Sequence record: JN849462.1
Length of the DNA stretch: 64,000 nucleotides
Direction: 5' to 3' (one strand)
A model generated the notes under the pieces. It was not told the DNA's origin and did no database searches. It was given only the letters and a program-made list of their open reading frames with translations. The position numbers and the translations under genes were made by a program. Positions 1 to 64,000 of the stretch are shown piece after piece (positions within the stretch are counted from its first letter, which is position 1; each line of letters starts with the position of its first letter).

Positions 1-1
1 A

Positions 2-9
2 TATTTAGA
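2..9 (-). promoter_or_regulatory. Probable gp55-type late promoter (TCTAAATA) pointing out of the window
   Basis: tatttaga on + strand; in T4 the late gene 34 is divergent from rnh; the same 8-mer recurs at 11530 and 58832. Confidence 0.5.
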
Positions 10-40
10 CACACGATATACACATATAGGAAACGGTAAC

Positions 41-973
41 ATGAGTTTAGAGGGTTTCTTCAAACGAAAGACAAAATCGTTTGACGGATTGCCAGCGGGG
101 GTTAATCTCGTTGACTTCAGTCAGATTGTTTTGAGTACAATCATGGCGACATACAAGCCAACTGACTTGCTTACAGTCGATTTGATTCGGCATATCGTTT
201 TGAACACGCTACGAAGTAACGTGCTTAAAAACAAGATTAAATATCCACGCATCATCTTGTGTATTGATAACGGCAAAGGCGGTTATTGGCGCAAGAAAGA
301 GGCATGGTATTACAAATTCAAGCGTAGTGAACAGCGTGACGAATCTGGTTGGGATTTTGAGACTATTTTCGATGCAATGGCACAAATCAAAGACGAAATA
401 AAGCAGAATATGCCGTATTACGTCATGGACATTGAAGGCGTTGAAGCCGATGATCATATTGGTGTGCTGACTAATTACTACGTGAGCAAAAACGTACCAG
501 TTTTGATTACTTCTTCGGATGGCGACTTTACTCAGTTGCACACAAGCAAACTTGTAAGTCAATGGTCACCTATTCAGAAGAAGTGGGTCAAGCCAAAACA
601 TGGTTCGCCAGAAATGGACATCATGTACAAGTGCATCAAAGGCGATAAGAAAGACGGAATAGCTCCGTTGAAAGCGCCGAGCGATCACTACACGCATGGC
701 GATGGTCGACGAGCGCCTTCTGTTCGCAAAGAAGAGCTTCGCACGCTCATGACATCAACGCCAGAAGAGCTTAAAAAGCTTTTAACCGACGAGCAGTACG
801 CTCGTTATGAAGAAAACAGAAAATTGTTAGATTTTGCGTTTATCCCTGAGCATATCAGTGATAGTATTATCGAACAGTTTGAAACGCAAAAGCCGGCTCC
901 TCGCAGTAAAATCATGATGTATTTCGCTTCTAAGAAGTTAGATAAGCTGATTGAGAGCATGAGCGAATTTTAA
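41..973 (+). CDS. rnh: T4-type RNase H (5'-3' exonuclease, FEN-1 family)
   Basis: Motifs VDFSQI, YWRK..YKFKR, EADD, SSDGDFTQL, IKGDKKDGIA. Confidence 0.95.
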   Translation: MSLEGFFKRKTKSFDGLPAGVNLVDFSQIVLSTIMATYKPTDLLTVDLIRHIVLNTLRSNVLKNKIKYPRIILCIDNGKGGYWRKKEAWYYKFKRSEQRDESGWDFETIFDAMAQIKDEIKQNMPYYVMDIEGVEADDHIGVLTNYYVSKNVPVLITSSDGDFTQLHTSKLVSQWSPIQKKWVKPKHGSPEMDIMYKCIKGDKKDGIAPLKAPSDHYTHGDGRRAPSVRKEELRTLMTSTPEELKKLLTDEQYARYEENRKLLDFAFIPEHISDSIIEQFETQKPAPRSKIMMYFASKKLDKLIESMSEF

Positions 974-980
974 AAAAAGT

Positions 981-1009
981 GTTTAGAACGAAACGTGCTG
1001 CTGTATAAT
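981..1009 (+). promoter_or_regulatory. Class B sigma70-like promoter GTTTAG...TATAAT with the -10 in the loop of an inverted repeat
   Basis: gtttag 981-986, tataat 1004-1009; cgtgctgc/gcagcacg arms 994-1019. Confidence 0.65.
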
Positions 1010-1055
1010 GAGCAGCACGAAACAACGACATTGAACAAAACATATTGAGGTAACG

Positions 1056-1328
1056 ATGGACATTCTTGAATACGAAACAATTTCAACTCCGCAAGACAAG
1101 CAAGAAGTGGTTAACATGGTTAAGGAAGCTTCTGCATCTTTGTTGCGTATTGATTCTGAGCGCGATCTTATCAAAGACATTGCAAACCGCGCAAAAGAAG
1201 AATTTGAGATCAAGCCTGCTGATTTCAATAAAGTTGTGAAAATGTATCACAAGCAAAATCGCCAAGAAGAACAGGCGAAGTACGAGAAGATCGACAATCT
1301 ATACGAGAAGCTATTTGATGAAGAGTGA
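1056..1328 (+). CDS. dsbA: dsDNA-binding protein DsbA
   Basis: IKDIANRAKEE..FNKVVKMYHK pattern; syntenic rnh-dsbA-33-59-32. Confidence 0.8.
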   Translation: MDILEYETISTPQDKQEVVNMVKEASASLLRIDSERDLIKDIANRAKEEFEIKPADFNKVVKMYHKQNRQEEQAKYEKIDNLYEKLFDEE

Positions 1329-1611
1329 AGACTACGTTCTTAAAGAAGAGCTTGGTGATTTAGTGCCACCTATTAAAGGTAGCCTTAGACAGCAAATCTC
1401 TCTAGAAATTGAAGAGATTTACAATAGCTGTCCCGCCATGACCTATCTTGAAGCGTGTTTATTCTTTATTGAGCAATACGATTACGACATTAGTCGCTTC
1501 CCGTATCTGATTAATCAGACGTTGCGAGACAAAATTGAGACTGAGGCGATAAATGAAAAGACTATTAGAAGTCGATTTGGTTCTGCCTCGGACTTGGGTC
1601 AATGGGTATAG
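1315..1611 (+). CDS. 33: Late transcription coactivator gp33
   Basis: MTYLEAC..FIE..KIETEAINE resembles T4 gp33; synteny. Confidence 0.8.
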   Translation: MMKSEDYVLKEELGDLVPPIKGSLRQQISLEIEEIYNSCPAMTYLEACLFFIEQYDYDISRFPYLINQTLRDKIETEAINEKTIRSRFGSASDLGQWV

Positions 1612-2203
1612 CGTATTTCGCGTCTATTGCGCTGTCAAAGCGCATATGGGTGGCAAGTACGACATCTCCAAGTACAAACTCGGGATGAAAACACCTAGAT
1701 CTGCGTTCGAGAAGCGTTCAGATAAGGTGTTTTTTGAACGGCTAGCCAAACGGCTAACACTGAACGATTGCTATCAGTTGCTTGTTAGCAACTTAGCAGC
1801 TAACCCGAACGCTATCTCATACGAGATAGCGGGTGCTGACGCTCATGAATTCTGGTTGAAACATACGGGATTTTTGGAAATTTACAGTCAACACTACAAA
1901 AACGAGTTACTTTCGATTTTTACTCTTATAAATAAAGAGAATAAAAAATTCAAAGATTTGTTTAGAGGCGAAGGGCATCCAGTTATAATGCAACTCGTAT
2001 TACGAAACACTATCTCGATTGAGACGTTCGTAATTCTGAATAGACTTTTGAACTTCGTCCCTGTAATCGACAAGACATACAGTGATGACATTTTCTGGCA
2101 CGAGTTCAAGACGCGAGCTTTAGCATACGATAAGTTGCTGAAAATCGACGAAGAACTTGCGAAGGAATTGTTTATTCAAGTAAAAAATCAAAGTAAAATA
2201 TAA
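1553..2203 (+). CDS. 59: Helicase loader gp59
   Basis: NGYSVFRVY..K.H..GKYD..KY, FEKRSDKVFFERLA; synteny. Confidence 0.88.
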   Translation: MKRLLEVDLVLPRTWVNGYSVFRVYCAVKAHMGGKYDISKYKLGMKTPRSAFEKRSDKVFFERLAKRLTLNDCYQLLVSNLAANPNAISYEIAGADAHEFWLKHTGFLEIYSQHYKNELLSIFTLINKENKKFKDLFRGEGHPVIMQLVLRNTISIETFVILNRLLNFVPVIDKTYSDDIFWHEFKTRALAYDKLLKIDEELAKELFIQVKNQSKI

Positions 2204-2207
2204 AACA

Positions 2208-2237
2208 CAATACGATACAATATCATACTATACAATA
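2208..2237 (+). repeat. Six tandem NNATA pentamers in the gene 32 leader
   Basis: caata-cgata-caata-tcata-ctata-caata. Confidence 0.7.
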
Positions 2238-2253
2238 CAAGGTAATATACAAT

Positions 2254-3165
2254 ATGTCTATGTTCAAACGCAAATCTCCAGCACAACTTCAAGAAAAACT
2301 AGAAAAAATGTCAAGCAAAAAGTCATTTGACAACGCTGACGAGTGGAAACTAACCACTGATAAACTAGGTAACGGTTCTGCGGTGATTCGCTTCCTTCCT
2401 GCAAAAGGCGAAGACGACCTACCATTCGTAAAAATCTTCACTCACGGTTTCAAAGAAAACGGCAACTGGTTCATCGAAAACTGTCCATCGACTATCGATC
2501 TTCCTTGTCCATGCTGTGCAGCTAACGGCGAGCTTTGGAAAACTGAGAACGAAGACAATCAAAACATTGCGCGTAAACGCAAGCGTACTCTTTCATACTG
2601 GGCTAACATCGTTGTAATCAAAGATGACGCAGCGCCAGAAAATGAAGGCAAAGTTTTCAAATACCGCTTCGGTAAGAAAATTCTTGACAAGATCACTCAA
2701 GCTGCTCAAGCAGACGAAGATCTAGGTGTACCGGGCATGGACGTGACTTGTGTATTCGACGGTGCTAACTTCAGCTTGAAAGCTAAGAAAGTATCTGGGT
2801 TCCCTAACTACGACGACTCTAAATTCGGCCCAAGCACTGAGCTATACGGCGGTGACGAAGCTAAACTTAAAGAAGTTTGGGATGCAATGCACGATCTGAA
2901 CGCAATCATTGCGCCTTCAGCTTTCAAATCAGAAGCTGAACTACAGAAACGCTTCTTGCAAGTAACTGGTGCGGCTCAGCCAAAAGCATCGGCTGCTCAG
3001 AATCTTGAAGCGCAACTGAACACTTCTGCACCTGCTCAAGCAAATGCTCCAAAAGCGGCTGCTAAGCCAGCGGCATCAGTAGACGTTGATCCAGAGCCAG
3101 TAACTGACTCTGTTGACGACGAGCTAGACGCACTGCTTGCTGACCTAGAGCTAGGCGACGATTAA
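2254..3165 (+). CDS. 32: ssDNA-binding protein gp32
   Basis: MFKRKSPAQL, AVIRFLPA, HGFK..G.WFIENCPST, CPCC zinc site, acidic tail. Confidence 0.97.
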   Translation: MSMFKRKSPAQLQEKLEKMSSKKSFDNADEWKLTTDKLGNGSAVIRFLPAKGEDDLPFVKIFTHGFKENGNWFIENCPSTIDLPCPCCAANGELWKTENEDNQNIARKRKRTLSYWANIVVIKDDAAPENEGKVFKYRFGKKILDKITQAAQADEDLGVPGMDVTCVFDGANFSLKAKKVSGFPNYDDSKFGPSTELYGGDEAKLKEVWDAMHDLNAIIAPSAFKSEAELQKRFLQVTGAAQPKASAAQNLEAQLNTSAPAQANAPKAAAKPAASVDVDPEPVTDSVDDELDALLADLELGDD

Positions 3166-3172
3166 TGAATGG

Positions 3173-3194
3173 AAAGGGGCTGTTAAGCCCCTTT
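3173..3194 (+). terminator. Intrinsic terminator after gene 32
   Basis: aaaggggc-tgttaa-gccccttt. Confidence 0.75.
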
Positions 3195-3215
3195 GTTCTC
3201 TCTATAGGAGATTAA

Positions 3216-3761
3216 ATGAAAGTTCAAATCGTTTTTGCACATGCTATGAGCAAATCACCACATGCCCCTTTTGGCAATCAAAACGCACTCCCTTGGAAAC
3301 ACAATAAAGAAGACTTAGTACGATTTAAAGCCGCGACAATGAATAGCGTGCTTGTAATGGGTTCTAAGACGTTTGAATCACTACCGGGTAAGTTGCCCCA
3401 TCGTCCTCACATTGTGCTTAGTAGCAGCGATACAGCGACGGCTAGAAATGGTCAGCGTGCCGATGTTTACTGTTCGTGTGACGACTTCGGAGCGTTAATT
3501 AAGAACATCGAAAATGTTTATCTTATCGAAGGCTTTGATAAAATAAGTGTTATCGGTGGCCCTAGTGTTATCGAGTCTGCATTACCTTTTGCAGACTGCA
3601 TATATAAAACTACAATCGTTGAAGAAATTGAATCGTACGACGTTACAATTGATTTGACTAAAATATTCTGGCATTTCCCTCACAGAGTGGAATCGGAGGT
3701 CGTTGAATGTCAAAATGGCTCAACGATTTTCATTGAAAAGTTAACAAAGGGTGACTTATGA
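3216..3761 (+). CDS. frd: Dihydrofolate reductase
   Basis: FG.QNALPWK, VMGSKTFESLPGKLP.R, VIGGPSV. Confidence 0.9.
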   Translation: MKVQIVFAHAMSKSPHAPFGNQNALPWKHNKEDLVRFKAATMNSVLVMGSKTFESLPGKLPHRPHIVLSSSDTATARNGQRADVYCSCDDFGALIKNIENVYLIEGFDKISVIGGPSVIESALPFADCIYKTTIVEEIESYDVTIDLTKIFWHFPHRVESEVVECQNGSTIFIEKLTKGDL

Positions 3762-4477
3762 TTTTTAAGAACAACATTGGATGGTATGCAGGGGCAGGTT
3801 CTGTACGTCATGATTTCTACATCAACGGCCCGATTGAAGAGCCAAGCGATTATGAAGAAATGCTTCAGATTCTACATACCGCGTCTGAAACGGACTTGGT
3901 TTACTTGCACTTGAACACACCTGGCGGTAACTTTGCTGCTGCTTGTCAAATCTGTGATGCAATCATGCAATCCAAAGCGGGCGCGGTTATTGCGTGCGCT
4001 GAAGGCGAAGTATGTAGCGCAGGTACTATGATTTTCCTTGCTTGTAACGGCTGGCACGTATCGCCATTTGCAACGTTTATGTTCCACACATCTAGCGGTG
4101 GTCAAATCGGTAAAATGCCTGACACGTTGAAACAAGCTAAGGCACATGAAGAGCATCTTAACCGCGTTTGTGGTTTGCTTTACGAGCCGTTCTTCGATGC
4201 TGACGAAATCGACGAGATCATCAACCATAACCAAGACTTGTGGTTGACGCCAGACGAAGTTACTGAGCGTCTACAGCTTATGTCTAAGAAATTTGAATCA
4301 GACATGAAAGAAGCTGAAGAAAAAATTGCTGGTGACATCGAAGCTCAATTAGAAGAGCAAATTGCCGAGCGTGTTGCTGAAGAGCTTCGCAAGCTGAAAG
4401 AAGATCCTGACGACGAAGAAGTTGAAGAGATTGAAGAAAAGCCGAAGCGCAAACGCAAAACTGCGAAAAAAGCCTAG
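3758..4477 (+). CDS. ClpP-like serine protease with acidic/basic tail
   Basis: LHLNTPGG, CSAGTMIFLA (catalytic Ser), FMFH (catalytic His), DLWLTPDE. Confidence 0.75.
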   Translation: MIFKNNIGWYAGAGSVRHDFYINGPIEEPSDYEEMLQILHTASETDLVYLHLNTPGGNFAAACQICDAIMQSKAGAVIACAEGEVCSAGTMIFLACNGWHVSPFATFMFHTSSGGQIGKMPDTLKQAKAHEEHLNRVCGLLYEPFFDADEIDEIINHNQDLWLTPDEVTERLQLMSKKFESDMKEAEEKIAGDIEAQLEEQIAERVAEELRKLKEDPDDEEVEEIEEKPKRKRKTAKKA

Positions 4478-4543
4478 TTTAGTTTCTGTTGTAATTTAAG
4501 GGGTGGCAATTTGCTGCTCCTTTCTTAGTTAAAAGGTAAAATA

Positions 4544-5644
4544 ATGTCAGATTTAATGAAATCACTGAAAAAGTCGAGCACTTCTGGTTACGCGCAAGTT
4601 CTTTCTGAAAGCCAGTTTATGTTTGACAAAGACCACACTCGTACGTATGTACCTGCGATTAACATTGCATTCAGTGGTGAAGTAGATGGTGGCTTGACTT
4701 CAGGGTTAACTGTTCTAGCGGGTCCATCTAAGCACTTTAAATCAAACTTAGGTCTAGTCGCCGTCGCTGCTTATCTGAAGAAGTACCCAGACGCAGTTTG
4801 TGTGTTCATTGATACAGAATTCGGTATTACACCGTCATATTTGCGTTCTCAAGGGGTTGACCCAGACCGTGTTCTTCATATACAATGTGAGAGCGTTGAG
4901 CGTATGAAGTTTGAAATGGCTAATCAGCTTAAAGATCTTGCAGAGCGTAAGCGTGCGAAGAAAGCGGGTGAAGAGCCAGACCGCGTTATCTTCTTCATTG
5001 ACTCGGTTGGTAACGTAGCATCAGCAAAAGAAATCGACGACGCTCAAAACGAGAAGTCGGTTGCTGATATGTCACGTGCGAAACAGTTGAAATCACTGTT
5101 CCGTATCATCACGCCGTATTTCACAATGCTAGACATTCCTTGTATTGCGATCAACCACACGTATCAGACACAAGAAATCTACTCAAAAACTGTCATGTCT
5201 GGTGGTACGGGTATCATGTATTCTGCTGATACGGTAATCATTCTTGGTAAGCAACAAGAAAAAGACGGCAAAGACATCATCGGTTATCACTTCATCATGA
5301 ACATCGAGAAATCGCGTTTCGTGAAAGAGAAAATGAAAGTTCCGTTGACTGTTACATACGAAAACGGTATCGACCCGTTCTCTGGTCTTCTTGACATTGC
5401 TCTTCAGACTGGTCACGTTGTTAAGCCGTCTAACGGATGGTATCAGCGTGCGACTGTTGACGAAGAAACTGGTGAAATGATCGTCGAAGAAAAGAAATAT
5501 CGCGCAAAAGAAACGCAGACTATTTCTTTCTGGAAAGACATCATCAATTCGCCTACGTTCAAAGAAGGCGTCAAGCGCATTTACTGCCTCGGTCAATTAG
5601 ACGAATCTGAACTATTCGGCGAAGTTGACAGCCTATTCGACTAA
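4544..5644 (+). CDS. uvsX: RecA-like recombinase UvsX
   Basis: AGPSKHFKS Walker A, DTEFG, DMSRAKQLKSLFR, SGGTGIMYSAD. Confidence 0.97.
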   Translation: MSDLMKSLKKSSTSGYAQVLSESQFMFDKDHTRTYVPAINIAFSGEVDGGLTSGLTVLAGPSKHFKSNLGLVAVAAYLKKYPDAVCVFIDTEFGITPSYLRSQGVDPDRVLHIQCESVERMKFEMANQLKDLAERKRAKKAGEEPDRVIFFIDSVGNVASAKEIDDAQNEKSVADMSRAKQLKSLFRIITPYFTMLDIPCIAINHTYQTQEIYSKTVMSGGTGIMYSADTVIILGKQQEKDGKDIIGYHFIMNIEKSRFVKEKMKVPLTVTYENGIDPFSGLLDIALQTGHVVKPSNGWYQRATVDEETGEMIVEEKKYRAKETQTISFWKDIINSPTFKEGVKRIYCLGQLDESELFGEVDSLFD

Positions 5645-5651
5645 TACCCAC

Positions 5652-5681
5652 GAGACCCGTTGATTTGTCAGCGGGTCTTTT
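5652..5681 (+). terminator. Intrinsic terminator after uvsX
   Basis: agacccgttga-tttg-tcagcgggtctttt. Confidence 0.7.
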
Positions 5682-5703
5682 AGCCATTTGAGGACGCCAA
5701 ATT

Positions 5704-6006
5704 ATGTCACCGACTCAAGCTAGTGAAATACTGACTGAACTACAAGAACGAGTGAAATTTAGTATCATGATTGATGATATTGAAGTTTATATCACTGATA
5801 TTATAGTAGATAATAGCGGGAGACTCAAAATTGAATTTGTTACTCAACATCCAGACAAAGAAGATCAAATTCGTCCGCATGTTGAGGCATGTATTATGAA
5901 ACTTATTAGTGAAGAACAAAAACGTAACGGGGTAGAAGAACAATGCAAATCGAGAAGTCGATTTTCTCAAATCTTATCGAAAATCAAGAGTACTTTGCTA
6001 CCGTAA
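5704..6006 (+). CDS. 40: gp40-like head vertex assembly chaperone
   Basis: Position between uvsX and 41; VYITDI..IEF..PHVEACI pattern. Confidence 0.6.
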   Translation: MSPTQASEILTELQERVKFSIMIDDIEVYITDIIVDNSGRLKIEFVTQHPDKEDQIRPHVEACIMKLISEEQKRNGVEEQCKSRSRFSQILSKIKSTLLP

Positions 6007-7343
6007 TCCCGCACTTAAAGAAAGAGTATTTTCAGTCAACTGCTCATCAGCACATTTTCATGATGATTAAGAATCACGCGGATGAGTATAAACGTCGTGC
6101 AACGCCTGAAGTGCTTAAAGTATGTCTTGAATCTCTCACGGGGATTAGTGAATACGACTATGCGGAAATTCAGCAAACTATTAATGAATTAGATCCACAT
6201 CCGAGCCATGATTTGCGTTGGCTCATTGACATGACTGAACAGTTTTGTATTGAACAAAGTGTTTTCAACGCCCTGAGTGAATCATTAGCGATTCAAGAAA
6301 ACGCAGCAAAGCCACTTGATCAACAAAACAAGCGTATTAAGCCGCTAGGCGCGATTCCCGAATTAATGCGTGACGCGCTCAACGTGTGTTTTGATACGTC
6401 AGTAGGTCATGATTATTTTGAAGACTGGGAACCTCGATACAAATCATATATCGAGAAAGCAGCAAAAATCCCGTTCAAAATGAACATTCTTAACAAGATC
6501 ACTCAAGGTGGTGTTGAAAGAAGTACTCTGAATCTTCTTCTAGCGGGTTCTAACGTAGGTAAATCACTTGCATTATGTCACTTAGCGACTGAGTATCTTC
6601 TGCAAGGCTACAACGTTCTATACATCAGTATGGAAATGAGTGAAGCGGCAGTATCGAAGCGTATTGATGCCAACTTAATGGACATCAGTATGGACGATTT
6701 CGATACTATTACTGAAAAAACATACGGCAACAAGATTCAGAATCTTGAGAAGAAAACTCAAGGTAAGTTATTCATCAAACAGTTCCCAACTGCTGGTGCT
6801 AACGTAACTCACTTCAACACGCTCATGAACGAGCTTCGTACGAAGAAGAACGTTATTCCAGACATCGTGATTGTCGATTACTTGGGTATCTGTGCGAGTT
6901 CTCGTGTAAGCAGTTCTGAAAACACATACGTACACGTTAAAGCAATCGCTGAAGAGATTCGTGGTTTTGCTGTTGAACACAACGTAGCTGTTTGGTCGGC
7001 TGCTCAGACCACACGTAACGCATGGGATGCAAGCGACATGGGAATGGGTGACATTGCTGAATCGGCTGGTCTTGCACATACTGCTGACTTGATTCTAGGT
7101 ATAATGGAAACTGAAGAAACAGTTGCACTTGGACAACAACGAGTCAAGCAGATTAAGTCGCGTTATGCCGACCGAAATCAAGATCAGACATTTATGATTG
7201 CTGTTAATAAAGGCAAACAACGATGGGGTGATATTGATGGTACAGCGAATTATTCAGCGCCTGCTCAGTCTCAAGCGAAATCGGCGTCTCCTTTCGCGCA
7301 GAAGAAAGAATCGTCGGCAAAAGCAGAGGCGGTAAATTGGTAG
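5943..7343 (+). CDS. 41: Replicative DNA helicase gp41
   Basis: AGSNVGKS Walker A, YISMEMSE, VDYLGIC, SAAQTTR, ESAGL. Confidence 0.97.
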   Translation: MQIEKSIFSNLIENQEYFATVIPHLKKEYFQSTAHQHIFMMIKNHADEYKRRATPEVLKVCLESLTGISEYDYAEIQQTINELDPHPSHDLRWLIDMTEQFCIEQSVFNALSESLAIQENAAKPLDQQNKRIKPLGAIPELMRDALNVCFDTSVGHDYFEDWEPRYKSYIEKAAKIPFKMNILNKITQGGVERSTLNLLLAGSNVGKSLALCHLATEYLLQGYNVLYISMEMSEAAVSKRIDANLMDISMDDFDTITEKTYGNKIQNLEKKTQGKLFIKQFPTAGANVTHFNTLMNELRTKKNVIPDIVIVDYLGICASSRVSSSENTYVHVKAIAEEIRGFAVEHNVAVWSAAQTTRNAWDASDMGMGDIAESAGLAHTADLILGIMETEETVALGQQRVKQIKSRYADRNQDQTFMIAVNKGKQRWGDIDGTANYSAPAQSQAKSASPFAQKKESSAKAEAVNW

Positions 7344-7582
7344 AGATCATCGGGTCTAAGTATTGTCTGGCGTGTCGCAAATTATGTGAGACGCTAGACA
7401 AGAGAGACATTAAATACACATTTTATGACGCATTTGTTCCAAATGAACGCTATGTGATTCTTCAGAAAATTGCTGAAGACGAAGGTTATATTGCCCACCC
7501 GATAGCGTTCTACAACGGCGAATGCCTTGGCGAGGGTGTGAGCGTCTTATCTCGCATCGACAAACGGTTAGAAGAGGAATGA
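7337..7582 (+). CDS. Glutaredoxin-like (NrdH-type) redoxin
   Basis: CLAC CxxC motif; directly upstream of nrdD; TTG start. Confidence 0.65.
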   Translation: MVEIIGSKYCLACRKLCETLDKRDIKYTFYDAFVPNERYVILQKIAEDEGYIAHPIAFYNGECLGEGVSVLSRIDKRLEEE

Positions 7583-9418
7583 ATGAAAGACGACATTTTA
7601 GACATTGTTAGCGGTTCGGGTAATATTAAAGAAAATGCCAATAAAGACTCGAAAGTGATCCCTACAATGCGTGACTTGGTAGCTGGTACAGTGTCGAAAC
7701 AATATGCACTGGAAGAATATCTACCGAAGCACATTGCAGACGCTCATATCGACGGCGATATTCATTTTCACGACCTTGATTACAGCCCACTATTCCCACA
7801 ATTCAACTGTATGCTTATCGACATCAAGGGGATGTTCGAAGGTGGGTTCAAAATGGGTAACGCTGAAATTGAAGAGCCAAATAGCATTGCGACTGCTGCT
7901 ACTATCGTAACTCAGATCATTCAGCAAGTAAGCAGCCACATCTATGGCGGCAACACAATCAATCGCATCGACGAAGTGCTTGCTCCTTATGTTCGCAAGT
8001 CGTACTACAAATGGTTAGAAATCGGTCGAGAAGAACATCCAGATTCAGATTCAAAAGCCGCGATCTTTGCTCGTAAACGAGTTGAGAAAGAAACGTATGA
8101 TGCGTTTCAGACTTTTGAATACCAAGTTAATACAATGCAGACTTCAAATGGTCAGACACCATTCACGACAATCAACTTCGGTTTAGGCACGTCGTGGGAA
8201 GAGAAACTGATTCAGAAAAGCATTCTGCAAAATCGTATTGCTGGTCTAGGCAAGACTAAGAAAACTGCTATCTTCCCGAAACTTGTTTTCACGTTGAAAG
8301 ACGGTGTTAACTTGAAAGAAGGTGATCCGTGCTACGGTATCAAGAAGCTTGCTCTTGAATGTGCAAGTAAACGCATGTACCCAGACATTTTGAACTATGA
8401 AAAGTTAGTTGAAACAACTGGTGGATTTAAGTCGCCGATGGGATGTCGTTCATTCTTGGGTGATTGGAAAAATGAAGACGGTGAGACTGTATTCGATGGT
8501 CGTAATAACTTAGGTGTTGTTTCTATCAACATCCCGCGTATTGCAATCGAAGCATCGGGAGACACTGAACGTTTCTTCGAGATCTTGCACGAACGTTGTA
8601 CACTAGCTTACGAAGCGTTGATGCTGCGTATCAAGCGTTTTGACGATGTTACTGCATCAGTTGCACCGATTCTATATTGTGAAGGCGCAATGGGCGTACG
8701 CTTGAAGCCAACTGATAAAGTCAGTGAAGTGTTCAAGAACGGTCGCGCAAGTATTTCACTCGGTTACATCGGTCTGCATGAAGCTGTAACGCTGCTTTCG
8801 CCTGACAAAGACATGCATACATTCGAGTCGCAGCACAAGCAATTCCTTGCTGAAAAGATTGTTGAGACGCTTAGAGCGTACACAGACGCATGGAAAGAAC
8901 TGACTGGCTATGGCTTCAGCCTATACAGCACGCCAAGCGAATCGCTATGTGATCGTTTCTGTCGTCTCGACCAAGAGAAATACGGTATCATTACGGGTAT
9001 CAACGACAAAGACTATTACACGAACTCGTTCCACTTAGATGTGTTCAAGAAAGTGAACCCGTTTGAGAAGATTGATTTCGAAGCAGCATACCCGATGTAC
9101 GCGAATGGTGGTTTCATCTGCTATGCTGAATTCCCGAACATGCGAGACAACATCAAAGGTCTAGAGCGCGTATGGGATTACGCATACACGAAAGTTGCGT
9201 ACTTCGGCACAAACACGCCTATTGACCAGTGTACTTGTGGTTGGTCTGGTGAAGCACATACAGATTCGGATGGTTATTCATGTCCTGTATGTGGCGAACG
9301 CGACCCTGAAAAATTACACGTGACACGTCGTGTCTGTGGCTATCTCGGTAACCCGGGTGCTCGTGGATGGAATCACGGCAAGACTGTCGAAATGCAAAAT
9401 CGAGTTAAACACTGTTAA
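7583..9418 (+). CDS. nrdD: Anaerobic ribonucleoside-triphosphate reductase
   Basis: HFHDLDY, PMGCRSFL, YSTPSESLCDRF, CPVC zinc site, RRVCGYLG glycyl radical motif; uninterrupted. Confidence 0.98.
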   Translation: MKDDILDIVSGSGNIKENANKDSKVIPTMRDLVAGTVSKQYALEEYLPKHIADAHIDGDIHFHDLDYSPLFPQFNCMLIDIKGMFEGGFKMGNAEIEEPNSIATAATIVTQIIQQVSSHIYGGNTINRIDEVLAPYVRKSYYKWLEIGREEHPDSDSKAAIFARKRVEKETYDAFQTFEYQVNTMQTSNGQTPFTTINFGLGTSWEEKLIQKSILQNRIAGLGKTKKTAIFPKLVFTLKDGVNLKEGDPCYGIKKLALECASKRMYPDILNYEKLVETTGGFKSPMGCRSFLGDWKNEDGETVFDGRNNLGVVSINIPRIAIEASGDTERFFEILHERCTLAYEALMLRIKRFDDVTASVAPILYCEGAMGVRLKPTDKVSEVFKNGRASISLGYIGLHEAVTLLSPDKDMHTFESQHKQFLAEKIVETLRAYTDAWKELTGYGFSLYSTPSESLCDRFCRLDQEKYGIITGINDKDYYTNSFHLDVFKKVNPFEKIDFEAAYPMYANGGFICYAEFPNMRDNIKGLERVWDYAYTKVAYFGTNTPIDQCTCGWSGEAHTDSDGYSCPVCGERDPEKLHVTRRVCGYLGNPGARGWNHGKTVEMQNRVKHC

Positions 9419-9420
9419 GA

Positions 9421-9444
9421 AAGCGCCTTCGGGCGTCTTTTTTT
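9421..9444 (+). terminator. Intrinsic terminator after nrdD
   Basis: gcgcc-ttcg-ggcgtc followed by T run. Confidence 0.75.
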
Positions 9445-9457
9445 GTTTTTGTCGAAG

Positions 9458-9539
9458 AAAAAGGTTGCAACACGAGTCAGGAGTGCGTAATATTAACTTC
9501 ATCGAGACGACATCGACTAACAGAGAGAGAAACATTATG
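9458..9539 (+). promoter_or_regulatory. Class A early promoter cassette plus conserved leader
   Basis: TTGCAA 9465, 17 nt, TAATAT 9488; catcgagacga..agagagagaaacattATG. Confidence 0.75.
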
Positions 9540-9956
9540 CTATACATCAACTTGACTACTTGCAGCGTTATCGACGAACATTCAGTAGCTGAACAGTGCC
9601 GCATTCGAGAGGGTCACAATGTTGAATCTCGATGGGATTGGGATTCACTTGAGCGAGTTACTGAAGTCTGTAATATGCTTGACCAAGATCTATACATGGT
9701 TACAGACGAAGGTTCTGGCTGCTCACCGCGCTTTGACATTATCAAAAAGCCACGTGTAGGTGATCCAGTTAGCTATTGTTTCAATGGTGACAGTCGTCCC
9801 GACGGTGAAATCACTAAGATTTCAAAAACAATGAAAATGATCACGACATCAACTGGCAGCAAATACTATCGCCGTAAGTTGACTGGTCGATGGGTTCGGG
9901 GCGGCTGTTGGACGTTAGTACGCGGTCATGTGTCTAAAATGAATGAGGAATTTTAA
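9537..9956 (+). CDS. Hypothetical early protein (start reassigned from 9330)
   Basis: ATG 9537 follows promoter and AGAGAG RBS; the upstream part of the ORF crosses a terminator. Confidence 0.8.
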   Translation: MLYINLTTCSVIDEHSVAEQCRIREGHNVESRWDWDSLERVTEVCNMLDQDLYMVTDEGSGCSPRFDIIKKPRVGDPVSYCFNGDSRPDGEITKISKTMKMITTSTGSKYYRRKLTGRWVRGGCWTLVRGHVSKMNEEF

Positions 9957-10525
9957 TGTATTTCCCACGAGAGCGAAGAGTTCCTGTCATGCAGCCAACG
10001 CCTTTAGCTGTTGGCAGTATGGTTCGAGTATACGTTGATCAAAAACAATATCTCGGTGCTAAATTTGTGTATCAAGGCGAGTGTGAAGAGTACATCCTGT
10101 ATGATTACATGAACACTGAGACTTTCATTGTCGAGAATGGTCTAATACGCTCAAACACAAGCGGATTATTGATCTCGCGCATCGAAGAACAAGCAACATG
10201 TCAAGAACTGTTTATGCACGACGGTGTTCTGTCATACAATACAGAAACATTTGAAACGAAGATGGAATATGTTCGTATCAAAGCGGGCGACAAGATCAAA
10301 GTCTATATGAACTGTCAGTTCTCACCTAGACAAGAAGAAGCAACGGTTGTGTTCTGTAATGACGACTTTCTAACCGTTGTTTGCGACGGTATACCGTTTA
10401 CATTTTCTCGTCGTGAAGTTATGTGCAAAAATATTGTTCATGTGTCTAACGACGGTATCAGAGAATCTTGCCGCATAAACGAAGACGTTTTTGTAGGTAT
10501 CCCTAGTGAAGTATCAAAAAATTAA
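9956..10525 (+). CDS. Hypothetical protein, possibly tandem SH3/Tudor-like beta domains
   Basis: TAATG coupling; LAVGSMVRV and IKAGDKIKV repeats. Confidence 0.7.
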   Translation: MYFPRERRVPVMQPTPLAVGSMVRVYVDQKQYLGAKFVYQGECEEYILYDYMNTETFIVENGLIRSNTSGLLISRIEEQATCQELFMHDGVLSYNTETFETKMEYVRIKAGDKIKVYMNCQFSPRQEEATVVFCNDDFLTVVCDGIPFTFSRREVMCKNIVHVSNDGIRESCRINEDVFVGIPSEVSKN

Positions 10526-10982
10526 CGAATTTGATTTTGCAAACGGCGAAGGTGTTCGATTGAGCATCTTCGTTTCTGGTTGTGAGCATCGCTGTGCGGG
10601 CTGCTACAACGAATCGACGTGGAACTCGAACGATGGTATTGATTTTACCGAAGAAACGCTTAGAGACGTTCTGACGAGCTTAGAAAAGCACGATGGTTTG
10701 AGTCTCACGGGCGGGGATCCGTTATATCCGAGTAATCGCGAAGCGATTTTGCGTATTTGCAAAGCAGTGAAAGAACGCTATCCCGACAAAGACATTTGGA
10801 TGTGGAGCGGGTACAAGTTATCTCATGTTTATCATTTAGAGATAATGAATTACATTGATGTTTTCATTGATGGGCGTTACAAGAGACATCAACCAACGCA
10901 GAAAGCGTGGCGCGGTTCTGACAATCAAATATTGTACGTTCGGGTAAATGATGAATTAGTTATTGACGAAGAGAGAAATTAA
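10506..10982 (+). CDS. nrdG: Anaerobic RNR activase (radical SAM)
   Basis: ANGEGVR, GCEHRCAGCYN, GLSLTGGDPL, WRGSDNQ. Confidence 0.96.
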   Translation: MKYQKINEFDFANGEGVRLSIFVSGCEHRCAGCYNESTWNSNDGIDFTEETLRDVLTSLEKHDGLSLTGGDPLYPSNREAILRICKAVKERYPDKDIWMWSGYKLSHVYHLEIMNYIDVFIDGRYKRHQPTQKAWRGSDNQILYVRVNDELVIDEERN

Positions 10983-11506
10983 TGAGTTGTGTTTGGATTA
11001 CAAGTGACTTGCATTTAGGTCACAGAAATATTGGTAAGTTTCGCGACGGGATTGAAGACACTCAAGCGAACACCGACTGGATTGTTGACTTCTGGCTGAA
11101 GAACGTTCGCAAGCGTGACACTGTGATCATGCTTGGCGATACTGCATTCACTGAAGAAGCTATTGGCATTCTTGCGGGTCTACCGGGTCGTAAAGTACAA
11201 TATGGCGGAAATCACGACGACCTGCCTGTTTCAAGCTACATGCGTGCATTTGACGTAATCCGTGGTTGTGAGAAGTTCAAGAAGCTTGGGTGGTTGAGTC
11301 ATTTCCCTCTGCACCCTGCTGAATTACGTGGTCATTTCAGCATTCATGGTCACGTGCATTACGAAACAATTGACGACTATCGTTATGTTAACGTTTGCTG
11401 TGACAATTTGCAACGTCACATTGGTCAACCGATGATCCGTCTTACCGATTTGCGGCAACTTCTTGACAAACGACGCGAGTCTAAAGAGGTCAGTTACGAC
11501 TTCTAG
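10982..11506 (+). CDS. Calcineurin-like metallophosphoesterase
   Basis: SDLHLGH, LGD, GNHD, HGHVH. Confidence 0.88.
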   Translation: MSCVWITSDLHLGHRNIGKFRDGIEDTQANTDWIVDFWLKNVRKRDTVIMLGDTAFTEEAIGILAGLPGRKVQYGGNHDDLPVSSYMRAFDVIRGCEKFKKLGWLSHFPLHPAELRGHFSIHGHVHYETIDDYRYVNVCCDNLQRHIGQPMIRLTDLRQLLDKRRESKEVSYDF

Positions 11507-11529
11507 AACGTAGTCTATCTGCATGAACA

Positions 11530-11537
11530 TCTAAATA
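11530..11537 (+). promoter_or_regulatory. Late promoter TCTAAATA inside a long inverted repeat (11514-11578) that includes the downstream ATG
   Basis: tctatc-tgcatgaaca ... tgttcatgca-ctat-gataga. Confidence 0.6.
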
Positions 11538-11570
11538 CTGGTATGGTATTAAAGATGGTGTTCATGCACT

Positions 11571-12416
11571 ATGATAGATGTTTTGTTAAGATATGACGCA
11601 AGGATCATCAATAGCAGAAAGATAGTCATCTATACAGATGAAAATCGTCTCAGTCTTATTGTGAAACTCGCGAAAGAGCTTAACGGGACGTACAAGAAGT
11701 GCGATCCCGGTAGTTCAATTGGTTGTATACAGATGGAAAAATGCAGAGTATACGTCAAACCAACATCTAATCCTGGCATCGAGAATGAACGCAATTTCTA
11801 TACTATTGTAAAGCAACACATTGATTCTGGCTGTACGCGGATTAAAATTGGTGGGCGTCTTATAAAAGGTGTTCAGTCAATCGAAATGACTGGTCACGAC
11901 ACGAAAAACAATAAGAAAGCCGATATGGTCTTGAAAACAGACAAAGGCGACTTTCCGATTTCAATCAAAAAATCAAATGCAGAACGTTGGGCGAGTACTG
12001 ACGTTATTCACGGCACAGAAGCATGTAAGCTGTTAAATCGCATGGTAGACAAGAAAATCGTCACACTAACCGATTTCTCAGATGACGGAAAAGTAAAACG
12101 ACTGAGCCAGCCCATTGCTAGACGACTTAGAGACGATGAGATCAATCACGTTGTATTCGGGTCTGATATTCTCGGGAAGGGTCTTGTTGTCGTCAATAGC
12201 TTTACTCTAGATGATTTTGTATTCAAGCGCGGTACTTTACATATTAGCGGTGAAGTGCTTTTAGATTCGAGTGATGTAAAAGACACAATTTACCACCCAT
12301 ATATGATGATTAGAAATGATGCATGTCGCCGCTCGAAGGCATTGCCTTATGGTGTACGTGTTGAAGTTGTATTCGAGTCAAGAATTACTAAAAATACGAT
12401 TGTTTACGAGGAGTAG
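11571..12416 (+). CDS. Putative PD-(D/E)XK (restriction-endonuclease-like) nuclease
   Basis: GIENE..., KKADMVL..DFPISIKK catalytic-like motif. Confidence 0.55.
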   Translation: MIDVLLRYDARIINSRKIVIYTDENRLSLIVKLAKELNGTYKKCDPGSSIGCIQMEKCRVYVKPTSNPGIENERNFYTIVKQHIDSGCTRIKIGGRLIKGVQSIEMTGHDTKNNKKADMVLKTDKGDFPISIKKSNAERWASTDVIHGTEACKLLNRMVDKKIVTLTDFSDDGKVKRLSQPIARRLRDDEINHVVFGSDILGKGLVVVNSFTLDDFVFKRGTLHISGEVLLDSSDVKDTIYHPYMMIRNDACRRSKALPYGVRVEVVFESRITKNTIVYEE

Positions 12417-12419
12417 CTA

Positions 12420-13244
12420 ATGGCTATCAAAGATAAATTGGAAGAACTTATTGCGTCGGTTCACCAATGTACTACAAAAGACGGCGTAGTTGAAATTGAA
12501 AAACTATATACGCAAAAGAAAAAAGAACTCGGTGCCAACATCACCCCGATGATGGATATTCGCGTTCGTGACGCAATTCGTGGTAAAATCACGATGTTCG
12601 ATAAAGAAAATGCTGCTGCTAAAGAAGAAGCTAGACGGAAAAAACAACAAGAAGAAGCTGAAGCAATTGCGGCTAAACTCGATGAGGGTATTTTTGTTGT
12701 TTCAGAGAAAGAGTTCTTTGATCACGAAACCGTTGTGAATGAGTGTGCGATTGATGCTGCGTGTATTATGGACGTAGACTCAAGCATACCTTCTGTTGGT
12801 CATAAAGAACTGACTAAAACGCTTTCCGAGGCATGTGAGCATGTTGGTGCAGTAGGTAAAATATTTGTACCTGAGTCACAGAACAAAGTATTGTCGCTGC
12901 AAGAGCGCGTTGAACTATTTGAATCATTCTCAGACGTTGATGTTGCACCCAAAGGTGTGATGTTTGCTGAGGTTGAGAACATGATTCAGAAAGGCATTAC
13001 TCGTGTATTTGCATTCGTAGAAGCGAATAAAGTCGCGGAGTACCGTCGTCTCGGTCGCCATTTCTTGCGTGTTGGTGGCACTCGCTTTGAGATTGTTGAA
13101 GTCAAGAACAAAGTACCATCTAGCACGATTGAAAATCTGATTCGTGAGGATAATCTCATTGAGTTTATGCGTAGTGTACCGATGCCATTAAACGAAGCCG
13201 AGAAGATCTTTGATCGTCAGCTTGAACAACTACTGGGGGCGTAA
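12420..13244 (+). CDS. UvsW.1-like domain fused to a degenerate HIGH-type nucleotidyltransferase-like domain
   Basis: CTTKDGVVEIEKLY..DIRVRDAIRGK vs T4 UvsW.1 CQTLEGLEELEAYY..DISVRDALAGK (recalled); PSVGH, LSLQERVEL, SSTIENLI. Confidence 0.5.
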   Translation: MAIKDKLEELIASVHQCTTKDGVVEIEKLYTQKKKELGANITPMMDIRVRDAIRGKITMFDKENAAAKEEARRKKQQEEAEAIAAKLDEGIFVVSEKEFFDHETVVNECAIDAACIMDVDSSIPSVGHKELTKTLSEACEHVGAVGKIFVPESQNKVLSLQERVELFESFSDVDVAPKGVMFAEVENMIQKGITRVFAFVEANKVAEYRRLGRHFLRVGGTRFEIVEVKNKVPSSTIENLIREDNLIEFMRSVPMPLNEAEKIFDRQLEQLLGA

Positions 13245-13720
13245 TGAGTGTAGCTAAACGTGGCGCAGATGGGTTTTATGCTCTTCGCTTATCTCGTTTG
13301 CTTCATCTTCGTTTTGATCGTTGGGAAGCATATCGAATGGGGATCATCGACGCAGATGGTAAAAAACTGCGTGACCCTGTAACTGCTCAAGAAAAGAGTA
13401 ACTGGACGTTATTTCACGTAACTGTGCGCAATATCAAGCGAATGGTTGGCGCATTGCCGGGTGGTAAGACAGCACTTGATTACGGCGCGTCATATCTGTT
13501 GCTAATTGAACTTGCAAAAGAGTACGGTTTATCTGACCAATTTGCAGATGAGTGTATTCGAGTAGAAGAATCCGTTGTTGCGGGTGATTCGGGTGGTGAT
13601 GTAGGCGCTATTGCTTCTGGTGAAACTACTGGTGCAGTTACAAGCGCAGGGCCCGAGACTCTTGGTGACAAGAAGAAAAAGAAAAAGAAGAAGCTGAAAA
13701 AGTTCAGACACTTCGACTAA
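13244..13720 (+). CDS. 61.1: T4 gp61.1-like conserved protein
   Basis: EAYRMGIIDADGKKL, TLFHVTVRNIKRM; upstream of primase. Confidence 0.75.
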   Translation: MSVAKRGADGFYALRLSRLLHLRFDRWEAYRMGIIDADGKKLRDPVTAQEKSNWTLFHVTVRNIKRMVGALPGGKTALDYGASYLLLIELAKEYGLSDQFADECIRVEESVVAGDSGGDVGAIASGETTGAVTSAGPETLGDKKKKKKKKLKKFRHFD

Positions 13721-13727
13721 TTAAAAT

Positions 13728-13749
13728 GCCTCGTTTTCGGGGCTTTTTT
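13728..13749 (+). terminator. Intrinsic terminator
   Basis: gcctcg-tttt-cggggc-tttttt. Confidence 0.7.
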
Positions 13750-13800
13750 ATGTTTATCGTATCGTGATGCCATGTAATAATAAGACACGGAGGTTATATT

Positions 13801-14859
13801 ATGCAGATTTTGATTGATATACAATATGCCAAAATGCTTCAGCATCGTTTGTTATTGCCAAAAGTGCATAGCAATCGACCATTCAAAATAAATGCTCGTT
13901 GCCCGATCTGCGGCGACTCAAAAAAGAACAAGTACAAAACTCGTTTCTGGATTAATGAAGTCAAGACGAAAAGCGGTGAACTTCACTTGCGCTGCTCTTG
14001 TTGGAACTGTGACTACAACGAATCGCTGTACACTTTTTTGAAAGATCACGAGCCCGCTCTATTTTCTCAATATCGAGTTGATCTTTTCAAAGAACGCAAC
14101 TCACGCGAACGCAAAGAACGCGAGCCTGAACCAGTCGTTGAAAAGAAAGAAGCGACGGTTATCGAGAAAGAACAAGAAGAACAGCTTTTTTACAACATCA
14201 CTGCACTGAAAGAAGGTCATGTGATGCACAAGTATCTTGAATCTCGCAAAATACCGAAAGACAAGTGGCATTTGCTTGGGTTTACTCGCGGTTGGACTAC
14301 AATGGCGAAGACATTACGCCCCGACTTGTACGAAGGTGAGATCAAGAATGACCACCCGCGTCTTGTAATTCCGATTTACAACAAAGACGGTCTGGTGGCA
14401 GTTCAAGGTCGTGCGTTGACGAACAAACACGCTCAACGTTATATGACGATTAAAATCGACGATGATTTTGACAAAATCTATGGTACTGAGCGCATCAACG
14501 AAGAAGATCCTGTAATTTTCGTTGAGGGCCCGATTGATAGTTTATTCCTATACAATTGCTGTGCTATAGTAGGTGGACAAGTCAGCCCAAACAACGCACC
14601 ATATGCTGGTAATCGCATATGGGCGCTTGATAACGAGTGTAGGCACCCTGACGTTATAAAGCGTATGCAGACTCTGATTAGAGCGGGTGAACGTGTTGTT
14701 ATTTGGGATAAGCTCCCACCGCAAATCATTGGTAAGAAAGACATCAATGATTTCATCAAAGCTGGCGTATCTGCTGAGTTCATTCAGCAATACATTTATG
14801 AAAATGCCGTTAGTGGTCTAATGGCTACAAATCGACTTAACAGATGGAAGAAAATTTAA
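13801..14859 (+). CDS. 61: DNA primase gp61
   Basis: RCPICGDS..C.NC zinc finger, LVIPIY, QGRAL, VEGPIDS, DNE, KDIND TOPRIM. Confidence 0.97.
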   Translation: MQILIDIQYAKMLQHRLLLPKVHSNRPFKINARCPICGDSKKNKYKTRFWINEVKTKSGELHLRCSCWNCDYNESLYTFLKDHEPALFSQYRVDLFKERNSRERKEREPEPVVEKKEATVIEKEQEEQLFYNITALKEGHVMHKYLESRKIPKDKWHLLGFTRGWTTMAKTLRPDLYEGEIKNDHPRLVIPIYNKDGLVAVQGRALTNKHAQRYMTIKIDDDFDKIYGTERINEEDPVIFVEGPIDSLFLYNCCAIVGGQVSPNNAPYAGNRIWALDNECRHPDVIKRMQTLIRAGERVVIWDKLPPQIIGKKDINDFIKAGVSAEFIQQYIYENAVSGLMATNRLNRWKKI

Positions 14860-15356
14860 TGAAGATTATTTACCTGCCGCACTACAAAGAAAACAAAGAA
14901 CTTGGTCTGGACGCAATTGAGCCAATCGGTGTTAAAGACCCAGATGACGCGGGTATTGATCTGCGTGCTGCAATTGAAGAATCAATCGAGTTACAACCGG
15001 GTGATTCAGTCGTTATCCCGTCTGGTGTCAAGATTCACATTGGGTCGCACCCGCTTCACCAACAATACACTGATTTGGGTGTATACGGTGCAATTGCACC
15101 GCGCAGTGGTCTTGGGTTCAAGCACTTCTTGCGTCTAGCAAACACAATCGGGATTATCGACGCTAATTATCAAGGCGAAATCATGATCAAAATTCGCAAC
15201 GAAGGCGACGACGTACTGCATATTGAGCGCGGTGATCGTATCTGTCAATTGATTTTCCACACTTACGTGAAGAACGTTCAGTTTGAAGAAGTTGATACTT
15301 TTGACGAAGAAACTGACCGTGGTGCTCGTGGGTTTGGTGGTAGCGGGGTGAAATAA
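14859..15356 (+). CDS. dut: Trimeric dUTPase
   Basis: AGIDL, PRSGLG, GIIDANYQGEI, GDRICQL, RGARGFGGSG; start taken at the TAATG overlap (ORF track gives 14844). Confidence 0.95.
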   Translation: MKIIYLPHYKENKELGLDAIEPIGVKDPDDAGIDLRAAIEESIELQPGDSVVIPSGVKIHIGSHPLHQQYTDLGVYGAIAPRSGLGFKHFLRLANTIGIIDANYQGEIMIKIRNEGDDVLHIERGDRICQLIFHTYVKNVQFEEVDTFDEETDRGARGFGGSGVK

Positions 15357-15592
15357 TGCATACACCTATTTCTAGAACTGGTGAGATTCTAGGGTCAATG
15401 CGTTCTGTGCTCATGGATGAGCGCATTGAAGCTGCTCTTCGCATGGATATTGCACGCGATCAAGAGCAAAAGGAAAAGATGTTGAATTCGAATCGAACGA
15501 TGATTTCGGATATTGACAAGCAACAACGCAGAATCGAATCTAAGCTCGATTTACTACATACATTACTTGACGTGAAGAAGGAAATATCATGA
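15356..15592 (+). CDS. Hypothetical coiled-coil protein
   Basis: Coupled ORF (TAATG/ATGA overlaps). Confidence 0.65.
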   Translation: MHTPISRTGEILGSMRSVLMDERIEAALRMDIARDQEQKEKMLNSNRTMISDIDKQQRRIESKLDLLHTLLDVKKEIS

Positions 15593-16281
15593 GTGATAAA
15601 CCCGTCTATGACATTCTAATCGACTATGAGGGATTCGACGTGACTCCCGACGCAGCGGTTATCGAACTAGGTGCAGTTGAATTCGAGCACGATTTTACTA
15701 AAGTTCCCGATTACCAAGAGCTTGTGAAGAACTCGTTTCGCTGTAAGTTTGAGATTAAATCTCAAAAAGGCAAACGCAGCATCAATAAAGCGACTGTGCA
15801 ATGGTGGTCTGAGCAGTCTCAAGAAGCTAAAGAAATTCTAATCCCTAGTGCAGAAGACGTGACGGTTGAAGAAGGTCATAAGCTTTTTATCGAGTGGATT
15901 GAACAAAACACTCGTTACGACGGTCGTTCTCATTTCTACTGCCGTGGCAACAACTACGATATTCCGCTCATGGCTGATTGTTTCCGTTACAGCGGTTTGC
16001 GTCATGCGATCATCGAGCGATTCTGGAAATTCCGTGACGTTCGTACTCGTATTGAAGCATTGATGCTGCAACGCGACATGTGTAAAGTGCCGATTCGACG
16101 TGATGCAATGCCAGGGTTTATTCACCACAACGGCGTTCACGACTGTGCTAAAGATGCAATGATGCTTATCATGGCAGCGCGTTACGCACTTGACTTAGAA
16201 GATCTGCCCGAAAAAATGGAATGCCATGAAGTATCGGTTGACTTCACTGACGAAGAGAAAGAGGAACTTGGGCTACTATGA
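15589..16281 (+). CDS. dexA: Exonuclease A (DEDD family)
   Basis: IDYEGFD, CRGNNYDIP, RDVRT, HNGVHDCAKD. Confidence 0.9.
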   Translation: MSDKPVYDILIDYEGFDVTPDAAVIELGAVEFEHDFTKVPDYQELVKNSFRCKFEIKSQKGKRSINKATVQWWSEQSQEAKEILIPSAEDVTVEEGHKLFIEWIEQNTRYDGRSHFYCRGNNYDIPLMADCFRYSGLRHAIIERFWKFRDVRTRIEALMLQRDMCKVPIRRDAMPGFIHHNGVHDCAKDAMMLIMAARYALDLEDLPEKMECHEVSVDFTDEEKEELGLL

Positions 16282-16439
16282 TGATTGCTGTACATCTACT
16301 ATCACAAGCCAAGCCAGTTGTTCATGAGCACGTAAAGAACGCTTACACCAAAGACGGTCTTTACTGCTTGATGATGAAAGACGGTATGGTTTACAAATAC
16401 CCACTGATCAATATTTTCCGAATCACAGAAAATATGTAA
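16278..16439 (+). CDS. Small hypothetical protein (53 aa, not in ORF track)
   Basis: ATGA overlap with dexA; MMIAVHLLSQAKPVVHEHV... Confidence 0.6.
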   Translation: MMIAVHLLSQAKPVVHEHVKNAYTKDGLYCLMMKDGMVYKYPLINIFRITENM

Positions 16440-16442
16440 AAA

Positions 16443-16510
16443 GTGGTTGCGTTGTCGGTGTGACTTGTGTAATATACTCACATCGACAACGAAAAGAGAA
16501 TATTATTATG
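16443..16510 (+). promoter_or_regulatory. Class A early promoter plus leader
   Basis: TTGCGT 16447, 17 nt, TAATAT 16470; catcgacaacgaaaagagaa..ATG. Confidence 0.7.
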
Positions 16511-16645
16511 ACAACGAATCGCCTAGATTGGACAATTGAAAAGAAAGCTCAGTTCATCGCGACATACAAAGACGGGACTGTTTTAGTTGCGCGAACTCGC
16601 GAAGCTCTTAATTCTCAAATCAATGAGTTTGAAAAGACGCTATGA
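16508..16645 (+). CDS. Small early hypothetical protein
   Basis: Start after promoter and RBS, in frame with ORF 16460. Confidence 0.6.
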   Translation: MTTNRLDWTIEKKAQFIATYKDGTVLVARTREALNSQINEFEKTL

Positions 16646-17040
16646 ATTTCCAAACTTTCATGTACAAATGGAAAAGATTTTCATTTGATTTCAACAATTA
16701 CGCAGTTGAGAAGCAACGCGGGTTAGTCGGGGTTGTTGACTTTGTGATGAAGAAACACTTCACGCATCGAGTATATGATCGATTCTGTGCTGCTGAATTC
16801 TCGATTCTACGTAGAATGTTGTATCATACTGTTAACAAACACTTAGGTGAAGTTCTGTTTTGGTACTACAGCACTGATAAGCGTGAACTTGCTATCAAGC
16901 GTGAAGATATTTTCATCATCATGCAACGTGGTATCACGGGTTGTATTTTGATCACTACGGTATATCGTAATGAACATAAGCAAAACTCTGATAAGTTCTT
17001 TTTGATTGACATAAGCAGAAAGCAAAATGAAGCAGATTAG
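16642..17040 (+). CDS. Hypothetical protein, weak RegB/RelE-fold endoribonuclease resemblance
   Basis: KHFTHRVYDR..KHLGEV vs recalled RegB QHLLDRAIQR..DHVLEV. Confidence 0.35.
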   Translation: MNFQTFMYKWKRFSFDFNNYAVEKQRGLVGVVDFVMKKHFTHRVYDRFCAAEFSILRRMLYHTVNKHLGEVLFWYYSTDKRELAIKREDIFIIMQRGITGCILITTVYRNEHKQNSDKFFLIDISRKQNEAD

Positions 17041-17272
17041 ACTTGGTGACTTCATTGAAGTCACTGAAAGACTTGACCAAGAGAGCTTTTTTGGTCAGTT
17101 AATTGATATTGCACCGTGTCTATGGGCACGTGGTGATTTTCTACGACTTGTCGATGACGCAGGTAATGAAGTTCAAGTGAACACTGTGAACATCGACATG
17201 ATTAATGGCACTGTTGTGAGCGAAATCATTCGCAACGCTCATGGCTTTATGTATTGTGAGGAAAAGATTTGA
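17027..17272 (+). CDS. Hypothetical protein
   Basis: Overlapping operon ORF. Confidence 0.65.
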   Translation: MKQIRLGDFIEVTERLDQESFFGQLIDIAPCLWARGDFLRLVDDAGNEVQVNTVNIDMINGTVVSEIIRNAHGFMYCEEKI

Positions 17273-17712
17273 AAGGTTACGTATTTGTAAATCGCTACTG
17301 TAAAGGTATTCAGGCTGGTATTCAAGGCGCTCATGCGTTGCTACGTCTTGCGCGTAAAGCAGAAAATCCGGTTTTCAATACATGGCTAAATGACCACGAG
17401 ACGATTTGTGTTCTGTCTGCGTCTGGTCACGACCATCTTGAAGAAATCGAAAAGACCATTCGTGAAATGAATGTTGTAGAAGACATCACGTTTTTTCAAG
17501 AAGAAGGTTTACATCACTCTCTAACGGGTGTAGCATTCATTGGTGACGACACGCTAATGAAAGTTCAAGCCGAAATGAAAGAATGGCGCGAACTTCGTAA
17601 AATTGGCGAAGGTCCGAAGCGTCGAGACTTCGACTCAGATATGTTCTACAAGTACGGTCGAACATATGAACTTGCAAAATACTTAGAGGGGTTTCATTCT
17701 CATCATGGATAA
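17269..17712 (+). CDS. Peptidyl-tRNA hydrolase II (Pth2)-like protein
   Basis: GIQAGIQGAHA, ETICVL, FQEEGLHHSLTGVAF resemble PTH2-fold motifs. Confidence 0.55.
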   Translation: MKGYVFVNRYCKGIQAGIQGAHALLRLARKAENPVFNTWLNDHETICVLSASGHDHLEEIEKTIREMNVVEDITFFQEEGLHHSLTGVAFIGDDTLMKVQAEMKEWRELRKIGEGPKRRDFDSDMFYKYGRTYELAKYLEGFHSHHG

Positions 17713-17935
17713 CTTAAATCTTAAATTGACTACTGCTTCTCGTTTTGAAGAATTGATGACGCGCCCTGGCGTCATCGTCAAGAACAGCTCTTCGGGTCCT
17801 GAATACATCACGACTGTTTACGATAAAGGCGAGTTAATTGCCGAACGTGTCCTGTACGTATCGCAAGCAGAGCATTTCGAGCTACAACTTCCTGAAGCAG
17901 TAAAAGCAGTTCGAAAGCCTAGTAAACTGCCGTAA
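17705..17935 (+). CDS. Hypothetical protein
   Basis: Overlapping operon ORF. Confidence 0.6.
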   Translation: MDNLNLKLTTASRFEELMTRPGVIVKNSSSGPEYITTVYDKGELIAERVLYVSQAEHFELQLPEAVKAVRKPSKLP

Positions 17936-17940
17936 AAACT

Positions 17941-17970
17941 GTTTAACAACTAACTTTGTGAGTGTAATAT
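17941..17970 (+). promoter_or_regulatory. Class B promoter
   Basis: G-TTTAAC, 17 nt, TAATAT 17965. Confidence 0.6.
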
Positions 17971-17971
17971 T

Positions 17972-18172
17972 ATGAAATCTAAAGGTTTTACTCTGATCGA
18001 ATTGATGGTCGTGATTGTGATTTTAGGTGTTTTGGCGACAATCGGCGCAGGTGCATTGGGTTTAGGTCAAACTGCATCGTACACGACTCAACCGCAATCA
18101 GTGACATATGAAATTGACGGTCAGTTGATGCAATGTACTCCTGTGCAATCTGCATGGGACGATGATTTTTAA
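17972..18172 (+). CDS. Type IV prepilin-like protein (class III signal peptide)
   Basis: MKSKG|FTLIELMVVIVILGVLA: canonical G/F cleavage site, E5 and hydrophobic helix. Confidence 0.8.
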   Translation: MKSKGFTLIELMVVIVILGVLATIGAGALGLGQTASYTTQPQSVTYEIDGQLMQCTPVQSAWDDDF

Positions 18173-18181
18173 AGGTAATTG

Positions 18182-19081
18182 ATGAAAAACTACTTGCAAC
18201 TATGTACTGAAATTCTCAACGAAGGTGATTTTCTTGAGAATCGAACAGGCACAAACACTGTTAGCGTGATTTCGCGTGAGCTTCGCTGGGATTTATCGAA
18301 AGGTTTCCCGTTACTGACGACTAAGAAAATGGCAACTAAAGCCATCTTCGGTGAACTTCTATGGTTCTTGAGTGGTTCGGGACTGATCAGCGACTTGCGC
18401 AAATACACTGAGCTTTCAGACGAAGATTTCTGCATTTGGCAGCAAAATCTCGACGAGCTAAACGAGCGTGCAAAGAAAGCAGGTATTGTTCGAAATGAAG
18501 ACGATCTCGGTTATGTTTACGGTAAAGTATGGCGTAAGCGTCTATCTGTGACTGCTGACAAAGAAGTGACTGAGTTCGACCAGATTCATCAATTACTGTG
18601 CGATATTGCAGCGGTTAAAGAAGACCCGACGCAAAGTGCGCAGCGTCGCATGATAGTTGAAGCATGGGACCCGTACTTCCACACTGAAAGCAACTCAGTT
18701 GACGTAGCTCTACCGCCGTGTCACTATGGCTTTCAAGTGTTTGTGCGTAATGGTAAGATCAGTCTGAAGTGGAATCAACGTTCAGTTGACACATTCTTGG
18801 GTCTGCCGTTCAATATCGCATCGTATGCACTATTGGTTCACATTCTAGCACAGCTAACTGGCTTGAAAGTAGGTGAACTGATTTTCTCTGGTGGTGATGT
18901 TCACATTTATGAAGATCACATTGTGCAGGTACTGAAACAATTGCGACGTACTCCGCGTGAGTTACCGCAAATTCAACTACCTGAATTTGATACGTTGTCA
19001 CAATTGTTGACTAAACGTGCAAGCGACTTTGTTGTGTACGACTATGATCCGTACCCAGCACTAAAAGGTAAAATGTCATGA
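18182..19081 (+). CDS. td: Thymidylate synthase (ThyA type), intronless
   Basis: NRTGT, FPLLTTKK, GELLWFL, LPPCH, QRSVD.FLGLPFNIASY, GDVHIY. Confidence 0.98.
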   Translation: MKNYLQLCTEILNEGDFLENRTGTNTVSVISRELRWDLSKGFPLLTTKKMATKAIFGELLWFLSGSGLISDLRKYTELSDEDFCIWQQNLDELNERAKKAGIVRNEDDLGYVYGKVWRKRLSVTADKEVTEFDQIHQLLCDIAAVKEDPTQSAQRRMIVEAWDPYFHTESNSVDVALPPCHYGFQVFVRNGKISLKWNQRSVDTFLGLPFNIASYALLVHILAQLTGLKVGELIFSGGDVHIYEDHIVQVLKQLRRTPRELPQIQLPEFDTLSQLLTKRASDFVVYDYDPYPALKGKMS

Positions 19082-19272
19082 TCAGCAAAACCGATTATTT
19101 TGAACTGAAAACAGGTACGCCAATCATCGTGATTGAGCGCATTGACACAATCGACGGTGAGCTTCTAAAGCTCCCGTTCAGTAAAGTTGTTGCCGCAGAT
19201 GATCCGAATATCAGCGAATCGTTAGCTGACGGTAAAATTCACTATCTTTTTGACTTCGAAATAGGTGAGTAA
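19078..19272 (+). CDS. Hypothetical protein
   Basis: ATGA overlap with td. Confidence 0.6.
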   Translation: MISKTDYFELKTGTPIIVIERIDTIDGELLKLPFSKVVAADDPNISESLADGKIHYLFDFEIGE

Positions 19273-19274
19273 AC

Positions 19275-19481
19275 ATGAACGTTGGTGAGTTCGTAGAAGG
19301 GTTGTTGACATTAATGGTATATGGTATCATTGCAGTTTGTCTTATTCTCGTACTGTCAGTTGGCGGGCTTATCTTCGGAACGTGGCTCATCATTTCGGGT
19401 CATACAATCGCTGGGTGGGTTGTTTCTGTTGTCTCAGCGATTATTTTTGCTTTCATATGCGCATTAATGAGGAATTTGTAA
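19275..19481 (+). CDS. Small membrane protein (2 TM)
   Basis: Two long hydrophobic stretches. Confidence 0.65.
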   Translation: MNVGEFVEGLLTLMVYGIIAVCLILVLSVGGLIFGTWLIISGHTIAGWVVSVVSAIIFAFICALMRNL

Positions 19482-19771
19482 TGTCTTTACACATTTACGT
19501 AGAAGTTGACACCAACGACGGTGATTATGTCGGCGGTCTAACCGCAGCATCAAGTGAAGAAATCGAAAGATTTGAAACACTTGTTCATCTTTCGGGTGAT
19601 AGTCTAGCGAGTTGGACAGAAGGCGAATGCCAAGATCGCCCGAATTCAGAAGTATACCCGCAGTTTAGCGAAAATGACATCGAGTTCATTTTCGATAAAA
19701 TGCCTCACTGTGAATACGGCTTTCACACAGTTGAAAAAATTAAAATTGTTGATGTGTTGAATACGCTATGA
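19481..19771 (+). CDS. Acidic hypothetical protein
   Basis: TAATG-coupled start with AGGA RBS; in frame with ORF 19337. Confidence 0.7.
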   Translation: MSLHIYVEVDTNDGDYVGGLTAASSEEIERFETLVHLSGDSLASWTEGECQDRPNSEVYPQFSENDIEFIFDKMPHCEYGFHTVEKIKIVDVLNTL

Positions 19772-20088
19772 TCAATGAAATTCTAGCTTCAAGTAAGCGA
19801 ATCGACAACGGTCGAACTGTTAAAGACGTTCATATGAGCGTTGTTGAAGAAGTAGGCGAACTAGCAACTGAAGTTCGCGTCAAGTACGGCACGTCGTACA
19901 AAAACGCTGACGTTGACGGCATTCTGGGTGAAGCGGTAGACGGGATTTTGTGTCTCGTTGATCTGATTTACGTTGATAACCCGAACATCACTGAAGCTGA
20001 AATCATGAACGTTGTTCGTAACAAGCTCGCCAAATGGGAGCGCAAAGAAAACGAACACAAAACAAAATCTGAACAAATGGTGAAATAA
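19768..20088 (+). CDS. MazG-like nucleotide pyrophosphohydrolase
   Basis: VEEVGELA and GEAVD ExxE/ExxD motifs. Confidence 0.7.
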   Translation: MINEILASSKRIDNGRTVKDVHMSVVEEVGELATEVRVKYGTSYKNADVDGILGEAVDGILCLVDLIYVDNPNITEAEIMNVVRNKLAKWERKENEHKTKSEQMVK

Positions 20089-20385
20089 ATGACAAATCGT
20101 TATACATTCGAAGAAATTCTTGGTGAAGACTACGAAAACAAAGACTATCTTGACTTTCTGCTATATGGCGATGGTGACTTCTCGGGCGTAAACTTCATTG
20201 AACAAGATGGTGGTGGCGAAGGTGGTTCTGAATACTGCTACACGATTCTTGAAAAAGACGGTCGTTACTTCAAGACTGAATACAGTTACTACAGCTACCA
20301 CGGTTACGACAACTACGGTGATTCGTTCGTTGAAGTTTACCCAAAGCAAGTTACGATCACCCAATACGTGAGCACTCCTCAGTAA
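20089..20385 (+). CDS. Hypothetical acidic/Tyr-rich protein
   Basis: GGGEGGSEY motif; operon position. Confidence 0.7.
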   Translation: MTNRYTFEEILGEDYENKDYLDFLLYGDGDFSGVNFIEQDGGGEGGSEYCYTILEKDGRYFKTEYSYYSYHGYDNYGDSFVEVYPKQVTITQYVSTPQ

Positions 20386-21146
20386 TGCGTATTGTTGTCG
20401 GGTCAACTGCGTTGCATCATAATGGTATTCGACTGCGTAAGACCATTAAAGATCTAGATGTATTCGTAGACTCGCCCGACTCGGCTAACGACGGGGATGA
20501 TTTTATTGTCATGCCCGTCGAGATATTGCAGATGTTCGATGGTGATATAGCAACTGCTGACGAAATATACACGATTAAGTGCAGTCATCTTGGTTGGGAT
20601 GAGCATAAAGTCGGATATAGTCAGTTTGGTGGTTCGACATTGTGGGACAAGCATAAGCGTGATGTTATGGCGCTGTCGCGATTCTGCAAAATCAAGCCTG
20701 AGCTATACGCAGCGTTGACGAATCATTGGCGAAGAACGCTTGGCAATAAAGAGTATCTGTGCTTGAACAAAGACGCAGACGACTTCTTTAATGACAAAGT
20801 GAGATACGTATATGACCATGATGAGCTTCATCGAATGGTTGCAGCACCAAATCGCCCGTTGTATGAGAAAATTCTCAAAGACGACTGTGATGTTTTAGTC
20901 AGTAAAGAGAAGTTCGAACAATTGTCATTCGAAGACAAGATCAATTTGTTCCACGAGGAAATTTCGGTGATTGCTATTGAACGATATATTGTTCACGGTA
21001 TGATGCCGCTGAATGCGTGGAATCATGCGTTGAAGAAGACAATTACACGGCTGACCAAGAATTGGGCATGTGATTTCATTTGTGCAAACATGAGTCATTA
21101 CATGAAGCCGAAATATAATTTGAATATTCTTGAAGAAAAGGGTTGA
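20385..21146 (+). CDS. Putative Pol-beta-superfamily nucleotidyltransferase
   Basis: VVGSTA followed by KDLDVF (GS..DxD). Confidence 0.55.
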   Translation: MRIVVGSTALHHNGIRLRKTIKDLDVFVDSPDSANDGDDFIVMPVEILQMFDGDIATADEIYTIKCSHLGWDEHKVGYSQFGGSTLWDKHKRDVMALSRFCKIKPELYAALTNHWRRTLGNKEYLCLNKDADDFFNDKVRYVYDHDELHRMVAAPNRPLYEKILKDDCDVLVSKEKFEQLSFEDKINLFHEEISVIAIERYIVHGMMPLNAWNHALKKTITRLTKNWACDFICANMSHYMKPKYNLNILEEKG

Positions 21147-21218
21147 CTGCGGTCAGCCCTTTCGCGTATTATAGCTTCATCAACACGACGTTGACCAAAA
21201 CAAAGAGAGAACATTATG
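21137..21218 (+). promoter_or_regulatory. Class A terminator/promoter hairpin cassette
   Basis: aaagggTTGACT-gcg-gtcagcccttt; TATTAT 21167; catcaacacga..agagagaacattATG. Confidence 0.75.
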
Positions 21219-21545
21219 ACTGACCTAACTAAATTCGACATCAAATTTGCTGAAATCAAAGTCGTTTATTCTATGCGTGCAGAACACCAAAAAGTAGCAA
21301 TGCGCCTTGAAGACGGTACAATCATGCTGCATGAAGTGCTTTTCATGGATGCGAAAGGTTCATATTGTGAAAGTCGCAAACTGTGGAGCACTACAGTTGA
21401 AAAGGCATGTGCATGGCCAGGTTATGAGTCAGCGCAGCTTATTGACAAAATCAAAGCAGCGGGTAAAGTGTCACTTAAACACTGGCGCGCAGCATCAAAC
21501 GGCGACTACGAAATCTTTCGCCTTATCGAATCATTTGAGGGTTAA
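21216..21545 (+). CDS. Early hypothetical protein
   Basis: Follows class A cassette. Confidence 0.75.
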   Translation: MTDLTKFDIKFAEIKVVYSMRAEHQKVAMRLEDGTIMLHEVLFMDAKGSYCESRKLWSTTVEKACAWPGYESAQLIDKIKAAGKVSLKHWRAASNGDYEIFRLIESFEG

Positions 21546-21547
21546 TC

Positions 21548-21949
21548 ATGTCAGAAGTTTACCAAATGTGGGAAAAGAAAATCCAACGCCTTGACGAAAT
21601 GCACAAGAAAATCTACGACATGGGTCAACTTGCTGCTGGTGATGAAGGCAAGTATATTTTCAAGACTGAAATGAAGCGTGAACATCTATCACGCGAGATT
21701 TCACATGAAATTGACCATAAAGGTCTAGATCTACACCATCTTATGTACAAAGGTTTGCATGAGACAGCACGTGAATATCAAAGTGCAATCATGATTTTCT
21801 GCAAAGAAATGCCTCTTGAACAGCGTAGAGAACTGTTTGACAAGATTCGCGCTGTGTTCAATATTGATGCTTACACCGACGAAGCATGGGAAGGCGTTCT
21901 TAAACGTTTTAAAGATTCACTGTTAAGCCAAGGTATGATTGAGGAGTAA
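21548..21949 (+). CDS. Hypothetical protein
   Basis: GAGG RBS; operon ORF. Confidence 0.7.
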   Translation: MSEVYQMWEKKIQRLDEMHKKIYDMGQLAAGDEGKYIFKTEMKREHLSREISHEIDHKGLDLHHLMYKGLHETAREYQSAIMIFCKEMPLEQRRELFDKIRAVFNIDAYTDEAWEGVLKRFKDSLLSQGMIEE

Positions 21950-21952
21950 ATT

Positions 21953-22660
21953 ATGAGCAGCTACAATGTCAAGAAAGCAGAGTGTGAAAAGCGCGGCATT
22001 GCATTCAACTTCACAGAAGAACAATGGAAAACATTACAAAATATGAAGAACGGTGGTCGTTGTGCGTACACAAACCACCCGTTTAATCCAAGCAGCAAGA
22101 AAATGCGTGCTACAGTCGAGCGCATTGATGAGTCGATGCCGTATGAACCAAAGAACTGTGTTCTTGTGACTCAGCTTGCTAACAACGTAAAGTGTAACTA
22201 CATCGAGCAGAATCAGCCCGTGAGTAAAGCAAATGCTGAAGAAGTTCATACATTGAAGCAGATTCAACGTGTGCTTGCTGATGATAAGAAAGTCAAAAGC
22301 ATTATTCAGACATATCTTGATCGCTACAAAGGTGAAGTTATTGAAACTCCGATGACTGATCTTGAGATCACCAAGCTATACGTGAAGTACGCAACTGAAG
22401 CACAGCGCAAAGGTAAGCACTTTGAAATCACGATAGGCGACTTCAAACGAACTGTATCGCGTAAACGCTGTCAGGTTAGCAAAGTACTACTGCCGAACAT
22501 GAAACAGCGCGTAGTGCGCGTTATAGACGATTCTAAGCCTATTACGTGTGACAACATTCAAGTAACTTCGCGTCAAATCGACGAAATCATGACTGCCATT
22601 GAAGAAATGGACATGACACTCGCGCAAAAACGCGCAATGATGAAATCAATTGGAGCATAA
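21953..22660 (+). CDS. Srd-like / degenerate HNH-fold protein with internal duplication
   Basis: KRGIAFNFT..CAYT..TVERIDESMPYEPKNCV..N..K, echoed by RKGKHFEIT..CQVS..VIDDSKPITCDNI. Confidence 0.5.
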   Translation: MSSYNVKKAECEKRGIAFNFTEEQWKTLQNMKNGGRCAYTNHPFNPSSKKMRATVERIDESMPYEPKNCVLVTQLANNVKCNYIEQNQPVSKANAEEVHTLKQIQRVLADDKKVKSIIQTYLDRYKGEVIETPMTDLEITKLYVKYATEAQRKGKHFEITIGDFKRTVSRKRCQVSKVLLPNMKQRVVRVIDDSKPITCDNIQVTSRQIDEIMTAIEEMDMTLAQKRAMMKSIGA

Positions 22661-22661
22661 C

Positions 22662-22922
22662 ATGAGCTATTTGTTATCAATGAACAAAGGTTGTTCAACT
22701 GTAGTAATGGTTAGTGGTGTACCGTTAGTTGTTGATCACGAGATCGAGTACGTGACGGTTGATAAAAACGGTTACGTGACGGGGTGGACTGAACGCCCTT
22801 ATTTCGACGAAGACGATAAAACGTGGTCATGTTACGAGCTATATGGTGAACAATGGCATCTTGCAACGATTGCAAATCCAACACCAGAAGCAATTGAAAC
22901 ATTAATTGAGGTATATCCATGA
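22662..22922 (+). CDS. Hypothetical protein
   Basis: GGAG RBS before ATG 22662. Confidence 0.65.
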   Translation: MSYLLSMNKGCSTVVMVSGVPLVVDHEIEYVTVDKNGYVTGWTERPYFDEDDKTWSCYELYGEQWHLATIANPTPEAIETLIEVYP

Positions 22923-23287
22923 AAACCGTAATGCAACAACTTGCAGATGAGTATCGTAACTCAGATAAAAATGATCCTGAGTTACACTGTGACATTTTTC
23001 TTTTACCCGTTAATGAAGACGGCGGGATTGATTCAGAGTATATCAAAGAGACACTTTCTGCGGTGTATGCTGAAATTCGTCGATTTACGGGAATGACTCT
23101 CACTGAAGCAAGAGAATGGTTCTCGAAACAACAATGTGAAACGTGGTTTGGTGAATCAAAAATCGTAAACGAAAAAGTTTATAAGTCGTTCTACGTGCGA
23201 TACGATATTCCTGAAGACTTATTGAAACCCGTATTCACGTCAGATTGGACACAGGGTCCGTCTGCAACATTTGAGGAAGCAATTTGA
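22919..23287 (+). CDS. Hypothetical protein
   Basis: ATGA-coupled ORF. Confidence 0.65.
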   Translation: MKTVMQQLADEYRNSDKNDPELHCDIFLLPVNEDGGIDSEYIKETLSAVYAEIRRFTGMTLTEAREWFSKQQCETWFGESKIVNEKVYKSFYVRYDIPEDLLKPVFTSDWTQGPSATFEEAI

Positions 23288-24024
23288 GAATTTTTATTTT
23301 TAGTGGTGCTGGACTTGACGCCGAATCAGGTATCAGCACGTTTCGAGACGCAAATGGTTTGTGGGAAAATCATGATATTATGCAAGTTTGCAATATCAAT
23401 ACATTCCTCAACAACTACGAGTTGACTCACAAGTTTTACAACCAACGTCGCGTGCAATTGGCAGATGTTCACCCGAACGCAGCACATTACAAAATTGCTG
23501 AACTATGCGAAAAATACGACGTTGACAATTACACTGCGAACGTTTCTGACCTATTAGAGCGTGCGGGGTGTAAAGATGTGAAGCACATTCACGGTGAATT
23601 GACCAAGATTGTGCAAGATTACACATCAAAAGACAGTACGGTCATTGACATTGGTTACAATGAATATGAACTACGCACTGGTCGACGCGATAAACCGGGC
23701 GTTGTATTCTTCAATGAAGGCGCGCCGATGTACACGCAGTTCTGGGGTGATATTGACACTCTATTGCCAAGCGACATTGCTATCGTTGTTGGTTCAACTC
23801 TCGAAATCAACCCAATCCATTGGGATTTGGCAAAAACGGGTTGTAAATTCATTTTAATTAATCCGACTGGCATTGATACAGAGAAACACACTGAATTGAA
23901 TGAAGCTATCCGAATGTGTGATATTTTCATCAACAAGCCAGCCACTGAGGCATTTGATGAAATTGACAAGCATATTGAAGAACATGTTTCTATTCACTTT
24001 CCACATGGCATCCCTTCTGTTTGA
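23284..24024 (+). CDS. Sir2/sirtuin-family NAD-dependent enzyme
   Basis: FSGAGLDAESGISTFRD, HIHG, KPGVVFFNE, VGSTL; TTG start. Confidence 0.92.
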   Translation: MRIFIFSGAGLDAESGISTFRDANGLWENHDIMQVCNINTFLNNYELTHKFYNQRRVQLADVHPNAAHYKIAELCEKYDVDNYTANVSDLLERAGCKDVKHIHGELTKIVQDYTSKDSTVIDIGYNEYELRTGRRDKPGVVFFNEGAPMYTQFWGDIDTLLPSDIAIVVGSTLEINPIHWDLAKTGCKFILINPTGIDTEKHTELNEAIRMCDIFINKPATEAFDEIDKHIEEHVSIHFPHGIPSV

Positions 24025-24187
24025 AGCAATCGGGATTATCATTAGTGCGAGTGGTGCTGCTGTTTCTTTCATATCAGCGTTTTTACTCATTCTAGATAAG
24101 TTGTATATTTTAGCAGTATGTGCGTCTATACTAGGCGCACTGTTAACGTACTGCTATGTGAAATTGAGTGAGGAACATGATGTCTAA
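24005..24187 (+). CDS. Possible small membrane protein
   Basis: Hydrophobic C-terminal half of ORF 23900 fills the gap; no clear RBS. Confidence 0.4.
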   Translation: MASLLFEAIGIIISASGAAVSFISAFLLILDKLYILAVCASILGALLTYCYVKLSEEHDV

Positions 24188-25973
24188 GCAAGACAATTTT
24201 CAAATTTTATCAGACAAACAACACGTGCTTAAACGCCCGGGCATGTACATCGGGTCAGTTGATAGAGAAGCACATGAACGTTTTGTTCTAGGCGAATACA
24301 AGCAAATCGAATATGTACCGGGTCTTGTGAAAATCATCAACGAAGTGATTGACAACTCTCTTGATGAAGCGATTCGTACGAAATTCAAATTTGCAAATGT
24401 CATCGAAGTCAAGGTCGAAGGCAATCGAATTACTATTGCAGATAACGGTCGTGGTATTCCGCAAGACAAAGTTATCGACCCGCATGGTAATGAACTTCTT
24501 CGTCCAGAAGCTGCGTGGACTCGCACAAAGGCAGGTAGCAACTTTGAAGACGACCGAACAACTGTTGGTATGAACGGGGTTGGTGCTGCATTAACTAACT
24601 ACTTCAGTCATCAATTCATCGGTAAAACGTGTGACGGTAAGAACACAGTTACCGTAAGCTGTTCGAACAACGCAGAGCGTATTTTCGTTAGAACTTCGAA
24701 AGGCGGTACACAAGGTACGTCGGTTGAATTCATCCCTGATTTCAATCGTTTTGGTGTCTTCGGTATTTCACCACAAGACGAAGAAATCATCAAAGATCGA
24801 TTAGCTGCGTTATCAGTAGCATTCCCTGAAATCACGTTCAAGTACAACGGTAAGAAGCACGCACCTACGCTGAAGCAATACGCGAAGATGTTCGGGACTG
24901 ATGTTTCATTTGAGTTTGATAACGTCGCGTTGTTTATTGCAGCGTCTGATGAATTTAGACATAATAGTTTCATCAATGGTGTGCATACTATTAATGGCGG
25001 TACGCATGTTGATTATTTCTCGAATAAATTAGCCGATGAGCTAATCCCGATGATTAAGCGCAAGCACAAAATCAACGTGCCGAAGCCACAATTGAAGAAC
25101 GGATTGACAATTGGTCTGTTTATCAGAAACTTTGTTGACCCGAAATTCGATAGTCAGACAAAAGAGCGTCTAACGAGTTCTCAAGGTGATGTGTCGCCAT
25201 ACTTGAAAGACATTTCTTACGACAAAATTGCCAAGAAGATTTTAGCTGATGATGACATCATCATGCCAATCATCGAAGCATTGCTTGCAAAGCAACATGC
25301 AGCGGAAGCACGCGAGTTAGCACGCAAGCAGAAAAAAGCACAGAACGCAAAAGTCGCAGATCACATCAAAGCAACTATGCCTGGTGGTACGTTGTTCTTG
25401 ACTGAGGGTAAGTCAGCGATTGGTTATTTGATCAAAGTTCGTGACAGTAAGAAACACGGTGGTATTCCGCTGCGTGGTAAAGTACTGAGCACATGGGGTA
25501 AACGCCCTGCTAAGATCATGGAAAACAAAGAACTGTGCGATATTATGTCAGTTCTGAACATTCAGCTTGGCAACGACGACATTCGAGACATGTATTACCA
25601 CGACATCGGAATCTTAGTGGACGCTGACGTTGATGGTAAAGGTTCGATCTTCCCGTTATTGCTTGCGTTTTTCTATAACTGGCCAGAGTTATACAAACAG
25701 AAGCGAATCAAATTCGTTCGTACGCCAGTAGTGATTGCGACTAACAAGAAAGAAACTAAATGGTTCTATTCTATTGATGAGTATCGCAAGGCTAAGCTGT
25801 CTAAAACGTGGAAGATTCGTTACATCAAGGGTTTGGGTTCATTGACTGAAAAAGAATACAAGAAAGTTATTAACGAGCCAGTTTTTGACGAGATTGTAAT
25901 TGATGACCCATCTTGTTTTGAACTACTATTCGGTGACGACACTGATAAACGTAAGGATTGGATGACCCAATGA
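24177..25973 (+). CDS. 39: Type II topoisomerase large subunit (unsplit gp39+gp60)
   Basis: RPGMYIGS, EVIDNS.D, DNGRGIP, GMNGVG, TEGKSA, PLRGK, DADVDG, YIKGLGS. Confidence 0.97.
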   Translation: MMSKQDNFQILSDKQHVLKRPGMYIGSVDREAHERFVLGEYKQIEYVPGLVKIINEVIDNSLDEAIRTKFKFANVIEVKVEGNRITIADNGRGIPQDKVIDPHGNELLRPEAAWTRTKAGSNFEDDRTTVGMNGVGAALTNYFSHQFIGKTCDGKNTVTVSCSNNAERIFVRTSKGGTQGTSVEFIPDFNRFGVFGISPQDEEIIKDRLAALSVAFPEITFKYNGKKHAPTLKQYAKMFGTDVSFEFDNVALFIAASDEFRHNSFINGVHTINGGTHVDYFSNKLADELIPMIKRKHKINVPKPQLKNGLTIGLFIRNFVDPKFDSQTKERLTSSQGDVSPYLKDISYDKIAKKILADDDIIMPIIEALLAKQHAAEARELARKQKKAQNAKVADHIKATMPGGTLFLTEGKSAIGYLIKVRDSKKHGGIPLRGKVLSTWGKRPAKIMENKELCDIMSVLNIQLGNDDIRDMYYHDIGILVDADVDGKGSIFPLLLAFFYNWPELYKQKRIKFVRTPVVIATNKKETKWFYSIDEYRKAKLSKTWKIRYIKGLGSLTEKEYKKVINEPVFDEIVIDDPSCFELLFGDDTDKRKDWMTQ

Positions 25974-26200
25974 TTACAGCAAAAGAAGCACGAGCACGCA
26001 GGAAGAAACTCCCTGCTGCTGTTGAAAAATCGCTTGAGGAACTGGATTTTGCGGTGCAATGCGCCGCTCAGTCGAAGAACCGTGTCGATTTTCGCACTGA
26101 CAAACTGACCGAAAGTGAACGCGATCAACTACGAGCTATATTGATTAGCCTCGGTTATGAAGCGTTTATTGCCGGTGAAAAACTTGAGGTAATGTGGTAA
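25970..26200 (+). CDS. Hypothetical protein (paralog family member 1)
   Basis: MITAKEARAR..GYEAF..LEVMW. Confidence 0.7.
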   Translation: MITAKEARARRKKLPAAVEKSLEELDFAVQCAAQSKNRVDFRTDKLTESERDQLRAILISLGYEAFIAGEKLEVMW

Positions 26201-26415
26201 TGAGCAATTTTCTTCGAATTCTAGAAGACATGTGTCGCGACTTTCGCGGCGAACTGAACGAAGCAGCGACTGCCGAGGTTGATTACTACCTCATTCAGAT
26301 ATATGTCGCGTTGCTTTCACTAGGCTTCGGCGTGCAGATTGCGATTTTCGTTGCATTTTATGCAATTTTTTACATCCCAATGAGTATGATCGGTCGAGTG
26401 GTAGGTATTAAATAA
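26200..26415 (+). CDS. Small membrane protein
   Basis: TAATG start; C-terminal hydrophobic segment. Confidence 0.6.
   Translation: MSNFLRILEDMCRDFRGELNEAATAEVDYYLIQIYVALLSLGFGVQIAIFVAFYAIFYIPMSMIGRVVGIK
26407..26414 (+). promoter_or_regulatory. Late-promoter-like ATTAAATA
   Basis: gtATTAAATA, identical 10-mer at 28264. Confidence 0.5.
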
Positions 26416-26432
26416 GAGACGGAGGTGGCACT

Positions 26433-26699
26433 ATGCTAAAGTCTTTTATTGAAATATCACTGAACGAAATGACATACCAAGAGTTGCGTGATCTCACGAT
26501 CAATGAGATTCACGCGCTCGTTAAGAAGCTGAAGAAACAGCTTCCGAAGAAGTACAAAGACATTATCGACGAACTAGAACCAGACATGTATGAAGATCTG
26601 ATTGCAGAAATCGCATATGATGGTGGGTTAAAAGGTAAGAAATTTGTCAACTTAAAAATCCCGAAGCGAATCTTAGATAGGTACGCTGACTACTTCTGA
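26433..26699 (+). CDS. Candidate small internal head protein
   Basis: MLKSFIEISLNE CTS-like N-terminus; late-like promoter; GGAGG RBS. Confidence 0.55.
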   Translation: MLKSFIEISLNEMTYQELRDLTINEIHALVKKLKKQLPKKYKDIIDELEPDMYEDLIAEIAYDGGLKGKKFVNLKIPKRILDRYADYF

Positions 26700-26709
26700 G
26701 AGAAATATT

Positions 26710-27102
26710 ATGTTTGATGCTGCTAGTATGCGGGCCCGTTATAAGCCGAAACAACCGTCCGACCTTCAGATGCAGAAAATCGAAGAATTTCAAGATTTTT
26801 TGTATAACACTCTGCAATCAATTGATAAAATAGCTGATACGGAACTTGAGATAAAAGTCGGCGTGAAAGCTGAATTTTATGAATCAGCGGTTGTGCAATT
26901 TGAGAAATTAGGTTACAATATCAGAGCAGTGAAGAAGACATTCGATATTGAAAATCGAATCAATCCTCACGAGCCGCCAGAAATCGGTTACTTAAAGTAC
27001 GAAACTCACAGTTTAGCACTTGCTTATGTGAATCGTATGTTGAGAGAACGCGGTTCTGAACACATGATATTGACGATAATTGATTGGAGACGTAAGGCAT
27101 GA
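26710..27102 (+). CDS. Hypothetical protein (possible paralog family member 2)
   Basis: MFDAASMRAR..LGYNI..IIDW. Confidence 0.65.
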   Translation: MFDAASMRARYKPKQPSDLQMQKIEEFQDFLYNTLQSIDKIADTELEIKVGVKAEFYESAVVQFEKLGYNIRAVKKTFDIENRINPHEPPEIGYLKYETHSLALAYVNRMLRERGSEHMILTIIDWRRKA

Positions 27103-27362
27103 TTATGAAAGCCGAAGAAGCACGAGCACGCAGCATCAAAGTAATGGAAGAGAAATTCCCAGTTGACGATCTAGAACATCTAGATGAGCGCATTGCACAA
27201 GCAACCGACGAAATGCGTTTTGGTATCAATATTCGAATTCGCGACGAAATGCCAGGTATCAATAGCCACAGTCTGAAACGACTATTGATTGAATATCTGC
27301 GTTTGCACAATTACAACGCATTTTATGTTGATGACATCTTGGAGATTCGATGGCAAATTTAA
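27099..27362 (+). CDS. Hypothetical protein (paralog family member 3)
   Basis: MKAEEARAR..NYNAF..LEIRW. Confidence 0.7.
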   Translation: MIMKAEEARARSIKVMEEKFPVDDLEHLDERIAQATDEMRFGINIRIRDEMPGINSHSLKRLLIEYLRLHNYNAFYVDDILEIRWQI

Positions 27363-28078
27363 AGGTTTATTACTGTAGTGACATTCATAATGATTATCAC
27401 GACGAAAACGCGCTAGAACGCATCACGGGCGACAAAGACGCTGTATTGGTAGTAGCAGGTGACATTAACAGCAAAGGGCGAACAGTGCGCGATTTAGAAG
27501 CTGTCGCCGACCGCTGGCGTGCTGTTATCGCAGTGCCGGGAAATCACGATTGGTGGGGTCTTGCGATTCACGAGCGACACAAATTTGAAACTTCGGTTGA
27601 CAATGTTCACGTATTGCTTGAAGATACAGTTCAGATTGACGACGTGACATTCTGCGGGACTACGCTGTGGCACGAAGTCAATGACTGGTTTGAAGGTCAA
27701 CGCTGGAAAGAAAACATGAACGACCGTCGTAAGATTCGCGGTCCTCAATGGCGACCTTTGTATGGTGAAGATGTTCACGCGCTTCATTGCCAATCAGTAA
27801 AATTTATCGAGAAATGTCGCGAGATTGAAGGTAAGAAAGTGTTAATAACACATCACGCCCCGTCTCTGAAGAGCATTTCATCTTACTATGCGTACTCAAG
27901 TACGAATAGTTTTTATTGCACTGACCTTGAGCATTTGCTTGAAGGGTTCAACTTTGCAATTCACGGTCATGTTCATCAAGAATTTGACTATCACGTAAAC
28001 GGCTGTAATGTACTGTGTAACCCACGTGCATACGGCTCAGAAAACCCGGATTACGGGCTTAGGATTTTCGACATATGA
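27350..28078 (+). CDS. Calcineurin-like metallophosphoesterase
   Basis: SDIHND, AGD, PGNHD, THHAP, HGHVH, NPRAY. Confidence 0.88.
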   Translation: MANLKVYYCSDIHNDYHDENALERITGDKDAVLVVAGDINSKGRTVRDLEAVADRWRAVIAVPGNHDWWGLAIHERHKFETSVDNVHVLLEDTVQIDDVTFCGTTLWHEVNDWFEGQRWKENMNDRRKIRGPQWRPLYGEDVHALHCQSVKFIEKCREIEGKKVLITHHAPSLKSISSYYAYSSTNSFYCTDLEHLLEGFNFAIHGHVHQEFDYHVNGCNVLCNPRAYGSENPDYGLRIFDI

Positions 28079-28262
28079 CTTTTTTCTTGGTTACTTACTA
28101 ATCGGTGCTTTGCTTACTATTGCTATCAACCCTCAATTGAGTAAGCACTTTAAGCAAATGGGTGGCGAAAGCATCATTCTTATGAATGTAGCATCGGTAG
28201 TACTATCGCCGTTATTCGTAGTTATCCTGCTGATTAAAAAGCTGTTTGGTAAACTAAAATAA
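28075..28262 (+). pseudogene. Membrane protein gene interrupted by a T6 run (needs -1 shift)
   Basis: ATGA-coupled ATG ACT TTT TTC stops at 28099-28101; the -1 frame gives MTFFLGYLLIGALL... to 28262. Confidence 0.55.
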
Positions 28263-28265
28263 CGT

Positions 28266-28273
28266 ATTAAATA
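28266..28273 (+). promoter_or_regulatory. Late-promoter-like ATTAAATA
   Basis: gtATTAAATA, as at 26405. Confidence 0.5.
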
Positions 28274-28307
28274 CGTGCGTCTAATAATAACTTAAAAGGT
28301 AATACAA

Positions 28308-28553
28308 ATGACGCACGATTTGAATATGCTTCTTGAGCAGTACAACCTCGCGAATTACGATTGCGACGGTGATTTTGAAGACTATTACTGGTCGGTGGCA
28401 GAATGGATTGGTCAGACTGTCTTTAGTCACGGTACAATTCGTAAACACGATATTCTTGAACTGCTTTGCGATTTACTTGAAATATCTGAAGACCAAATCA
28501 ACGTAGATGACGTTGACGATTTTCTAACCGAAGTTTATGAGGTGATTGAATAA
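28308..28553 (+). CDS. Highly acidic small protein (possible DNA mimic / internal protein)
   Basis: 21 D/E vs 2 K/R in 81 aa by hand count; MTHDLNMLLE. Confidence 0.65.
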   Translation: MTHDLNMLLEQYNLANYDCDGDFEDYYWSVAEWIGQTVFSHGTIRKHDILELLCDLLEISEDQINVDDVDDFLTEVYEVIE

Positions 28554-28613
28554 TGAAGAAAATTCATCGTAAGGAGCTGTTTCACTGAGTAATTTAACTC
28601 GGAGAAACAGCAA

Positions 28614-29126
28614 ATGACTGAAGTCAAAAAATACAAAGGCGTAAAAGAAAACGAACTACCAATCTACAACTCTCGTGAAATGCGCTACAGGTACATTTAC
28701 AAGGTAGATGAAGGTTCATGGGTACCAGAGTGGGCTAGAACATATGTTCGTTACGAACGTTTCTGGACGATGCGTCTAGAAGTCGGGTTTTACATTGCCG
28801 ACGAAGCAAGTCGCAAGCTAGATCTGATTCGCAAAGCCGAACGTCTGGCATCATACAAAGGTAACTACGTTTTCCGTTACACGCCAGTGCCACATACAGG
28901 TGGCTACAAGAACTGGGTATCAACCATTCGTGGTAAAGGGTTGATGTCTGAGATCCATCACAATAAGATTTGCAAAGACGAAATTGAGCCAGAATACGGT
29001 AATGTCGTACGCAAAAAGCGTGATAAACTAGTGCGCTGTCTTAGAGATTGGGATGGTCTAGAGTCGTATCATTCACAACAACGCGGTTGGAAACGTTCTA
29101 AGAAGCGTAAGCAGTGGATGAAATAA
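28614..29126 (+). CDS. Basic hypothetical protein
   Basis: GGAG RBS; RYTPVPHTG..RKKR..WKRSKKRKQW. Confidence 0.75.
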   Translation: MTEVKKYKGVKENELPIYNSREMRYRYIYKVDEGSWVPEWARTYVRYERFWTMRLEVGFYIADEASRKLDLIRKAERLASYKGNYVFRYTPVPHTGGYKNWVSTIRGKGLMSEIHHNKICKDEIEPEYGNVVRKKRDKLVRCLRDWDGLESYHSQQRGWKRSKKRKQWMK

Positions 29127-29131
29127 TGAAG

Positions 29132-29198
29132 AAAAGGGTTGCAATTCGCAGCCCTTTTTAGTATCATACAGTAGATTCACCTTGAGAGATATATTATG
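29132..29198 (+). promoter_or_regulatory. Class A terminator/promoter cassette
   Basis: aaaagggTTGCAAttcgcagccctttt; 17 nt; TATCAT 29162. Confidence 0.75.
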
Positions 29199-29792
29199 AC
29201 TGATAAGAAACAAAAACCAACTCTAATTTTTGACGTAGATGGTGTTCTAATTGATTGGGCAAGCCAGCTACCGTTATTCTGCAAACGCTGCGGAATCGAC
29301 CCTGTTCGTGCGCTGAAGCATTTCACAGCGAAAGAACACGTTGACGTACGCGACCTATTCGGCGTTGAACAACGCTCAATTGCATTTGATTTGCTTGAGA
29401 AATACAATCTCGAACATGGCAAATACATGACTGCTTTCCCAGATGCGGTCGAGCACGTACACAAAATCGCCAAAGAGTACAATCTAGTCGCATTGACTAA
29501 ATTCGGTGACACTACAGATCACTGGCTAGTTCGCAAGTTCAATCTTGAGACGTTCTTCCCTGGGTGTTTCAGTGAGTTGATCACAATTCGCGGTGATGAG
29601 AGCAAAGTCGGGTATGTTGCTGCATTACAAGCAGATCATAATGTAGTTGGTTTTATCGACGACCAGCTTGAGAATATTCAAGCAATCAGTCGAGCAACGA
29701 ATCTCAAAACGATTCACCTAAACCGCTACGATGAACGCGCTGATGTTCATCACATGTCGAAGCTATTAGACTTTCTTCACGAAAAAGTTTAA
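29196..29792 (+). CDS. HAD-family hydrolase (T4 gp30.2-like)
   Basis: LIFDVDGVL, FIDD..N. Confidence 0.8.
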   Translation: MTDKKQKPTLIFDVDGVLIDWASQLPLFCKRCGIDPVRALKHFTAKEHVDVRDLFGVEQRSIAFDLLEKYNLEHGKYMTAFPDAVEHVHKIAKEYNLVALTKFGDTTDHWLVRKFNLETFFPGCFSELITIRGDESKVGYVAALQADHNVVGFIDDQLENIQAISRATNLKTIHLNRYDERADVHHMSKLLDFLHEKV

Positions 29793-29840
29793 TACAGCAA
29801 TAACTCATCGTATAATAAAGCTCCGTTTGGGGCTTTTTTT
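29787..29840 (+). promoter_or_regulatory. Class B promoter overlapped by a terminator-like hairpin
   Basis: G-TTTAAT, 17 nt, TATAAT 29811; aagctcc-gttt-ggggcttttttt. Confidence 0.6.
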
Positions 29841-29850
29841 GGATTCGAAG

Positions 29851-30150
29851 ATGATTAAACGAGCTTATATTATTCACGCAGATAGCGCACTTGCAAAACG
29901 CGCAGTCGCGCTTGACAAACGAGAAGCAAAAGGTAAACCGTTCTTCACTAGTAAAGAAGAGTGGGAAGCTGAACTGCAAACGGATTGGCAAGAATGGAAC
30001 AAGGAAGCATGTGATTACATCGTTCACATATACGGCGATCATATCGCTGGGAAAACATTCTTAGTTACAATTCAAGACGGCAACGTATATTTTGAGGAAA
30101 ATGATGTTTGCTATACTAATGAAAAGCAACCAAGAAGTGGCGATTATTGA
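29851..30150 (+). CDS. Hypothetical protein
   Basis: ATG in frame with ORF 29827. Confidence 0.65.
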   Translation: MIKRAYIIHADSALAKRAVALDKREAKGKPFFTSKEEWEAELQTDWQEWNKEACDYIVHIYGDHIAGKTFLVTIQDGNVYFEENDVCYTNEKQPRSGDY

Positions 30151-30322
30151 TCTCGGTGATGTTACAATGCCTGCATTGTACATGAAAGAAGATGACGCGC
30201 TTCGAGTGTTGTACAAAAATGATTTACACGACCGTTGCTTTGTTGCACGTGTTCGTCCTGAAATTTATATAGAGGGTCCAGATGATTCTACCGATTCTAA
30301 ACAAACTAGCAGCAACGACTAA
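30119..30322 (+). CDS. Hypothetical protein
   Basis: ATG in frame with ORF 30092. Confidence 0.5.
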   Translation: MKSNQEVAIIDLGDVTMPALYMKEDDALRVLYKNDLHDRCFVARVRPEIYIEGPDDSTDSKQTSSND

Positions 30323-31625
30323 GCGTACTGAAAAAGAGAAGATCTTGAAGTCTGAAGCAAGCAACGAATTGCTGAAGCGAGTCTTCCAACTTGCGTACAC
30401 GCCAACATATCAGTACAACATGAAAAAACTGCCTGAAGTTTGTCATGAAACTGCTGCTCTACACGTCGATTGCTATCTTCCGCTTGAAGAAGCACTTGAG
30501 CATGTGTTTGATGCGCTAGTGACTAAACAAACTCGCGGTCAAGCTGCTCAGACTGTTGTCTCTAACATCTTGAAGCAAGTAACTGCTGATGATGCTGAGG
30601 TGATTCGTCGTGTGATTCTACGAGATTTGCGCACTGGTTGTACTGGCAGCACTGCTAACAAAGTGTGGAAGAAACTGATTCCTGAGCAGCCACAAATGCT
30701 TGCAAGTGCGCATAACGAAAAGCTAATCGACGCGATTCTGACTAAAATCGCATACGCTGAACTAAAAGCAGACGGAGCACGCTGTTTTGCTCACGTTGAC
30801 CTTGACGGTAATATTACGCTGACATCGAGAAACGGCAAACCGTATCTTGGCTTACAGAAAGTCGAGAAAGCATTGACTGCAATGGGCGTGAATGGCTTTG
30901 TAATTGACGGTGAGCTTGTCTATGCACCGAATGGTCTCCACGCAGTTGAAGACCGTTCAACTGGTAACGGCATCGTTAACAAAGCAAGCAAAGGCACGAT
31001 TTCTCTAAAAGAGCAAGCTGACATCATCTTCCAAGTATGGGACATCATCCCAGAAGATGTGTACTTCGGCAAGTCAAACGAACTCAACATGGCGTACAGC
31101 AAGCGTAAGAGTGTTTTAGCAGATGTTGCGCTTAAAGCAAAGGGTGTCATTGAGCCGATTCCGTGGCAAACAGTTTCGACTAAAGAACAAGCGTCTGAAA
31201 TCTACAATCAGTACGTTGCTCAGGGTCTAGAAGGCATCATCTTGAAAGATCCAGATGCGCTTTGGGAAAACAAGCGAAGCAAATCACTTGTGAAGTACAA
31301 AGAAGTGCATGACGGGGATCTTGAGATCATTGAAGTCATCGAAGGCGACAAGAAGAACAAAGGCAAGATGGGTGCTCTTCTATTGCGTTCAGCTTGCGGT
31401 AAGTTGATTACTAAAGTTGGTAGCGGATTCACTGACAAAGATCGCGAAGAAATCTGGGAACGACGTGATGAAGTTATCGGCATGATTGTCGAAATCAACT
31501 ACAACGCGATTACTCGCGCACGAAACAAAGACACATGGTCGTGTTTCTTGCCAATTTTCGTGCAATTCCGCGACGACAAAGACGTTGCGAACACGCTTGA
31601 AGAAATGAGCGGGTTCAAGGGTTAA
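30282..31625 (+). CDS. 30: ATP-dependent DNA ligase gp30
   Basis: ELKADGAR, SRNGK, IDGELV, EGIILK, WENKRS, FLPIFV.FRDDK. Confidence 0.97.
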   Translation: MILPILNKLAATTKRTEKEKILKSEASNELLKRVFQLAYTPTYQYNMKKLPEVCHETAALHVDCYLPLEEALEHVFDALVTKQTRGQAAQTVVSNILKQVTADDAEVIRRVILRDLRTGCTGSTANKVWKKLIPEQPQMLASAHNEKLIDAILTKIAYAELKADGARCFAHVDLDGNITLTSRNGKPYLGLQKVEKALTAMGVNGFVIDGELVYAPNGLHAVEDRSTGNGIVNKASKGTISLKEQADIIFQVWDIIPEDVYFGKSNELNMAYSKRKSVLADVALKAKGVIEPIPWQTVSTKEQASEIYNQYVAQGLEGIILKDPDALWENKRSKSLVKYKEVHDGDLEIIEVIEGDKKNKGKMGALLLRSACGKLITKVGSGFTDKDREEIWERRDEVIGMIVEINYNAITRARNKDTWSCFLPIFVQFRDDKDVANTLEEMSGFKG

Positions 31626-31626
31626 T

Positions 31627-31650
31627 AAAAGGGGCTTTCGCCCCTTTTTT
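31627..31650 (+). terminator. Intrinsic terminator
   Basis: aaaaggggc-tttc-gcccctttttt. Confidence 0.8.
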
Positions 31651-31652
31651 CG

Positions 31653-31660
31653 TATAAATA
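31653..31660 (+). promoter_or_regulatory. Consensus T4 late promoter TATAAATA
   Basis: Exact match immediately after the terminator. Confidence 0.8.
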
Positions 31661-31683
31661 CTTTCATTTAGAGAGAACCGAAA

Positions 31684-32565
31684 ATGATTATATTCGAAGA
31701 CATTAATCCGCTTTGTGAAGCATTTGATCGTCCAGCACCATACAAATGGGATTCTATGTACAACGAAGCCCGATTTACGGTTGGGAACGTGCAGTATGTC
31801 GCGTTTATCAAAGATAATGACACAGCAAGAGGTTTAAGTCTGTATGTGGCATTTCAGCGTCGTGATAACGCAACTGGTCAATGGACTCACTCACTTGCTA
31901 AAGGCTCGCCGAAAGACGCAATGACGGTATTGAGCACAATACTGGCAGCAACATTTGACAAGGCATCAAAAGTTGAACCGAATGAAATTACATTCAGTGC
32001 ATTTCGTGACGCAGATGACGAAGACGCAAATAAGCGTTTTAGGCTGTACAAGCGTATGGCTGAGCGATACGCAAAGCAAATGAATTACACAGTTCATATC
32101 ACTGGTAATAGCTTCACACTAACAAACAACAATCCACCTAAGATCAGACGACTCCACAATGACGGCATTCACAAAGAAGATGAACTTACATACGTAAATT
32201 TCCCTGCTTGTAATGCATTTACATGGGCGAAGATTTTCTGGCTTGACAATGACGGCGATTACATCAAACTTACATTACCGCACGGTCGTATTCACATTGT
32301 GAGAAAATCAAGTGACGTAATTGAAATCGAAGCAATTACACCGAAAGGTCGTTTTGACAATCTAGATTCAGATGAGATTTGGATGTCGATGTTATCTGAT
32401 ATTAAAGTGAAAGCTAGAGGCGGAAGAACATTTACTATATCAGAGAAAGGCGCGATTTTAGATGCGGGTGATATGATTTTGTGTGAGCAAGGTACGTTTT
32501 ATTACCTAAGTTCTGAAGATGATTTCAAAGAAATCTGGGGGTATGAAATCGACTCGATTGAATAA
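31684..32565 (+). CDS. Late hypothetical protein, candidate internal head protein
   Basis: Own late promoter and terminator; MIIFEDINPLCE. Confidence 0.75.
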   Translation: MIIFEDINPLCEAFDRPAPYKWDSMYNEARFTVGNVQYVAFIKDNDTARGLSLYVAFQRRDNATGQWTHSLAKGSPKDAMTVLSTILAATFDKASKVEPNEITFSAFRDADDEDANKRFRLYKRMAERYAKQMNYTVHITGNSFTLTNNNPPKIRRLHNDGIHKEDELTYVNFPACNAFTWAKIFWLDNDGDYIKLTLPHGRIHIVRKSSDVIEIEAITPKGRFDNLDSDEIWMSMLSDIKVKARGGRTFTISEKGAILDAGDMILCEQGTFYYLSSEDDFKEIWGYEIDSIE

Positions 32566-32566
32566 G

Positions 32567-32593
32567 AAAAGGGAGCAAATTGCTCCCTTTTTT
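32567..32593. terminator. Bidirectional terminator between convergent genes
   Basis: aaaa-gggagca-aat-tgctccc-tttttt. Confidence 0.8.
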
Positions 32594-32595
32594 GA

Positions 32596-34260
32596 TCATG
32601 GTGTCAGAGGACTACGTTCTTTCACTTTGCGGTCTTCGTCGATTTCAATATCAACAACTCGCATGAAGTTAGCAACTTGCGCTAACTCACTCAAACGTTC
32701 CTGCTTTTTGTAAGCAGACAGGACGCCGCTTTTCGATGAATTGTCTTTGGCTTTCAAGCGAATCACCGCATCGAATTCTGATAATTGAACAACGTCGGCT
32801 TCGAACATCGTATTACGGTTGATGATGAAATCACAATCGCCTTTCTTCCCGTATTTGCCTGGTGCTAAAACAGGTAACCCGTCAGACTCAATAACAAACA
32901 CAACGTTCAGTTTTCTGTCAGATTCGAGCATATCACGCATAATTGATTTGCTATTCTTGCTCGTCGCGTTGACGATTGTTTTCGCGCTAGATTCAACAAA
33001 GTCACATACAACAAATGGATCAGTTGATGATGTGATGAACGCAGTTGAAACGAACGCGCCAGATTCAAGAATCGAGCCGACACGTTTGCTAGACATTTCA
33101 CAACCACGATATAGCGTAACGCCATTCGACACCTTACCAGCTTCATAGAAAGCTCGATCTAAGCGAGAAATTGCATCCCTAACCTTTTCATCACCAGTTC
33201 CGTGAACTAACTCTTCATTGACCTTCCACGAATAACGAGACGCAGAATAGCGAGAAATTGCAGCTTGAGTAAGAGAAGATAGACCAGCATATGAATCTTC
33301 TTGCATCATTTGCAACGATAATTGGTCATATTGCTTCTCAAACGCACGTGAGCGGGCTTTTAACAGTGCGGAGCATACTTCACTAATCAAATTAGATTTA
33401 ACGCCCTCTGAACGTGCTGAAGCGATATATGGGTTCATTCGTTCTGCTACATCAACAAGGTCGATGTTCATATCAACAATTGCTTGAGCAGCGTTAGCCA
33501 ATTTAGTTAGACCGTCAGTTGCTGCCGCTTCTGTTAATTGCTGCTTGATAGATGCACTGACCCGCGCTTCCGTTTGTGGCATTTGCAGAATTTGATTCGG
33601 GACGCGAACGGCAGGGTTTTCTTCTACCCATTGACCTAGAACATCATCTTCATAATCATCATAGCCAGCATCGGCAGTCACGATGATTGTTTTCTTGCTT
33701 GAAATGTCAGTCTCTTTCGCCATTTTAGCAGCAAGAATATTGATTGTTTCTTCGGTTGCTTCGACGAGTTTATCAGCGTCATAGCCGGGTTTCGTGATCA
33801 CGAAGAAGCTGAAATCTTCAGCCATTTCATTATCACCGACGTTCATGATTTTAGTCGTTTCGCAGCCGTATCGAAGTTTCTTGAACAGCGTTTTAACACG
33901 CATGTCGAACATTTTACCGCTACCGATCTTTTGAATACGCATAGACACAGCGTTGGCACGTGTTTTCAACATGAAACTTTGGATCAATTTAACCAATGTT
34001 TCTTGAAACTTTTCTTGGTCTCCCATGTCACGGATGGTTAATCCGCCTTTTTTGCCTCGCATTGCTGAGACAGTACAGAACCACGAACGTTTTCCACGAT
34101 TTCCGATGTCTGATTTTGTTTTAGTTGTGAACGAAACTACAACGTCACGAGCTTCGCCTTTCATATCGATCACAAAGAATTTGTTTTCTTTGGTCGAGCG
34201 AGCCGGATAGTAGTCGTACGTTGCGCTCATGTTTTCAGTTAATTGTTGAAATCCAATCAT
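32596..34260 (-). CDS. alt: Alt-like ADP-ribosyltransferase
   Basis: TLYRG and TSST ART motifs; N-terminus like T4 Alt (AVSMRIQK); late-like promoter; DCD in place of ExE. Confidence 0.75.
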   Translation of the reverse strand: MIGFQQLTENMSATYDYYPARSTKENKFFVIDMKGEARDVVVSFTTKTKSDIGNRGKRSWFCTVSAMRGKKGGLTIRDMGDQEKFQETLVKLIQSFMLKTRANAVSMRIQKIGSGKMFDMRVKTLFKKLRYGCETTKIMNVGDNEMAEDFSFFVITKPGYDADKLVEATEETINILAAKMAKETDISSKKTIIVTADAGYDDYEDDVLGQWVEENPAVRVPNQILQMPQTEARVSASIKQQLTEAAATDGLTKLANAAQAIVDMNIDLVDVAERMNPYIASARSEGVKSNLISEVCSALLKARSRAFEKQYDQLSLQMMQEDSYAGLSSLTQAAISRYSASRYSWKVNEELVHGTGDEKVRDAISRLDRAFYEAGKVSNGVTLYRGCEMSSKRVGSILESGAFVSTAFITSSTDPFVVCDFVESSAKTIVNATSKNSKSIMRDMLESDRKLNVVFVIESDGLPVLAPGKYGKKGDCDFIINRNTMFEADVVQLSEFDAVIRLKAKDNSSKSGVLSAYKKQERLSELAQVANFMRVVDIEIDEDRKVKERSPLTP

Positions 34261-34293
34261 TTTTATAGACTCACCCTTTAGAAAATATATGAG

Positions 34294-34301
34294 TATTTAT
34301 G
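34294..34301 (-). promoter_or_regulatory. Late promoter variant CATAAATA for the alt-like gene
   Basis: tatttatg on + strand, 33 nt upstream of start. Confidence 0.6.
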
Positions 34302-34342
34302 ATGCACATAACACCCGTTGAAAATATTTTAAACTTTTCGCA

Positions 34343-34423
34343 AAAAAAGGTTGCACAACGATAGTGTTGTCTCCTATTATTATCTCATCGAAACGAATTA
34401 ACAAACAAGAGAGAATAATTATG
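34343..34423 (+). promoter_or_regulatory. Class A early promoter plus leader
   Basis: aaaaaaggTTGCAC, 18 nt, TATTAT; catcgaaacga..agagagaataattATG. Confidence 0.7.
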
Positions 34424-34924
34424 AATGCACAATCAATGACTAACGCTCAAATCGCTGAACTATTCGACATGACAGTTGACGCAAACGGTTTTCAAGCAGT
34501 TGATGCGAAAGGTCGTCGTCATTACCTGACCGACTTACGTCAAAAAGCAATGAAAGCTGCTAAGACGAAGAAAGCACGTAAAGTACGCGCTGAAGCACAA
34601 CCTAAAGCAACTGCCGAAGAACTACTTGCAGAACTACAAAGCGAGTCGTCAGATTTCTGGGAAATTCGCGAATCTCAGCCAGGGATGGACTCTGAAGAAC
34701 ACGGTCTGAACGTGTACGTGACTGCTGGTCTGCCTGATCGTCACCGCGTAATGATTCGCTCAAGTGTTTTAACAAACAAAGAGCTTGATCGTGAACTCGG
34801 CTACCTGAATCCATCAAAGCAGAAAGAAGAACAGCGTCGCAAAAAATCGACAATTATTTTCTCAAACCGTTCAGCGAAAGAAATCGTTGAAATCATTGAA
34901 AAAGTGAAGTCAATTAGTGAATAA
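34421..34924 (+). CDS. Early hypothetical protein
   Basis: Start reassigned to ATG after the cassette. Confidence 0.75.
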   Translation: MNAQSMTNAQIAELFDMTVDANGFQAVDAKGRRHYLTDLRQKAMKAAKTKKARKVRAEAQPKATAEELLAELQSESSDFWEIRESQPGMDSEEHGLNVYVTAGLPDRHRVMIRSSVLTNKELDRELGYLNPSKQKEEQRRKKSTIIFSNRSAKEIVEIIEKVKSISE

Positions 34925-34952
34925 TGTGAACTAACTCACGAAAAAGTAGTTT

Positions 34953-35035
34953 TCGGGTATTGACAATAACACATCAATACCCGATAATAAACACATCAAG
35001 ACGAGATACGAACTACTTAAAGAGAGAACATTATG
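34953..35035 (+). promoter_or_regulatory. Class A promoter in an 11-bp inverted repeat plus leader
   Basis: tcgggtaTTGACA..tcaatacccGATAAT; 17 nt spacer. Confidence 0.75.
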
Positions 35036-35845
35036 ACAATCACTAAAGCAGAAATGAAAGCAATCGCACTTGACCTAATGAGCGGTAACAATCTAATGCA
35101 ACGCGATTTGATTGCTGAAGGTTGGTCTTTCGAATTCTCAACTCGCAAAGCTGCACTTGGTGACTGTAACTACCGTACTAAAGTACTACGTCTTTCTGAA
35201 GTGTACTTGAATGCTCGTACTAAAGAAGAGCAAATCAACACAATCACTCACGAAATGGCTCACGCAATCGCGTACACTGATTTCAACGAACGTGGTCACG
35301 GTGCTATCTGGAAGCGTGTGCATCGTCAACTAGGTGGTACTGCTGAACGTTGTTCAACTGTTTCAAATCCTGAAGCTGTAGACAGCAAGTACGTTGTTTT
35401 CTTCGAAAACGCTCAAGGTGAACTAGAAGTAGTTCAAAAAATGGATCGCATGACTAAGCGTTTTCAACCAGTACACATCAAGTCTCTATACTTGAAAGGT
35501 CGCAAAGCTGAAACTGAAGGTCAACTTCGTTGTGTTTCTTCAGCGACGTTCAAAGCTATCAAAGCTGATTTAGAAGCTAAGAAAGCTGATAACGCTGAAG
35601 CATCAAAACCAGTTGCACCTAAAGCTAAGAAAGCTGAAACACCTAAAGCTAAGAAAGTTTCAGCACGCGGTCAAGCTGCTCGTGACGCAATCGCAGAAAT
35701 CGTGATGACTACTACTCATAAAGGTTGTAAGTCAGTGTCTTTCGAACAGCGTGGCAAATACAAAGACTGGTACATCATGATTGAACTAGAAGCTCACACA
35801 ATCGAACAGCGTCTAGACACTTTCAAAAAGAAACACAGCCTGTAA
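35033..35845 (+). CDS. SprT-like zinc metalloprotease
   Basis: ALGDCNY, THEMAHA (HExxH), HG..WK; K/A-rich linker. Confidence 0.8.
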   Translation: MTITKAEMKAIALDLMSGNNLMQRDLIAEGWSFEFSTRKAALGDCNYRTKVLRLSEVYLNARTKEEQINTITHEMAHAIAYTDFNERGHGAIWKRVHRQLGGTAERCSTVSNPEAVDSKYVVFFENAQGELEVVQKMDRMTKRFQPVHIKSLYLKGRKAETEGQLRCVSSATFKAIKADLEAKKADNAEASKPVAPKAKKAETPKAKKVSARGQAARDAIAEIVMTTTHKGCKSVSFEQRGKYKDWYIMIELEAHTIEQRLDTFKKKHSL

Positions 35846-35855
35846 TCTCTCATTT

Positions 35856-35876
35856 AGCCCCGAAAGGGGCTTTTTT
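35856..35876 (+). terminator. Intrinsic terminator
   Basis: agcccc-gaaa-ggggctttttt. Confidence 0.8.
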
Positions 35877-35906
35877 AGGTTTGAGCCGGAAAAATTCCGT
35901 CTCATC

Positions 35907-35951
35907 TTAGTAGAATTAGTGCTTTTAGTAATATTAGAAGTATTAGTAAGA
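35907..35951. repeat. Five tandem 9-bp units starting TTAG
   Basis: TTAGTAGAA TTAGTGCTT TTAGTAATA TTAGAAGTA TTAGTAAGA. Confidence 0.7.
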
Positions 35952-35954
35952 TTT

Positions 35955-35984
35955 GTTTAACAAACACCTTGACAGCCGTATAAT
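35955..35984 (+). promoter_or_regulatory. Class B promoter
   Basis: G-TTTAAC, 17 nt, TATAAT 35979. Confidence 0.65.
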
Positions 35985-36002
35985 ACACGTCGAGGTGATG
36001 AA

Positions 36003-36242
36003 ATGATAACGATATACACAATTCCTAACTGTGACGGTTGTCGTCACGCTATCGCCCTCTGTAAGTTCAAACACGTTCCGTATACTGTAATCGAGTTACA
36101 GTCGCAGACTGACATCGACCAATTACATCAAAAGCTTGGTGATAATCGCAATATTCGCGTTCCTCTTGCTATGCATGGTGACACATACATCGGTCACCTG
36201 CCTGAATTGAAGAAATGGGTTGATGAACAGACGTATAAATAA
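36003..36242 (+). CDS. Glutaredoxin
   Basis: PNCDGC CxxC, RVP, YIG. Confidence 0.8.
   Translation: MITIYTIPNCDGCRHAIALCKFKHVPYTVIELQSQTDIDQLHQKLGDNRNIRVPLAMHGDTYIGHLPELKKWVDEQTYK
36234..36241 (+). promoter_or_regulatory. Consensus late promoter TATAAATA
   Basis: Exact match upstream of capsid-fold gene. Confidence 0.8.
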
Positions 36243-36300
36243 AAGAAATTACGTACATTCTCTCCGCTGAAATGCGGCAATAAATTAAAGGAATCAAACA

Positions 36301-37197
36301 ATGACTGTATCTAATAGTAACGGTTTACCAGACATTGTTACTGTTCAAAAACGACTATATCCGCTGATCTTCACGGAAATCGTTTCTGAACAGCCAACAA
36401 AGCAACCCGTTGCAACTGCTTACGGCTTTAAAGCTGTACCTGAAGCTGATGACGGCAGCGGCTGGACACAATTCGGGTTTAGACTTGATCGTTGGTATGC
36501 TCAAGTTGAATCTTCAAAAATGAAGACTGAAATCTCTCTTGAAACGCTGCAAGATATGCAAGCACTTGGTGTTAGTAATTCAGTGATCGTAGACTCACTA
36601 GCTGACCAAATTGCCGATGAAATCAATACGTCGATCATAAGTGCGTTGAATAGTATTTCAACTGTTGGTACTGCACTAACCCTGACGGGTAATACTGATT
36701 TTGAAAAAGGTCAAGATCTTTATACGAAAGTACATCTAGCAGCGTCTGAAATTGAAAAAACAACTGGTTGTAAAGGCACATATGTCGTTGCTGGTGGTAA
36801 ATGTTTCGGTTATTTGACTGGTTGTGGTGTTGTACAGCGAGTTGGCGAATCTGACGTTTACAAAGCATGGTCTGGTTTATACATCGTACACGACAAATAC
36901 GCAACAAGCGATTACGTGACTGTAGGTGTTAAGAAAGACATGGGTGATTATGAAATCTCAAGTCTAGTATTCAGCCCGTATCAATTCGACCAAGCGAATG
37001 ACGGCGCGATTGCTTATCAATACAAGGGCACTGACCCGAAATCATTCCACCCTGTGTATGGTGTTATTGCTCGTTACGCACTAACTGTTCCGCCACTAGA
37101 AGACAATCAGACTGGTGCAGTTGAGATTGATTGGTCGAACTTAGGCGCGCTTGCTAATAGCTCAAAGCTTTCATACACATACGCAGTAACAGTATAA
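36301..37197 (+). CDS. 24: gp23/gp24-family capsid-fold protein (probable vertex protein gp24)
   Basis: FRLDRW..SKMKTEISLETLQDM..DQIADEINTSII resembles the gp23/24 core; FSPY; late promoter. Confidence 0.7.
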   Translation: MTVSNSNGLPDIVTVQKRLYPLIFTEIVSEQPTKQPVATAYGFKAVPEADDGSGWTQFGFRLDRWYAQVESSKMKTEISLETLQDMQALGVSNSVIVDSLADQIADEINTSIISALNSISTVGTALTLTGNTDFEKGQDLYTKVHLAASEIEKTTGCKGTYVVAGGKCFGYLTGCGVVQRVGESDVYKAWSGLYIVHDKYATSDYVTVGVKKDMGDYEISSLVFSPYQFDQANDGAIAYQYKGTDPKSFHPVYGVIARYALTVPPLEDNQTGAVEIDWSNLGALANSSKLSYTYAVTV

Positions 37198-37205
37198 GGT
37201 GTGAC

Positions 37206-37718
37206 ATGAAAAATCATTATGTAGATAATAAAGCTCTATACGCATCACTATGCGAATGGAAAGACGAAATGAATAAGAATCCTGATGCGACAATCCCAGT
37301 ACCTGATGTGGTCGCGATTAGCATCATGAAGATTAGCGAGAACCTGTCTCGCCGTTACAACTTTAGTGGTTACACTGCTACGTGGAAAGAAGAAATGATT
37401 GGTGACGCAATCGAACATTGCTTGCGTTACATCAAAAATTTCGATACTGATAAGTACAACAATCCACACGCTTACATCACTCGTATCTGTTTCAATGCGT
37501 TCGTGCAACGCATTAAGAAAGAAAGAAAAGATACAGCGATTAAATATAAAGTATTCTTATGTGATTCGTCTAACTACACAGTTGAAGGCGAAGAGACTGA
37601 TTTCGAGTTTCTTCAGCAAATGTTAGAGCGTGTCAATTCTTACGAGTCTGGCAAAACGGCTAAAGCTCAACCAGATGAACAGAAAGAACCACTTAACTTA
37701 CAGAAATTTTACGATTAA
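37206..37718 (+). CDS. 55: Late sigma factor gp55
   Basis: NHYVDNK.LY, RYNFSGYT..WKEEMIGDAIE, NPHAYITRICFNAFVQRIKKE. Confidence 0.96.
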   Translation: MKNHYVDNKALYASLCEWKDEMNKNPDATIPVPDVVAISIMKISENLSRRYNFSGYTATWKEEMIGDAIEHCLRYIKNFDTDKYNNPHAYITRICFNAFVQRIKKERKDTAIKYKVFLCDSSNYTVEGEETDFEFLQQMLERVNSYESGKTAKAQPDEQKEPLNLQKFYD

Positions 37719-37727
37719 GGAATTAAC

Positions 37728-39173
37728 ATGTTAGGTAACTTTGACTCATTTCTGAGTGAAAATCGCCGTCAAACTCAGGGTGGAAAAATCTACCCTAAGT
37801 TTGGTCAAGTTATTGTTGAGCTAGGCACTGCATCTACTGAGTTCAGCAAAGGCAAAGGCGTTGAAACAACTATCGGCATGATGGAGAAGGCAAATGAGCT
37901 TAAATCTATCATGAACACTAAACTGGCTGAAGATAAAAACGTCGATGAGAAACATTTCGACATCAATCTGAGCGAGAACGTAAGCACGGTTAACCTGCTT
38001 ATGGAAAACGAATTCTTGGCGCTGCCAGCTCATGAGCTACAGCAAGTCAAATCAATGATCATGTGTACTGAAGCACGTCTTCCTAGCATCGTGATTAAAG
38101 GTGGTTCATTGGATCAAGTTGTTGCTGAAGCAACGAAACTAGGCTACAAGAAAAGTGACATTCACGTTGTTTTCCCGATGCGTGAAATGAAAATCAATCT
38201 TGCTGACTCTGACAAGCTTGTTATTGAATCTCTATCAATTGACGACAATTCAGCGTCTGAGATTCTTTCAATGGCTGAAAACATCGAGCTTGGTGACGTT
38301 TATGTGACTGTAGAATCGGTTGATTCTAAGGCTGAACTGTCTGAAATCACTGAACTGAAGATTAAATCTGGTAAAAATGCGCTGACACTAGCTGCACTTA
38401 ACCGCAAGATCATGGATCAGTTTATCGTGAAAGAAGCGAAAGAAGTTTCATATGCACGTGAGCGCAAAGAAGACACTGGTCTCCCAATGCTTGAAGGGTT
38501 CAAGGCATACGATCTGAAACAGAACATCACCATGATTGAACATGCTCAGAACGCATTCACAAAAGAGATTACAGTAGCTCCGCTATCTTCGACTGCGTGG
38601 CAAAATCTTGTTGATGTTAAAGAAGCTTACTTCGATAACGGTTGGAAACTGAAGCACAACAATACAAGCATCGTTCTAACAAACGCTGAACACGCAATGC
38701 GTGCTGGTCGTGTTTGTGAAGAATATCGAGTCGAGCTATCTGAAGCAGGTTATCCTCTTCTTGATATGATCGCAATGATGGAAAGCAAGGGCATGACTCG
38801 CTTTGATTGTAAATCATTTGCTGAAGCAATGATGAAATTCGACGGCTGTGTTACGCCAGAGCGCCAGACTGTGACTGCATTTGTTACTGAATCTGCTAGT
38901 AATCGCGTATTTCACCCGAATATTATGTCAAGCCTACGTCCTGTGACCGAAATGGTTGATGATGTTGACAGTCTAATTCGTGCGCTTGCTAATGATCAGT
39001 TCAGCACGTTCAAAATCGGACAATCATTCTCTGAATCAATGCTTGACCAAGAAACGCTATACTCTATGATGGAAAGCATTGTTTCTGATGGTGTTGATGT
39101 ATCAGTGGACGGGACTTTGATTGAATTCAAAGTGAATGCAACCAATTACCTAATCAATATCGACATAAAATAA
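37728..39173 (+). CDS. Large hypothetical protein, candidate internal head protein with degenerate P-loop-like N-terminus
   Basis: MLGNFDSFLSE; GGKIYPKFGQVIVELG. Confidence 0.7.
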   Translation: MLGNFDSFLSENRRQTQGGKIYPKFGQVIVELGTASTEFSKGKGVETTIGMMEKANELKSIMNTKLAEDKNVDEKHFDINLSENVSTVNLLMENEFLALPAHELQQVKSMIMCTEARLPSIVIKGGSLDQVVAEATKLGYKKSDIHVVFPMREMKINLADSDKLVIESLSIDDNSASEILSMAENIELGDVYVTVESVDSKAELSEITELKIKSGKNALTLAALNRKIMDQFIVKEAKEVSYARERKEDTGLPMLEGFKAYDLKQNITMIEHAQNAFTKEITVAPLSSTAWQNLVDVKEAYFDNGWKLKHNNTSIVLTNAEHAMRAGRVCEEYRVELSEAGYPLLDMIAMMESKGMTRFDCKSFAEAMMKFDGCVTPERQTVTAFVTESASNRVFHPNIMSSLRPVTEMVDDVDSLIRALANDQFSTFKIGQSFSESMLDQETLYSMMESIVSDGVDVSVDGTLIEFKVNATNYLINIDIK

Positions 39174-39181
39174 GGTGAAAC

Positions 39182-39829
39182 ATGAAACAATTTTGTAATT
39201 TTTTAGCTGAAGTTCAGAAATACAGTTCAGCGGCTACGTCGATTCGCGGTAAAGAAGTTGCTGCATTGGTTAAATTGTTCAAGTCAGGCATGTTCGTGCC
39301 TGGCGGAACAGCACTTGACTACGGCGCGGGCAAATACGGTCGTAATGCTGAATTTCTTCGCAGTGAAGGCATTCGCACTTACGCATACGACAAATTCAAT
39401 GGGACATCGGCTGATGGTTGGAACGCAGTTAGCTTAACTATCCCGAATGGTGAGACATTCGATACTGGCTTCACGTCATACGTATTGAACGTTGTTCCTG
39501 AAGAAGTCGAAGCAGAAATCATACGTGATGTTGAGTCTCGTACACGCGGTAAAGTGTTCCATATTACACGCGGTACTGACATCACTCAGACTGTATTCAA
39601 CGTAATCAGCGGTAAGAGCAAGAATGACGTAATGATGCAATTCATTGCTCAAGAATATCCAGAGATTTACGGTCAGATTGTCGCGAACGGTGGGACTAAA
39701 GAATTGGCTAAAGAGATTGCAACTCGTGGAGTTGTAACAGCTAAAGACAGTTTCCAACGTATTCCAGACCTATCGAAATACGGTTACAAGAAATCTGGTT
39801 CAGGCGCTTCAGTCGTTTGGACAAAATAA
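39182..39829 (+). CDS. Class I SAM-dependent methyltransferase with CTS-like N-terminus
   Basis: ALDYGAGK motif I, YAYD, FTSYVLNVV; MKQFCNFLAE. Confidence 0.75.
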   Translation: MKQFCNFLAEVQKYSSAATSIRGKEVAALVKLFKSGMFVPGGTALDYGAGKYGRNAEFLRSEGIRTYAYDKFNGTSADGWNAVSLTIPNGETFDTGFTSYVLNVVPEEVEAEIIRDVESRTRGKVFHITRGTDITQTVFNVISGKSKNDVMMQFIAQEYPEIYGQIVANGGTKELAKEIATRGVVTAKDSFQRIPDLSKYGYKKSGSGASVVWTK

Positions 39830-39846
39830 TTTGAAATTATTTGAAT

Positions 39847-39926
39847 AAAAGGGTTGCTTCGGCAACCCTTTTTGCGTATTATAGCTACATCGAAACGAGA
39901 TACGAACACAAAGAGAGAACGTTATG
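39847..39926 (+). promoter_or_regulatory. Class A terminator/promoter cassette
   Basis: aaaagggTTGC-ttcg-gcaaccctttt; 17 nt; TATTAT 39877; near-identical copy at 55207. Confidence 0.8.
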
Positions 39927-40184
39927 ATGATTACTGAATACCTACGCAATAATACAGTTCGCGAAATGCTAGATTGCCCTGCTACTTCGCTTGCATTCTG
40001 GTCACAAGAATTCATGATCATCCCTGATGAAGACCTAACTTTTGTTGAAAACGATGAAAACGTTCTAATCAAGATGAACGAAATCGAAGTTGTTGTGCCG
40101 TACAATATGACGCTTGAAGTTCTTGAGCAAATGTTCGGTGACGCACTAAGTGAACATGTTAGAAAGATTAAAGAACGTGTTTAA
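39924..40184 (+). CDS. Early hypothetical protein
   Basis: Follows cassette. Confidence 0.7.
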   Translation: MMITEYLRNNTVREMLDCPATSLAFWSQEFMIIPDEDLTFVENDENVLIKMNEIEVVVPYNMTLEVLEQMFGDALSEHVRKIKERV

Positions 40185-40208
40185 CATCGGTTTATCTCAT
40201 CCTATAAT
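40179..40208 (+). promoter_or_regulatory. Class B promoter
   Basis: G-TTTAAC, 17 nt, TATAAT 40203. Confidence 0.65.
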
Positions 40209-40231
40209 ACTCAAACATTGAAGGAAATATT

Positions 40232-40690
40232 ATGATCTACATTGAAACAAGCAACATCCTTTCTGATGACACTCTCGGCTTTGCAATGGCTGGCGCGCCT
40301 CAAGTCGATAAACTTGAGAAAAAAGAGCGTGACAATGTGCTTAACAAAGCTGTTGAAGTCAAGCTCTACGAACGTCTTCCATCGACTGCTGTACTTGATT
40401 TTCTCTTGAATCAAAAAATTCCCTTCATCGCCGTACTGAGCAAAGTAGAAGTTATTGCTGAACAGCAACGTGCGTGGTTTGATGCAATTGGCAAGCACTT
40501 GAATATTGATGTGATGTACACAGATTTTCAAGAAGTCGAGCACAATCTCGATACGCTGTTGATTGCTGAAGATCGACATGAACTGAAACGTCACGCTCAA
40601 AATAACGGTAGAATTCTACCATTCACAACTGAAACACAATTTCAATTCATTATCGACCATCTATCTTCGGTCGACAATAAGGAGCAGTAA
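40232..40690 (+). CDS. Hypothetical protein
   Basis: AAGGA RBS; first gene of the operon leading to 47/46. Confidence 0.7.
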   Translation: MIYIETSNILSDDTLGFAMAGAPQVDKLEKKERDNVLNKAVEVKLYERLPSTAVLDFLLNQKIPFIAVLSKVEVIAEQQRAWFDAIGKHLNIDVMYTDFQEVEHNLDTLLIAEDRHELKRHAQNNGRILPFTTETQFQFIIDHLSSVDNKEQ

Positions 40691-41040
40691 TGCAAGAGAA
40701 GCCAGATTTACTCAAAGACGACGAAATTGTTGATGTAGTTGAAGATCAAGAAGTTCTTGACTATCTTGATGAACTACAAGCTCAACGTCGTGCGCTTGTC
40801 GAGAAAGAAGCACATCGTCGTATCAAGAAAAACTCGCGTGAGATTAAACGTCTGCATAAACACGCTGAAAAGTGTCTAATCGAAGGTAACAAAGCGGGTT
40901 ACGTCTACGCAATCGGCAAACTTCGTTCTATTACTGGTCAGACAGTTGGTGACGATGTACTTGAAACGTTATGGAAAACTAGTCGTGAGCAAGTACTAAC
41001 AATCGCACGTTCATTTGCAGAAGCGAAAGCAGGTCAATAA
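40690..41040 (+). CDS. T4 a-gt.4-like protein
   Basis: RRIKKNSREIKRLHKHAEK..Y.YAIGKLR pattern. Confidence 0.7.
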   Translation: MQEKPDLLKDDEIVDVVEDQEVLDYLDELQAQRRALVEKEAHRRIKKNSREIKRLHKHAEKCLIEGNKAGYVYAIGKLRSITGQTVGDDVLETLWKTSREQVLTIARSFAEAKAGQ

Positions 41041-41504
41041 TGGACATTAAATCAGGCGCTGGTTATCCAGCCAGTGCGCTGTCAAACTTTGCGCCTCACG
41101 CATTCGTTGTGCGTGGTGTTGAGTGTGCTTCTATGGAAGGGTTTCTTCAGTCATTGAAGTTCAAAAACCCAGAAATGCAACGTGAAGTCTGCAAACTTGT
41201 GGGTAAAGTTGCTAAAGCACGCGGTGCGAAGAAAAACTGGCAACGCACTCAGACACTTTATTGGCAAGGTGAGCCGATTCAGCGTGCTTCGGTTGGGTAT
41301 CAAACGTTGCTCGATGATGCATACGCTGCATTAGCTCAGAACGTGAAATTTCAAAAGGCACTGCTTGCTACTGGTAAAGCTACCCTTACACATTCAATCG
41401 GGCGTAAGAAGCAGGCAGAGACGGTTTTAACTGTACAAGAATTCTGTAGCCGATTGACAGTGATTCGGGAACATTTGCAGAATGAAGCTGATGAATGTAG
41501 TTAA
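41040..41504 (+). CDS. NADAR-family protein (T4 gp30.3-like)
   Basis: ALSNFAPH.F..G..C.SMEGFLQSLK, TLYWQG. Confidence 0.8.
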   Translation: MDIKSGAGYPASALSNFAPHAFVVRGVECASMEGFLQSLKFKNPEMQREVCKLVGKVAKARGAKKNWQRTQTLYWQGEPIQRASVGYQTLLDDAYAALAQNVKFQKALLATGKATLTHSIGRKKQAETVLTVQEFCSRLTVIREHLQNEADECS

Positions 41505-41994
41505 ATTAATGATTCGTGCGATTGCTCGTGCGAAGAAAACAGACAAGCCTATCGTATACATTGACATGGACAACGTGCTGGTTGACTTTCAGAGTGGAAT
41601 AGATGCTCTTTCTATCTGGGAAAAGAATCAGTATGAGGGTCGATATGACGAATGTCCGGGTATTTTCGCTCATATGAAGCCGATGAAAGGTGCGATTGCT
41701 GCATTTGAAGTGTTGAACAAACACTTTGATTGCTATATACTGTCTACCGCCCCGTGGGATAATCCCGGGTCATGGCAAGATAAGCGTCTGTGGGTTGAAC
41801 GTTACTTGGGCAAAGGTGCTTACAAGCGACTGATCTTGTCACATCACAAGCAGTTAAACTTCGGTCATTATCTCATCGACGACCGCACGAAAAACGGTGC
41901 AGGTGAGTTCATGGGCGAACACATTCACTTTGGCACAGACGAATTCCCTGACTGGTTTTCGGTTGTGACTTATCTTACGAGTGAGAACAAATGA
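41482..41994 (+). CDS. 5'(3')-deoxyribonucleotidase (HAD)
   Basis: YIDMDNVL, ILSTAPW, LIDDR. Confidence 0.85.
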   Translation: MKLMNVVKLMIRAIARAKKTDKPIVYIDMDNVLVDFQSGIDALSIWEKNQYEGRYDECPGIFAHMKPMKGAIAAFEVLNKHFDCYILSTAPWDNPGSWQDKRLWVERYLGKGAYKRLILSHHKQLNFGHYLIDDRTKNGAGEFMGEHIHFGTDEFPDWFSVVTYLTSENK

Positions 41995-43031
41995 AAGTAG
42001 CATTGCTAGGTGACTTGCATATCGGCATCAAAGATGACGACATGTGGGTACAAAATTACCAGCGCAAGTTCTTCGACTTTATGTTCGCAGAACTAGAAGA
42101 GCGCGGTGTAAAAGAAATAATTCAACTCGGTGACTGGTTTGACGTACGTCGAGGCGCAACGCAAGAAACACTGATGTTTCAACGAACGTATCTGAATGGC
42201 ATGTTGAAAGGTCACAATACACACGTTCTAGTGGGTAACCATGACATGCACTTGCGTGAATGCATTGTACCGAATACTCCGTATGAAGTATTGAGCGTTG
42301 TACCAGACGTTACAATCTACGAGCACCCGACGACGGTTGAGTTTGATGGTGTTAAAATTGACATAATTCCGTGGATTTGTAAAGAAAATGCAGTCGAAAT
42401 CGACGAATTCATTAAAAATTCAACGTCTGAATATTGTGTCGGTCACTTTGAGTTGAACGGGTTTGAATTTCATAAAGGTCAAAAAGCAACTGGCTGTCTT
42501 GATGCTGGTTTCTTGAAGAAATACAAACAAGTTTGGTCTGGACACTTTCATACTCAGTCTGAAGCGGGCAATATCAAGTATCTCGGTACGCCGTATACAT
42601 TGACTCTTGCAGACGCTGACGATAAGCGTGGTTTTTGGTTGTTCGATACTGAAACACACGAAATGGAGTTCATTGAGAACCCCGATTGTTGGCACACCAA
42701 GCTGTATTTTGACGCTGAAACGTTTGACGCGAAAACAATCCCGTCATATGAAAATCGCAACGTCAAGATCATCGTTGAACGACGTTCAAGTGACAAGCGT
42801 GAAATCTCTTTTGATGTAGTCGAAGATCGCATTGCGCAAATTGCACATGCGTGTCAGACTCTCGATGAGCTAGACATCAAAAAAGACGTAGCAGATGACA
42901 TCAAATCTATCAAAGATATTGATGATTATGTTGCTGAATATGCAGATACGCTAGACGAATCGACTGAAGTCAAGTCAAAAGTCAAAGCAATCTTCTCGGC
43001 GCTTCGTGCTGAAGCTCAGGAGAATGCGTAA
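41991..43031 (+). CDS. 47: Recombination endonuclease gp47 (Mre11-like)
   Basis: GDLHIG, GDWFD, GNHD, GHFEL, SGHFHT, YLGTPY. Confidence 0.95.
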   Translation: MKVALLGDLHIGIKDDDMWVQNYQRKFFDFMFAELEERGVKEIIQLGDWFDVRRGATQETLMFQRTYLNGMLKGHNTHVLVGNHDMHLRECIVPNTPYEVLSVVPDVTIYEHPTTVEFDGVKIDIIPWICKENAVEIDEFIKNSTSEYCVGHFELNGFEFHKGQKATGCLDAGFLKKYKQVWSGHFHTQSEAGNIKYLGTPYTLTLADADDKRGFWLFDTETHEMEFIENPDCWHTKLYFDAETFDAKTIPSYENRNVKIIVERRSSDKREISFDVVEDRIAQIAHACQTLDELDIKKDVADDIKSIKDIDDYVAEYADTLDESTEVKSKVKAIFSALRAEAQENA

Positions 43032-43255
43032 TGGAACGTGATTTAGTTAGTCCTTGTAAAATATGCGGTAAGCTCCCATTCATTCATAAGTCGCCAGTAA
43101 TGGCGAATGGTTGTTCATTCACAGCTTGGATTGTTGAGTGTGACAATGACGACGATGATCAGCGCACTCCGCCTTTCGTTGAACATAGTCTAGTAGTCTA
43201 TGGTTCGACAAAAGAAGAAGCAATTGACCGATGGGATGAAATAGCGAATGATTAA
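43031..43255 (+). CDS. Lar-like (restriction alleviation) small protein
   Basis: PCKICG..VEC..STKEEAIDRWD. Confidence 0.45.
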   Translation: MERDLVSPCKICGKLPFIHKSPVMANGCSFTAWIVECDNDDDDQRTPPFVEHSLVVYGSTKEEAIDRWDEIAND

Positions 43256-45485
43256 GTTCAAAGAAGTGACGTATAGCAATATCATGTCAGTTGGTAATAC
43301 GCCGATTACGATTAAGCTAGACGAATTTAACAAAACGTTGATTACTGGCACGAATGGTGCTGGTAAATCAACGTACATCGAAGCAATCTGTTTCGCACTG
43401 TACGGCAAACCATTCCGTAACATCAAGAAAACACAGATTGTCAATGCTGTGAACAAGAAAAAGCTATTGGTTGAAATTACGTTTCAAGACAATAAGCACG
43501 TGTACAAGATTGTTCGCGGTATCAAACCAAACAAGTTCGAGATTTACAAAGACGATGAACTAATTCCGCAAGAAGCCGCGGTTGCTGATTACCAAGACAT
43601 GCTTGAAAAGAACATCTTGAAGATGAATCTGAGCACGTTTAAGCAAATCGCTGTTCTAGGTACTGCGGGTTACACGCCGTTTATGTTGCTTCCGGCTGCG
43701 AAACGTCGTGAAATCGTCGAAGATTTGCTTGATATTGGTATTTTCAGTGACATGGCAGCGTTGAACAAAGTCGCACTGAAGCAACTCAATGAGCAGATCA
43801 AAGACACCGAAGCGGATATCGAACGTCGAATGGGCGAATTGAAGTTGCACATTCAGTTCCAAAAAGAACAGCAAGATAATCGCGACGGCGATTTGGCACA
43901 GCTTGAAGCACGTAAATCAGAAGCTGAAGCTGAACTCGCACCACTTTCATTCGAAATTTCTCAACTTGAATCGCAGATCAGCGAAGATAGCAAGAAATTG
44001 CGTGACTTGAAAGAAAAATTGGCATTCGAGTTGTCTGCGGCTGAAGAAGAGCAAGCAACTGAACTGATTGCACTTGATGCTGAACATCAAGCAAACATTG
44101 AAAAGATTGAAGCTGAACAAAAAGCTGAAATCGACGCGCTAAAAGCCAAGCAAACGAGTGAGCAGAACGTCATTGATGAACTCAATGAACAGGCGGTGTT
44201 AGATCTCGATAAAGATCATTCACAAGCTCTAATTGATTTTGACGCTGAGACTAAACTGAACACGCCGGAAGCACCGGATGCTGATGAAATTGCTGCTGAC
44301 ACCTCTACGGTTTTGAGCAACAAGAAAGAAATCACGAAACTCAAAGAGAATAAAGAATTCTTTGAGAAGAACGGTGACTGCGAGTGTTCGACGTGTAAGC
44401 AAACAATCTCGTCTGATTTTGCGCAAAGTGTCATTGATATGGCAGACGCACAGATCGCAACTCTGACTGAAGAAACGAAAGTTCTGGCTGAGAAGATACG
44501 TGCAGCGCAAGCGCAATCTAAAGCACGCAGTGAGTATCTTAGCACTCGCGCTAGTGAACGTTCAGCTTTAGACGAAAAACAGCGTACAGAGCGTTCTACG
44601 CTCATTAAAACGCAATCAACTGAACGTATGCGAGTCGTAGATGCGCAGCGTGAAGCAATGTCGAGCTTAACAAGCACATTCAATGAGGCTCTTTCTCTAT
44701 TGCGCAATACGCAATCGAAAGCTCGTTCTGAAATTGTATCGCAACATGCGACGATTAATGCTGAGTTGACGAAGAAAGGTGCGAGTGAGCGTGAAACGCT
44801 GACTGAAAACATTGGCAAATATCAAGCTGATCTAGCGAAGATTTTGGCTGATGAAAAGAACCTGACGTCCAAGATCGCAACGATTGAATCAGATATTGCT
44901 GATGTTAAAGCAAAAGCGGCAACTGAAGACCGTACGGACTTAATCAAGAAATTGACGGCTGAAGTGCGTGATGTTAAGAAAGGCTTACAAACTGACATGC
45001 AAACTAAGCACTGTCGTACCATTGTTGGCACGTTGTTGAAAGATGACGGTGTGAAATCAATGATTGTTCGCCAATACATTCCGATGATCAACAAGTACAT
45101 CAATGATTACTTGAAGACCATGAATGCGAACTACAACTTCGTGCTTGATGAAGAATTCAACGAGACTATCAAATCTCGTGGTCGTGATGACTTTAGTTAC
45201 ACGTCATTCTCTCAAGGTGAGCGTTGTCGTATCGACTTGGCATTGTTGTTTGCTTTCCGTGATTTGGTTAGCGCACGTACTGGCTCAATGACTAACTTGT
45301 TGGTTCTTGATGAGGTATTCGATTCAGCGGCTGACTCTGACGGTGTTGATTCTATCAACCAGATTCTAAGCAGCATCAAAGACAACGTGTTTATTATCTC
45401 ACATAGTGAGAAGCACGAACAAAGCATGTTTGATAAGCATATCAAATTTGCGAAAAAAGGCAACTTCACAAGAGAGGTCAAATGA
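43248..45485 (+). CDS. 46: Recombination ATPase gp46 (Rad50-like), elongated
   Basis: GTNGAGKS, CSTC hook, FSQGE, LDEVFD; 745 aa. Confidence 0.95.
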   Translation: MIKFKEVTYSNIMSVGNTPITIKLDEFNKTLITGTNGAGKSTYIEAICFALYGKPFRNIKKTQIVNAVNKKKLLVEITFQDNKHVYKIVRGIKPNKFEIYKDDELIPQEAAVADYQDMLEKNILKMNLSTFKQIAVLGTAGYTPFMLLPAAKRREIVEDLLDIGIFSDMAALNKVALKQLNEQIKDTEADIERRMGELKLHIQFQKEQQDNRDGDLAQLEARKSEAEAELAPLSFEISQLESQISEDSKKLRDLKEKLAFELSAAEEEQATELIALDAEHQANIEKIEAEQKAEIDALKAKQTSEQNVIDELNEQAVLDLDKDHSQALIDFDAETKLNTPEAPDADEIAADTSTVLSNKKEITKLKENKEFFEKNGDCECSTCKQTISSDFAQSVIDMADAQIATLTEETKVLAEKIRAAQAQSKARSEYLSTRASERSALDEKQRTERSTLIKTQSTERMRVVDAQREAMSSLTSTFNEALSLLRNTQSKARSEIVSQHATINAELTKKGASERETLTENIGKYQADLAKILADEKNLTSKIATIESDIADVKAKAATEDRTDLIKKLTAEVRDVKKGLQTDMQTKHCRTIVGTLLKDDGVKSMIVRQYIPMINKYINDYLKTMNANYNFVLDEEFNETIKSRGRDDFSYTSFSQGERCRIDLALLFAFRDLVSARTGSMTNLLVLDEVFDSAADSDGVDSINQILSSIKDNVFIISHSEKHEQSMFDKHIKFAKKGNFTREVK

Positions 45486-45946
45486 AACTCGTACCGATGA
45501 CGGTCGATTACAGTGAGGATATTTACACGATGTGTAAGTATCTTCTACTTAACGACACACACACAGACTGTCCAGAAACTAAGATCGGGCGATTTATGCT
45601 CGGTCGTGCGACTGGTCACACAACTTCGATGGTAAAGGCGGCTGAACGCCTACGTCGTGAAGGCTTCAACGTTCTTGAAGTCTATTACAACGAAGCGAAT
45701 CGAACAATGAATCGTCGTGGGTGGAATCATGACATGGCAACGACTTATGACAAGATCGTGCGTGACGGATTCTATCACAACGCATTCGTAGGTCGTGGCA
45801 ACGCAAACATGCCAGACATCATCTTGTTTGACACATATTCGTTTGCTGAACAACGCATTCGCGGTGTATCTACGAAAGTAGATGAATTGATGCATATTTT
45901 GCATCGTGAGTTTAACAAGAAAACTGCGTTTTTCTTCATTCAATAG
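45482..45946 (+). CDS. Hypothetical protein with degenerate P-loop-like GRATGHT
   Basis: ATGA-coupled; GRATGHTT, IILFDT. Confidence 0.65.
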   Translation: MKLVPMTVDYSEDIYTMCKYLLLNDTHTDCPETKIGRFMLGRATGHTTSMVKAAERLRREGFNVLEVYYNEANRTMNRRGWNHDMATTYDKIVRDGFYHNAFVGRGNANMPDIILFDTYSFAEQRIRGVSTKVDELMHILHREFNKKTAFFFIQ

Positions 45947-45947
45947 T

Positions 45948-45990
45948 GTTTAGACCGGTAAATAGCTGTGCTAATATGAGCGCAGCTATT
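45948..45990 (+). promoter_or_regulatory. Class B promoter with the -10 in a hairpin loop
   Basis: G-TTTAGA, 17 nt, TAATAT 45972; arms aatagctgtgct/agcgcagctatt. Confidence 0.65.
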
Positions 45991-46002
45991 GAGGAAATAC
46001 AC

Positions 46003-46212
46003 ATGAACTTAGACAATCACTTATCAATGCCAGAGATAAAGCACTGGGTCATCATTGACAGCTTCACTGGCCAAGAAAAAATTCTCCCTGAGGCGCAACT
46101 GCTTGAAGCGTTTGGTCAAGAACGTTGGCAGAAAATCACTTCTGGGATTGACGACTACTTTACAGCTTACGAGTATAACTTTGAATATACTGAACGTGGC
46201 TTTAAACTGTAA
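46003..46212 (+). CDS. gp45.2-like small protein
   Basis: GAGGA RBS; position between 46 and 45. Confidence 0.55.
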   Translation: MNLDNHLSMPEIKHWVIIDSFTGQEKILPEAQLLEAFGQERWQKITSGIDDYFTAYEYNFEYTERGFKL

Positions 46213-46246
46213 TTGAATACTATATCATAATTTTGAAGGTAAAAGA

Positions 46247-46912
46247 ATGAAACTTAACAAATCTACAATCGAAGTACTGAAGAACTTTGCAGGCATCAAC
46301 AACGGTATGGTTATTCATGCTGGTTCACGTATTCGAACTCAAGACAACTTGAACAAGCAAATCGCTTATGCTGACATCGAAGATTCGTTCCCTGTAGAAT
46401 TCGCAGTGTACGATCTGGGTGAGTTTCTAAGCGCATTGAATCTACTTGACAACGCTGAACTTGATTTCCAAGAAAAATTCGTTGTTGTTACTGGCGACGG
46501 TGGCACTAAGCTGACTTTCCAATACGCAAACGCTGAGTTCGTGACTGAAGCTCCTGAAAAAGTGAACTTCCCGACTGAACTAGACGGTGGTGCTGAATTC
46601 GACCTTAAAGGTGAAGATCTACAGCGCGTTAAGAAAGCGTCTGCGACTCTTGGTCTGTCTGACATTTGTGTACGCACTGAAGCGGGTAGCACTGCAATCA
46701 CGCTGTCAGCTACTGACGCACAAGGTTCAAGCAAGCACACGTTCGAAATCAACGTTGGTGAAGCTGATGTTGACACTGAATTCAAATTCTTCTTCAAATC
46801 AGAGCGTTTGAACATCGTCGACCAAGACTACAAAGTTTCGATTCACCCGGCGGGTATTTCTCGATTCCTTGGTCTTTCACTTGAGTACTTCATTGCAACT
46901 GAAGCACTGTAA
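46247..46912 (+). CDS. 45: Sliding clamp gp45
   Basis: MKLNKSTIEVLKNFAGIN, FAVYDLGEFL; synteny 45-44-62. Confidence 0.92.
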   Translation: MKLNKSTIEVLKNFAGINNGMVIHAGSRIRTQDNLNKQIAYADIEDSFPVEFAVYDLGEFLSALNLLDNAELDFQEKFVVVTGDGGTKLTFQYANAEFVTEAPEKVNFPTELDGGAEFDLKGEDLQRVKKASATLGLSDICVRTEAGSTAITLSATDAQGSSKHTFEINVGEADVDTEFKFFFKSERLNIVDQDYKVSIHPAGISRFLGLSLEYFIATEAL

Positions 46913-46934
46913 GAGCTAGATTTTTGTAAGTTAC

Positions 46935-46956
46935 GGGGCGTAACAGCCCCTTTTTT
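46935..46956 (+). terminator. Intrinsic terminator after gene 45
   Basis: ggggc-gtaaca-gcccc-tttttt. Confidence 0.75.
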
Positions 46957-46982
46957 GATTATTTTATTATGGGAAACGAACA

Positions 46983-47939
46983 ATGTCATTTAATTTCGAT
47001 CCAAAAGAGCTTCTATGGGAACAACGCTACCGCCCGCAATCAATCAAAGATTGTGTACTGCCTGAACGTGTTCGTAAACTGTTTCAGAAAATGGTAGACG
47101 ACAACGAAATCCCAAACATGTTGCTATGTAGCTCTTCACCGGGTACTGGTAAAACGACTGTTGCTCGTGCAGTACTTGCAGATATGGGTTATGAAGTTCT
47201 ATTTGTTAACGCATCATCAAGCCGTGGTATTGGTCTTGTTCAAAACGACTTACCGGCATTCTGCTCAACTGTTTCATTCTCTGGTAATCCAAAAGCGGTT
47301 ATTCTCGATGAGGCAGACAACTTAACTCCAGACGCTCAAAAAGCTCTACGTGGTTTGATTGAACAGTACAGCAAAAACGTTCGATTCGTTCTAACGTGTA
47401 ACTATGCTCAGAAAATCTTGACACCGATTCGTTCACGTCTGCAAGAATTTGAATTCGTGTACAACAAAGAAGAACAGCTATCTTGCGTTAAGCAAATGAT
47501 TGTTCGCTCTATGCAAATCTGTAAACAAGAAGGTGTATCGGTTACTAACGCTGCTGTTCTCAAAGAGCTTGTGAAGCGTAACTACCCAGATAATCGCAAA
47601 ACCATCGTTTCATTGCAAAACTACGCACGAAACGGCGTGATTGACGAAGGTATTCTGTCTGAAATCACCGCAAATGACGATATTTCTGAAATGCTCGACG
47701 CATTGAAATCGAAAGACTTCAAAACTGTGCGTAGTTTGATTCCGAAATACTCTGGTGACATTGCATCGTTTCTGCATAATCTTTACAAAGCAGCATACAC
47801 GCATTTGGACGGCAATAGCATCCCTGTCTTCATTCAAATTGTCGGTGAAGCGAACAACAACGCGACCACATGTGTCGATACTGAAATTCTACTAGCGTAC
47901 ACATTGGTTCAGATCATGCTTGAATGTACTTTCGCATAA
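46983..47939 (+). CDS. 44: Clamp loader AAA+ subunit gp44
   Basis: WEQRYRP, SPGTGKTT, ILDEAD, SRL. Confidence 0.96.
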   Translation: MSFNFDPKELLWEQRYRPQSIKDCVLPERVRKLFQKMVDDNEIPNMLLCSSSPGTGKTTVARAVLADMGYEVLFVNASSSRGIGLVQNDLPAFCSTVSFSGNPKAVILDEADNLTPDAQKALRGLIEQYSKNVRFVLTCNYAQKILTPIRSRLQEFEFVYNKEEQLSCVKQMIVRSMQICKQEGVSVTNAAVLKELVKRNYPDNRKTIVSLQNYARNGVIDEGILSEITANDDISEMLDALKSKDFKTVRSLIPKYSGDIASFLHNLYKAAYTHLDGNSIPVFIQIVGEANNNATTCVDTEILLAYTLVQIMLECTFA

Positions 47940-47949
47940 GGGGGGTTTG

Positions 47950-48438
47950 ATGGACATTTTTGAACTACTCGCGAAAGGTGAAGAAGCTGAGAAAGCAGCG
48001 CAGAACGAACAGGCTGAGTTCGAAGCTGAAATGAAGGCGGCGAAAGTCAAAAAACTCTCGCCATTTGACTTTCTCAATAGCTTGTACATGAAAGACTACA
48101 TCATGAACGATGATGTGAAGAGTCAATATCAAGCATTCATGGTGAATCGCGGTATGTCGAATGGCATCGACACAGTGGTTCATGCGTACATCATGGATCA
48201 AGTCGGTAGTAAACTGCCACCTGATATGCAATATGATTACTATTATCATGCAGTTCGAAAAGGTAAGCGATACAACTCGTGGGCGAAAGAAACGAAATAC
48301 GAAGCAGTTGATATGATCATGGAAATCTATCAAATCAACAAGCAAAAAGCTATTGATGTGCTTCATCGTCTGACCGCTGATGAGCTTGAGCAGTTGACTA
48401 CATGGTTTGAATCCCGAACAGGGGGCTTAACACGCTAA
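47950..48438 (+). CDS. 62: Clamp loader small subunit gp62
   Basis: MVNRGMS, QYDYY..VRKGKRY..WAK; synteny. Confidence 0.85.
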   Translation: MDIFELLAKGEEAEKAAQNEQAEFEAEMKAAKVKKLSPFDFLNSLYMKDYIMNDDVKSQYQAFMVNRGMSNGIDTVVHAYIMDQVGSKLPPDMQYDYYYHAVRKGKRYNSWAKETKYEAVDMIMEIYQINKQKAIDVLHRLTADELEQLTTWFESRTGGLTR

Positions 48439-48472
48439 TAAATATGTTTTTATTATGCTGTTGAGATTAATC

Positions 48473-48853
48473 ATGGACATTATTAACAAACTTGAAATTC
48501 AATTACCAGATGACGATGCCTTTCTAAAGATTCGCGAGACTCTAACGCGAATTGGCATCGCCAATAACAAAACAAACACTCTGTACCAGTCATGTCATAT
48601 TCTTCAGAAGCGTGGCGTTTACTTTCTGGTGCACTTCAAAGAGCTTTTAGCACTTGACGGTCGTTGTGTGGAAATCACTGCTGAAGACATTGAACGACGC
48701 AACAACATCGCCAAGTTACTCGAAGATTGGAACTTGTGTAAGATTGCTCATCCTGAGTCACATGAATTCACTGGTGACAATAAATTCCGCGTGATTTCGT
48801 TCCGCGATTCTAAAAACTGGAATCTAAGGTACAAATATCGCATAGGATCTTAA
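48473..48853 (+). CDS. regA: Translational repressor RegA
   Basis: FLKIRETLTRIGIAN, LYQSCHILQKRG.YF.VHFKELL.LDG. Confidence 0.96.
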   Translation: MDIINKLEIQLPDDDAFLKIRETLTRIGIANNKTNTLYQSCHILQKRGVYFLVHFKELLALDGRCVEITAEDIERRNNIAKLLEDWNLCKIAHPESHEFTGDNKFRVISFRDSKNWNLRYKYRIGS

Positions 48854-48855
48854 AA

Positions 48856-49482
48856 TCACTTAGACTTGCAATTGTCAAAGTGGTGACGAGTCATTGCACC
48901 GCCCTTTTTGCCTTGCTTTCCGCAATGCGGGCACGTGACAACGGGGAGATTCAAAAGAGCCTCGCGTATTTTCTGCGAGTGTTCTTTTGATTTCGAGACA
49001 CCTTTTCGTGATTTTGACATTTTTTCTTTTGTTGTATCACTAGTGGGTTCTCTATTCTCCCATGCCTTTTTAAGGTTTTCACGATGTTCTTCGCTGAATG
49101 GGGCACGTTTGATACCTGTCAGTGTTTGAGAAATGGCTTTTGCATGAGCTTCACGTGCATAACGATAGCTGTGCGAATTGTGTCGATTATCGTTGGCTAG
49201 TCGATGCCACGCATGTGCCATTTTGTTATTGTTATAAATTTTAAACAGGAGCCAGTGGACTAAGAAGTGTTCTCTTGCAGTGAGTACTACAAGATTACTC
49301 TTTTCTTCTGAATCCATGTCAAATACGTATTCATCACGTTCTATACTCTTGGTATATCTACACATAGACTTAGGTAATATGTGATGGAGTTCTACGTAGA
49401 CTGGTGCAGTTGACTTCGTCCACGCTCTTTCGACTGCTCGATTTATAATTTCGTCGTGTATTCTTTTGTAATTCATATGCAT
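48856..49482 (-). mobile_element. Free-standing HNH homing endonuclease (Mob-like) with NUMOD3-type repeats
   Basis: ELHHILPKS..NLVVLTAREHFLVH; SEEHRENL, TKEKMSK; CPHC; probable start 49476. Confidence 0.85.
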
Positions 49483-49500
49483 TCCTAAAAGGTTTCTTTG

Positions 49501-49508
49501 TATTTATA
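49501..49508 (-). promoter_or_regulatory. Consensus late promoter TATAAATA for the HNH gene
   Basis: tatttata on + strand. Confidence 0.75.
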
Positions 49509-49550
49509 ACGGAATAGTCGAAAATTCGGGTTTTATTTGAGGAATACACT

Positions 49551-50069
49551 ATGAACAACGAACGTTTTCAAGAACTACTACAATTCGGCGGTGAATTCGA
49601 AGCTGCTGTTGAGCCTAAGATAGCAAGAGTGTTCTGTCACGCTGACCCAGACGCAATGCTAATCAATACGGCAACATCCAAAACAGACCAGAAACATAAG
49701 CGCGGTCAACGCCTCATGTACTGTCAAGACACATCCGCAAGCTTTATGCTACCTGACGTGTTTGTTTTCACAAAAGGCAAACAATTCTGCGTAGAAATCA
49801 AATGCAAGAAACGCTTTTACCGACACACTGATGGTAAATTATATGGCGTAATCGACACCTACAAAGTTCAAGAGTATCGCGACGCAGTTCGCCACATGGG
49901 ATTTGATGGTATTTTCTATGTGTTCGGTGATGAAGAAACACGCTCGGTTTATTTTGCAAAAGACGACCCGATTGACATCAAAATACCTGCGTTTCGCGAA
50001 TACAAAAACAAAAAAGGTGAGTTTAAAGCCTGGCTAATCGACGATTTGCACTTTTTAGGGAAATGGTAG
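49551..50069 (+). CDS. Putative PD-(D/E)XK endonuclease
   Basis: GGEFE..LPDVFVF..CVEIKCK. Confidence 0.6.
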   Translation: MNNERFQELLQFGGEFEAAVEPKIARVFCHADPDAMLINTATSKTDQKHKRGQRLMYCQDTSASFMLPDVFVFTKGKQFCVEIKCKKRFYRHTDGKLYGVIDTYKVQEYRDAVRHMGFDGIFYVFGDEETRSVYFAKDDPIDIKIPAFREYKNKKGEFKAWLIDDLHFLGKW

Positions 50070-50098
50070 TTTAGAACTTCATTTTTCTCTGATAGCAT
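50069..50098 (+). promoter_or_regulatory. Class B promoter for gene 43
   Basis: G-TTTAGA, 17 nt, TAGCAT 50093. Confidence 0.55.
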
Positions 50099-50129
50099 AA
50101 CAGCACGTAACAACTTGTGAAGGAATAAC

Positions 50130-52682
50130 ATGACAATCTATACATCAATTGAACGAATCGGCTCTAATCTTTGCGAACGCTACATCGACGACGACGGTTT
50201 TGAGCATATGCGCAAAGTGAAATACGAACCGACGTTGTTCATTCACTGCAATGAAGAAACTGGATACAAAGACATTTACGGTCGCAACTGTCGCCCTAAG
50301 ATGTTTGACACAATGGGCGAAGCGAGTAAGTACATCAAAGACACGAAGCAGTTCAACGAAGTGCTTGGTATGGATGATTTCATCGTTACGTATATCTCAG
50401 ATGTGTATAAGCAGCGTGAATTCGATATGTCTCGCATTCGCATTGCTAACATAGATATTGAAACTCCGTCTGTGGAGTTCCCTGAAGCAGCACATGCGCC
50501 AGTGCCAATCACGTCAATTGGTCACTATGACAACATCGACGATAAATTCTACGTTTACGGTATCCCGTCAAACACTGAGTGGAAACGCGAAAGCAGCATC
50601 GTTAAGCCAGAGCTTCTAGAAAAGACTGTTTACATTCGATGTGCTACAGAAAAAGAGCTACTTGTTAAGTATCTTCAATTCTGGCGTGAGAAAACACCAG
50701 CAATCGTAACAGGTTGGAACATTGAATCGTTCGATATGCCGTACATCGTCAACCGATACAAGAATCTGTTTGGCGAGAAAGTGATGAACAGCTTGTCACC
50801 ATGGGGTAAAGTTCAAGTATCAACTACAGTCAACGACTACGGTCAAGAAATCTGTAAAGTGAACATTCTCGGCGTATCTGAACTCGATTATCTTCAACTT
50901 TACAAGAAATTCACGTATGTGACACGACCATCATATCGTCTAGATTACATCGGTGAAGTTGAGCTTGATGAGAAAAAGGTCGAGTTCGAACAAGCGAACT
51001 ACCTTGAGTTCTATGAGCAAGATTATCAGAACTTCATTGACTACCAGATTCAAGACGTTAACTTGGTTAAGCGCCTAGATGAGAAGCTTCAGCTAATGCT
51101 TTTGACTATCTCTCTAGCGTACTATGCTGGTATCAACTATCAAACGGTATTAGGCACAATCAAGCCGTGGGATGCAATCATCTTTAACAGCTTGAAAGCT
51201 GAGAAGAAGGTTGTTCCGATGATGCGTTCTCACGAAGGTGGACGATTCATGGGTGCGTTTGTTAAAGCGCCTCAAGTGGGTTACCATCGTGGCATTGGCT
51301 CTTTCGACTTGACATCACTATACCCGTCGATTATTCGCGAATGTAACATTTCACCAGAAACAATCGTTGGTCAGCTTGACTACGAAGGGTCTCTTGAAGA
51401 TCGTATCGACAAGATTGTTGAAGGGTTGATCACGTTCCCTGCTGATGAGTTATCAAACAGCGCGAACGGTATGCAGTATCGCAAAGACGTACGCGGCGTG
51501 ATTCCAGTTGAAATTGAGAAAGTTTTCTTCCAGCGTAAAGCGAATAAGAAGAAAGCATTCGAATACGAGCAACAAGCAATCGACATCCAGAAACAGATGG
51601 ATGAACAAGGTGAAACGCCTGAACTGCGTGCAGCGTATGAAGAAGCGAAACATCAAGCGAAGATCTACGACGTACAGCAAATGGCTCGTAAGATTCTTAT
51701 CAACTCACTCTATGGTGCGTTAGGTAACGAATACTTCCGATTCTATGACTTGCGTAACGCTGAAGCAGTAACAGCTTACGGTCAGCTTGCAATCAAGTGG
51801 GTAGCGCGTGACGTGAACATTTGGTTGAACAAAGTTTGTAAGACAACTGACAAAGACTACGTGATTTACGGTGATACCGACTCAATCTACGTTAACTTCG
51901 ATCCGTTGCTTGAACTGACAGGCATCAACAAGCTTGAGGGTGACGACTACACAGACAAATTCGCTAAAGTATGTGAGACTGTTGAAACGAAAGTTATCAA
52001 CCCGTCATACGAAGCACTTCACAAGTACATGAACACGTACGAGCGTCAAATGTTCATGGATCGTGAGGTACTAGCACGTACTGGCTTCTTTATCGCGAAA
52101 AAGCGTTATGCACTTGACGTACAAGATAACGAAGGCATTCGTAAACCGAAGCTGAAAATCATGGGTATTGAGACTCAACGTAGTTCAACACCACCACTTT
52201 GCCAAAAAGGTCTTAAAGAAGCAATTCGTTTGATTCTGCAAGAAGGCGAAGCGAAGCTTCAAGAATTTGTAAAGGGGTATGAGAAAGAGTTCAAGGCAGC
52301 TCCGTATCAAGAAGTGTCATTTGTATCTAGTGCAAACAACATGAACAAATACTCTGATGATAAAGGTAATCCTGGTAAGGGATGTCCGGGTCACGTGAAA
52401 GGCGCGCTGTACTACAACAAGCTTGCTGAAGAGCACGGGTTCGACAAGATCAACGAGGGTGACAAAATCGCTGTTGTGTTCTTGACTCGAAACAAGCACG
52501 GTATTGACCGTATTGCTTACCCGTCTGGCGGCAAACTGCCTGAAGCAATCTCATACTTGATTGAACACGTTGATTACAATCGTCTGTATGAAGATAAGTT
52601 CATCAAACCGTTGAGCGCGATTTCTGAAGCAATTCAGTTCGACTACAAGAAAACAATCACATTGGAGAGTTTCTTTGGCTAA
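50130..52682 (+). CDS. 43: Family B DNA polymerase gp43
   Basis: [45 protein letters not shown]; unsplit. Confidence 0.99.
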
Positions 52683-52983
52683 TGTAGATAAATTTGCAAT
52701 CGGGGGCGCAGAAATGCGCCCTGAGATTGGCGACGTGTGTCGTGACCACTTTCCGACTTCGAGAAATTGGCATGAGGATTGGAACACGACTGCGATTAAT
52801 TACGTGAAATACGAGCGTGATATTCACCTCGACATTTCATCTTGGTACGTAGATGCAGAGAACAATGTTCTATCAATCACGTTGAAAAATGAAGAGCCGT
52901 CGATTCACGGGATGATTGTTCCACCTCGTGTTTGCCTTGACCTGACTAAGGTCAGAGAAATAATCACAGAAATCTTGAAATAA
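52675..52983 (+). CDS. Hypothetical protein
   Basis: TTG start with GGAGAG RBS. Confidence 0.55.
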
Positions 52984-52987
52984 GACG

Positions 52988-53019
52988 TTGACAGTGTGCA
53001 TGAACTCGTGTACACTGTT
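52988..53019 (+). promoter_or_regulatory. sigma70 promoter within an inverted repeat
   Basis: TTGACA, 17 nt, TACACT; acagtgtgca/tgtacactgt arms. Confidence 0.6.
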
Positions 53020-53046
53020 AAAAGACTATTTTGAGAGGAAAAGACA

Positions 53047-54192
53047 ATGACTACACAAGAACTATACAATCATTTGATGACACTGACCGACGACGCTGAA
53101 GGCAAGTTCTTCTTTGCTGATCACATTTCACCGCTCGGTGAGAAACTTCGTGTGTTTAGCTATCACATTGCGTCGTACTCTGACTGGCTGCTGCCGGGTG
53201 CTCTTGAAGCGCGTGGTATCATGTTCCAGCTTGACGAACAAGATAAGATGGTTCGTATCGTGTCTCGCCCGATGGAGAAATTCTTCAATCTGAACGAGAA
53301 TCCCTTTACGATGGATCTTGACTTGACGACTACTGTTCAGCTAATGGACAAAGCTGATGGTTCTTTAATCAGTACGTATCTGACTGGTGAGAACTTCGCG
53401 CTGAAGTCAAAAACAAGCATCTTCTCTGAGCAAGCCGTTGCAGCGAATCGCTACATCAAATTGCCAGAGAATCGCGACTTGTGGGAATTCTGTGACGACT
53501 TAACTCAAGCTGGTTGTACAGTCAACATGGAATGGTGCGCGCCAAATAACCGTATTGTTCTTGAGTATCCAGAAGCGAAGCTGGTCATCTTGAATATTCG
53601 TGACAACGAAACAGGTGATTACGTGAGCTTTGACGACATCCCGCTACCTGCGTTGATGCGTGTCAAGAAGTGGTTAGTTGATGAGTATGACCCTGAAACT
53701 GCACACGCAGACGATTTCGTTGAGAAATTGCGTGCGACTAAAGGCATCGAAGGCATGATCTTGCGCCTAGCAAACGGTCAATCGGTGAAAATCAAGACTC
53801 AGTGGTATGTCGATCTGCACTCGCAAAAAGACTCTGTGAACGTTCCGAAGAAGTTGGTGACAACTATCTTGAACAACAATCACGATGATCTGTATGCGCT
53901 GTTTGCCGACGACAAGCCGACAATCGACCGCATTCGTGAGTTCGATTCTCACGTATCGAAGACTGTATCTGCATCGTTCCACGCTGTAAGTCAGTTTTAC
54001 GTGAAAAATCGACATCTGTCGCGCAAAGATTATGCAATCGCAGGTCAGAAAACACTTAAACCGTGGGAATTTGGCGTAGCAATGATCGCGTATCAGAATC
54101 AAACCGTCGAAGGCGTGTACGAAGCTTTAGTCGGTGCGTATCTGAAGCGACCAGAACTACTCATTCCTGAGAAGTATCTGAATGAGGCATAA
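53047..54192 (+). CDS. rnlA: RNA ligase 1 / tail fiber attachment catalyst
   Basis: EARGIMF, RPMEKFFNLNEN, KADGSLI, EGMIL, KIKTQWY. Confidence 0.95.
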   Translation: MTTQELYNHLMTLTDDAEGKFFFADHISPLGEKLRVFSYHIASYSDWLLPGALEARGIMFQLDEQDKMVRIVSRPMEKFFNLNENPFTMDLDLTTTVQLMDKADGSLISTYLTGENFALKSKTSIFSEQAVAANRYIKLPENRDLWEFCDDLTQAGCTVNMEWCAPNNRIVLEYPEAKLVILNIRDNETGDYVSFDDIPLPALMRVKKWLVDEYDPETAHADDFVEKLRATKGIEGMILRLANGQSVKIKTQWYVDLHSQKDSVNVPKKLVTTILNNNHDDLYALFADDKPTIDRIREFDSHVSKTVSASFHAVSQFYVKNRHLSRKDYAIAGQKTLKPWEFGVAMIAYQNQTVEGVYEALVGAYLKRPELLIPEKYLNEA

Positions 54193-54465
54193 ATGCACCA
54201 CTTTGTATTTCAAAACGGGGAGCCGATGCGAGTCGGCAACCCACAAGAGTTCATAGAAAAATTCAACAAATATTTCCTACCAGAGCTGCAAAAACGATTA
54301 GATGACGACCCGAAAACTCGCGGTGGTCGAATCGTGTATGCGGGCCCTTCTAAAACAGACACTATTCAAGGCATTGATGTTCAAATCATGGACAAAGATG
54401 GTATCGTGTCTACGTTTTACGTGAATGTCTTCACACAGACGTTCAGTCCTGTCTTCTACCAGTGA
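54193..54465 (+). CDS. Hypothetical protein
   Basis: Adjacent ORF with GAGG RBS. Confidence 0.6.
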   Translation: MHHFVFQNGEPMRVGNPQEFIEKFNKYFLPELQKRLDDDPKTRGGRIVYAGPSKTDTIQGIDVQIMDKDGIVSTFYVNVFTQTFSPVFYQ

Positions 54466-54496
54466 TAAATACTCCCGTATGAATAATATGGGAGTA
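54464..54496 (+). promoter_or_regulatory. Late promoter GATAAATA overlapping an RBS-sequestering hairpin
   Basis: tactcccgtat-gaata-atatgggagta. Confidence 0.7.
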
Positions 54497-54501
54497 ATAT
54501 C

Positions 54502-54885
54502 ATGTTCGCACAATACAAAATCTATGTGCTATTGGCTATTGCTGCTGTGTTCATTGGGTCTATTGGTTATCTGAAGTATGAGAATGTTAGTCTTGAGAAA
54601 GAACTAGTCACTCAAATTGCTGAAGTCGAACGACTGACTGGTGATAATGAACGCTTGCACGCGACTGTTGAAAGCAAAGACCGCACAATCGAGAACTGGC
54701 GTTCAGTTTACAACGAGCAAGAGCAGTATCGAAGCAAACTTCAGAAAGATCTAGACGAACTAACCGCAACTATAGACACGTATAAGTCACGTCAAGACAT
54801 CGTGTTTAAAAAGCCAGGTCTAGTTCAGATTAAAGAGCAGAAAGCTCTTGATAAGTTCTTTGATGAGGTGCGCAATGGTCAATAA
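54502..54885 (+). CDS. Inner-membrane spanin (Rz / PseT.3-like)
   Basis: N-terminal TM plus coiled coil, KPGLV; between rnlA and pseT. Confidence 0.8.
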   Translation: MFAQYKIYVLLAIAAVFIGSIGYLKYENVSLEKELVTQIAEVERLTGDNERLHATVESKDRTIENWRSVYNEQEQYRSKLQKDLDELTATIDTYKSRQDIVFKKPGLVQIKEQKALDKFFDEVRNGQ

Positions 54886-55204
54886 AATCATAGCTATTGC
54901 TCTATGTTTGATGCTGGCTGGGTGTATAGGCACACCAAAAGAGCCAGTACCCGAGCCGCCAAAGAATGAAATCGTTCATCCGAATATGCCAACACCGCCA
55001 CCAAATCCCGGTGTCAAAATATTGGTCATTACGACTGACACTATCAAAGCTAATACAGCTTACGTGGGGTTTGAGTACGACGAATGGCTAGACTTCGCGA
55101 AATGGATGCACTCGTACAAGTCATATAACCAAGATTTGCTTGAAGTTATTCGACTGTATAAAGAGCAAGATCCGAACATTCAGAAAAAAGTTGAAAATAA
55201 TTAA
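54875..55204 (+). CDS. Outer-membrane spanin lipoprotein (Rz1 / PseT.2-like)
   Basis: Lipobox LAGC; Pro-rich; overlaps i-spanin end. Confidence 0.8.
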   Translation: MVNKIIAIALCLMLAGCIGTPKEPVPEPPKNEIVHPNMPTPPPNPGVKILVITTDTIKANTAYVGFEYDEWLDFAKWMHSYKSYNQDLLEVIRLYKEQDPNIQKKVENN

Positions 55205-55206
55205 AG

Positions 55207-55286
55207 AAAAGGGTTGCTTCGGCAGCCCTTTTTGCGTATTATAGCTTTATCGAAACGACATCGACTAACAAAGAGAGCATATTATG
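55207..55286 (+). promoter_or_regulatory. Class A terminator/promoter cassette
   Basis: 40-nt near-identity (1 mismatch) with 39847; TTGCTT, 17 nt, TATTAT. Confidence 0.8.
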
Positions 55287-55583
55287 ATTCAATTCAAACG
55301 CAGAAATCTTGTACCTGACAATCAATCTCCACTATGGGCATATGATTCAGTTGACGCGCTTAAAAGCGACGATTTGAATGAGCGTAACTTTTACAACAAC
55401 GTAACAGGTGAAACTCATAACAAACTGCGTATCACACGCGGTCGATTTGACAAGAAATGGGTTCTTCGTGCTACGTCTAAAGACAACGACTTCAAATTGT
55501 TAGTTGTCGCTGATGACTTCAAAACGAAGAAAGAAGCAATTGAATACGTAAATGACGTTTACTTAAACACAAAAGGGCTGTAA
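55284..55583 (+). CDS. Early hypothetical protein
   Basis: Follows cassette. Confidence 0.7.
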   Translation: MIQFKRRNLVPDNQSPLWAYDSVDALKSDDLNERNFYNNVTGETHNKLRITRGRFDKKWVLRATSKDNDFKLLVVADDFKTKKEAIEYVNDVYLNTKGL

Positions 55584-55584
55584 G

Positions 55585-56742
55585 ATGAACGAACTTATTG
55601 ATGCAACAAACGAAGCGCGTACGCAATACGAGCAGTATGGTGCATGTAGTGCTTTTCAAATCGAAGGTCTACTTACTGAACTCGAAAAGCACGCTTCTGA
55701 CAACGCTGTTGTGAAGTCTGCACGAACTGAGTTCGACGATTACGAGAATTTGACTGGTACACGTATTGATCAACTACTGACAGTCGCTGAAGTCACCATC
55801 TTTAAAACAAGTGAGAAAAACTTAATGAAACTGATTGTAACAGTCGGTGTGCCTGCGTCCGGCAAAACTACGTGGGCTGAGAAATTCTGTGCAAACGGAA
55901 AAGCAGTAAATGTCAATCGCGACGATACTCGTCAAGAACTGTTCGGTCCCTTCAAGTGGGGCGAATACAGCTTCAAGAAGCAGAACGAAGAACTTGTGAC
56001 GAAAGTCAACAAAGACAAAGCTATGCTTGCCCTACGTTCTGGTAAAGACGTTGTAATCTCTGATACTAACCTTGTGCCAGAGCGTCGTGAAGAGTGGCGT
56101 AATATCGCTAAACAGCTTGGTGCTGAATACGAAGAGAAGTTGTTTCATATCTCTTTCGATGAAGCATTTGCACGCGATAAAGCTCGTGAAATGTCAGTTG
56201 GTGGTAAAGTTCTAACAACTATGTTCCAGAACTACCACCGAAACAACCGTGATTTGATTATCGCGCACTTCAAATCACTGCTTGAGCCTCTTTGGGAAGC
56301 TGGTACTGAGTTGTGTGTATTGTCTGACATCGACGGCACAGTTGCTGAAATGCACAAAGGTGTTAAAGGTCGTCGTAGCCCATTTGAATGGCTACGTGTT
56401 GAAGAAGACTCACCGCGTGACACTGTAATCGAAATGCTAGATCTTCTGAGCGCCCACTATCCAATCATTTTCATGAGCGGTCGTGATGGTGTTTGTGAAG
56501 AGCATACACGCCGTTGGCTATTGAAGCATATGCCATTCGCGTATTCAAGTGGGTTTGACTTGGTCATGCGTGGTAAAGGCGATTCACGCCCAGACTGGGT
56601 AATCAAACTAGAATTGCTACTAGAATTAGCAAAACGTGGTTATCGTCGTCCTATCGTGATGTTCGATGACCGTGATCAAGTAGTCAATACTCTACGTGAA
56701 GTAGGTGTTGAAGTGTTCCAAGTACAACCGGGTAACTTTTAA
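55585..56742 (+). CDS. pseT: Polynucleotide 5'-kinase/3'-phosphatase with 80-aa N-terminal extension
   Basis: GVPASGKTT, NRDDTR, SDTNL; DIDGT, SGR, FDDR; canonical start 55825. Confidence 0.92.
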   Translation: MNELIDATNEARTQYEQYGACSAFQIEGLLTELEKHASDNAVVKSARTEFDDYENLTGTRIDQLLTVAEVTIFKTSEKNLMKLIVTVGVPASGKTTWAEKFCANGKAVNVNRDDTRQELFGPFKWGEYSFKKQNEELVTKVNKDKAMLALRSGKDVVISDTNLVPERREEWRNIAKQLGAEYEEKLFHISFDEAFARDKAREMSVGGKVLTTMFQNYHRNNRDLIIAHFKSLLEPLWEAGTELCVLSDIDGTVAEMHKGVKGRRSPFEWLRVEEDSPRDTVIEMLDLLSAHYPIIFMSGRDGVCEEHTRRWLLKHMPFAYSSGFDLVMRGKGDSRPDWVIKLELLLELAKRGYRRPIVMFDDRDQVVNTLREVGVEVFQVQPGNF

Positions 56743-56751
56743 GGCAAAATT

Positions 56752-57306
56752 ATGACTGAAGTATTAATCACAATCGCTGCAATCGCATTTGTAGCACTCG
56801 TAGTAACACTGATCGTACGTGCTCGTATCAAGCAAAAAGAAGAAGCTGCGAATGCATTGTCAATGCGTGAAGCTGCGGCTAATCGCACACGTGAACAACT
56901 CGAATCAATCAGCGCAATGAGTAACGGTGCTTCTCGTATGAAGCCTAAAGCTCCATCACGACCTGCGAGTTCTTCTCGACATAGCGCACCATCACGTTCT
57001 CACGTGTCTCGTACGCGACGTGACGACGATGACATCATCACTAACCCGTTGCACCCGTTAAATCCGATTACTGACCCGGTCGGTCTGTATGAACGCGACG
57101 AACCGGTACGTGAAACACGCTCAGAACCAAGCTACTCTGCACCTGAGCCGAGTTACAGTGAGCCAGAACGTAGTTCTAGCGTATCAAGCCCAGGCAGCTA
57201 CTCATTCGGTGGTAGTTCGGATAGCGGCTCAAGCTACTCAAGCTCAAGTGACAGTGATTCAAGTTACTCAAGTAGCGGTAGTAGTTCAGGCGGGAGCTTC
57301 GACTAA
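56752..57306 (+). CDS. Membrane-anchored protein with Ser-rich disordered tail
   Basis: N-terminal TM; SSSSDSDSSYSSSGSSSG tail. Confidence 0.75.
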   Translation: MTEVLITIAAIAFVALVVTLIVRARIKQKEEAANALSMREAAANRTREQLESISAMSNGASRMKPKAPSRPASSSRHSAPSRSHVSRTRRDDDDIITNPLHPLNPITDPVGLYERDEPVRETRSEPSYSAPEPSYSEPERSSSVSSPGSYSFGGSSDSGSSYSSSSDSDSSYSSSGSSSGGSFD

Positions 57307-57818
57307 TGATTGTATCTGAAATTCGTGGCGACTTGGTCGCCACCCTTGCTCAAGCAATTGAAAATCCGAATCATCAACGTACGTTTATCATGGGGCAAGG
57401 TTGTAACTGCTTTATCAGACAAGGTTCTGGCATTGCAGGTCAGCTACGCCGTTTCCCTGAAGTATATCAAGCTGATATTGACTACGGTCGTGAAGGCGAT
57501 CCGTTGAAACTTGGTGAATTCTCTGTTGCATTGTTCGACAAACACGGAACTGTTCCACAAGCTGCTGTGTTCAACCTGTACACGCAGTTCAGTATGGGGA
57601 CTCGTGAGCGTCATGCTGAATATTCAGCAATCAAAGAAGGCGTTCGCGCTATGGTTCGCTACCTTGAAGACAATGACGACAAGATCTACTTGCCATTAAT
57701 CGGTGCTGGCTTAGCTGGCGGCGATTGGGAAATCATTCGCCATATCATCGACAAAGCAAGTGGAAATAAAGAAATTGTCATTGTACATTTCGAAGAAGGC
57801 ACACTAATCGACTGGTGA
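57306..57818 (+). CDS. Macro-domain protein (T4 Tk.4-like)
   Basis: GDL, GCNCF..GSGIA, NLYTQ, LPLIGAGLAGGDW. Confidence 0.88.
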   Translation: MIVSEIRGDLVATLAQAIENPNHQRTFIMGQGCNCFIRQGSGIAGQLRRFPEVYQADIDYGREGDPLKLGEFSVALFDKHGTVPQAAVFNLYTQFSMGTRERHAEYSAIKEGVRAMVRYLEDNDDKIYLPLIGAGLAGGDWEIIRHIIDKASGNKEIVIVHFEEGTLIDW

Positions 57819-57821
57819 TTT

Positions 57822-57992
57822 ATGTTTACCTCAGCATTTGTGTATAACGCACTGATTTTTCTCGCTATTCTATCTGTTGGTGCTATTTTTGCATATTTTA
57901 TTGCGAAAATGCTTGACAAGAGTGAGGAGAAACGTGTTAAACTACGTCACAAGCTCATAAGACAACGAGCGAGAAAGAGACTACCGAAATGA
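57822..57992 (+). CDS. Small single-TM protein (56 aa, not in ORF track)
   Basis: MFTSAFVYNALIFLAILSVGAIFAYFIAK plus basic tail; ATGA overlap with next gene. Confidence 0.55.
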   Translation: MFTSAFVYNALIFLAILSVGAIFAYFIAKMLDKSEEKRVKLRHKLIRQRARKRLPK

Positions 57993-58219
57993 GTTTTGAA
58001 ACAAACAAAAAGCTTGCCGAAGCATTTGACTCATGGCGTGTAGTGCCTAGAATTTTAGTTGCACTGTACTGTTACTTACTGTATACTACAGCAATATGGT
58101 TCATGGCACTGCCTGATCCGTCAGCAACTCAATCAGCATTCGTATCGACAATTGTCGGTGCGGGTGCTGCAATCTTCGGCTTATACACTAATTCTGGAAA
58201 AGGAAAGACTAATGGCTAA
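57989..58219 (+). CDS. Small 2-TM membrane protein (holin-like)
   Basis: DSWRVVPR, two hydrophobic helices. Confidence 0.6.
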   Translation: MSFETNKKLAEAFDSWRVVPRILVALYCYLLYTTAIWFMALPDPSATQSAFVSTIVGAGAAIFGLYTNSGKGKTNG

Positions 58220-58403
58220 ACGACTATACCCACATGAAGTTGATCACGAACTACAGCGTCGCGACGTTTGGTTGAAAGCGTGGTGTCATACTGCTAACGC
58301 TAATGACTGTAAAGAAACATCAACTGCAACAAACTATGCTGATGCGTGTCTGGCTGCATTTGACCGTCGTTTTGAAGCTATCGAGGTAATTAAACATGAC
58401 TGA
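58212..58403 (+). CDS. Hypothetical protein
   Basis: ATG with AGGA RBS in frame with ORF 58059. Confidence 0.6.
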   Translation: MAKRLYPHEVDHELQRRDVWLKAWCHTANANDCKETSTATNYADACLAAFDRRFEAIEVIKHD

Positions 58404-58794
58404 TTTTGATATTGCACTACTTAATCCGACTATCATCAAGTCAACTGAAATCGCAGGTCATAACTTCGGTAACAAAGTTATCGAGATTGTGAGTGATCAC
58501 ATTGACGGCGATGACATGGATAACTTCATTGAATTCATCGTTGAAGCTGAAGCACGAGAGCGTGAGCACCCGTATGTAGGTCATTTCTACGGTGATTTGT
58601 TAGTCATGAGCTTGTCTGAAGACCGTCATCACTTCGAAGCACGTATGTCTGACGAAGACATTGCGAATCTGACAATCACGATTGATGATGCATTCATTCA
58701 ATACACAAATGAGTTTATTGAATGGTACAAGCAGAAAGCGCGAGAGTTCTTCGATGATGATGAATTGGAATTCATCATTGAAAACGAAATCTAA
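58396..58794 (+). CDS. Acidic hypothetical protein
   Basis: GAGG RBS; D/E rich. Confidence 0.7.
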   Translation: MTDFDIALLNPTIIKSTEIAGHNFGNKVIEIVSDHIDGDDMDNFIEFIVEAEAREREHPYVGHFYGDLLVMSLSEDRHHFEARMSDEDIANLTITIDDAFIQYTNEFIEWYKQKAREFFDDDELEFIIENEI

Positions 58795-58795
58795 C

Positions 58796-58823
58796 AAAAT
58801 CCCGTCTTAATGGCGGGATTTTT
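58796..58823 (+). terminator. Intrinsic terminator
   Basis: aaaatcccgtc-ttaat-ggcgggattttt. Confidence 0.75.
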
Positions 58824-58831
58824 AGTTTTCA

Positions 58832-58839
58832 TCTAAATA
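58832..58839 (+). promoter_or_regulatory. Late promoter variant TCTAAATA
   Basis: Directly after the terminator, same layout as 31653. Confidence 0.6.
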
Positions 58840-58866
58840 GAAGAAACAACACAAAAAGGTATCATA

Positions 58867-60321
58867 ATGAAACTGTTTACTGAATTTTATCAAGAAGTTC
58901 GACTTGACGAAATCTCAGATCGTGCGAATATCGACATTGATTGGGATTGGGGTCATGAGAACGGTACGGGAGAAACTTCGGCGAGATTTGACGCAGCCGG
59001 TGAGAAATTCCAAGTTAGCGTTGACGAGAGCAACCCGGGTTATTTCACAATCACATTCCAGAACTCTAGTGGTTATTCTCAGACTGGTAGAGCGGGACAC
59101 TCTGCGGCTGCTGTATTCTCTGGCGTATTGACGACTTTACGTGAATTCACCGAAACGTACGAAGAAGAAATGGGCATGAAACCATATGAATATGACTTCA
59201 GCGCAGCGTACGAACTACCGAGAAATCACGACTATTACTCGTTGGTTCACAATCGTCGCGAGGCAACTCGTTTAGATGAAGAAAGCAAGAAAAAGCTATT
59301 GAAAGACTTGATTTCTCGCCCTATGCTTTACTACGCACTATCGTTGACGTTTGGTAAAGAATACGGCTATTCAACTGAAATTAGCGACCGTTGGCTTGCT
59401 CGTCTTGCAGGGGGCGCGAATGATTTCCGTTCCGTTCGTAAGAACGTGACTCGAAGCATTCTGTCGATGAATGACAACGACGTTAACCAAGCGTTGATGA
59501 ACATGAGCGGTTCTGTTTCGTTCACTCTTACCAACGAAAACGAACGTCCTAGCAGCTACGACACAGCATTCGGTGGCGGTCCGTCTCTTGAAGACTACGT
59601 TGATGAAGCAGACCAGTACCAAATCGAAGCGTGGATCAATGATGGTCGTGAAGATGAAATCATCGAACATGCTGATTGGCAAACTCTAGTTCGCATTGCG
59701 GAATGGGGTCTGATGCACGATGAACTGATTTTCCATGATGATGAAGACGTTCGAAACGCGGTAATCCGCACAGACTACGAAATGGGCGAGAAACTAGCCG
59801 AATCGCCTGAGTGGGAACATCGTAAACAAGCTGCTGAAAATGGTTTTGGCATTTGGGATCTTGTTCTTGACTCTGACGAAGACGTGCGCGAAGCTGCATG
59901 GGACTGGTCGTTTGAAAATGACGATGCTGATACTCGAATCACATACGCGAAACGCTACGAAGGCAACTTCGGTCGCGCAATGGCTGAAGACGTGTGGGAT
60001 CGCATGATCGACGATTCAGATGACTATGAAGAGCGTCAATACGTAGCTGAACAAGGTTATCGTCTTGAAGAACTTCTAGCAGACCATGACGAAGACGTGC
60101 GTTCTTCTGCAATCAATGCTGTATTCACGGTAATGGGTCTGGATGGTCGAGAAGCGGCTGAGTTCTTGATGGAAAACTCTGAACCTTACCAAGAAGAAGT
60201 GTTTGAATACGCGATTAACGGTAACTTCGGTCCATCTTTCGATGAAGCACTAATCGAAATTGCTGAAGAAAACGGCGTTGATGTTTCTGAGTACAAAGAA
60301 GACGAAGACGAAGACGAATAA
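58867..60321 (+). CDS. Acidic protein with HEAT-like repeats, candidate internal head protein
   Basis: MKLFTEFYQEVRLDE; repeated D.DEDVR motifs. Confidence 0.75.
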   Translation: MKLFTEFYQEVRLDEISDRANIDIDWDWGHENGTGETSARFDAAGEKFQVSVDESNPGYFTITFQNSSGYSQTGRAGHSAAAVFSGVLTTLREFTETYEEEMGMKPYEYDFSAAYELPRNHDYYSLVHNRREATRLDEESKKKLLKDLISRPMLYYALSLTFGKEYGYSTEISDRWLARLAGGANDFRSVRKNVTRSILSMNDNDVNQALMNMSGSVSFTLTNENERPSSYDTAFGGGPSLEDYVDEADQYQIEAWINDGREDEIIEHADWQTLVRIAEWGLMHDELIFHDDEDVRNAVIRTDYEMGEKLAESPEWEHRKQAAENGFGIWDLVLDSDEDVREAAWDWSFENDDADTRITYAKRYEGNFGRAMAEDVWDRMIDDSDDYEERQYVAEQGYRLEELLADHDEDVRSSAINAVFTVMGLDGREAAEFLMENSEPYQEEVFEYAINGNFGPSFDEALIEIAEENGVDVSEYKEDEDEDE

Positions 60322-60326
60322 TGAAA

Positions 60327-60392
60327 AAAGGGTTGACAGATGTCAGCCCTTTCGTGTATTCTACGTATAAGAAATCAACGGAGAGTAATATG
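60327..60392 (+). promoter_or_regulatory. Class A terminator/promoter cassette
   Basis: aaagggTTGACAgatgtcagcccttt; TATTCT 60357. Confidence 0.7.
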
Positions 60393-60653
60393 AACATCCA
60401 AGACTTAACTGAAATCTTTATCAATTTTCATGACGAAAATTATGAAGTTGATGCAACACTTGACCGAATTGAAGACGTAATCGACCGAGAAGACGTGCAT
60501 GGCGTAATGCTGCCATTTTCTCAAGGCGTGAGCATCTTTATTGAAAAGGTCGACAATACCGATCTTACCATTGCTGAATATGAAGCATTCGTTGTTGAAA
60601 AACTTGAAGAAGAGTTCAACGACGAAATTGGCGAAATCGAATTCATTTACTAA
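60390..60653 (+). CDS. Highly acidic early protein
   Basis: 25 D/E vs 4 K/R in 87 aa by hand count; start reassigned. Confidence 0.7.
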   Translation: MNIQDLTEIFINFHDENYEVDATLDRIEDVIDREDVHGVMLPFSQGVSIFIEKVDNTDLTIAEYEAFVVEKLEEEFNDEIGEIEFIY

Positions 60654-60663
60654 GAGAGAAAAC

Positions 60664-61287
60664 ATGCTTCTAGCTGACTACATCAAACACGCAATGCAAG
60701 AATATCACACGATTTTCCCGACACGATTTTCTGTGCTTGAACACCTTTTCGCTACGAACGGGAATGGAATCACGCTCAAAAACGGTTATATTTATGATCG
60801 CGAGACTCGTGACGTAAAGCAAAAGCCCTTGCTATCGCGTGAAGACATCATTCTAGAAGTGAAAGACGCTTCTGAGCATTCTCTAGGCATGTGGGCTCGG
60901 TTTGTCAAAGAACTCGGTGATGAACACCCAGAGCTAGTCGAAAAATTCAAGAAGAAGATCGACGCACAGCTTGAAGAAGATGAACGCACGGTCGAAAGAC
61001 TATGTAACATCGACGAAGCATACAAAATTCATCCAGATTTAACCAATCTGCATGTATATGCATGGGGCGGGGATCGTCGATACATTCCAATGTATGACTT
61101 CGAAAACTCGAAGTACGATGACACAATCGAGCAACTTGAGTACTTCAGAGATTGCATTGCCAACGCAACTGTACGTGAAGTCACAGAAGACGACTCACAA
61201 ACCGATCAGTTCTACGCTCGTGGACTCGTATCGTGGAAAGAAAACATCGGTGAAATCGACAAAATCATCGAGAAGCTTCGTAAGTAA
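60664..61287 (+). CDS. Hypothetical protein
   Basis: AGAGAG RBS before ATG 60664. Confidence 0.7.
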   Translation: MLLADYIKHAMQEYHTIFPTRFSVLEHLFATNGNGITLKNGYIYDRETRDVKQKPLLSREDIILEVKDASEHSLGMWARFVKELGDEHPELVEKFKKKIDAQLEEDERTVERLCNIDEAYKIHPDLTNLHVYAWGGDRRYIPMYDFENSKYDDTIEQLEYFRDCIANATVREVTEDDSQTDQFYARGLVSWKENIGEIDKIIEKLRK

Positions 61288-61288
61288 T

Positions 61289-61318
61289 GTTTAATCTCTC
61301 TTGTTTATTGACTATAAT
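61289..61318 (+). promoter_or_regulatory. Class B promoter
   Basis: G-TTTAAT, 17 nt, TATAAT 61313. Confidence 0.6.
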
Positions 61319-61344
61319 TTAAGCATAACAAGAGAGGTGAACAA

Positions 61345-61560
61345 ATGGGACATTACGATTGCAAAGAATGCGGCACTTTTGGTTGTTTCGGTGAGTGTCA
61401 AGAGCCAGCAAACGTCGAGCGAGAAAAGCAACGTGTAGAGCGTCAAGCACGTGCTGACAAATACGCTGCGATTCTTGAAGCTGAAGAGAGACGAGTACGC
61501 GACTTAGAAAAAGCACGCGCATTCTTCTTGGTGCATGATAAGAAAGGGAATCCGATTTAA
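61345..61560 (+). CDS. Small protein with N-terminal Cys cluster and coiled coil
   Basis: CKECG..GC.GEC; GAGG RBS. Confidence 0.65.
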   Translation: MGHYDCKECGTFGCFGECQEPANVEREKQRVERQARADKYAAILEAEERRVRDLEKARAFFLVHDKKGNPI

Positions 61561-61937
61561 TGCTGCACAAGTATTCGACAAATCGTTTCATGAACATGGT
61601 TAATTACATGAGTTCTCAGTTCGTACAAGGTACGATTTTCTTGGGATTCATGCCGATTACAGCGCCTGACGATTCTTGGGGAATGAACGTACCTGAGAGT
61701 GACCATCGTTGGTGCGCTGTCCATTTATTCGATTCTGAGCAACAAGCTACACGCTCAGATGAAGAAGAACGCGAACAGAAGCGAATCAATAAAGGTTATG
61801 AGTGGTTGGTCGTGCTTTATGGAACTGACAACACATCGTACATGAAACGCTTTAAACGTCGCGAAGACGCAATCGCGTGGTTCTTCAATGAAGAATCGGT
61901 AAAAACACTAGATGGGCTATTTTTCTACAATAGTTGA
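61560..61937 (+). CDS. Hypothetical protein
   Basis: TAATG-coupled ORF. Confidence 0.65.
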   Translation: MLHKYSTNRFMNMVNYMSSQFVQGTIFLGFMPITAPDDSWGMNVPESDHRWCAVHLFDSEQQATRSDEEEREQKRINKGYEWLVVLYGTDNTSYMKRFKRREDAIAWFFNEESVKTLDGLFFYNS

Positions 61938-61940
61938 ATA

Positions 61941-62008
61941 AAAAGGGTTGCACTGTGCAGCCCTTTTCTATATCATGAGCACATCAAAACGAAAGAGAGA
62001 CGATTATG
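61941..62008 (+). promoter_or_regulatory. Class A terminator/promoter cassette
   Basis: aaaagggTTGCACtgtgcagccctttt; 17 nt; TATCAT. Confidence 0.75.
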
Positions 62009-62746
62009 AACGTTGAACAAACACTACGTGAATTGAATATCACCAACAACCAAGTTTACACACGCATCGTAAATGAAGTAATGAAACCGAACATTCTTTC
62101 AATTTATGAACACATGAGATTGAAAATCGGATATAATCAAGAAATTTGGTATGGTGATGCTGATGTGTATGTATCAATCGAGCCTGCATTCGAGAAATAC
62201 AGAGAACAGCATGACGTTTTGATCATCAACAACGTTGTATCGTGCTTTGATCGAGCAATTGTCATTGCAATTATCAACAAAGAGACTGGCGACATACCAT
62301 TGTGTAAATGTGTCGAGGGTCAAGGTGTGAAACACGAGGGTTGGAATTTCGGTGATCATCGTGATTGGAAGATTGAAGGTCTCGATACGCTTCGCGAACA
62401 CAAGTGGAGATTTGGTTACGAGGATTTGCGCGACGACTCGCTTGTATTTCAGCTAGATTCGATTTGGGCTGATATTCGACCAGATAAGCCGTATAACGGC
62501 TGGCATCGTTCGTCTTATGGTTGTGGGTTTCATGTTGAGAATCTACTGTACGCAGAACGCGAAATCAGATGGGCATTCAGTTCTGTTGTTGAAGAAGAAG
62601 CATATACAATTTGCGAAAAAGATAAAAAAGGGGCGAATGCCCCTTTTTTTATGGTCTGTAGATCATGTGATTTGAACCCATTCGTTCCCATGTACCTAGA
62701 TTCATGCGATTTTTCATTTCAACGAAGAATGCGGGGTTTGCTCTAA
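62006..62746 (+). CDS. Early hypothetical protein; true end probably near 62624
   Basis: ORF reads through the terminator; one extra A in the A5 run would give a stop just before it. Confidence 0.65.
   Translation: MNVEQTLRELNITNNQVYTRIVNEVMKPNILSIYEHMRLKIGYNQEIWYGDADVYVSIEPAFEKYREQHDVLIINNVVSCFDRAIVIAIINKETGDIPLCKCVEGQGVKHEGWNFGDHRDWKIEGLDTLREHKWRFGYEDLRDDSLVFQLDSIWADIRPDKPYNGWHRSSYGCGFHVENLLYAEREIRWAFSSVVEEEAYTICEKDKKGANAPFFMVCRSCDLNPFVPMYLDSCDFSFQRRMRGLL
62624..62650. terminator. Bidirectional terminator between convergent genes
   Basis: aaaaaaggggc-gaat-gccccttttttt. Confidence 0.8.
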
Positions 62747-63704
62747 TGTCATCAAGTGGCAGTGCAACAACACCTTCAGTTTTATGCGCCAATAGCTCTA
62801 GTTTATCAAGCAAATCAGACGTTGTACGACCGTCATATTTGAATTGACTGAACCAATAACCAATCTTACTGAATTTCGTATCTCTTGTGTATTTCACATC
62901 AAAGCCTTTCAGAGCATACGCTAAGTTACTTTCTTTACCGTGAAACGGCTTGCGATATGCGCTATGTTCAGCACCAGCACGAGCAAGCAATCTCTTCTTA
63001 GCTGCGTCTGGTAGATTGAACCACCCATCAAAGTTTTTCTTGAAGTTCAACATCCATGCTTCTGGCGTAGCTGGTGAGCCTTTGAAGTATGCTTTCGTAT
63101 CAGCAATGGCTTGTGCATAGCGTGCGTTAATCTCATGAGAATAGTTCTGATATTCGTCGTGAGACGCTTCGTGACCGCTTTTAGCGTGACGGATGAACTC
63201 TTTATCAATGTATCCGCGTTTACGCCCTGAGTGTTGATACACGCCCTCTGCGTCGCTTGTCTCGAAGTCTTCAATGTCACCAGAACGATAGTTGTCGTAA
63301 GCGTGTTGCAGTTCATGTAATGCCGTGCTATACAACTGTGGTTTCTGCAATCTGAATTTCGCCATGATTTGACTAACTGCTGTTACTCCAGTTATATCCA
63401 CGACAAGCTTGAGATACCCTGCTTCTGTGATCGAGTCGTCATGTAATTTGCCATTCCAAACACCGAGTTCGGTTGGGTTATTATTGTCTAACTTCAGATA
63501 TGCTAGAATACCTTCAGCTAGTAATGCATCGAACTCACTCTCACCAGTTCTGATATTCAGAGTTTTTGTGTTGACGGATAGTTTATTTGGATCCCATGGT
63601 GCTTTACTTAGAGCGCCTTCTAACTGGCGTTCCAATGTATCGACGATGGTTTTTGACGCTTGTTCTAATGCGCGTTGTGATTGTACGTTTTCAAAAATAA
63701 TCAT
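62649..63704 (-). CDS. Putative zinc metallopeptidase (HExxH), candidate internal head protein
   Basis: LHELQHAYD and downstream HEINA; late-like promoter; MIIFENVQSQRALE. Confidence 0.65.
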   Translation of the reverse strand: MIIFENVQSQRALEQASKTIVDTLERQLEGALSKAPWDPNKLSVNTKTLNIRTGESEFDALLAEGILAYLKLDNNNPTELGVWNGKLHDDSITEAGYLKLVVDITGVTAVSQIMAKFRLQKPQLYSTALHELQHAYDNYRSGDIEDFETSDAEGVYQHSGRKRGYIDKEFIRHAKSGHEASHDEYQNYSHEINARYAQAIADTKAYFKGSPATPEAWMLNFKKNFDGWFNLPDAAKKRLLARAGAEHSAYRKPFHGKESNLAYALKGFDVKYTRDTKFSKIGYWFSQFKYDGRTTSDLLDKLELLAHKTEGVVALPLDDIRANPAFFVEMKNRMNLGTWERMGSNHMIYRP

Positions 63705-63722
63705 CTTTTTTCTCGAATTCGG

Positions 63723-63784
63723 TTGACTGTATTACTTATTTAGGTTAATATCTCTCTCATCGAAACGAAAGAGAGAACATTATG
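63723..63784 (+). promoter_or_regulatory. Class A early promoter (+) overlapping late promoter CCTAAATA (-, 63737-63744)
   Basis: TTGACT 63723, TAATAT 63747, catcgaaacgaaagagagaacattATG. Confidence 0.65.
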
Positions 63785-64000
63785 ACTAATGCAGCACGCA
63801 AATATGTATACGACATCTTCCATGATGAGCTTCAAAAGCCGGTTGTGAATCTAGACGTATTTAAAATCAAGGGTTCAGATGGTAAGCCAGTGATTAACTA
63901 TCTATCGAACCCGCACCTACGCAAACAACGCTTTATTATGTTCGTGAATAAACGACATGACAACAAGTACGGACGTTCTCTTTGGTCGCATGATATTCGT
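63782..64000 (+). CDS. Early hypothetical protein, truncated by window end
   Basis: MTNAARKYVYDIF... open to the end of the window. Confidence 0.6.
   Translation, partial: MTNAARKYVYDIFHDELQKPVVNLDVFKIKGSDGKPVINYLSNPHLRKQRFIMFVNKRHDNKYGRSLWSHDIR

Follow-up and report, generated by a model that had tools for sequence, protein, structure and literature searches.

The gene at 11571-12416 of the window, a 64-kb (64,000-nucleotide) stretch of DNA from the KVP40-like, giant T4-like Vibrio phage phi-pp2, probably specifies an endonuclease of the PD-(D/E)XK group that depends on metal and belongs structurally with the monomeric HinP1I/MspI/HhaI-CviJI type. A hairpin would gate its synthesis until late in infection. 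The nuclease is probably made only at this late stage because its start codon appears to be locked in a hairpin that encloses a late promoter. The switch is a device known from T4, and the nuclease family is previously undescribed. The locus is made up of the following features.

10982..11506, plus strand: phosphoesterase gene, ortholog of KVP40.0016 (from the open reading frame list, PHROG 547 at 6e-51 and the KVP40 annotation)
11513..11531, plus strand: 5' (left) arm of the hairpin, non-coding (RNAfold); it would be missing from RNA begun at the late promoter
11530..11537, plus strand: box TCTAAATA of the gp55 late-promoter type; it overlaps the left arm at its top
11534..11550, plus strand: small inner stem-loop AAUAC.../...GUAUU in the main loop (RNAfold), spanning the predicted late start
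11557..11579, plus strand: 3' (right) arm (RNAfold) with a 4-nt bulge, GGUG at 11557-11560 and the ATG at 11571-11573
11571..12416, plus strand: coding sequence of the putative nuclease, 281 aa, ortholog of KVP40.0017, PHROG 12709
12420..13244, plus strand: second gene, an N-terminal UvsW.1 domain (Pfam UvsW-1 at 3e-35) fused to a nucleotidyltransferase-fold domain (NMNAT/cytidylyltransferase-like)
13244..13720, plus strand: third gene, 158 aa with a poly-lysine C-terminus (open reading frame list, PHROG 2086)
13728..13753, plus strand: intrinsic terminator with a GC-rich stem and T-run, upstream of the primase gene 61 (13801)

The hairpin, the late promoter and the start codon

The original prediction was of two arms, tctatc/tgcatgaaca at 11514-11529 and tgttcatgca, ctat and gataga at 11559-11578, that bury the ATG. 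Both arms are present at these positions, and the perfect 10-nt inverted repeat was also recovered by an independent repeat search. In RNAfold the hairpin extends over 11513-11579 and contains 19 bp, divided 7 + 12 around the 4-nt bulge, with 11513-11531 pairing with 11557-11579. Its minimum free energy is -27.4 kcal/mol over 96 nt (z = -3.29), and only one of 200 shuffles was as stable. The ATG is indeed buried, at the junction of the bulge and the lower stem, such that the A and U of the start codon lie in the bulge and the G is paired with C11519. The sole SD-like sequence, the GGUG, is also base-paired within the hairpin and would be a poor SD even on open RNA. Comparable 10-nt inverted-repeat pairs occur 25 times in the 64 kb and are therefore not rare alone, but the hairpin stands above chance because it combines the full helix, a placement on the start codon, an enclosed box and conservation. 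No Rfam family was found within 11300-11800.

Among nine KVP40-like phages the left arm is unchanged in eight, and the six nucleotides that precede it differ. All three stem substitutions seen in this group preserve pairing, one of them via a double change, whilst the flanks and loop vary; the arm changes of phage 1.081.O are either compensated (C-G to U-A) or wobble-compatible (A-U to G-U and G-U to A-U). Every pair of the inner stem-loop is likewise preserved around a variable loop. Covariation within this close clade is thin, with one compensatory pair and an observed score that was matched by 75 of 500 shuffles.

The octamer TCTAAATA sits inside the hairpin where it had been placed and is invariant in all nine KVP40-like phages, with variation in the adjacent loop. 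An identical octamer is found 17-40 nt upstream of KVP40 gp48, gp19, 0353, 0372 and 0377, and further KVP40 late genes bear NNTAAATA; the assignment as a late promoter is thus borne out in that TCTAAATA is the form placed upstream of bona fide late genes in this phage group. Within the window, 12 of the 21 copies of TAAATA fall in the 6% that is non-coding, an enrichment of about ten-fold, and 11 copies lie no more than 80 nt upstream of an open reading frame in the correct orientation. The late box of T4 is spaced at -13 to -6, and Aeh1 is like phi-pp2 in using a CTAAATA-type box (PMC1524935). By the T4 spacing, late transcription would start near 11543. RNA begun at this point has no significant structure in silico (z = -0.59, centroid -1.3 kcal/mol).

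The architecture of a promoter within a hairpin recurs in orthologs with unrelated leaders. Down to about 33% identity the leader sequences of the orthologs are unrelated, and in all of them a left arm and a NNTAAATA box are followed by a right arm that lies at the AUG or encloses it. In the orthologs L043-L046, at 70, 56, 51 and 48% identity, the arm sequences differ and the layout is the same, and D479, an ortholog at far greater divergence (about 33% identity to a relative of the family), has its own arms in the same layout. Across six divergent orthologs the corresponding helix has z values of -2.2 to -5.7, a counterpart of the inner stem is found in L043, L044 and L045, and in D479, L043 and L044 the helix is positioned to pair the AUG itself. 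Most of the distant homologs, at 28-34% identity, have TAAATA immediately upstream, where it often lies within a hairpin, or else inside an intrinsic terminator or next to one, and in the cyanophage-type homologs the box adjoins a terminator. That the device is kept on one gene family despite unrelated leaders is an unusually clear evolutionary sign that the timing of the protein matters.

The proposed mechanism begins with the upstream nrdG-phosphoesterase unit, which the phosphoesterase gene closes. No terminator-like site was called between 9436 and 11506 in the consensus scan, and read-through RNA from this unit would carry the full hairpin. Its transcripts would contain both arms, and the 19-bp hairpin would hide the weak GGUG and the AUG, so that the nuclease would go untranslated from upstream transcripts; the hairpin may attenuate transcription too. 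Late transcription of the gp55 type would then use TCTAAATA and initiate near 11543, in the loop, to give an RNA that lacks the 5' arm and could be translated. From there the transcript probably continues across the UvsW.1/nucleotidyltransferase-fold gene and the third gene to the terminator at 13728. We infer the start site, the timing, the nuclease activity and the need to hold the enzyme off until late.

It is conceivable, though rather unlikely, that the hairpin acts mainly as an intrinsic terminator or as an attenuator at the end of the upstream early unit and that the late promoter nested in it restarts transcription, in which case control would be transcriptional for all three downstream genes rather than translational for just the nuclease. 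The U-rich tract GUUUUGUU follows the hairpin stem, and in the cyanophage-type homologs L006, L011 and S-8S55 the counterpart of the hairpin is a canonical GC stem with a T-run, which has the late box in it or just before it. Moreover, GGGUUUU precedes the AUG in L046, the boxes of KVP40 0353 and gp19 are also nested in or abut terminator hairpins, and the two downstream products resemble late, particle-associated proteins. However, the A-U rich base of the stem, the 25-nt loop and the 4-nt bulge are unfavourable to termination, the consensus terminator scan made no call at the hairpin, and the helix of the orthologs D479, L043 and L044 is set to pair the AUG itself. The roles of terminator and translational gate can coexist.

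The protein and its predicted fold

The assignment to the PD-(D/E)XK group had been made from two short motifs, KADMVL and ISIKK, which correspond to residues 116-121 and 130-134 of the 281-aa open reading frame. Structure prediction agrees with this assignment: the AF2 model (pLDDT 88.3) contains an N-terminal alpha/beta domain, residues 1-66, followed by a PD-(D/E)XK nuclease domain at about residues 67-270 in which the core is present and D118 and K133 are invariant across the family. Structural matches to residues 67-270 include HhaI (Z 6.4), MspI (Z 6.2) and HinP1I (Z 6.0-6.5; VIA), which are modest with an rmsd of 4-5 Å, and Hjc and I-Ssp6803I (Z 5.0) are also among the fold matches. A Foldseek search of BFVD gave R.CviJI (E 3.6e-8) and Nt.CviQII (E 8.8e-7), both from chloroviruses and both predicted structures, to which the similarity is whole-length (TM about 0.5 over about 260-300 columns) at an identity of only 13%. 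Foldseek against the PDB found nothing significant, the best restriction-enzyme match having an E of 0.27. Searches of Pfam, NCBIfam and PDB sequences, using single sequences as well as a 24-member profile, returned no match for the nuclease protein, and PHROGs gave nothing past PHROG 12709, which is labelled 'unknown function'. A language-model lead for the protein was PF11463 R-HINP1I. The N-terminal domain resembles a nucleotidyltransferase palm fragment but is without the catalytic Asp residues.

The residues of catalytic type are encoded as follows.

11787..11789, plus strand: codon for E73, in N72-E73, which opens the first nuclease-core helix (68-85 in the model)
11922..11924, plus strand: codon for D118, in KAD, where core strand beta-2 (119-123 in the model) starts
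11961..11969, plus strand: codons for S131-I132-K133, the (D/E)XK position, where core strand beta-3 (126-133 in the model) ends

Across 24 diverse members of the family, including lineages at 28-34% identity, N72-E73, D118, S131 and K133 do not vary. In the model E73, D118 and K133 occupy the canonical secondary-structure positions, and the acidic middle residue of the (D/E)XK motif is replaced by the invariant S131. The equivalent middle residue is Gln in HinP1I and Asn in MspI. HinP1I, MspI and HhaI, as the best solved-structure matches, share with the phi-pp2 protein a helix followed by strands, with an Asp that opens beta-2 and a Lys that ends beta-3; in HhaI, D34 is at the position equivalent to D118 and K48 is at the end of beta-3 (PMC7026639). 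The spacing is D-X12-SxK in the phi-pp2 protein and SD-X11-EAK in HhaI. Unlike these enzymes, the phi-pp2 protein has no detectable sequence relationship to the three, contains a Ser for the middle acid and possesses an extra N-terminal domain, and its gene is phage-encoded, predicted to be late and without a partner methyltransferase.

The transcription unit and the distribution of the family

The gene had also been proposed to head a late unit together with its downstream neighbours, and this view is upheld by the organisation of three genes closed by a terminator, with both downstream products present in a published particle preparation. These are, in phage 6E35.1a, the ortholog of the 12420 product and VP6E351A_0055, the ortholog of the 13244 product (PMC12028318). 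The AF2 model of the 12420..13244 product (pLDDT 87) matches NMNAT (1f9a, Z 11.8) and T4 UvsW.1 (2jpn, Z 8.0), and BFVD returned cyanophage cytidyltransferase-like proteins; BLASTP found no homology between this product and the cyanophage phrog_455.

The nuclease family is large, with 620 clusters when grouped at 50% identity. Pfam contains no model for it, and a search of the literature for the protein accessions found no mention of them. The gene is at the same locus in all of the KVP40-like genomes found, about 50 in number, and is core to the Schizotequatroviruses (18 of 18 genomes), where a dN/dS of about 3e-5 indicates strong purifying selection. Its neighbours are the phosphoesterase gene and the UvsW.1/nucleotidyltransferase-fold gene, with no adjacent methyltransferase, and the linkage to the UvsW.1-domain gene is constant even at 48% identity. 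Across the wider T4 superfamily the distribution is patchy, with members in S-8S55, Sf-FR1, Menderavirus and Xanthomonas phage BUDD, and most cultured cyanophages apparently lack the gene. In L015 the homolog is placed between the small and large terminase genes, and in L013 it is neighboured by a homing-endonuclease gene. No degraded copies were seen, and no natural empty site was found in the KVP40-like clade. T4 gene 49 has a similar gate and a position downstream of nrdD/nrdG, which prompted the idea of a replacement for T4 gp49 (endonuclease VII); this was ruled out, as KVP40 has its own gp49 (KVP40.0131, PF02945, 64.8 bits).

A selfish, free-standing PD-(D/E)XK homing endonuclease, regulated like I-TevI and cutting related phages that do not carry the gene, had been offered as one identity for the protein. 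The patchy distribution across the wider superfamily, the L015 and L013 contexts and the presence of I-Ssp6803I among the fold matches are compatible with such an element, as is the regulatory logic shared by the T4 homing endonucleases. In the KVP40-like clade, however, the idea is disfavoured by the shared locus in about 50 genomes, by the core status and low dN/dS of the gene, by its constant UvsW.1-gene linkage and lack of degraded copies, and by catalytic-type residues that do not vary in 24 lineages. Homing is therefore unlikely in the Schizotequatroviruses, given that the gene is core there and strongly constrained by purifying selection, that no methyltransferase accompanies it, and that the published particle proteome lacks its product.

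Packaging, targets and relation to known systems

The leaders of some distant family members raise the question of packaging. A T4 CTS-like N-terminal pattern is found in 22 of 154 family representatives (about 15%), as compared with 3.9 in shuffles, and the leaders of these distant members are of the type MKxxEF(I/V)xE, very like the T4 CTS; late promoters are also present. Such leaders hint that these relatives are packaged nucleases, which in this respect would be similar to the T4 internal proteins (CTS, with gp21 cleavage after L/I-x-E). The phi-pp2/KVP40 protein, in contrast, starts with MIDVLL at the conserved core and has no CTS leader. It is very unlikely that the phi-pp2 enzyme is packaged in the head and injected with the DNA so as to act against host DNA when the next infection begins: the late promoter, the fold like that of R.CviJI and Nt.CviQII and the leaders of the relatives would suit such a role, but the protein is leaderless and its ortholog VP6E351A_0053 is missing among the 94 proteins of 6E35.1a particles (Table S4), in which low-level contaminants were detected (PMC12028318).

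It is more improbable still that the protein has a nuclease fold without nuclease function, acting as a DNA-binding or structural factor, or that the hairpin serves RNA stability or processing, since the Ser at the acidic motif position, the modest Z-scores and an N-terminal domain without catalytic Asp are set against E73, D118 and K133 that are invariant over lineages at 28-34% identity, and against a recurrent layout that is specifically a promoter inside the hairpin with the AUG in the 3' arm.

For the late, hairpin-gated nuclease that is the preferred reading, our best guess is that the DNA target is that of the host or of a competitor, distinct from the replicating or packaged phage DNA. 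The family is core to broad-host-range Schizotequatroviruses and structurally closest to the chlorovirus 2-4-bp cutters and nickases. The closest of these, R.CviJI (RGCY) and Nt.CviQII (RAG), are also virus-encoded and show significant predicted-structure similarity. The chlorovirus restriction enzymes are packaged, are thought to degrade host DNA within minutes and are always found beside a cognate methyltransferase (PMC7019647). In contrast, the whole KVP40 genome contains no member of the DNA methyltransferase families PF00145, PF01555 and PF02086, and the phi-pp2-type protein was not found in particles. Genome-wide statistics, taken over the window and about 100 kb of the KVP40 genome (pieces at 74.5-79.5 kb and 150-245 kb), indicate that GGCC is depleted 10-20-fold.

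A broader and more speculative proposal, which we think has a small chance of being correct, is that this family corresponds in phages to the virion restriction endonucleases of chloroviruses. In that case its members would be late short-site cutters or nickases, loaded through a CTS in many T4-like marine phages and injected against host or rival DNA, and the leaderless KVP40-type enzyme would be tolerated via a purged site (GGCC) or deazaguanine modification, together with late expression. If active, the enzyme would be an orphan restriction-like nuclease in a phage without a methyltransferase, which poses the question of how the phage's own DNA is spared, and it could provide new specificities for frequent cutting or nicking. 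Those relatives that bear CTS leaders would add a nuclease to the cargo injected by T4-like phages.

Precedents for gating by a hairpin and late promoter are found in T4 I-TevI, segB, e and soc and in Aeh1 mobE (PMC2988022). As in these genes and I-TevII/III, a late gene would lie downstream of earlier transcription, with a hairpin that occludes the initiation region and a late RNA without the 5' arm. The phi-pp2 gene differs in that it belongs to neither the GIY-YIG nor the HNH type and shows no sporadic distribution within its clade. Moreover, its predicted hairpin would occlude mainly the AUG and a weak GGUG rather than a strong SD. The same device of hairpin and late box is also present at 54466 and 28268 of the window, and is therefore a general habit of this phage.

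Start-codon hairpin and putative late promoter

The window covers the opening 64 kb of Vibrio phage phi-pp2, a KVP40-like Schizotequatrovirus, and matches JN849462.1 at 100% identity. The gene under study, whose KVP40 ortholog (KVP40.0017) is annotated as a 'hypothetical protein', lies within the following arrangement of genes and signals.

Genes and sequence elements in order, upstream to downstream
nrdD
9423-9436, terminator-like site 3' of nrdD
two small ORFs, followed by nrdG
10982-11506, phosphoesterase gene
11513-11531, left arm of the hairpin
11530-11537, late-promoter box TCTAAATA
11557-11579, right arm of the hairpin
11571-12416, + strand, putative nuclease gene
12420-13244, gene for a two-domain protein
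13244-13720, ORF of 158 aa
13728-13743, terminator-like site 3' of the 158-aa ORF
primase gene 61

The positions originally assigned to the elements of the locus all proved correct when checked against the sequence. The terminator scan of the region found no further terminator-like site between the two listed, so that transcripts from upstream are expected to read into the hairpin. Late transcription starting at about 11543 would span three genes. RNAfold pairs the two arms through 7 + 12 base pairs with a 4-nt bulge (MFE -27.4 kcal/mol over 96 nt, z = -3.29), a fold equalled by 1 of 200 shuffles. The start codon sits at the junction of the bulge and the lower stem, and pairing also takes in GGUG at 11557-11560, the sole SD-like element. 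Perfect 10-nt inverted repeats are not rare by themselves, with 25 comparable pairs across the window, and the case for the hairpin therefore rests on context and conservation.

In a survey of the regions upstream of annotated late genes over ~95 kb of KVP40, NNTAAATA was found 17-45 nt upstream of the ATG in nearly all late genes having an intergenic gap. The exact octamer of phi-pp2 precedes gp48, gp19, KVP40.0353, 0372 and 0377, and TATAAATA precedes gp23, gp18, gp22, gp25, wac and uvsW. These boxes agree with published accounts in which position -13 of the late promoter is loose in KVP40 and CTAAATA is used by the related phage Aeh1 (PMC1524935; PMC2988020). Although 94% of the window is coding, 12 of its 21 copies of TAAATA are non-coding, and 11 precede an ORF by at most 80 nt in the correct orientation. 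T4 spacing, with the box at -13 to -6, predicts a late start near 11543, in the loop, and a transcript starting at that point shows no significant structure (z = -0.59, centroid -1.3 kcal/mol).

The combination of hairpin, promoter box and ATG is confirmed, and the proposed late gating of the gene, whereby upstream RNA would carry an occluded start codon and late-initiated RNA would lack the left arm, is well supported by the comparative evidence. The device itself is of a known kind (PMC2988022); the novelty lies in what it would control, a large and unnamed family with the restriction-enzyme fold, which appears consistently under late control in T4-like marine phages.

Similar arrangements are found elsewhere. 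A perfect hairpin (GGTCTTC / GAAGACC) just 3' of gene 15 (~15020-15075 of the KVP40 piece L038, KVP40 215020-215075) has the TCTAAATA box of KVP40.0353 in its loop, an example which shows that hairpin-nested late boxes are common in this phage. At 54466-54504 of the window, GATAAATA is followed directly by a stem, CUCCC.../...GGGAG, pairing the SD of a 127-aa ORF at 54502 (z -3.85). At 28268-28330, ATTAAATA precedes CGUGCGUC, the latter pairing with GACGCACG, which overlaps the AUG of an 81-aa ORF at 28308 (z -4.53). On predicted pairing these are second and third cases of the gating design, the box at 28268 being positioned so that late RNA would omit the 5' arm of the putative AUG-occluding hairpin.

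Conservation of the proposed gate

In an alignment of nine KVP40-like phages, 75-100% identical across the surrounding 600 nt, the few bases just 3' of the upstream stop codon vary, as does the loop in its 3' half. Apart from phage 1.081.O, no change is seen in either arm, in TCTAAATAC or in a small inner stem; the three stem changes of that phage are a compensatory pair (C-G to U-A) plus two wobble-compatible substitutions. All 197 cells stay paired; the test has low statistical power, the score being reached by 75 of 500 shuffles.

Stronger evidence comes from divergent orthologs drawn from metagenome assemblies and phage D479, in all of which the UvsW.1-domain gene still follows the nuclease gene. 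In L043 (70% protein identity) the bulge is paired and the AUG lies wholly within the stem. The arms of L044 (56%) are entirely different in sequence, with TCTAAATA directly after the left arm and the right arm extending into the AUG; L045 (51%) and L046 (48%) have yet other arm sequences, which enclose CCTAAATA and TCTAAATA. D479, the most divergent (~33% to one relative of the family), has GATAAATA, one base, and then a 10-bp stem pairing SD and AUG. All of these leaders fold significantly (z -2.2 to -5.7).

The comparison extends to distant homologs (28-34% identity) on IMG/VR contigs of 23-45% GC and in cyanophage S-8S55, most of which have TAAATA directly upstream. In loci L013 and L018-L029 the box lies in a hairpin loop with the 3' arm abutting the ATG, and in L006, L011 and S-8S55 it lies within or directly adjoins a canonical terminator, whose 5' arm a late start would skip. 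Such recurrence of one apparent logic, in unrelated sequences but the same gene family, is hard to explain without selection for late-only expression.

Fold and family of the protein

The original suggestion of a PD-(D/E)XK-like nuclease finds support in the fold and in an invariant motif, of which the middle acidic residue is replaced by Ser, so the motif is a variant. An AlphaFold2 model from a 15-sequence alignment (mean pLDDT 88.3) gave no significant Foldseek match in the PDB. VIA-align superposes residues 67-270 on monomeric restriction enzymes, with Z values that are modest on its own calibration: HhaI (Z 6.4, 146 residues aligned, rmsd 4.2 A), MspI (Z 6.2, 166 residues), HinP1I (Z 6.0, 156 residues) and the HinP1I-DNA complex 2FKC (Z 6.5, 176/247 residues). 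Hjc resolvases, I-Ssp6803I and VRR-NUC rank lower. Among predicted viral structures there are significant, full-length matches to chlorovirus R.CviJI (E 3.6e-8, TM 0.55, 260 columns) and Nt.CviQII (E 8.8e-7), and further matches to another chlorovirus endonuclease and uncharacterised cyanophage proteins. Independently, the ESM Atlas yields a look-alike cluster with PF11463 R-HINP1I on 14% of its members.

An alignment of 24 members spanning 28-100% identity has, among its invariant positions, N72-E73, K116-x-D118, S131-x-K133, N136, W140, D144, FG-x-D199 and R248-x-D250-x-x-R253. In the model E73 opens the first core helix, D118 opens a strand and K133 ends the next, so that D118 and K133 are placed as D34 (beta-2 start) and K48 (beta-3 end) of HhaI, the motif of which is SD-X11-EAK (PMC7026639). 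Residues 1-66 (11571-11768) form a small alpha/beta domain with an invariant G-S-S-I-G loop; in superposition it matches the palm fragment of nucleotidyltransferases of the Pol-beta type (Z 5-6.4), but it lacks their catalytic Asp pair and is taken to be an accessory domain specific to the family.

Of 1.8 billion cluster representatives searched with a profile, 620 belong to the family at E <= 1e-3 and 307 at E <= 1e-30; their length is close to 300 aa in nearly every case. The nuclease has no sequence match in Pfam, NCBIfam or the PDB, and the family's PHROG, 12709, is labelled 'unknown function'. Among phages in culture, members are found in every KVP40-like vibriophage, in Stenotrophomonas Menderaviruses, in Xanthomonas phage BUDD and in the Synechococcus phages S-8S55 and Sf-FR1.

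Possible roles and neighbouring genes

KVP40 was found to have no C5, N6/N4 or D12-class DNA methyltransferase, so the gene is not half of a classical restriction-modification system. A deazaguanine (dPreQ0) pathway is present in Schizotequatroviruses (PMC12028318). In 159 kb of phi-pp2/KVP40 sequence (the window plus KVP40 pieces L037/L038), GGCC is depleted 10-20-fold (16 sites against 147-336 expected), and eight 6-bp palindromes are wholly absent, including ACGCGT, CAGCTG, CGATCG, CGCGCG, CTCGAG and CTGCAG, each expected 37-73 times. GGCC is also depleted in loci L004, L005 and L010 and a Stenotrophomonas phage locus. This is only a lead to specificity, because a broad-host-range phage facing host restriction would show avoidance too.

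The suggestion of a homing endonuclease fares poorly for phi-pp2, since the gene is core in Schizotequatroviruses (18/18) with dN/dS of ~3e-5, which is evidence against a selfish element in this clade. On a 178-kb IMG/VR contig, a family member (L015:2435-3325) is wedged between the genes for the two terminase subunits, small and large, a position typical of inserted free-standing endonucleases; with the superfamily-scale patchiness, this copy makes mobility in other lineages possible. Replacement of T4 endonuclease VII is excluded, as KVP40 has gp49.

The 12420-13244 gene, which many records wrongly call a 'DNA helicase', encodes a UvsW.1 domain (residues 1-70) joined to a domain with the nucleotidyltransferase fold. 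This second domain resembles NMNAT 1f9a (Z 11.8), has a P-T-x-G-H motif near residue 125 and matches cyanophage 'cytidyltransferase-like' proteins in BFVD. A cytidylyltransferase/NMNAT-like gene recurs one to two genes downstream of family members (L006, L013, L042 from S-8S55 and L041 from Stenotrophomonas phage Ps15), in cyanophage-type contigs and a Menderavirus, the fusion to UvsW.1 being found in KVP40-like phages. This suggests an old, conserved neighbourhood. The 158-aa protein ends in a run of ~ten lysines, and a published table gives its ortholog the odd eggNOG label gp23-like.

The particle proteome published for the sister phage 6E35.1a includes the orthologous products of the unit's second and third genes (spectral counts 7/19 and 11/24); the nuclease ortholog was not detected (PMC12028318, Tables S4 and S8). 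As that preparation was PEG-precipitated and also contained dUTPase, SSB and thymidylate synthase (PMC12028318), presence indicates late-infection abundance and not proven virion residence. The phi-pp2 protein does not match the idea of a packaged enzyme, as it lacks a leader and went undetected in particles; proteins of the KVP40 clade have no extension resembling the T4 capsid-targeting sequence (CTS). About 15% of the family do have such a 10-20-residue N-terminal extension, for example M-K-T-N-E-F-V-S-E or M-K-L-Q-E-F-I-V-E (representatives P0011-P0016, P0020-P0023, P0033, P0044, P0075, P0128 and others; loci L005, L008, L009, L012, L016 and L018). Of 154 family representatives, 22 begin with a CTS-like pattern such as MKxxEF(I/V)xE, where shuffled N-termini would give 3.9, and these relatives may be packaged enzymes.

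Follow-up and report, generated by a model that had tools for sequence, protein, structure and literature searches.

The gene pp2_030 of Vibrio phage phi-pp2 encodes a very short protein that, on sequence comparison, belongs to the prepilin-type N-terminal domain class and is not a pilin or pseudopilin proper. As judged from the profile alignments, its homology to pilins is real and is restricted to the signal and the first part of the long pilin helix (alpha1N). We propose, tentatively and at somewhat short of an even chance, that this protein is a pilin-derived stub, which host type IV filament machines would handle as a defective or poison subunit. The strongest constraint falls on a predicted C-terminal hairpin with no detectable pilin relationship, and the key activity may lie outside pilus biology.

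The window analyzed here, 64,000 nucleotides in length, comprises bases 1-64000 of phi-pp2 (JN849462.1), to which it is 100% identical. This phage is a KVP40-like T4-type lytic myovirus of the genus Schizotequatrovirus, and its host is Vibrio parahaemolyticus. An earlier sequence-only reading of the same DNA had placed the gene in a lytic phage, and phi-pp2 is indeed a strictly lytic T4-type phage. Coordinates of pp2_030, of its parts, and of the adjacent features are listed in Table 1.

Table 1. The mini-prepilin gene pp2_030, its parts, and adjacent features (positions in the window)
Feature	Position	Strand	Remarks
pp2_029, constant upstream neighbour, 76 aa, phrog_14360, unknown function	17705..17935	+	
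Early-type promoter-like motif (TGTTTAACA, then TAATAT)	17940..17970	+	-10 end 1 nt before pp2_030 ATG
Mini-prepilin gene pp2_030 (= KVP40.0030)	17972..18172	+	66 aa plus stop, ATG start, TAA stop; phrog_13280 member
pp2_030 leader peptide M1-G5, basic, ends in Gly-1	17972..17986	+	Predicted prepilin-peptidase cut after G5
pp2_030 mature residues 1-24 (F6-L29), pilin alpha1N-type hydrophobic helix	17987..18058	+	Phe1, Glu5, Gly14; Gly-rich end
pp2_030 linker G30-T45, Gly/Thr/Ser/Gln-rich, variable	18059..18106	+	Predicted disordered; pN/pS 0.25-0.74
pp2_030 invariant C-terminal motif Y46-V58 (YEIDGQLMQCTPV)	18107..18145	+	Predicted beta-hairpin, one Cys; pN/pS 0.00
pp2_030 variable tail Q59-F66	18146..18169	+	From orthologue alignment
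td (thymidylate synthase), constant downstream neighbour	18182..19081	+	9 nt past pp2_030 stop codon

The 66-residue reading frame given in the earlier reading was exact at both ends. Along its whole length, the protein is matched by the profile of phrog_13280 (E 7e-43, residues 1-66 on profile positions 1-67 of 67). Two alternatives for the start codon were considered and rejected: an in-frame TTG at 17954 is unconserved (ATT in nt-1), and start codons downstream of the ATG at 17972 would leave out part of codons 5-11, which are under protein-level selection. Codons 5, 8, 9, and 11 show synonymous changes only; this shows that translation covers the leader and the FTLIEL stretch and begins at the ATG at 17972.

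Ten pp2_030 orthologues were aligned, and pN/pS was calculated by Nei-Gojobori counts. From the N-terminus, which is invariant, the alignment passes through a Thr/Ser/Gln linker that varies and has indels to an invariant block of 13 residues and a variable tail. For residues 1-29, pN/pS is 0.04-0.28; for the C-terminal motif it is 0.00, at pS up to 0.78. By these counts, pp2_030 is a real gene, and both of its conserved blocks are under strong purifying selection. A wider comparison of nine family members, spanning 43-47% identity to pp2_030, retains Lys-2, Gly-1, Phe+1, Thr+2, Leu+3, Glu+5, and Gly14 as invariant residues at the N-terminus and Gly50, Cys55, and Thr56 in the C-terminal motif. 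Mature position 22, which is Gly in pp2_030, is Pro in the two most distant members, as it is in the pilins returned by the searches. Additionally, codons 1-4 (ATG AAA TCT AAA, 17972-17983) are identical at the DNA level in the ten orthologues of the KVP40, ValKK3, and nt-1 clades, with pS elsewhere reaching 0.7. This identity suggests a constraint at the nucleotide level, acting either on translation initiation or on the start region of an overlapping promoter; it is not common to the deeper relatives.

The prepilin-type N-terminus was recognized by two curated models, Pfam PF07963 (N_methyl; 38.4 bits with a gathering score of 21.2, E 7e-10) and NCBIfam TIGR02532 (37.5 bits with a cut-off of 16.3). 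The protein starts with a basic leader of five residues ending in Gly, followed by F, T, L, I, and E and then by a hydrophobic stretch; hydropathy is highest across residues 6-28. The class III signal peptide seen in the earlier reading, with its basic leader, Gly-1/Phe+1 junction, and Glu+5, is therefore borne out, the cut-offs of both models being passed. In a six-frame scan of the 64 kb window, pp2_030 was the sole ORF with such a motif at its start.

Comparison of the pp2_030 family with a Vibrio PilA by hhalign gave a probability of 98%, with an alignment that covers the first 33 columns only. The earlier label of a prepilin mimic is apt as regards the likeness to pilins and falls short where it implies mere similarity, since the N-terminal 28-33 residues are homologous to those of pilins. 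A pilin origin of the C-terminal motif was considered as well and was rejected because the alignment ends at column 33. Profile searches against the PDB likewise matched alpha1N only, in the order geopilin (Geobacter PilA-N), PilA, MshA, PilE, and GspG, with PpdD also found; the best match to the family profile, Geobacter PilA-N, scored 48 bits. Equivalog scores were far under their cut-offs (GspG, 25.9 vs. 88.85; PpdD-type, 29.1 vs. 138), and the PpdD-type, GspG, GspH, and PilA models all scored 24-29 bits on pp2_030. Among Vibrio genes, those nearest to the N-terminus of pp2_030 are an orphan pilin-like gene beside asd and the PilA of a pilABC operon. An attempt to name the host target (type IV pili, MSHA, or type II secretion) from the N-terminus was given up, because the shared segment is generic and the models score similarly.

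Some of this likeness has been recorded before. The KVP40 record for KVP40.0030 cites a match to PF00114, the Pilin family. Orthologues are annotated as "PilE" in the record of QD01 and as "PulG pseudopilin" in that of ValKK3, and one UniRef entry and one nr entry for the member from phage K567 carry prepilin or pilus names. The pilin likeness of the orthologue is also noted in the ValKK3 paper (PMC13142089). Thus, the pilin-like N-terminus of the family has already been noted by annotators. Neither a functional nor an expression study of KVP40.0030 or a relative turned up in the literature searched, nor did a transcriptome of a KVP40-type phage.

In type IVa pilins and type II secretion pseudopilins, as in pp2_030, a basic leader ending in Gly is followed by Phe+1, Glu+5, Gly14, and a hydrophobic helix of ~21 residues. 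Unlike these proteins, pp2_030 has neither the amphipathic alpha1C nor the alpha-beta head nor the disulfide-bounded D-region, and it is encoded in a lytic phage beside nucleotide-metabolism genes. No globular alpha-beta head and no long alpha1 were found in the 66-residue protein, for which AlphaFold2 (AF2) predicts a helix at residues 8-28 and a two-strand hairpin. The two-Cys, disulfide-bonded region of pilins is also not present, a single Cys (C55) being found in all KVP40-type members. The Geobacter PilA-N protein ("geopilin domain 1"; PDB 2m7g, 6vk9, 7tgg, 9egp) resembles pp2_030 in its mature length of ~60 residues. However, the match to it comprises alpha1N only; the pp2_030 helix is broken after ~24 residues and continues into a linker and a hairpin, and no PilA-C-type partner gene is adjacent.

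The AF2 model consists of the helix at residues 8-28, a disordered linker, and the hairpin formed by strands 44-48 and 51-55; its pLDDT of 68 corresponds to moderate confidence. Identical secondary structure was predicted with alignments of four and of nine sequences. The hairpin strands overlie the invariant block, so that the invariant C-terminal motif corresponds to a predicted hairpin with a single Cys. The predicted mature protein has 61 residues, and the earlier reading was also correct in describing its C-terminal part as minimal, with ~37 residues past the hydrophobic helix. If the pilin topology applies, the protein would have one membrane helix and ~37 periplasmic residues. A Foldseek search of the PDB with this model (66 residues, pLDDT 68) gave nothing better than E = 2.5, a result that carries no information for a model so small and of such confidence.

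The tails beyond the motif are of different types. They are acidic and end with DDDF in KVP40, ValKK3, and K567, and they comprise two to three residues in VS1/VS2/QD01 and in nt-1/CZ01. The acidic tail with three Asp and Phe (residues 63-66; 18158-18169) was also found in two of the more distant members (P0005 and P0009) and is not family-wide. It is reminiscent of the acidic C-terminal tip of the bacterial single-stranded DNA-binding protein. Genes of DNA metabolism surround pp2_030, yet its tail is predicted to be periplasmic.

The pp2_030 ORF was found in all 28 of the KVP40-like records that contain the surrounding 2.2 kb. An exhaustive HMMER search with the orthologue profile, covering 1.84 billion representatives, returned 14,157 proteins at E <= 1e-3, nearly all of them by the N-terminal motif alone. 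Five farther proteins of similar size (P0005, P0006, P0009, P0037, and P0028) were matched over most or all of the profile. A search of 5.8 billion proteins with the family profile delimited the family by a sharp gap: nine clusters were found at E <= 1e-19, and the next hit was at 1e-10. One of the nine clusters was new (P0153, 61 aa). Among 185,579 species of bacteria and archaea, each represented by one genome, no full-length family member was found in cellular genomes; all matches were to the N-terminus.

The member designated P0005 belongs to Vibrio phage K567 and to other genomes of ~250 kb. Together with P0006, P0009, and P0037, it occupies the same slot in contigs of T4-type phages, directly upstream of td. 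The order of genes in this slot is dut, a dexA-like gene, small ORFs, an ORF of 75-77 aa, the mini-prepilin gene, and td. In the deeper relatives, the gene for the 75-77-residue protein abuts or overlaps the mini-prepilin gene, an arrangement that suggests co-transcription and translational coupling of the two. The fifth protein, P0028 (E 9e-11 against phrog_13280), belongs to a different phage lineage and is encoded in an N4-like podovirus, in the interval that separates its two RNAP II subunit genes. On this contig (L019, 2114-4891), the gene for P0028 lies at 3113-3334, and three other small ORFs are also located between the RNAP II subunit genes. To judge from N4, this is presumably an early region.

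No genes for type IV filament machinery were found in the neighbourhood of pp2_030. Two genes upstream, pp2_028 (147 aa, 17269-17712) has a weak match to the PTH2 peptidyl-tRNA hydrolase family (23.8 bits vs. a cut-off of 23) and belongs to phrog_3668, annotated as "hydrolase". Downstream, KVP40.0033 (19275-19481, phrog_17378), a 68-residue ORF with segments of strong hydrophobicity, has an annotation in KVP40 and none in phi-pp2. A homing endonuclease is annotated in the td region of the ValKK3 record, and in a distant relative (L020, 6222-8099) an ORF with GIY-YIG and I-TevI domains divides td into two Thymidylat_synt pieces, as with the td intron of T4.

Prepilin-type N-termini are also encoded elsewhere in viral DNA, and 144 such viral stretches were found in IMG/VR. 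Among the 79 prepilin-like ORFs extracted from IMG/VR contigs, 15 are no longer than 80 aa and have C-terminal peptides without relation to the pp2_030 family. Three contigs (L033, L052, and L063; match at 3001 in each) encode a second family of 76-82 aa, with a conserved two-Cys C-terminal region unlike the KVP40 motif. The proteins of these contigs, as well as phrog_11263 (72 aa) and phrog_10597 (59 aa), share the N-terminal motif of pp2_030; in contrast to it, they have unrelated C-terminal peptides.

The earlier reading had also assigned pp2_030 a promoter of its own, under its own label of class B. The motif TGTTTA-N18-20-TAnnnT is a genuine signal class in the window, with 11 sites on the + strand where shuffled sequence gives 1.3 +/- 1.0. 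The site upstream of pp2_030 shares its -35 element (TGTTTAACA) and its spacing with the clear promoters at 35954 and 40178. It is conserved throughout the KVP40, ValKK3, and nt-1 clades, where its spacer varies. Its -10 element (TAATAT) ends at 17970, and the distance from the -10 element to the ATG is 18-54 nt for other real genes in the window. With standard sigma-70 geometry, the predicted start point falls at ~17975-17979, within codons 2-3, with 17977 in codon 2 as the central estimate. Since the -10 element ends 1 nt before the ATG, transcripts from this site are predicted to lack the start codon of pp2_030. Hence, the early-type motif stands, and its role as the gene's own promoter does not. 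In the deeper relatives, a gap of 4-10 nt or a gene overlap precedes the mini-prepilin gene, and such a promoter motif is absent.

Most likely, to judge from this geometry, pp2_030 is translated from read-through transcripts begun upstream, and the motif at 17940-17970 probably serves td, which lies 211 nt downstream of it, or is inactive. An active motif would give td a leader of ~205 nt holding the body of pp2_030 minus its AUG. A parallel case is the motif at 1959-1989, within gene 59 and 264 nt ahead of gene 32. Two other sites at which the motif seemed to sit right against an ATG turned out not to be real gene starts: the one at 1959 falls within gene 59, ahead of gene 32, and the gene at 45947 has its annotated start 25 nt later. 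The 15-nt invariant block ahead of the pp2_030 ATG was not found repeated as a motif in the window, and no T4-type late promoter (TATAAATA) was found near the gene. From the gene neighbourhood and the strand, we infer early or middle timing of pp2_030. A terminator-like hairpin (9 pairs, loop of 3) with a T-run was observed at 18139-18159, inside the 3' end of pp2_030 and before td; it is absent in the short-tail orthologues of VS1, VS2, QD01, nt-1, and CZ01.

The proposed action of pp2_030 as a counterfeit subunit would proceed as follows. The protein would be made early or in the middle of infection from a polycistronic transcript starting upstream, and it would insert in the inner membrane, where the prepilin peptidase of the host (PilD/VcpD) would cut off the five-residue leader and methylate Phe1. 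No PilD homologue was found in KVP40-type phages by tblastn with a Pfam-verified Vibrio PilD fragment as the query, and any processing of pp2_030 must therefore rely on the host enzyme. The mature stub of 61 residues, with its hairpin in the periplasm, would then be treated as a subunit by host type IV filament machines, the candidates being the competence/ChiRP pilus, the MSHA pilus, and/or the Eps type II secretion pseudopilus. Without alpha1C and a globular head, the stub could not sustain normal filament growth; it would be a subunit that is defective, ends the chain, or occupies the platform, and its conserved hairpin and Cys would make a specific contact in the periplasm. The infected cell would be expected to lose its pili and/or type II secretion. 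The benefit to the phage is speculative and may lie in the exclusion of pilus-dependent competitor phages or in altered attachment of the infected cell.

The main argument for such engagement comes from the N-terminus. Gly-1, Phe+1, Glu+5, and Gly14 are invariant although a plain anchor would not need them, which argues for engagement with the host peptidase and filament machinery. The strongest case among these pilin-specific residues is that of Glu+5: in pilins, Glu5 is needed for methylation and assembly and is not needed for membrane insertion or cleavage.

There are precedents for viral interference with pili. PfsE of the Pseudomonas filamentous phage Pf4, a very small inner-membrane protein with a cytoplasmic N-terminus, shuts down type IV pili from the inner membrane by binding PilC (PMC8764522) and is the closest functional precedent for the mechanism proposed here. 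Unlike pp2_030, PfsE is not described as prepilin-like, and it comes from a temperate filamentous phage for which the pilus is itself the receptor. Inactivation of PilB by phage proteins has also been reviewed (PMC11436027). No sequence kinship of pp2_030 to PfsE, Tip, or Aqs1 was found; Pfam, NCBIfam, PHROGs, and the PDB gave only prepilin-type or unknown families. The haloarchaeal provirus SNJ2 supplies its own pilins, PilA1 and PilA2, to the host; these have class III signals and are processed by the type IV pilus machinery of the host (PMC12426801). In contrast to pp2_030, they are full-length proteins with a globular domain and build working pili, and SNJ2, unlike phi-pp2, is a temperate archaeal virus, whose pilins benefit the host and a second virus (PMC12426801). 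One point tells against the proposal: the receptor of KVP40 is OmpK and not a pilus (PMC13609209), so that loss of pili would not serve self-exclusion.

In its most specific form, the proposal is that pp2_030 is a chain-terminating mini-pilin that is processed and loaded by the host and disables pili and/or type II secretion, its hairpin and Cys forming the block. This strategy would be common to T4-type and N4-like vibriophages and may recur, with different C-terminal peptides, among the many short prepilin-like ORFs of viral contigs. On the sequence comparisons reported here, we consider this form possible and rather doubtful.

The C-terminal motif raises a different explanation, namely that the prepilin-type N-terminus is a compact anchor that is inserted and trimmed and that the periplasmic hairpin with its Cys acts on a target other than pili. 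Superinfection immunity against related phages, lysis timing, and envelope enzymes are suggested targets; the Imm, Sp, and RI proteins of T4 are small membrane-anchored periplasmic proteins. In agreement with this explanation, no other part of the protein is as conserved by pN/pS as the C-terminal motif, in which Gly50, Cys55, and Thr56 are kept family-wide and which has no pilin homology; a lone conserved Cys in the periplasm is suggestive of a specific partner or of dimerization; and the neighbours of pp2_030 look early or middle by their products and strand. However, the invariant Gly-1, Phe+1, Glu+5, and Gly14/Pro22 would be needless for a plain anchor at such divergence, a charged Glu in a transmembrane helix is costly unless used, and Pfam, NCBIfam, and PHROGs returned no named exclusion or lysis family. 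We regard such an anchoring role as possible, though less likely than that of a counterfeit subunit.

The earlier reading had offered a dominant-negative pilin or a peptidase decoy. Since the most constrained part of the protein is a non-pilin hairpin, which would be needless for a pure decoy, that reading is incomplete. As a decoy, the protein would be abundant and, as a substrate, would keep the host prepilin peptidase occupied, so that host prepilins and pseudopilins stay unprocessed. The perfect consensus cleavage site and the lack of a peptidase in the phage fit this idea, as does the fact that several Vibrio systems depend on one prepilin peptidase. Once cleaved and released, such a substrate would nevertheless inhibit weakly, pilins processed before infection would stay usable, and neither Glu+5 nor the invariant hairpin would be needed. 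We consider titration of the peptidase improbable.

We see little likelihood, too, that the stub is a working minor or tip subunit, whose productive incorporation into a host filament or pseudopilus would display its C-terminal peptide outside the cell, or release it there, for the benefit of the phage. The SNJ2 pilins are assembled by host machinery (PMC12426801), the residues used in pilin assembly are kept in the pp2_030 family, and short pilins can assemble, structures of Geobacter PilA-N being among the PDB matches. Against incorporation of this kind, the pp2_030 helix ends at about mature residue 24 in a Gly-rich break, with no alpha1C and no head; the next gene is td and not a PilA-C-like partner; filament-related genes are not found close by; and the lytic cycle is short. 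Finally, the very short length of pp2_030, its annotation as "hypothetical", and the resemblance of only its N-terminus to known proteins might suggest that this ORF is spurious or is what is left, without function, of a captured host pilin gene. This is extremely improbable in view of the fixed synteny in 28 of 28 genomes and deeper lineages, the strong purifying selection with many synonymous changes, and the existence of a PHROG family of its own (phrog_13280).

Several descriptions given here appear to be new: a delimited family with an invariant C-terminal hairpin, its fixed place upstream of td across deep T4-type vibriophages, the copy in an N4-like phage, the absence from cellular genomes, and the promoter geometry. 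If the N-terminus is only an anchor, pp2_030 would be an ordinary small early membrane protein. If the protein does act as a counterfeit subunit, pili or type II secretion would for the first time be seen to be inhibited, or hijacked, in this way; the known phage inhibitors of pili bind the ATPase or the platform protein instead. Its source would be a strictly lytic T4-type phage, a group in which remodelling of the host surface is little studied. Pili and type II secretion of Vibrio underlie attachment, DNA uptake, secretion, and phage reception, and a mini-pilin of this type would shape phage-phage competition in marine and aquaculture settings. It would also provide a minimal natural probe of how pilins are recognized and loaded, and the 15 other short prepilin-like ORFs of viral contigs suggest that the theme may extend past the pp2_030 family.

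Follow-up and report, generated by a model that had tools for sequence, protein, structure and literature searches.

The first 64,000 nucleotides of the genome of Vibrio phage phi-pp2 raise the question of whether eight dispersed late genes, whose products begin with a similar short peptide ending in a motif of the L-x-E type, encode proteins that are carried inside the phage head. The window, i.e. the whole stretch of DNA that was analyzed, corresponds to bases 1-64000 of phi-pp2 (100% identity), a KVP40-like relative of T4 with a 246-kb genome and 382 genes. We consider it fairly probable that these genes encode prohead cargo with propeptides of the T4 capsid-targeting sequence (CTS) type, which would be cut by a gp21-type protease and kept in the head.

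The T4 head machinery that such a process would use is present in phi-pp2, i.e. a gp21-type prohead protease and a gp22/gp67/gp68 scaffolding core within a T4 head-assembly set of gp67, gp68, gp21, gp22, and gp23. The core and protease proteins also start with CTS-like peptides (MKFISEAVQE in gp68, ..QLLE in gp22, and ..LLIE in gp21), and alignment with mature T4 gp23* places the maturation cut of gp23 after ..AGLNE62 of phi-pp2, showing at the sequence level that the predicted L-x-E cleavage site is conserved. With T4 as the model for both the cleavage and the delivery into the host cell, the late-transcribed proteins would carry a short N-terminal propeptide with hydrophobic/aromatic residues and an (L/I/F)-x-E end that docks them on the scaffolding core during prohead building; the prohead protease would cut after the Glu, and the mature protein would be kept within the DNA-filled head and, as Alt and IPI do in T4, would leave it together with the DNA when a cell is infected.

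For each of the eight genes, the start, the N-terminal peptide, and the sequence upstream agree exactly with what the sequence-only reading had given, and the six genes described there as having TAAATA promoters indeed have them, with the 8-mer NNTAAATA located 18-34 nt 5' of the ATG. The promoter is ATTAAATA in pp2_046 (26407-26414, + strand) and pp2_050 (28266-28273, +), TATAAATA in pp2_056 (31653-31660, +), CATAAATA in pp2_057, the Alt gene (34294-34301, -), TCTAAATA in pp2_094 (58832-58839, +), and CCTAAATA in pp2_099 (63737-63744, -). Both pp2_057 and pp2_099 are antisense to early neighbours, and a hairpin terminator (a G+C hairpin with a T-run at 31628-31650, +) precedes pp2_056. The genes at 37728 (pp2_063) and 39182 (pp2_064) have no promoter of their own and lie downstream of gp24 and gp55 with gaps of 8-9 nt, in an operon whose head (36234..37718, +) consists of promoter TATAAATA (36234-36241) and the annotated genes for a gp24-like vertex protein (36301-37197, +) and the late sigma factor gp55 (37206-37718, +). 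Between the gp24 promoter and these two genes, a scan of the + strand in which weak 5-6-bp candidates were common throughout called no terminator-like site that combines a G+C-rich stem with a clean T run.

In phi-pp2, the TAAATA core truly marks late promoters: the 246-kb genome has only 96 copies, counted over both strands, and 45 of these are followed by an annotated start at a distance of 8-55 nt, versus 3.6 expected (p=4e-38), and variants such as TCTAAATA and ATTAAATA are also found before tail-tube and baseplate genes. The association between leader and promoter is real as well. When the motif was counted genome-wide in genes with and without TAAATA, a comparison suggested by the sequence-only reading, it was commoner with TAAATA, both as an [LI]-x-E leader (17/51 versus 41/331, Fisher p=3.6e-4) and as an L-x-E leader (10/51 versus 24/331, p=0.008).

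Taken alone, the loose L-x-E peptide motif is a weak indicator, as L-x-E with its Glu at residues 7-15 is found in 34 of the 382 phi-pp2 genes (9%) and [LIVMF]-x-E at residues 5-16 in 116 (30%). The strict T4-type pattern ^MK.[FY]..F[LIVY].E is matched among the 382 genes only by those at 39182 (pp2_064) and 58867 (pp2_094), a count of two that was reached by none of 2000 shuffles. According to the T4 record, IPII and IPIII start with MKTYQEFIAE; the first 10 residues of this CTS are enough for targeting, for which residues 4 and 7 are important, and residues 8 and 10 are important for processing (PMC9026906; PMC10229621). The pp2_064 (MKQFCNFLAE) and pp2_094 (MKLFTEFYQE) starts match the IPII/IPIII sequence at these four critical positions. 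In orthologs from the sister phage 6E351A, the x-E site is kept and the mature part is conserved while the leader sequence drifts. As a feature, the leader is retained even by distant homologs, at 36-50% identity.

The 554-aa product of pp2_057 (32596..34301, -, opposite in strand to its neighbours) had been read as an ADP-ribosyltransferase, and it matches the Alt-like PHROG 802 (E=3.8e-89) and is annotated as Alt in the record; its leader, MIGFQQLTE (34260-34234, -), keeps L-x-E in the 6E351A Alt ortholog (MIGFQELNE). The assignment of pp2_064 (KVP40.0066; 39182..39829, +; 215 aa) as a class I SAM-dependent methyltransferase is likewise borne out by its 232 homologs, many with PF13489, by an AF2 model with a pLDDT of 90, and by 216 PDB methyltransferase matches; the nearest folds are those of enzymes that methylate small molecules and RNA rather than DNA. 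In the AF2 model the leader (39182-39211, +) is not packed and is modelled with low confidence, residues 1-8 having a pLDDT below 50. A leader is found in 90 of 111 pp2_064 homologs (81%) versus the 30% background (p=7e-22), and one of these homologs is flanked by the tail sheath and terminase genes of a T4-like contig.

Two further genes share a domain. The product of pp2_056 (KVP40.0058; 31628..32565, +; 293 aa) starts with MIIFE|DINPLCE| (31684-31719, +), where bars mark predicted sites, and continues into a conserved AFDRP.. domain (PHROG 6387). In nine relatives an indel falls exactly between MIIFE and the L-x-E before AF, i.e. between the two predicted sites. By hhalign, the N-domains of pp2_056 and pp2_094 are homologous (94.5%, E=8e-8). 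In pp2_094 (KVP40.0097; 58832..60321, +; 484 aa), the leader MKLFTEFYQE|VRLDE| (58867-58911, +) precedes this N-domain, C-terminal HEAT repeats, and an acidic tail, and relatives keep MK.F..F[YI].E and the second site. The earlier description of an acidic HEAT-like protein holds, with a pI of 4.2 and a PF02985 score of 24.9 bits versus a cut-off of 23.5, which homologs pass too. The extreme acidity of pp2_094 is unlike the basic T4 internal proteins and was counted against the packaging reading.

The HExxH protein pp2_099 (KVP40.0103; 62649..63744, -, also opposite in strand to its neighbours; 351 aa) has the invariant motifs HELQHAxDxxRS and HE(I/V)NAR. It had been called a protease, a label that is not supported: its confident AF2 model (pLDDT 87) fits no known fold, with no significant match in the PDB or to any annotated BFVD protein. 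Part of its leader, MIIFE|NVQSQRALE (63704-63663, -), may be a piece of the fold, because the A-L-E site falls within a confidently modelled helix and the IIFE..SQ..LE segment is also kept in distant homologs bearing extra N-terminal extensions.

Independent evidence came from the published particle proteome of 6E351A (PMC12028318, Table S4), with orthologs mapped by PHROG id; this is another phage than phi-pp2, its orthologs are roughly 45-81% identical, and its particles were only PEG-precipitated, clearly non-structural enzymes being among the 94 of 444 proteins listed. Within the tag range 0080-0141, at least 15 spectra in both replicates were found only for the orthologs of pp2_057 (VP_0095, 122/233 spectra), pp2_094 (VP_0134, 58/109), pp2_064 (VP_0103, 31/79), pp2_056 (VP_0094, 16/61), and pp2_099 (VP_0140, 18/25) and for gp24 (90/145), i.e. 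for five of our eight genes versus 1 of 54 others (Fisher p=5e-5). The particle evidence for pp2_099 and pp2_056 is only moderate because the leaderless enzymes NadV (16/23) and FolE (13/7) reach similar counts in these PEG-only particles. Beyond the window, the leader-bearing pp2_113, pp2_370, pp2_371, pp2_146, and pp2_288 also have orthologs in the particle list.

The orthologs of the other three genes were not robustly detected. The pp2_046 gene (KVP40.0048; 26407..26699, +; 88 aa) has the leader MLKSFIEISLNE (26433-26468, +), which varies (..HDRFTE in 6E351A) ahead of a conserved MTYQELRDL.., and it is a weak cargo candidate, the detection of its ortholog VP_0082 (PHROG 14461) being marginal (3/0 spectra). 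For the candidate pp2_050 (KVP40.0053; 28266..28553, +; 81 aa, pI 4.05; leader MTHDLNMLLE, 28308-28337, +), the absence of VP_0087 from the particle list is uninformative because trypsin would yield no peptide of 7-30 aa from this ortholog. The label of possible DNA mimic in the sequence-only reading had acidity as its sole basis and is not supported. Packaging of pp2_063 (KVP40.0065; 37728..39173, +; 481 aa; leader MLGNFDSFLSE, 37728-37760, +) is not supported, its ortholog VP_0102 not being in the particle list despite 27 usable tryptic peptides. The proposed degenerate P-loop is borne out for pp2_063, whose N-terminal half is a zeta-toxin-like domain with such a P-loop; among about 200 distant T4-like homologs, its relatives RB43ORF241c and KP15_200, which start with MKSFKDFVSLDE and MKSFKQFTESTLTE, retain GGAGSGKG and pass Pfam Zeta_toxin (PF06414).

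The view of all eight genes as head cargo is partly supported; the support covers the five with conserved leaders and robustly detected orthologs and does not extend to pp2_063 or, with its marginal counts, to pp2_046. The best-supported cargo in the window is pp2_057, pp2_064, pp2_094, its domain paralog pp2_056, and pp2_099. Because of the CTS-type starts and the finding of most counterparts in sister-phage particles, phi-pp2 probably carries several enzymes inside its head, and by analogy these may be delivered together with the DNA.

Such packaged proteins might be mainly structural rather than effectors, acting in the scaffold/core or in DNA organisation of an unusually long prolate 250-kb head. 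This appears unlikely, the enzyme signatures of Alt, the methyltransferase, and the HExxH protein and the protein binding suggested by the HEAT repeats arguing against it, although it would fit above all the PHROG 6387 domain family (pp2_056, pp2_094, pp2_113, and pp2_370), which has several paralogs per genome with one common domain directly after the leader and no catalytic motif or known fold in searches. All five 6E351A members or relatives (0094, 0154, 0242, 0018, and 0134) are in particles, and the bulk internal proteins of T4 are dispensable and DNA-associated (PMC9026906). However, the family is confined to schizotequatroviruses, and proteins that determine head size should rather belong to the core head genes.

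The PEG-only preparation and its non-structural enzymes, the commonness of the loose motif, and pp2_063, which has the motif yet was not detected, would also agree with abundant late cytoplasmic proteins or assembly factors co-precipitating with particles, their L-x-E being incidental to any capsid targeting. We judge this quite improbable: robust detections among the approximately 62 genes in range are confined to our genes and gp24, the contaminant enzymes have neither leaders nor late promoters, leaders persist at 36-50% identity, predicted sites bound the indel in the pp2_056 family, and two leaders match the strict T4 CTS. Least credible of all is a location outside the head, as tail, baseplate, neck, or fibre accessories with the leader as another assembly or chaperone signal. 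The 6E351A proteome carries no location, its authors filed some neighbouring unknowns under tail morphogenesis (PMC12028318), and the T4-like contig mentioned above has its methyltransferase homolog next to a tail gene, with the sheath gene on one side and terminase on the other; nevertheless, T4 Alt is a head protein (PMC9026906), the leaders resemble the T4 IP leader and the starts of the phage's own core gp68, gp22, and gp21, and a tail role is not known for enzymes such as a methyltransferase.

Prohead cargo with CTS-type leaders is closest to T4 IPI, IPII, and IPIII, with which phi-pp2 shares a leader of about 10 residues (hydrophobic/aromatic at 4 and 7, aliphatic at 8, Glu at 10), the same gp21 protease and scaffolding core, and a constant leader on variable cargo (PMC9026906). 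Unlike the small, basic (8-20 kDa), and clustered T4 proteins, the phi-pp2 cargo is of 24-62 kDa, enzyme-like or acidic, and dispersed over the replication region, with leaders of two kinds, MK.F..F..E and M(S)IIFE, and with predicted processing and packaging. The packaged and injected RNA polymerase ADP-ribosyltransferase Alt of T4 is matched by pp2_057 in family (PHROG 802), in a short L-x-E leader, in lying near the ligase gene with pp2_056 alone in between, and in the abundance of its ortholog in sister-phage particles, although only its C-terminal half (residues 282-553) aligns to the Alt profile. In phage P1, the DarB methyltransferase/helicase of the Dar system is head-packaged, injected, and protects DNA, a precedent for a methyltransferase-type enzyme acting as the DNA enters; pp2_064, a small, single-domain class I methyltransferase, is likened to it by its possible role and not by sequence, and the Dar incorporation pathway differs from that proposed for phi-pp2. 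The giant phages phiKZ, 201phi2-1, and SPN3US have many head-internal proteins, including paralog families, which are processed by a gp21-related prohead protease at a short motif, with the cut following its Glu (PMC9026906). The phi-pp2 set resembles them in putatively head-internal paralog families, a gp21-related protease, and predicted Glu sites. Unlike them, phi-pp2 has neither a known virion RNA polymerase nor a known inner body, and it is truly related to T4, with a CTS of the T4 type.

The window is identical to bases 1-64000 of Vibrio phage phi-pp2 (JN849462), as shown by a megablast of positions 37000-45000. The phage phi-pp2 is about 99% identical to KVP40 and belongs to the genus Schizotequatrovirus, as a 246-kb relative of T4; Vibrio natriegens is on record as a host of its relatives (PMC12028318 Table S2). 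According to the annotated records, its 26-64 kb stretch is the replication and nucleotide-metabolism region (gp39 topoisomerase, gp30 ligase, gp46/47, gp45/44/62, RegA, gp43 polymerase, RnlA and PseT), in which the annotation also places the genes of a gp24-like vertex protein and of the late sigma factor gp55. The eight candidate cargo genes start within this stretch at 26433 (pp2_046), 28308 (pp2_050), 31684 (pp2_056), 34260 (pp2_057, minus strand, annotated Alt), 37728 (pp2_063), 39182 (pp2_064), 58867 (pp2_094) and 63704 (pp2_099, minus strand), and the N-terminal peptides and upstream sequences of all eight read exactly as the sequence-only reading had given them. The gp24-like gene (36301-37197), located between nrdH and gp55 and preceded by its own TATAAATA, encodes a short protein of 298 aa; the PDB chains of T4 gp24 have 415-427 aa. 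An intact ORF of 246 aa at 62006-62746 (plus strand), unannotated in the phi-pp2 record, fills the gap between pp2_098 and pp2_099, and KVP40.0102 is annotated at the matching place in KVP40. A MobE-type HNH homing endonuclease gene at 48856-49482 (minus strand), one of the phi-pp2-specific mob insertions (PMC3468402), is encoded in antisense orientation in the interval from regA to the polymerase region; a perfect TATAAATA precedes it by 18 nt.

The shared feature of the eight proteins is a short leader ending in x-E, which had been likened to the capsid targeting sequence of T4. By itself the peptide motif is weak: L-x-E is found at residues 7-15 in 9% of the 382 phi-pp2 genes, and the wider [LIVMF]-x-E at residues 5-16 in 30%. 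The genome-wide count beside the late-promoter element TAAATA, proposed as a check by the sequence-only reading, showed nevertheless that [LI]-x-E is enriched behind this element (17/51 vs 41/331 genes, p=3.6e-4). A cleavage-type site is present at sequence level at the end of the leader in 8/8 candidates, pp2_099 having both I-F-E at residue 5 and A-L-E at residue 14. In the T4 record, ipII and ipIII both begin with MKTYQEFIAE followed by Ala; the first ten residues of IPIII are enough for incorporation, residues 4 and 7 mattering for targeting and residues 8 and 10 for processing, and T4 Alt sheds a 7-residue propeptide (PMC9026906). The strict T4-type leader pattern is found only in pp2_064 (MKQFCNFLAE) and pp2_094 (MKLFTEFYQE), i.e. 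in 2/382 genes, a result that was reached in 0/2000 shuffles; pp2_046, pp2_050, pp2_056, pp2_057, pp2_063 and pp2_099 conform only loosely to the pattern of a hydrophobic or aromatic residue at position 4 and again at position 7. Another type of leader, M(S)IIFE, is common to pp2_056, pp2_099 and pp2_370, the last encoded outside the window. The core proteins of phi-pp2 begin in a like style (gp68 MKFISEAVQE, gp22 MQIKEQLLE, gp21 MELQLLIE), and the genes of a gp21-type prohead protease (pp2_361) and of the gp22/67/68 scaffolding core are annotated at 223964-226141. When the mature capsid protein gp23* of T4 was aligned to phi-pp2 gp23, the maturation cut fell after ..AGLNE62, and therefore the L-x-E preference of the protease is probably conserved. 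Cleavage after the leader Glu would yield mature proteins starting with AF[DS]RP.., VQKYSSAATSIR.. and [IV]SDRANIDIDW...

The second feature, the predicted late promoter, was analyzed on all 382 annotated genes of the whole phi-pp2 genome. TAAATA is present in only 96 copies on both strands of the 246 kb, and 45 of them have a start codon 8-55 nt downstream, vs 3.6 expected (p=4e-38). Such scarcity, with nearly half of the copies just upstream of genes, suggests selection against stray late promoters. Relaxed TAAATA-type variants are likewise found ahead of genes for the tail tube, the baseplate and the neck, which together with the enrichment indicates that the relaxed late-promoter rule adopted in the sequence-only reading was sound. 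In six of the eight candidates, the ATG is preceded at a distance of 18-34 nt by an 8-mer with TAAATA at its end. The two others, pp2_063 and pp2_064, are located downstream of gp24 (whose TATAAATA is at 36234-36241) and gp55 with gaps of 8-9 nt, and their late expression is predicted from this arrangement to require read-through of transcripts started at the gp24 promoter. Between that promoter and the two genes, the terminator scan called no plus-strand site with both a G+C-rich stem and a clean T run. Upstream of pp2_056, within 31628-31660, a G+C hairpin with a T-run (AAAGGGGCTTTCGCCCCTTTTTT) is followed two bases later by TATAAATA, an arrangement also present in the sister phage 6E351A. 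This predicted terminator-plus-late-promoter junction would insulate pp2_056 from the ligase transcript. The hairpin was read directly from the sequence, since the terminator scan missed it because an A/T extension of the stem consumes the T-run.

The leaders were then compared among relatives. In the 6E351A orthologs the leaders have drifted while the x-E site and the subsequent mature sequence are retained, as in MAKSLNDFLTE vs MKQFCNFLAE (pp2_064), both followed by VQKYSSAATS. Some relatives of pp2_056 start with MIIFE-xxxxL.E-AF.RP and others with MIIFE-AF.RP, the indel falling exactly between two predicted cleavage sites, and all pp2_094 relatives show MK.F..F[YI].E, a variable spacer, a second x-E site and then a conserved [IV][ST]D[RE][AS]N. 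For pp2_064, phage and metagenome data contain 232 homologs, and 90 of the 111 that are full-length (81%) carry a leader, typically MK.F..FL.E, vs a background of 30% (p=7e-22); in one T4-like contig, the homolog is flanked by tail sheath and terminase genes. In a 258-kb metagenomic contig (L009:5333-6633), a gene of 220 aa with a faint T7-kinase-like hit, a AATAAATA motif just upstream and the N-terminus MRISELSK.. comes before the methyltransferase homolog P0053; this contig may belong to a jumbo phage that packages a set of enzymes of its own.

To assess whether such proteins reach the particle, we used the spectral counts published in 2025 for two replicates of 6E351A particles, a schizotequatrovirus of Vibrio crassostreae (PMC12028318 Table S4), matching phi-pp2 proteins to 6E351A genes by PHROG id (PMC12028318 Table S8, with PHROG ids and GenBank accessions); these particles, from a phage different from phi-pp2, had been PEG-precipitated only. 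The orthologs of pp2_057 (VP_0095, 122/233 spectra in replicates 1/2), pp2_094 (VP_0134, 58/109), pp2_064 (VP_0103, 31/79), pp2_056 (VP_0094, 16/61) and pp2_099 (VP_0140, 18/25) were all detected. Across tags 0080-0141 of 6E351A, the equivalent of the candidate range in the window, at least 15 spectra in both replicates were observed only for these five orthologs and gp24, i.e. for 5/8 of the candidates vs 1/54 of the other genes (p=5e-5). The ortholog of the gp24-like protein is itself abundant in particles (90/145 spectra). Of the remaining candidates, pp2_046 (VP_0082) gave 3/0 spectra, and pp2_050 (VP_0087) and pp2_063 (VP_0102) were absent from the particle list. No conclusion can be drawn from the missing pp2_050, whose ortholog has no tryptic peptide of 7-30 residues; for pp2_063, with 27 such peptides expected, the absence is informative. 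The claim that the eight proteins are packaged thus found partial support, for pp2_056, pp2_057, pp2_064, pp2_094 and pp2_099, with pp2_046 marginal and pp2_063 unsupported.

Five of the eight identities rest on the following data. The ADP-ribosyltransferase label of pp2_057 agrees with its match to the Alt family, PHROG 802 (E=3.8e-89, residues 282-553). As judged from its AF2 model (pLDDT 90), in which the first 8 residues are disordered and the leader is unpacked, pp2_064 is a class I SAM-dependent methyltransferase, as had been proposed. It gave 216 PDB methyltransferase hits at E<=1e-3, the nearest being small-molecule and RNA enzymes rather than DNA methyltransferases, and its glycine-rich SAM motif D46-x-G48-A49-G50 (DxGAG) is invariant; a Pfam scan of pp2_064 itself gave no hit above cut-off, and PF13489 is found in many of its homologs. 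A conserved kinase-plus-methyltransferase pair, suggested by the adjacent pp2_063 and pp2_064, was considered and dropped because Pfam gave no match for the genes next to the methyltransferase homologs in two other contigs, so that at the Pfam level nothing ties them to the P-loop domain of pp2_063. The description of pp2_094 as acidic and HEAT-like was borne out: the protein is very acidic (pI 4.2), its C-terminal HEAT repeats score 24.9 bits for PF02985 vs a cut-off of 23.5, a marginal value, and 10/10 of the remote homologs scanned that align to the repeat region (residues 260-417) clearly pass this profile. In pp2_063, ELGTASTEFSKGKG replaces the Walker A sequence GGAGSGKG of its RB43 and KP15 relatives, which pass PF06414 Zeta_toxin (30.7 bits vs a cut-off of 22.3) whereas pp2_063 does not. 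In agreement with the degenerate P-loop first noticed, the sequence comparison makes pp2_063 a predicted degenerate relative of zeta-toxin-like P-loop kinases. It has about 200 distant relatives in RB43 and in T4-like phages of Klebsiella, Enterobacter and Aeromonas, and the related-locus search with pp2_063 returned near-identical phages only. As for the HExxH protease, the motif stood, HELQH being invariant in 18 homologs of pp2_099 (HELQHAxDxxRS) and a second motif, HE(I/V)NAR, also being conserved, but neither a zincin fold nor a peptidase-family profile was found. Searches of Pfam, NCBIfam and PDB sequences with pp2_099 gave no hit, and its model (pLDDT 87) had no PDB match at E<=1e-3 and matched only uncharacterised viral proteins in BFVD. 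Since these fold searches are uninformative, 'protease' is unproven, and a metal-dependent hydrolase is plausible.

The small pp2_050 (pI 4.05, 26% D+E) gave no family hit in Pfam, PHROG and NCBIfam scans, and a role as DNA mimic is a guess based on acidity. When the eight proteins were scanned with Pfam, NCBIfam and PADLOC, nothing came out above cut-off besides the marginal HEAT hit, and PDB sequence searches with pp2_064 and pp2_099 gave chance-level hits only.

Other leader-bearing genes lie beyond the window. Just past it, pp2_113 (68130-68981; L003:18130-18981) starts with MKFSEYQNELTE followed by AFDRPAP, its post-leader sequence being the same as that of pp2_056; both belong to PHROG 6387, and the ortholog VP_0154 gave 37/51 spectra. 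Further examples, in genome loci L004, L003 and L006 at 233009-234567 (minus strand), 87902-88444 (minus strand), 157241-158359 (plus strand) and 173405-173608 (minus strand), are pp2_370 (MSIIFE), pp2_371 (MIEFLTE), pp2_146 (MELKTFDEF..LKE), pp2_288 (MKNLKSFMEE) and pp2_307. The particle list includes the ortholog of every one of them (VP_0018 9/14, VP_0019 21/34, VP_0188 7/21, VP_0357 18/4 and VP_0380 14/15). The cargo set of the phi-pp2 phage family is likely to comprise about ten proteins. In other T4-like genera, RB43ORF241c (L015:2495-3328) and KP15_200 (L016:2450-3289) are zeta-toxin-like P-loop kinases with PF06414 above cut-off. They start with MKSFKDFVSLDE and MKSFKQFTESTLTE, i.e. 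with the T4-type leaders MKSFKDF..LDE and MKSFKQF..LTE, and are antisense to their neighbours with a late-promoter-like CAATAAATA about 30 nt upstream, features that make them candidate packaged kinases. No KP15 or slopekvirus virion proteome against which this family could be checked was found in the literature.

Presence in a particle preparation may have other causes than targeting. The authors of the 6E351A study suggested that enzymes such as NadV and FolE are delivered by the particle, with no mention of targeting leaders (PMC12028318). In phi-pp2, neither nadV (138690-140183) nor folE (71268-71942) has a leader or a late promoter, and with counts of 16/23 and 13/7, respectively, their products look more like carry-over than targeted cargo. 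As leaderless enzymes reach such values in the preparation, counts near 20 are only moderate evidence. The main alternative concerns what the packaged proteins do. A common domain of about 125 residues lies right after the leader in pp2_056 and pp2_094 (hhalign 94.5%, E=8e-8), and this PHROG 6387 domain recurs in pp2_113, pp2_370 and VP_0242 of 6E351A, each of which, directly or through its 6E351A ortholog, is in the particle list; these paralogs might have a structural or DNA-organising role within the large prolate head. Profile comparisons of the pp2_056 family with Alt, pp2_063 and the pp2_099 family revealed nothing besides the shared IIFE leader.

For the five supported proteins taken together, we consider the following mechanism to be rather probable, more so in the case of Alt, pp2_094 and pp2_064 and less so in that of pp2_099 and pp2_056. 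The leader would dock the cargo protein onto the scaffolding core, a gp21-type protease would remove it, and the mature protein would stay in the head and exit with the DNA like Alt and the internal proteins of T4, steps that we infer, ejection into the host being proposed by likeness to those proteins. For the removal step, the indel between the predicted sites in the pp2_056 family and the unpacked leader in the pp2_064 model are indirect evidence. An effector activity after ejection is less certain. More tentatively still, and with the odds somewhat against it, T4-like phages of marine bacteria, including the KVP40 type, may routinely load a conserved SAM methyltransferase into the head through a CTS-type leader, and some ten further schizotequatrovirus proteins likewise (an ADP-ribosyltransferase, the HExxH protein, HEAT and PHROG 6387 paralogs, with zeta-kinase relatives in other genera), to be ejected with the DNA and to modify host or phage molecules before phage gene expression. 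If true, it would amount to an extensive layer of pre-expression effectors that has not yet been described and that might partly account for the breadth of the host range.

In the literature searched, this cargo and its extent are undescribed, and none of the open papers joins KVP40 with the capsid targeting sequence or internal proteins, the sole paper with both terms citing KVP40 for capsid size. The new elements are the likely set of about ten leader-bearing particle proteins in the phi-pp2 phage family, the leader-bearing methyltransferase family widespread in uncultured marine phages, and the leader-bearing candidate zeta-kinase family of other T4-like genera. Should the cargo list prove right, the payload brought in by this vibriophage family of broad host range would be much larger and richer in enzymes, one item, the methyltransferase family, bearing the leader in hundreds of uncultured marine phages, and it would offer concrete candidates for immediate-early counter-defence or host takeover; late promoter plus leader would become a sequence rule predicting injected proteins in T4-like genomes, and the natural leaders could be used for protein packaging in Vibrio phages. 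The leader criterion also helps to tell true cargo from leaderless enzymes, such as NadV and FolE, proposed as particle-delivered.

The capsid-targeting mechanism of T4 has been known since the 1990s, and to our knowledge the natural cargo has been identified in T-even coliphages only, where it consists of Alt and of small internal proteins that include an anti-restriction factor. The mechanism proposed here for phi-pp2 is that of T4, whereas the cargo and its extent differ.
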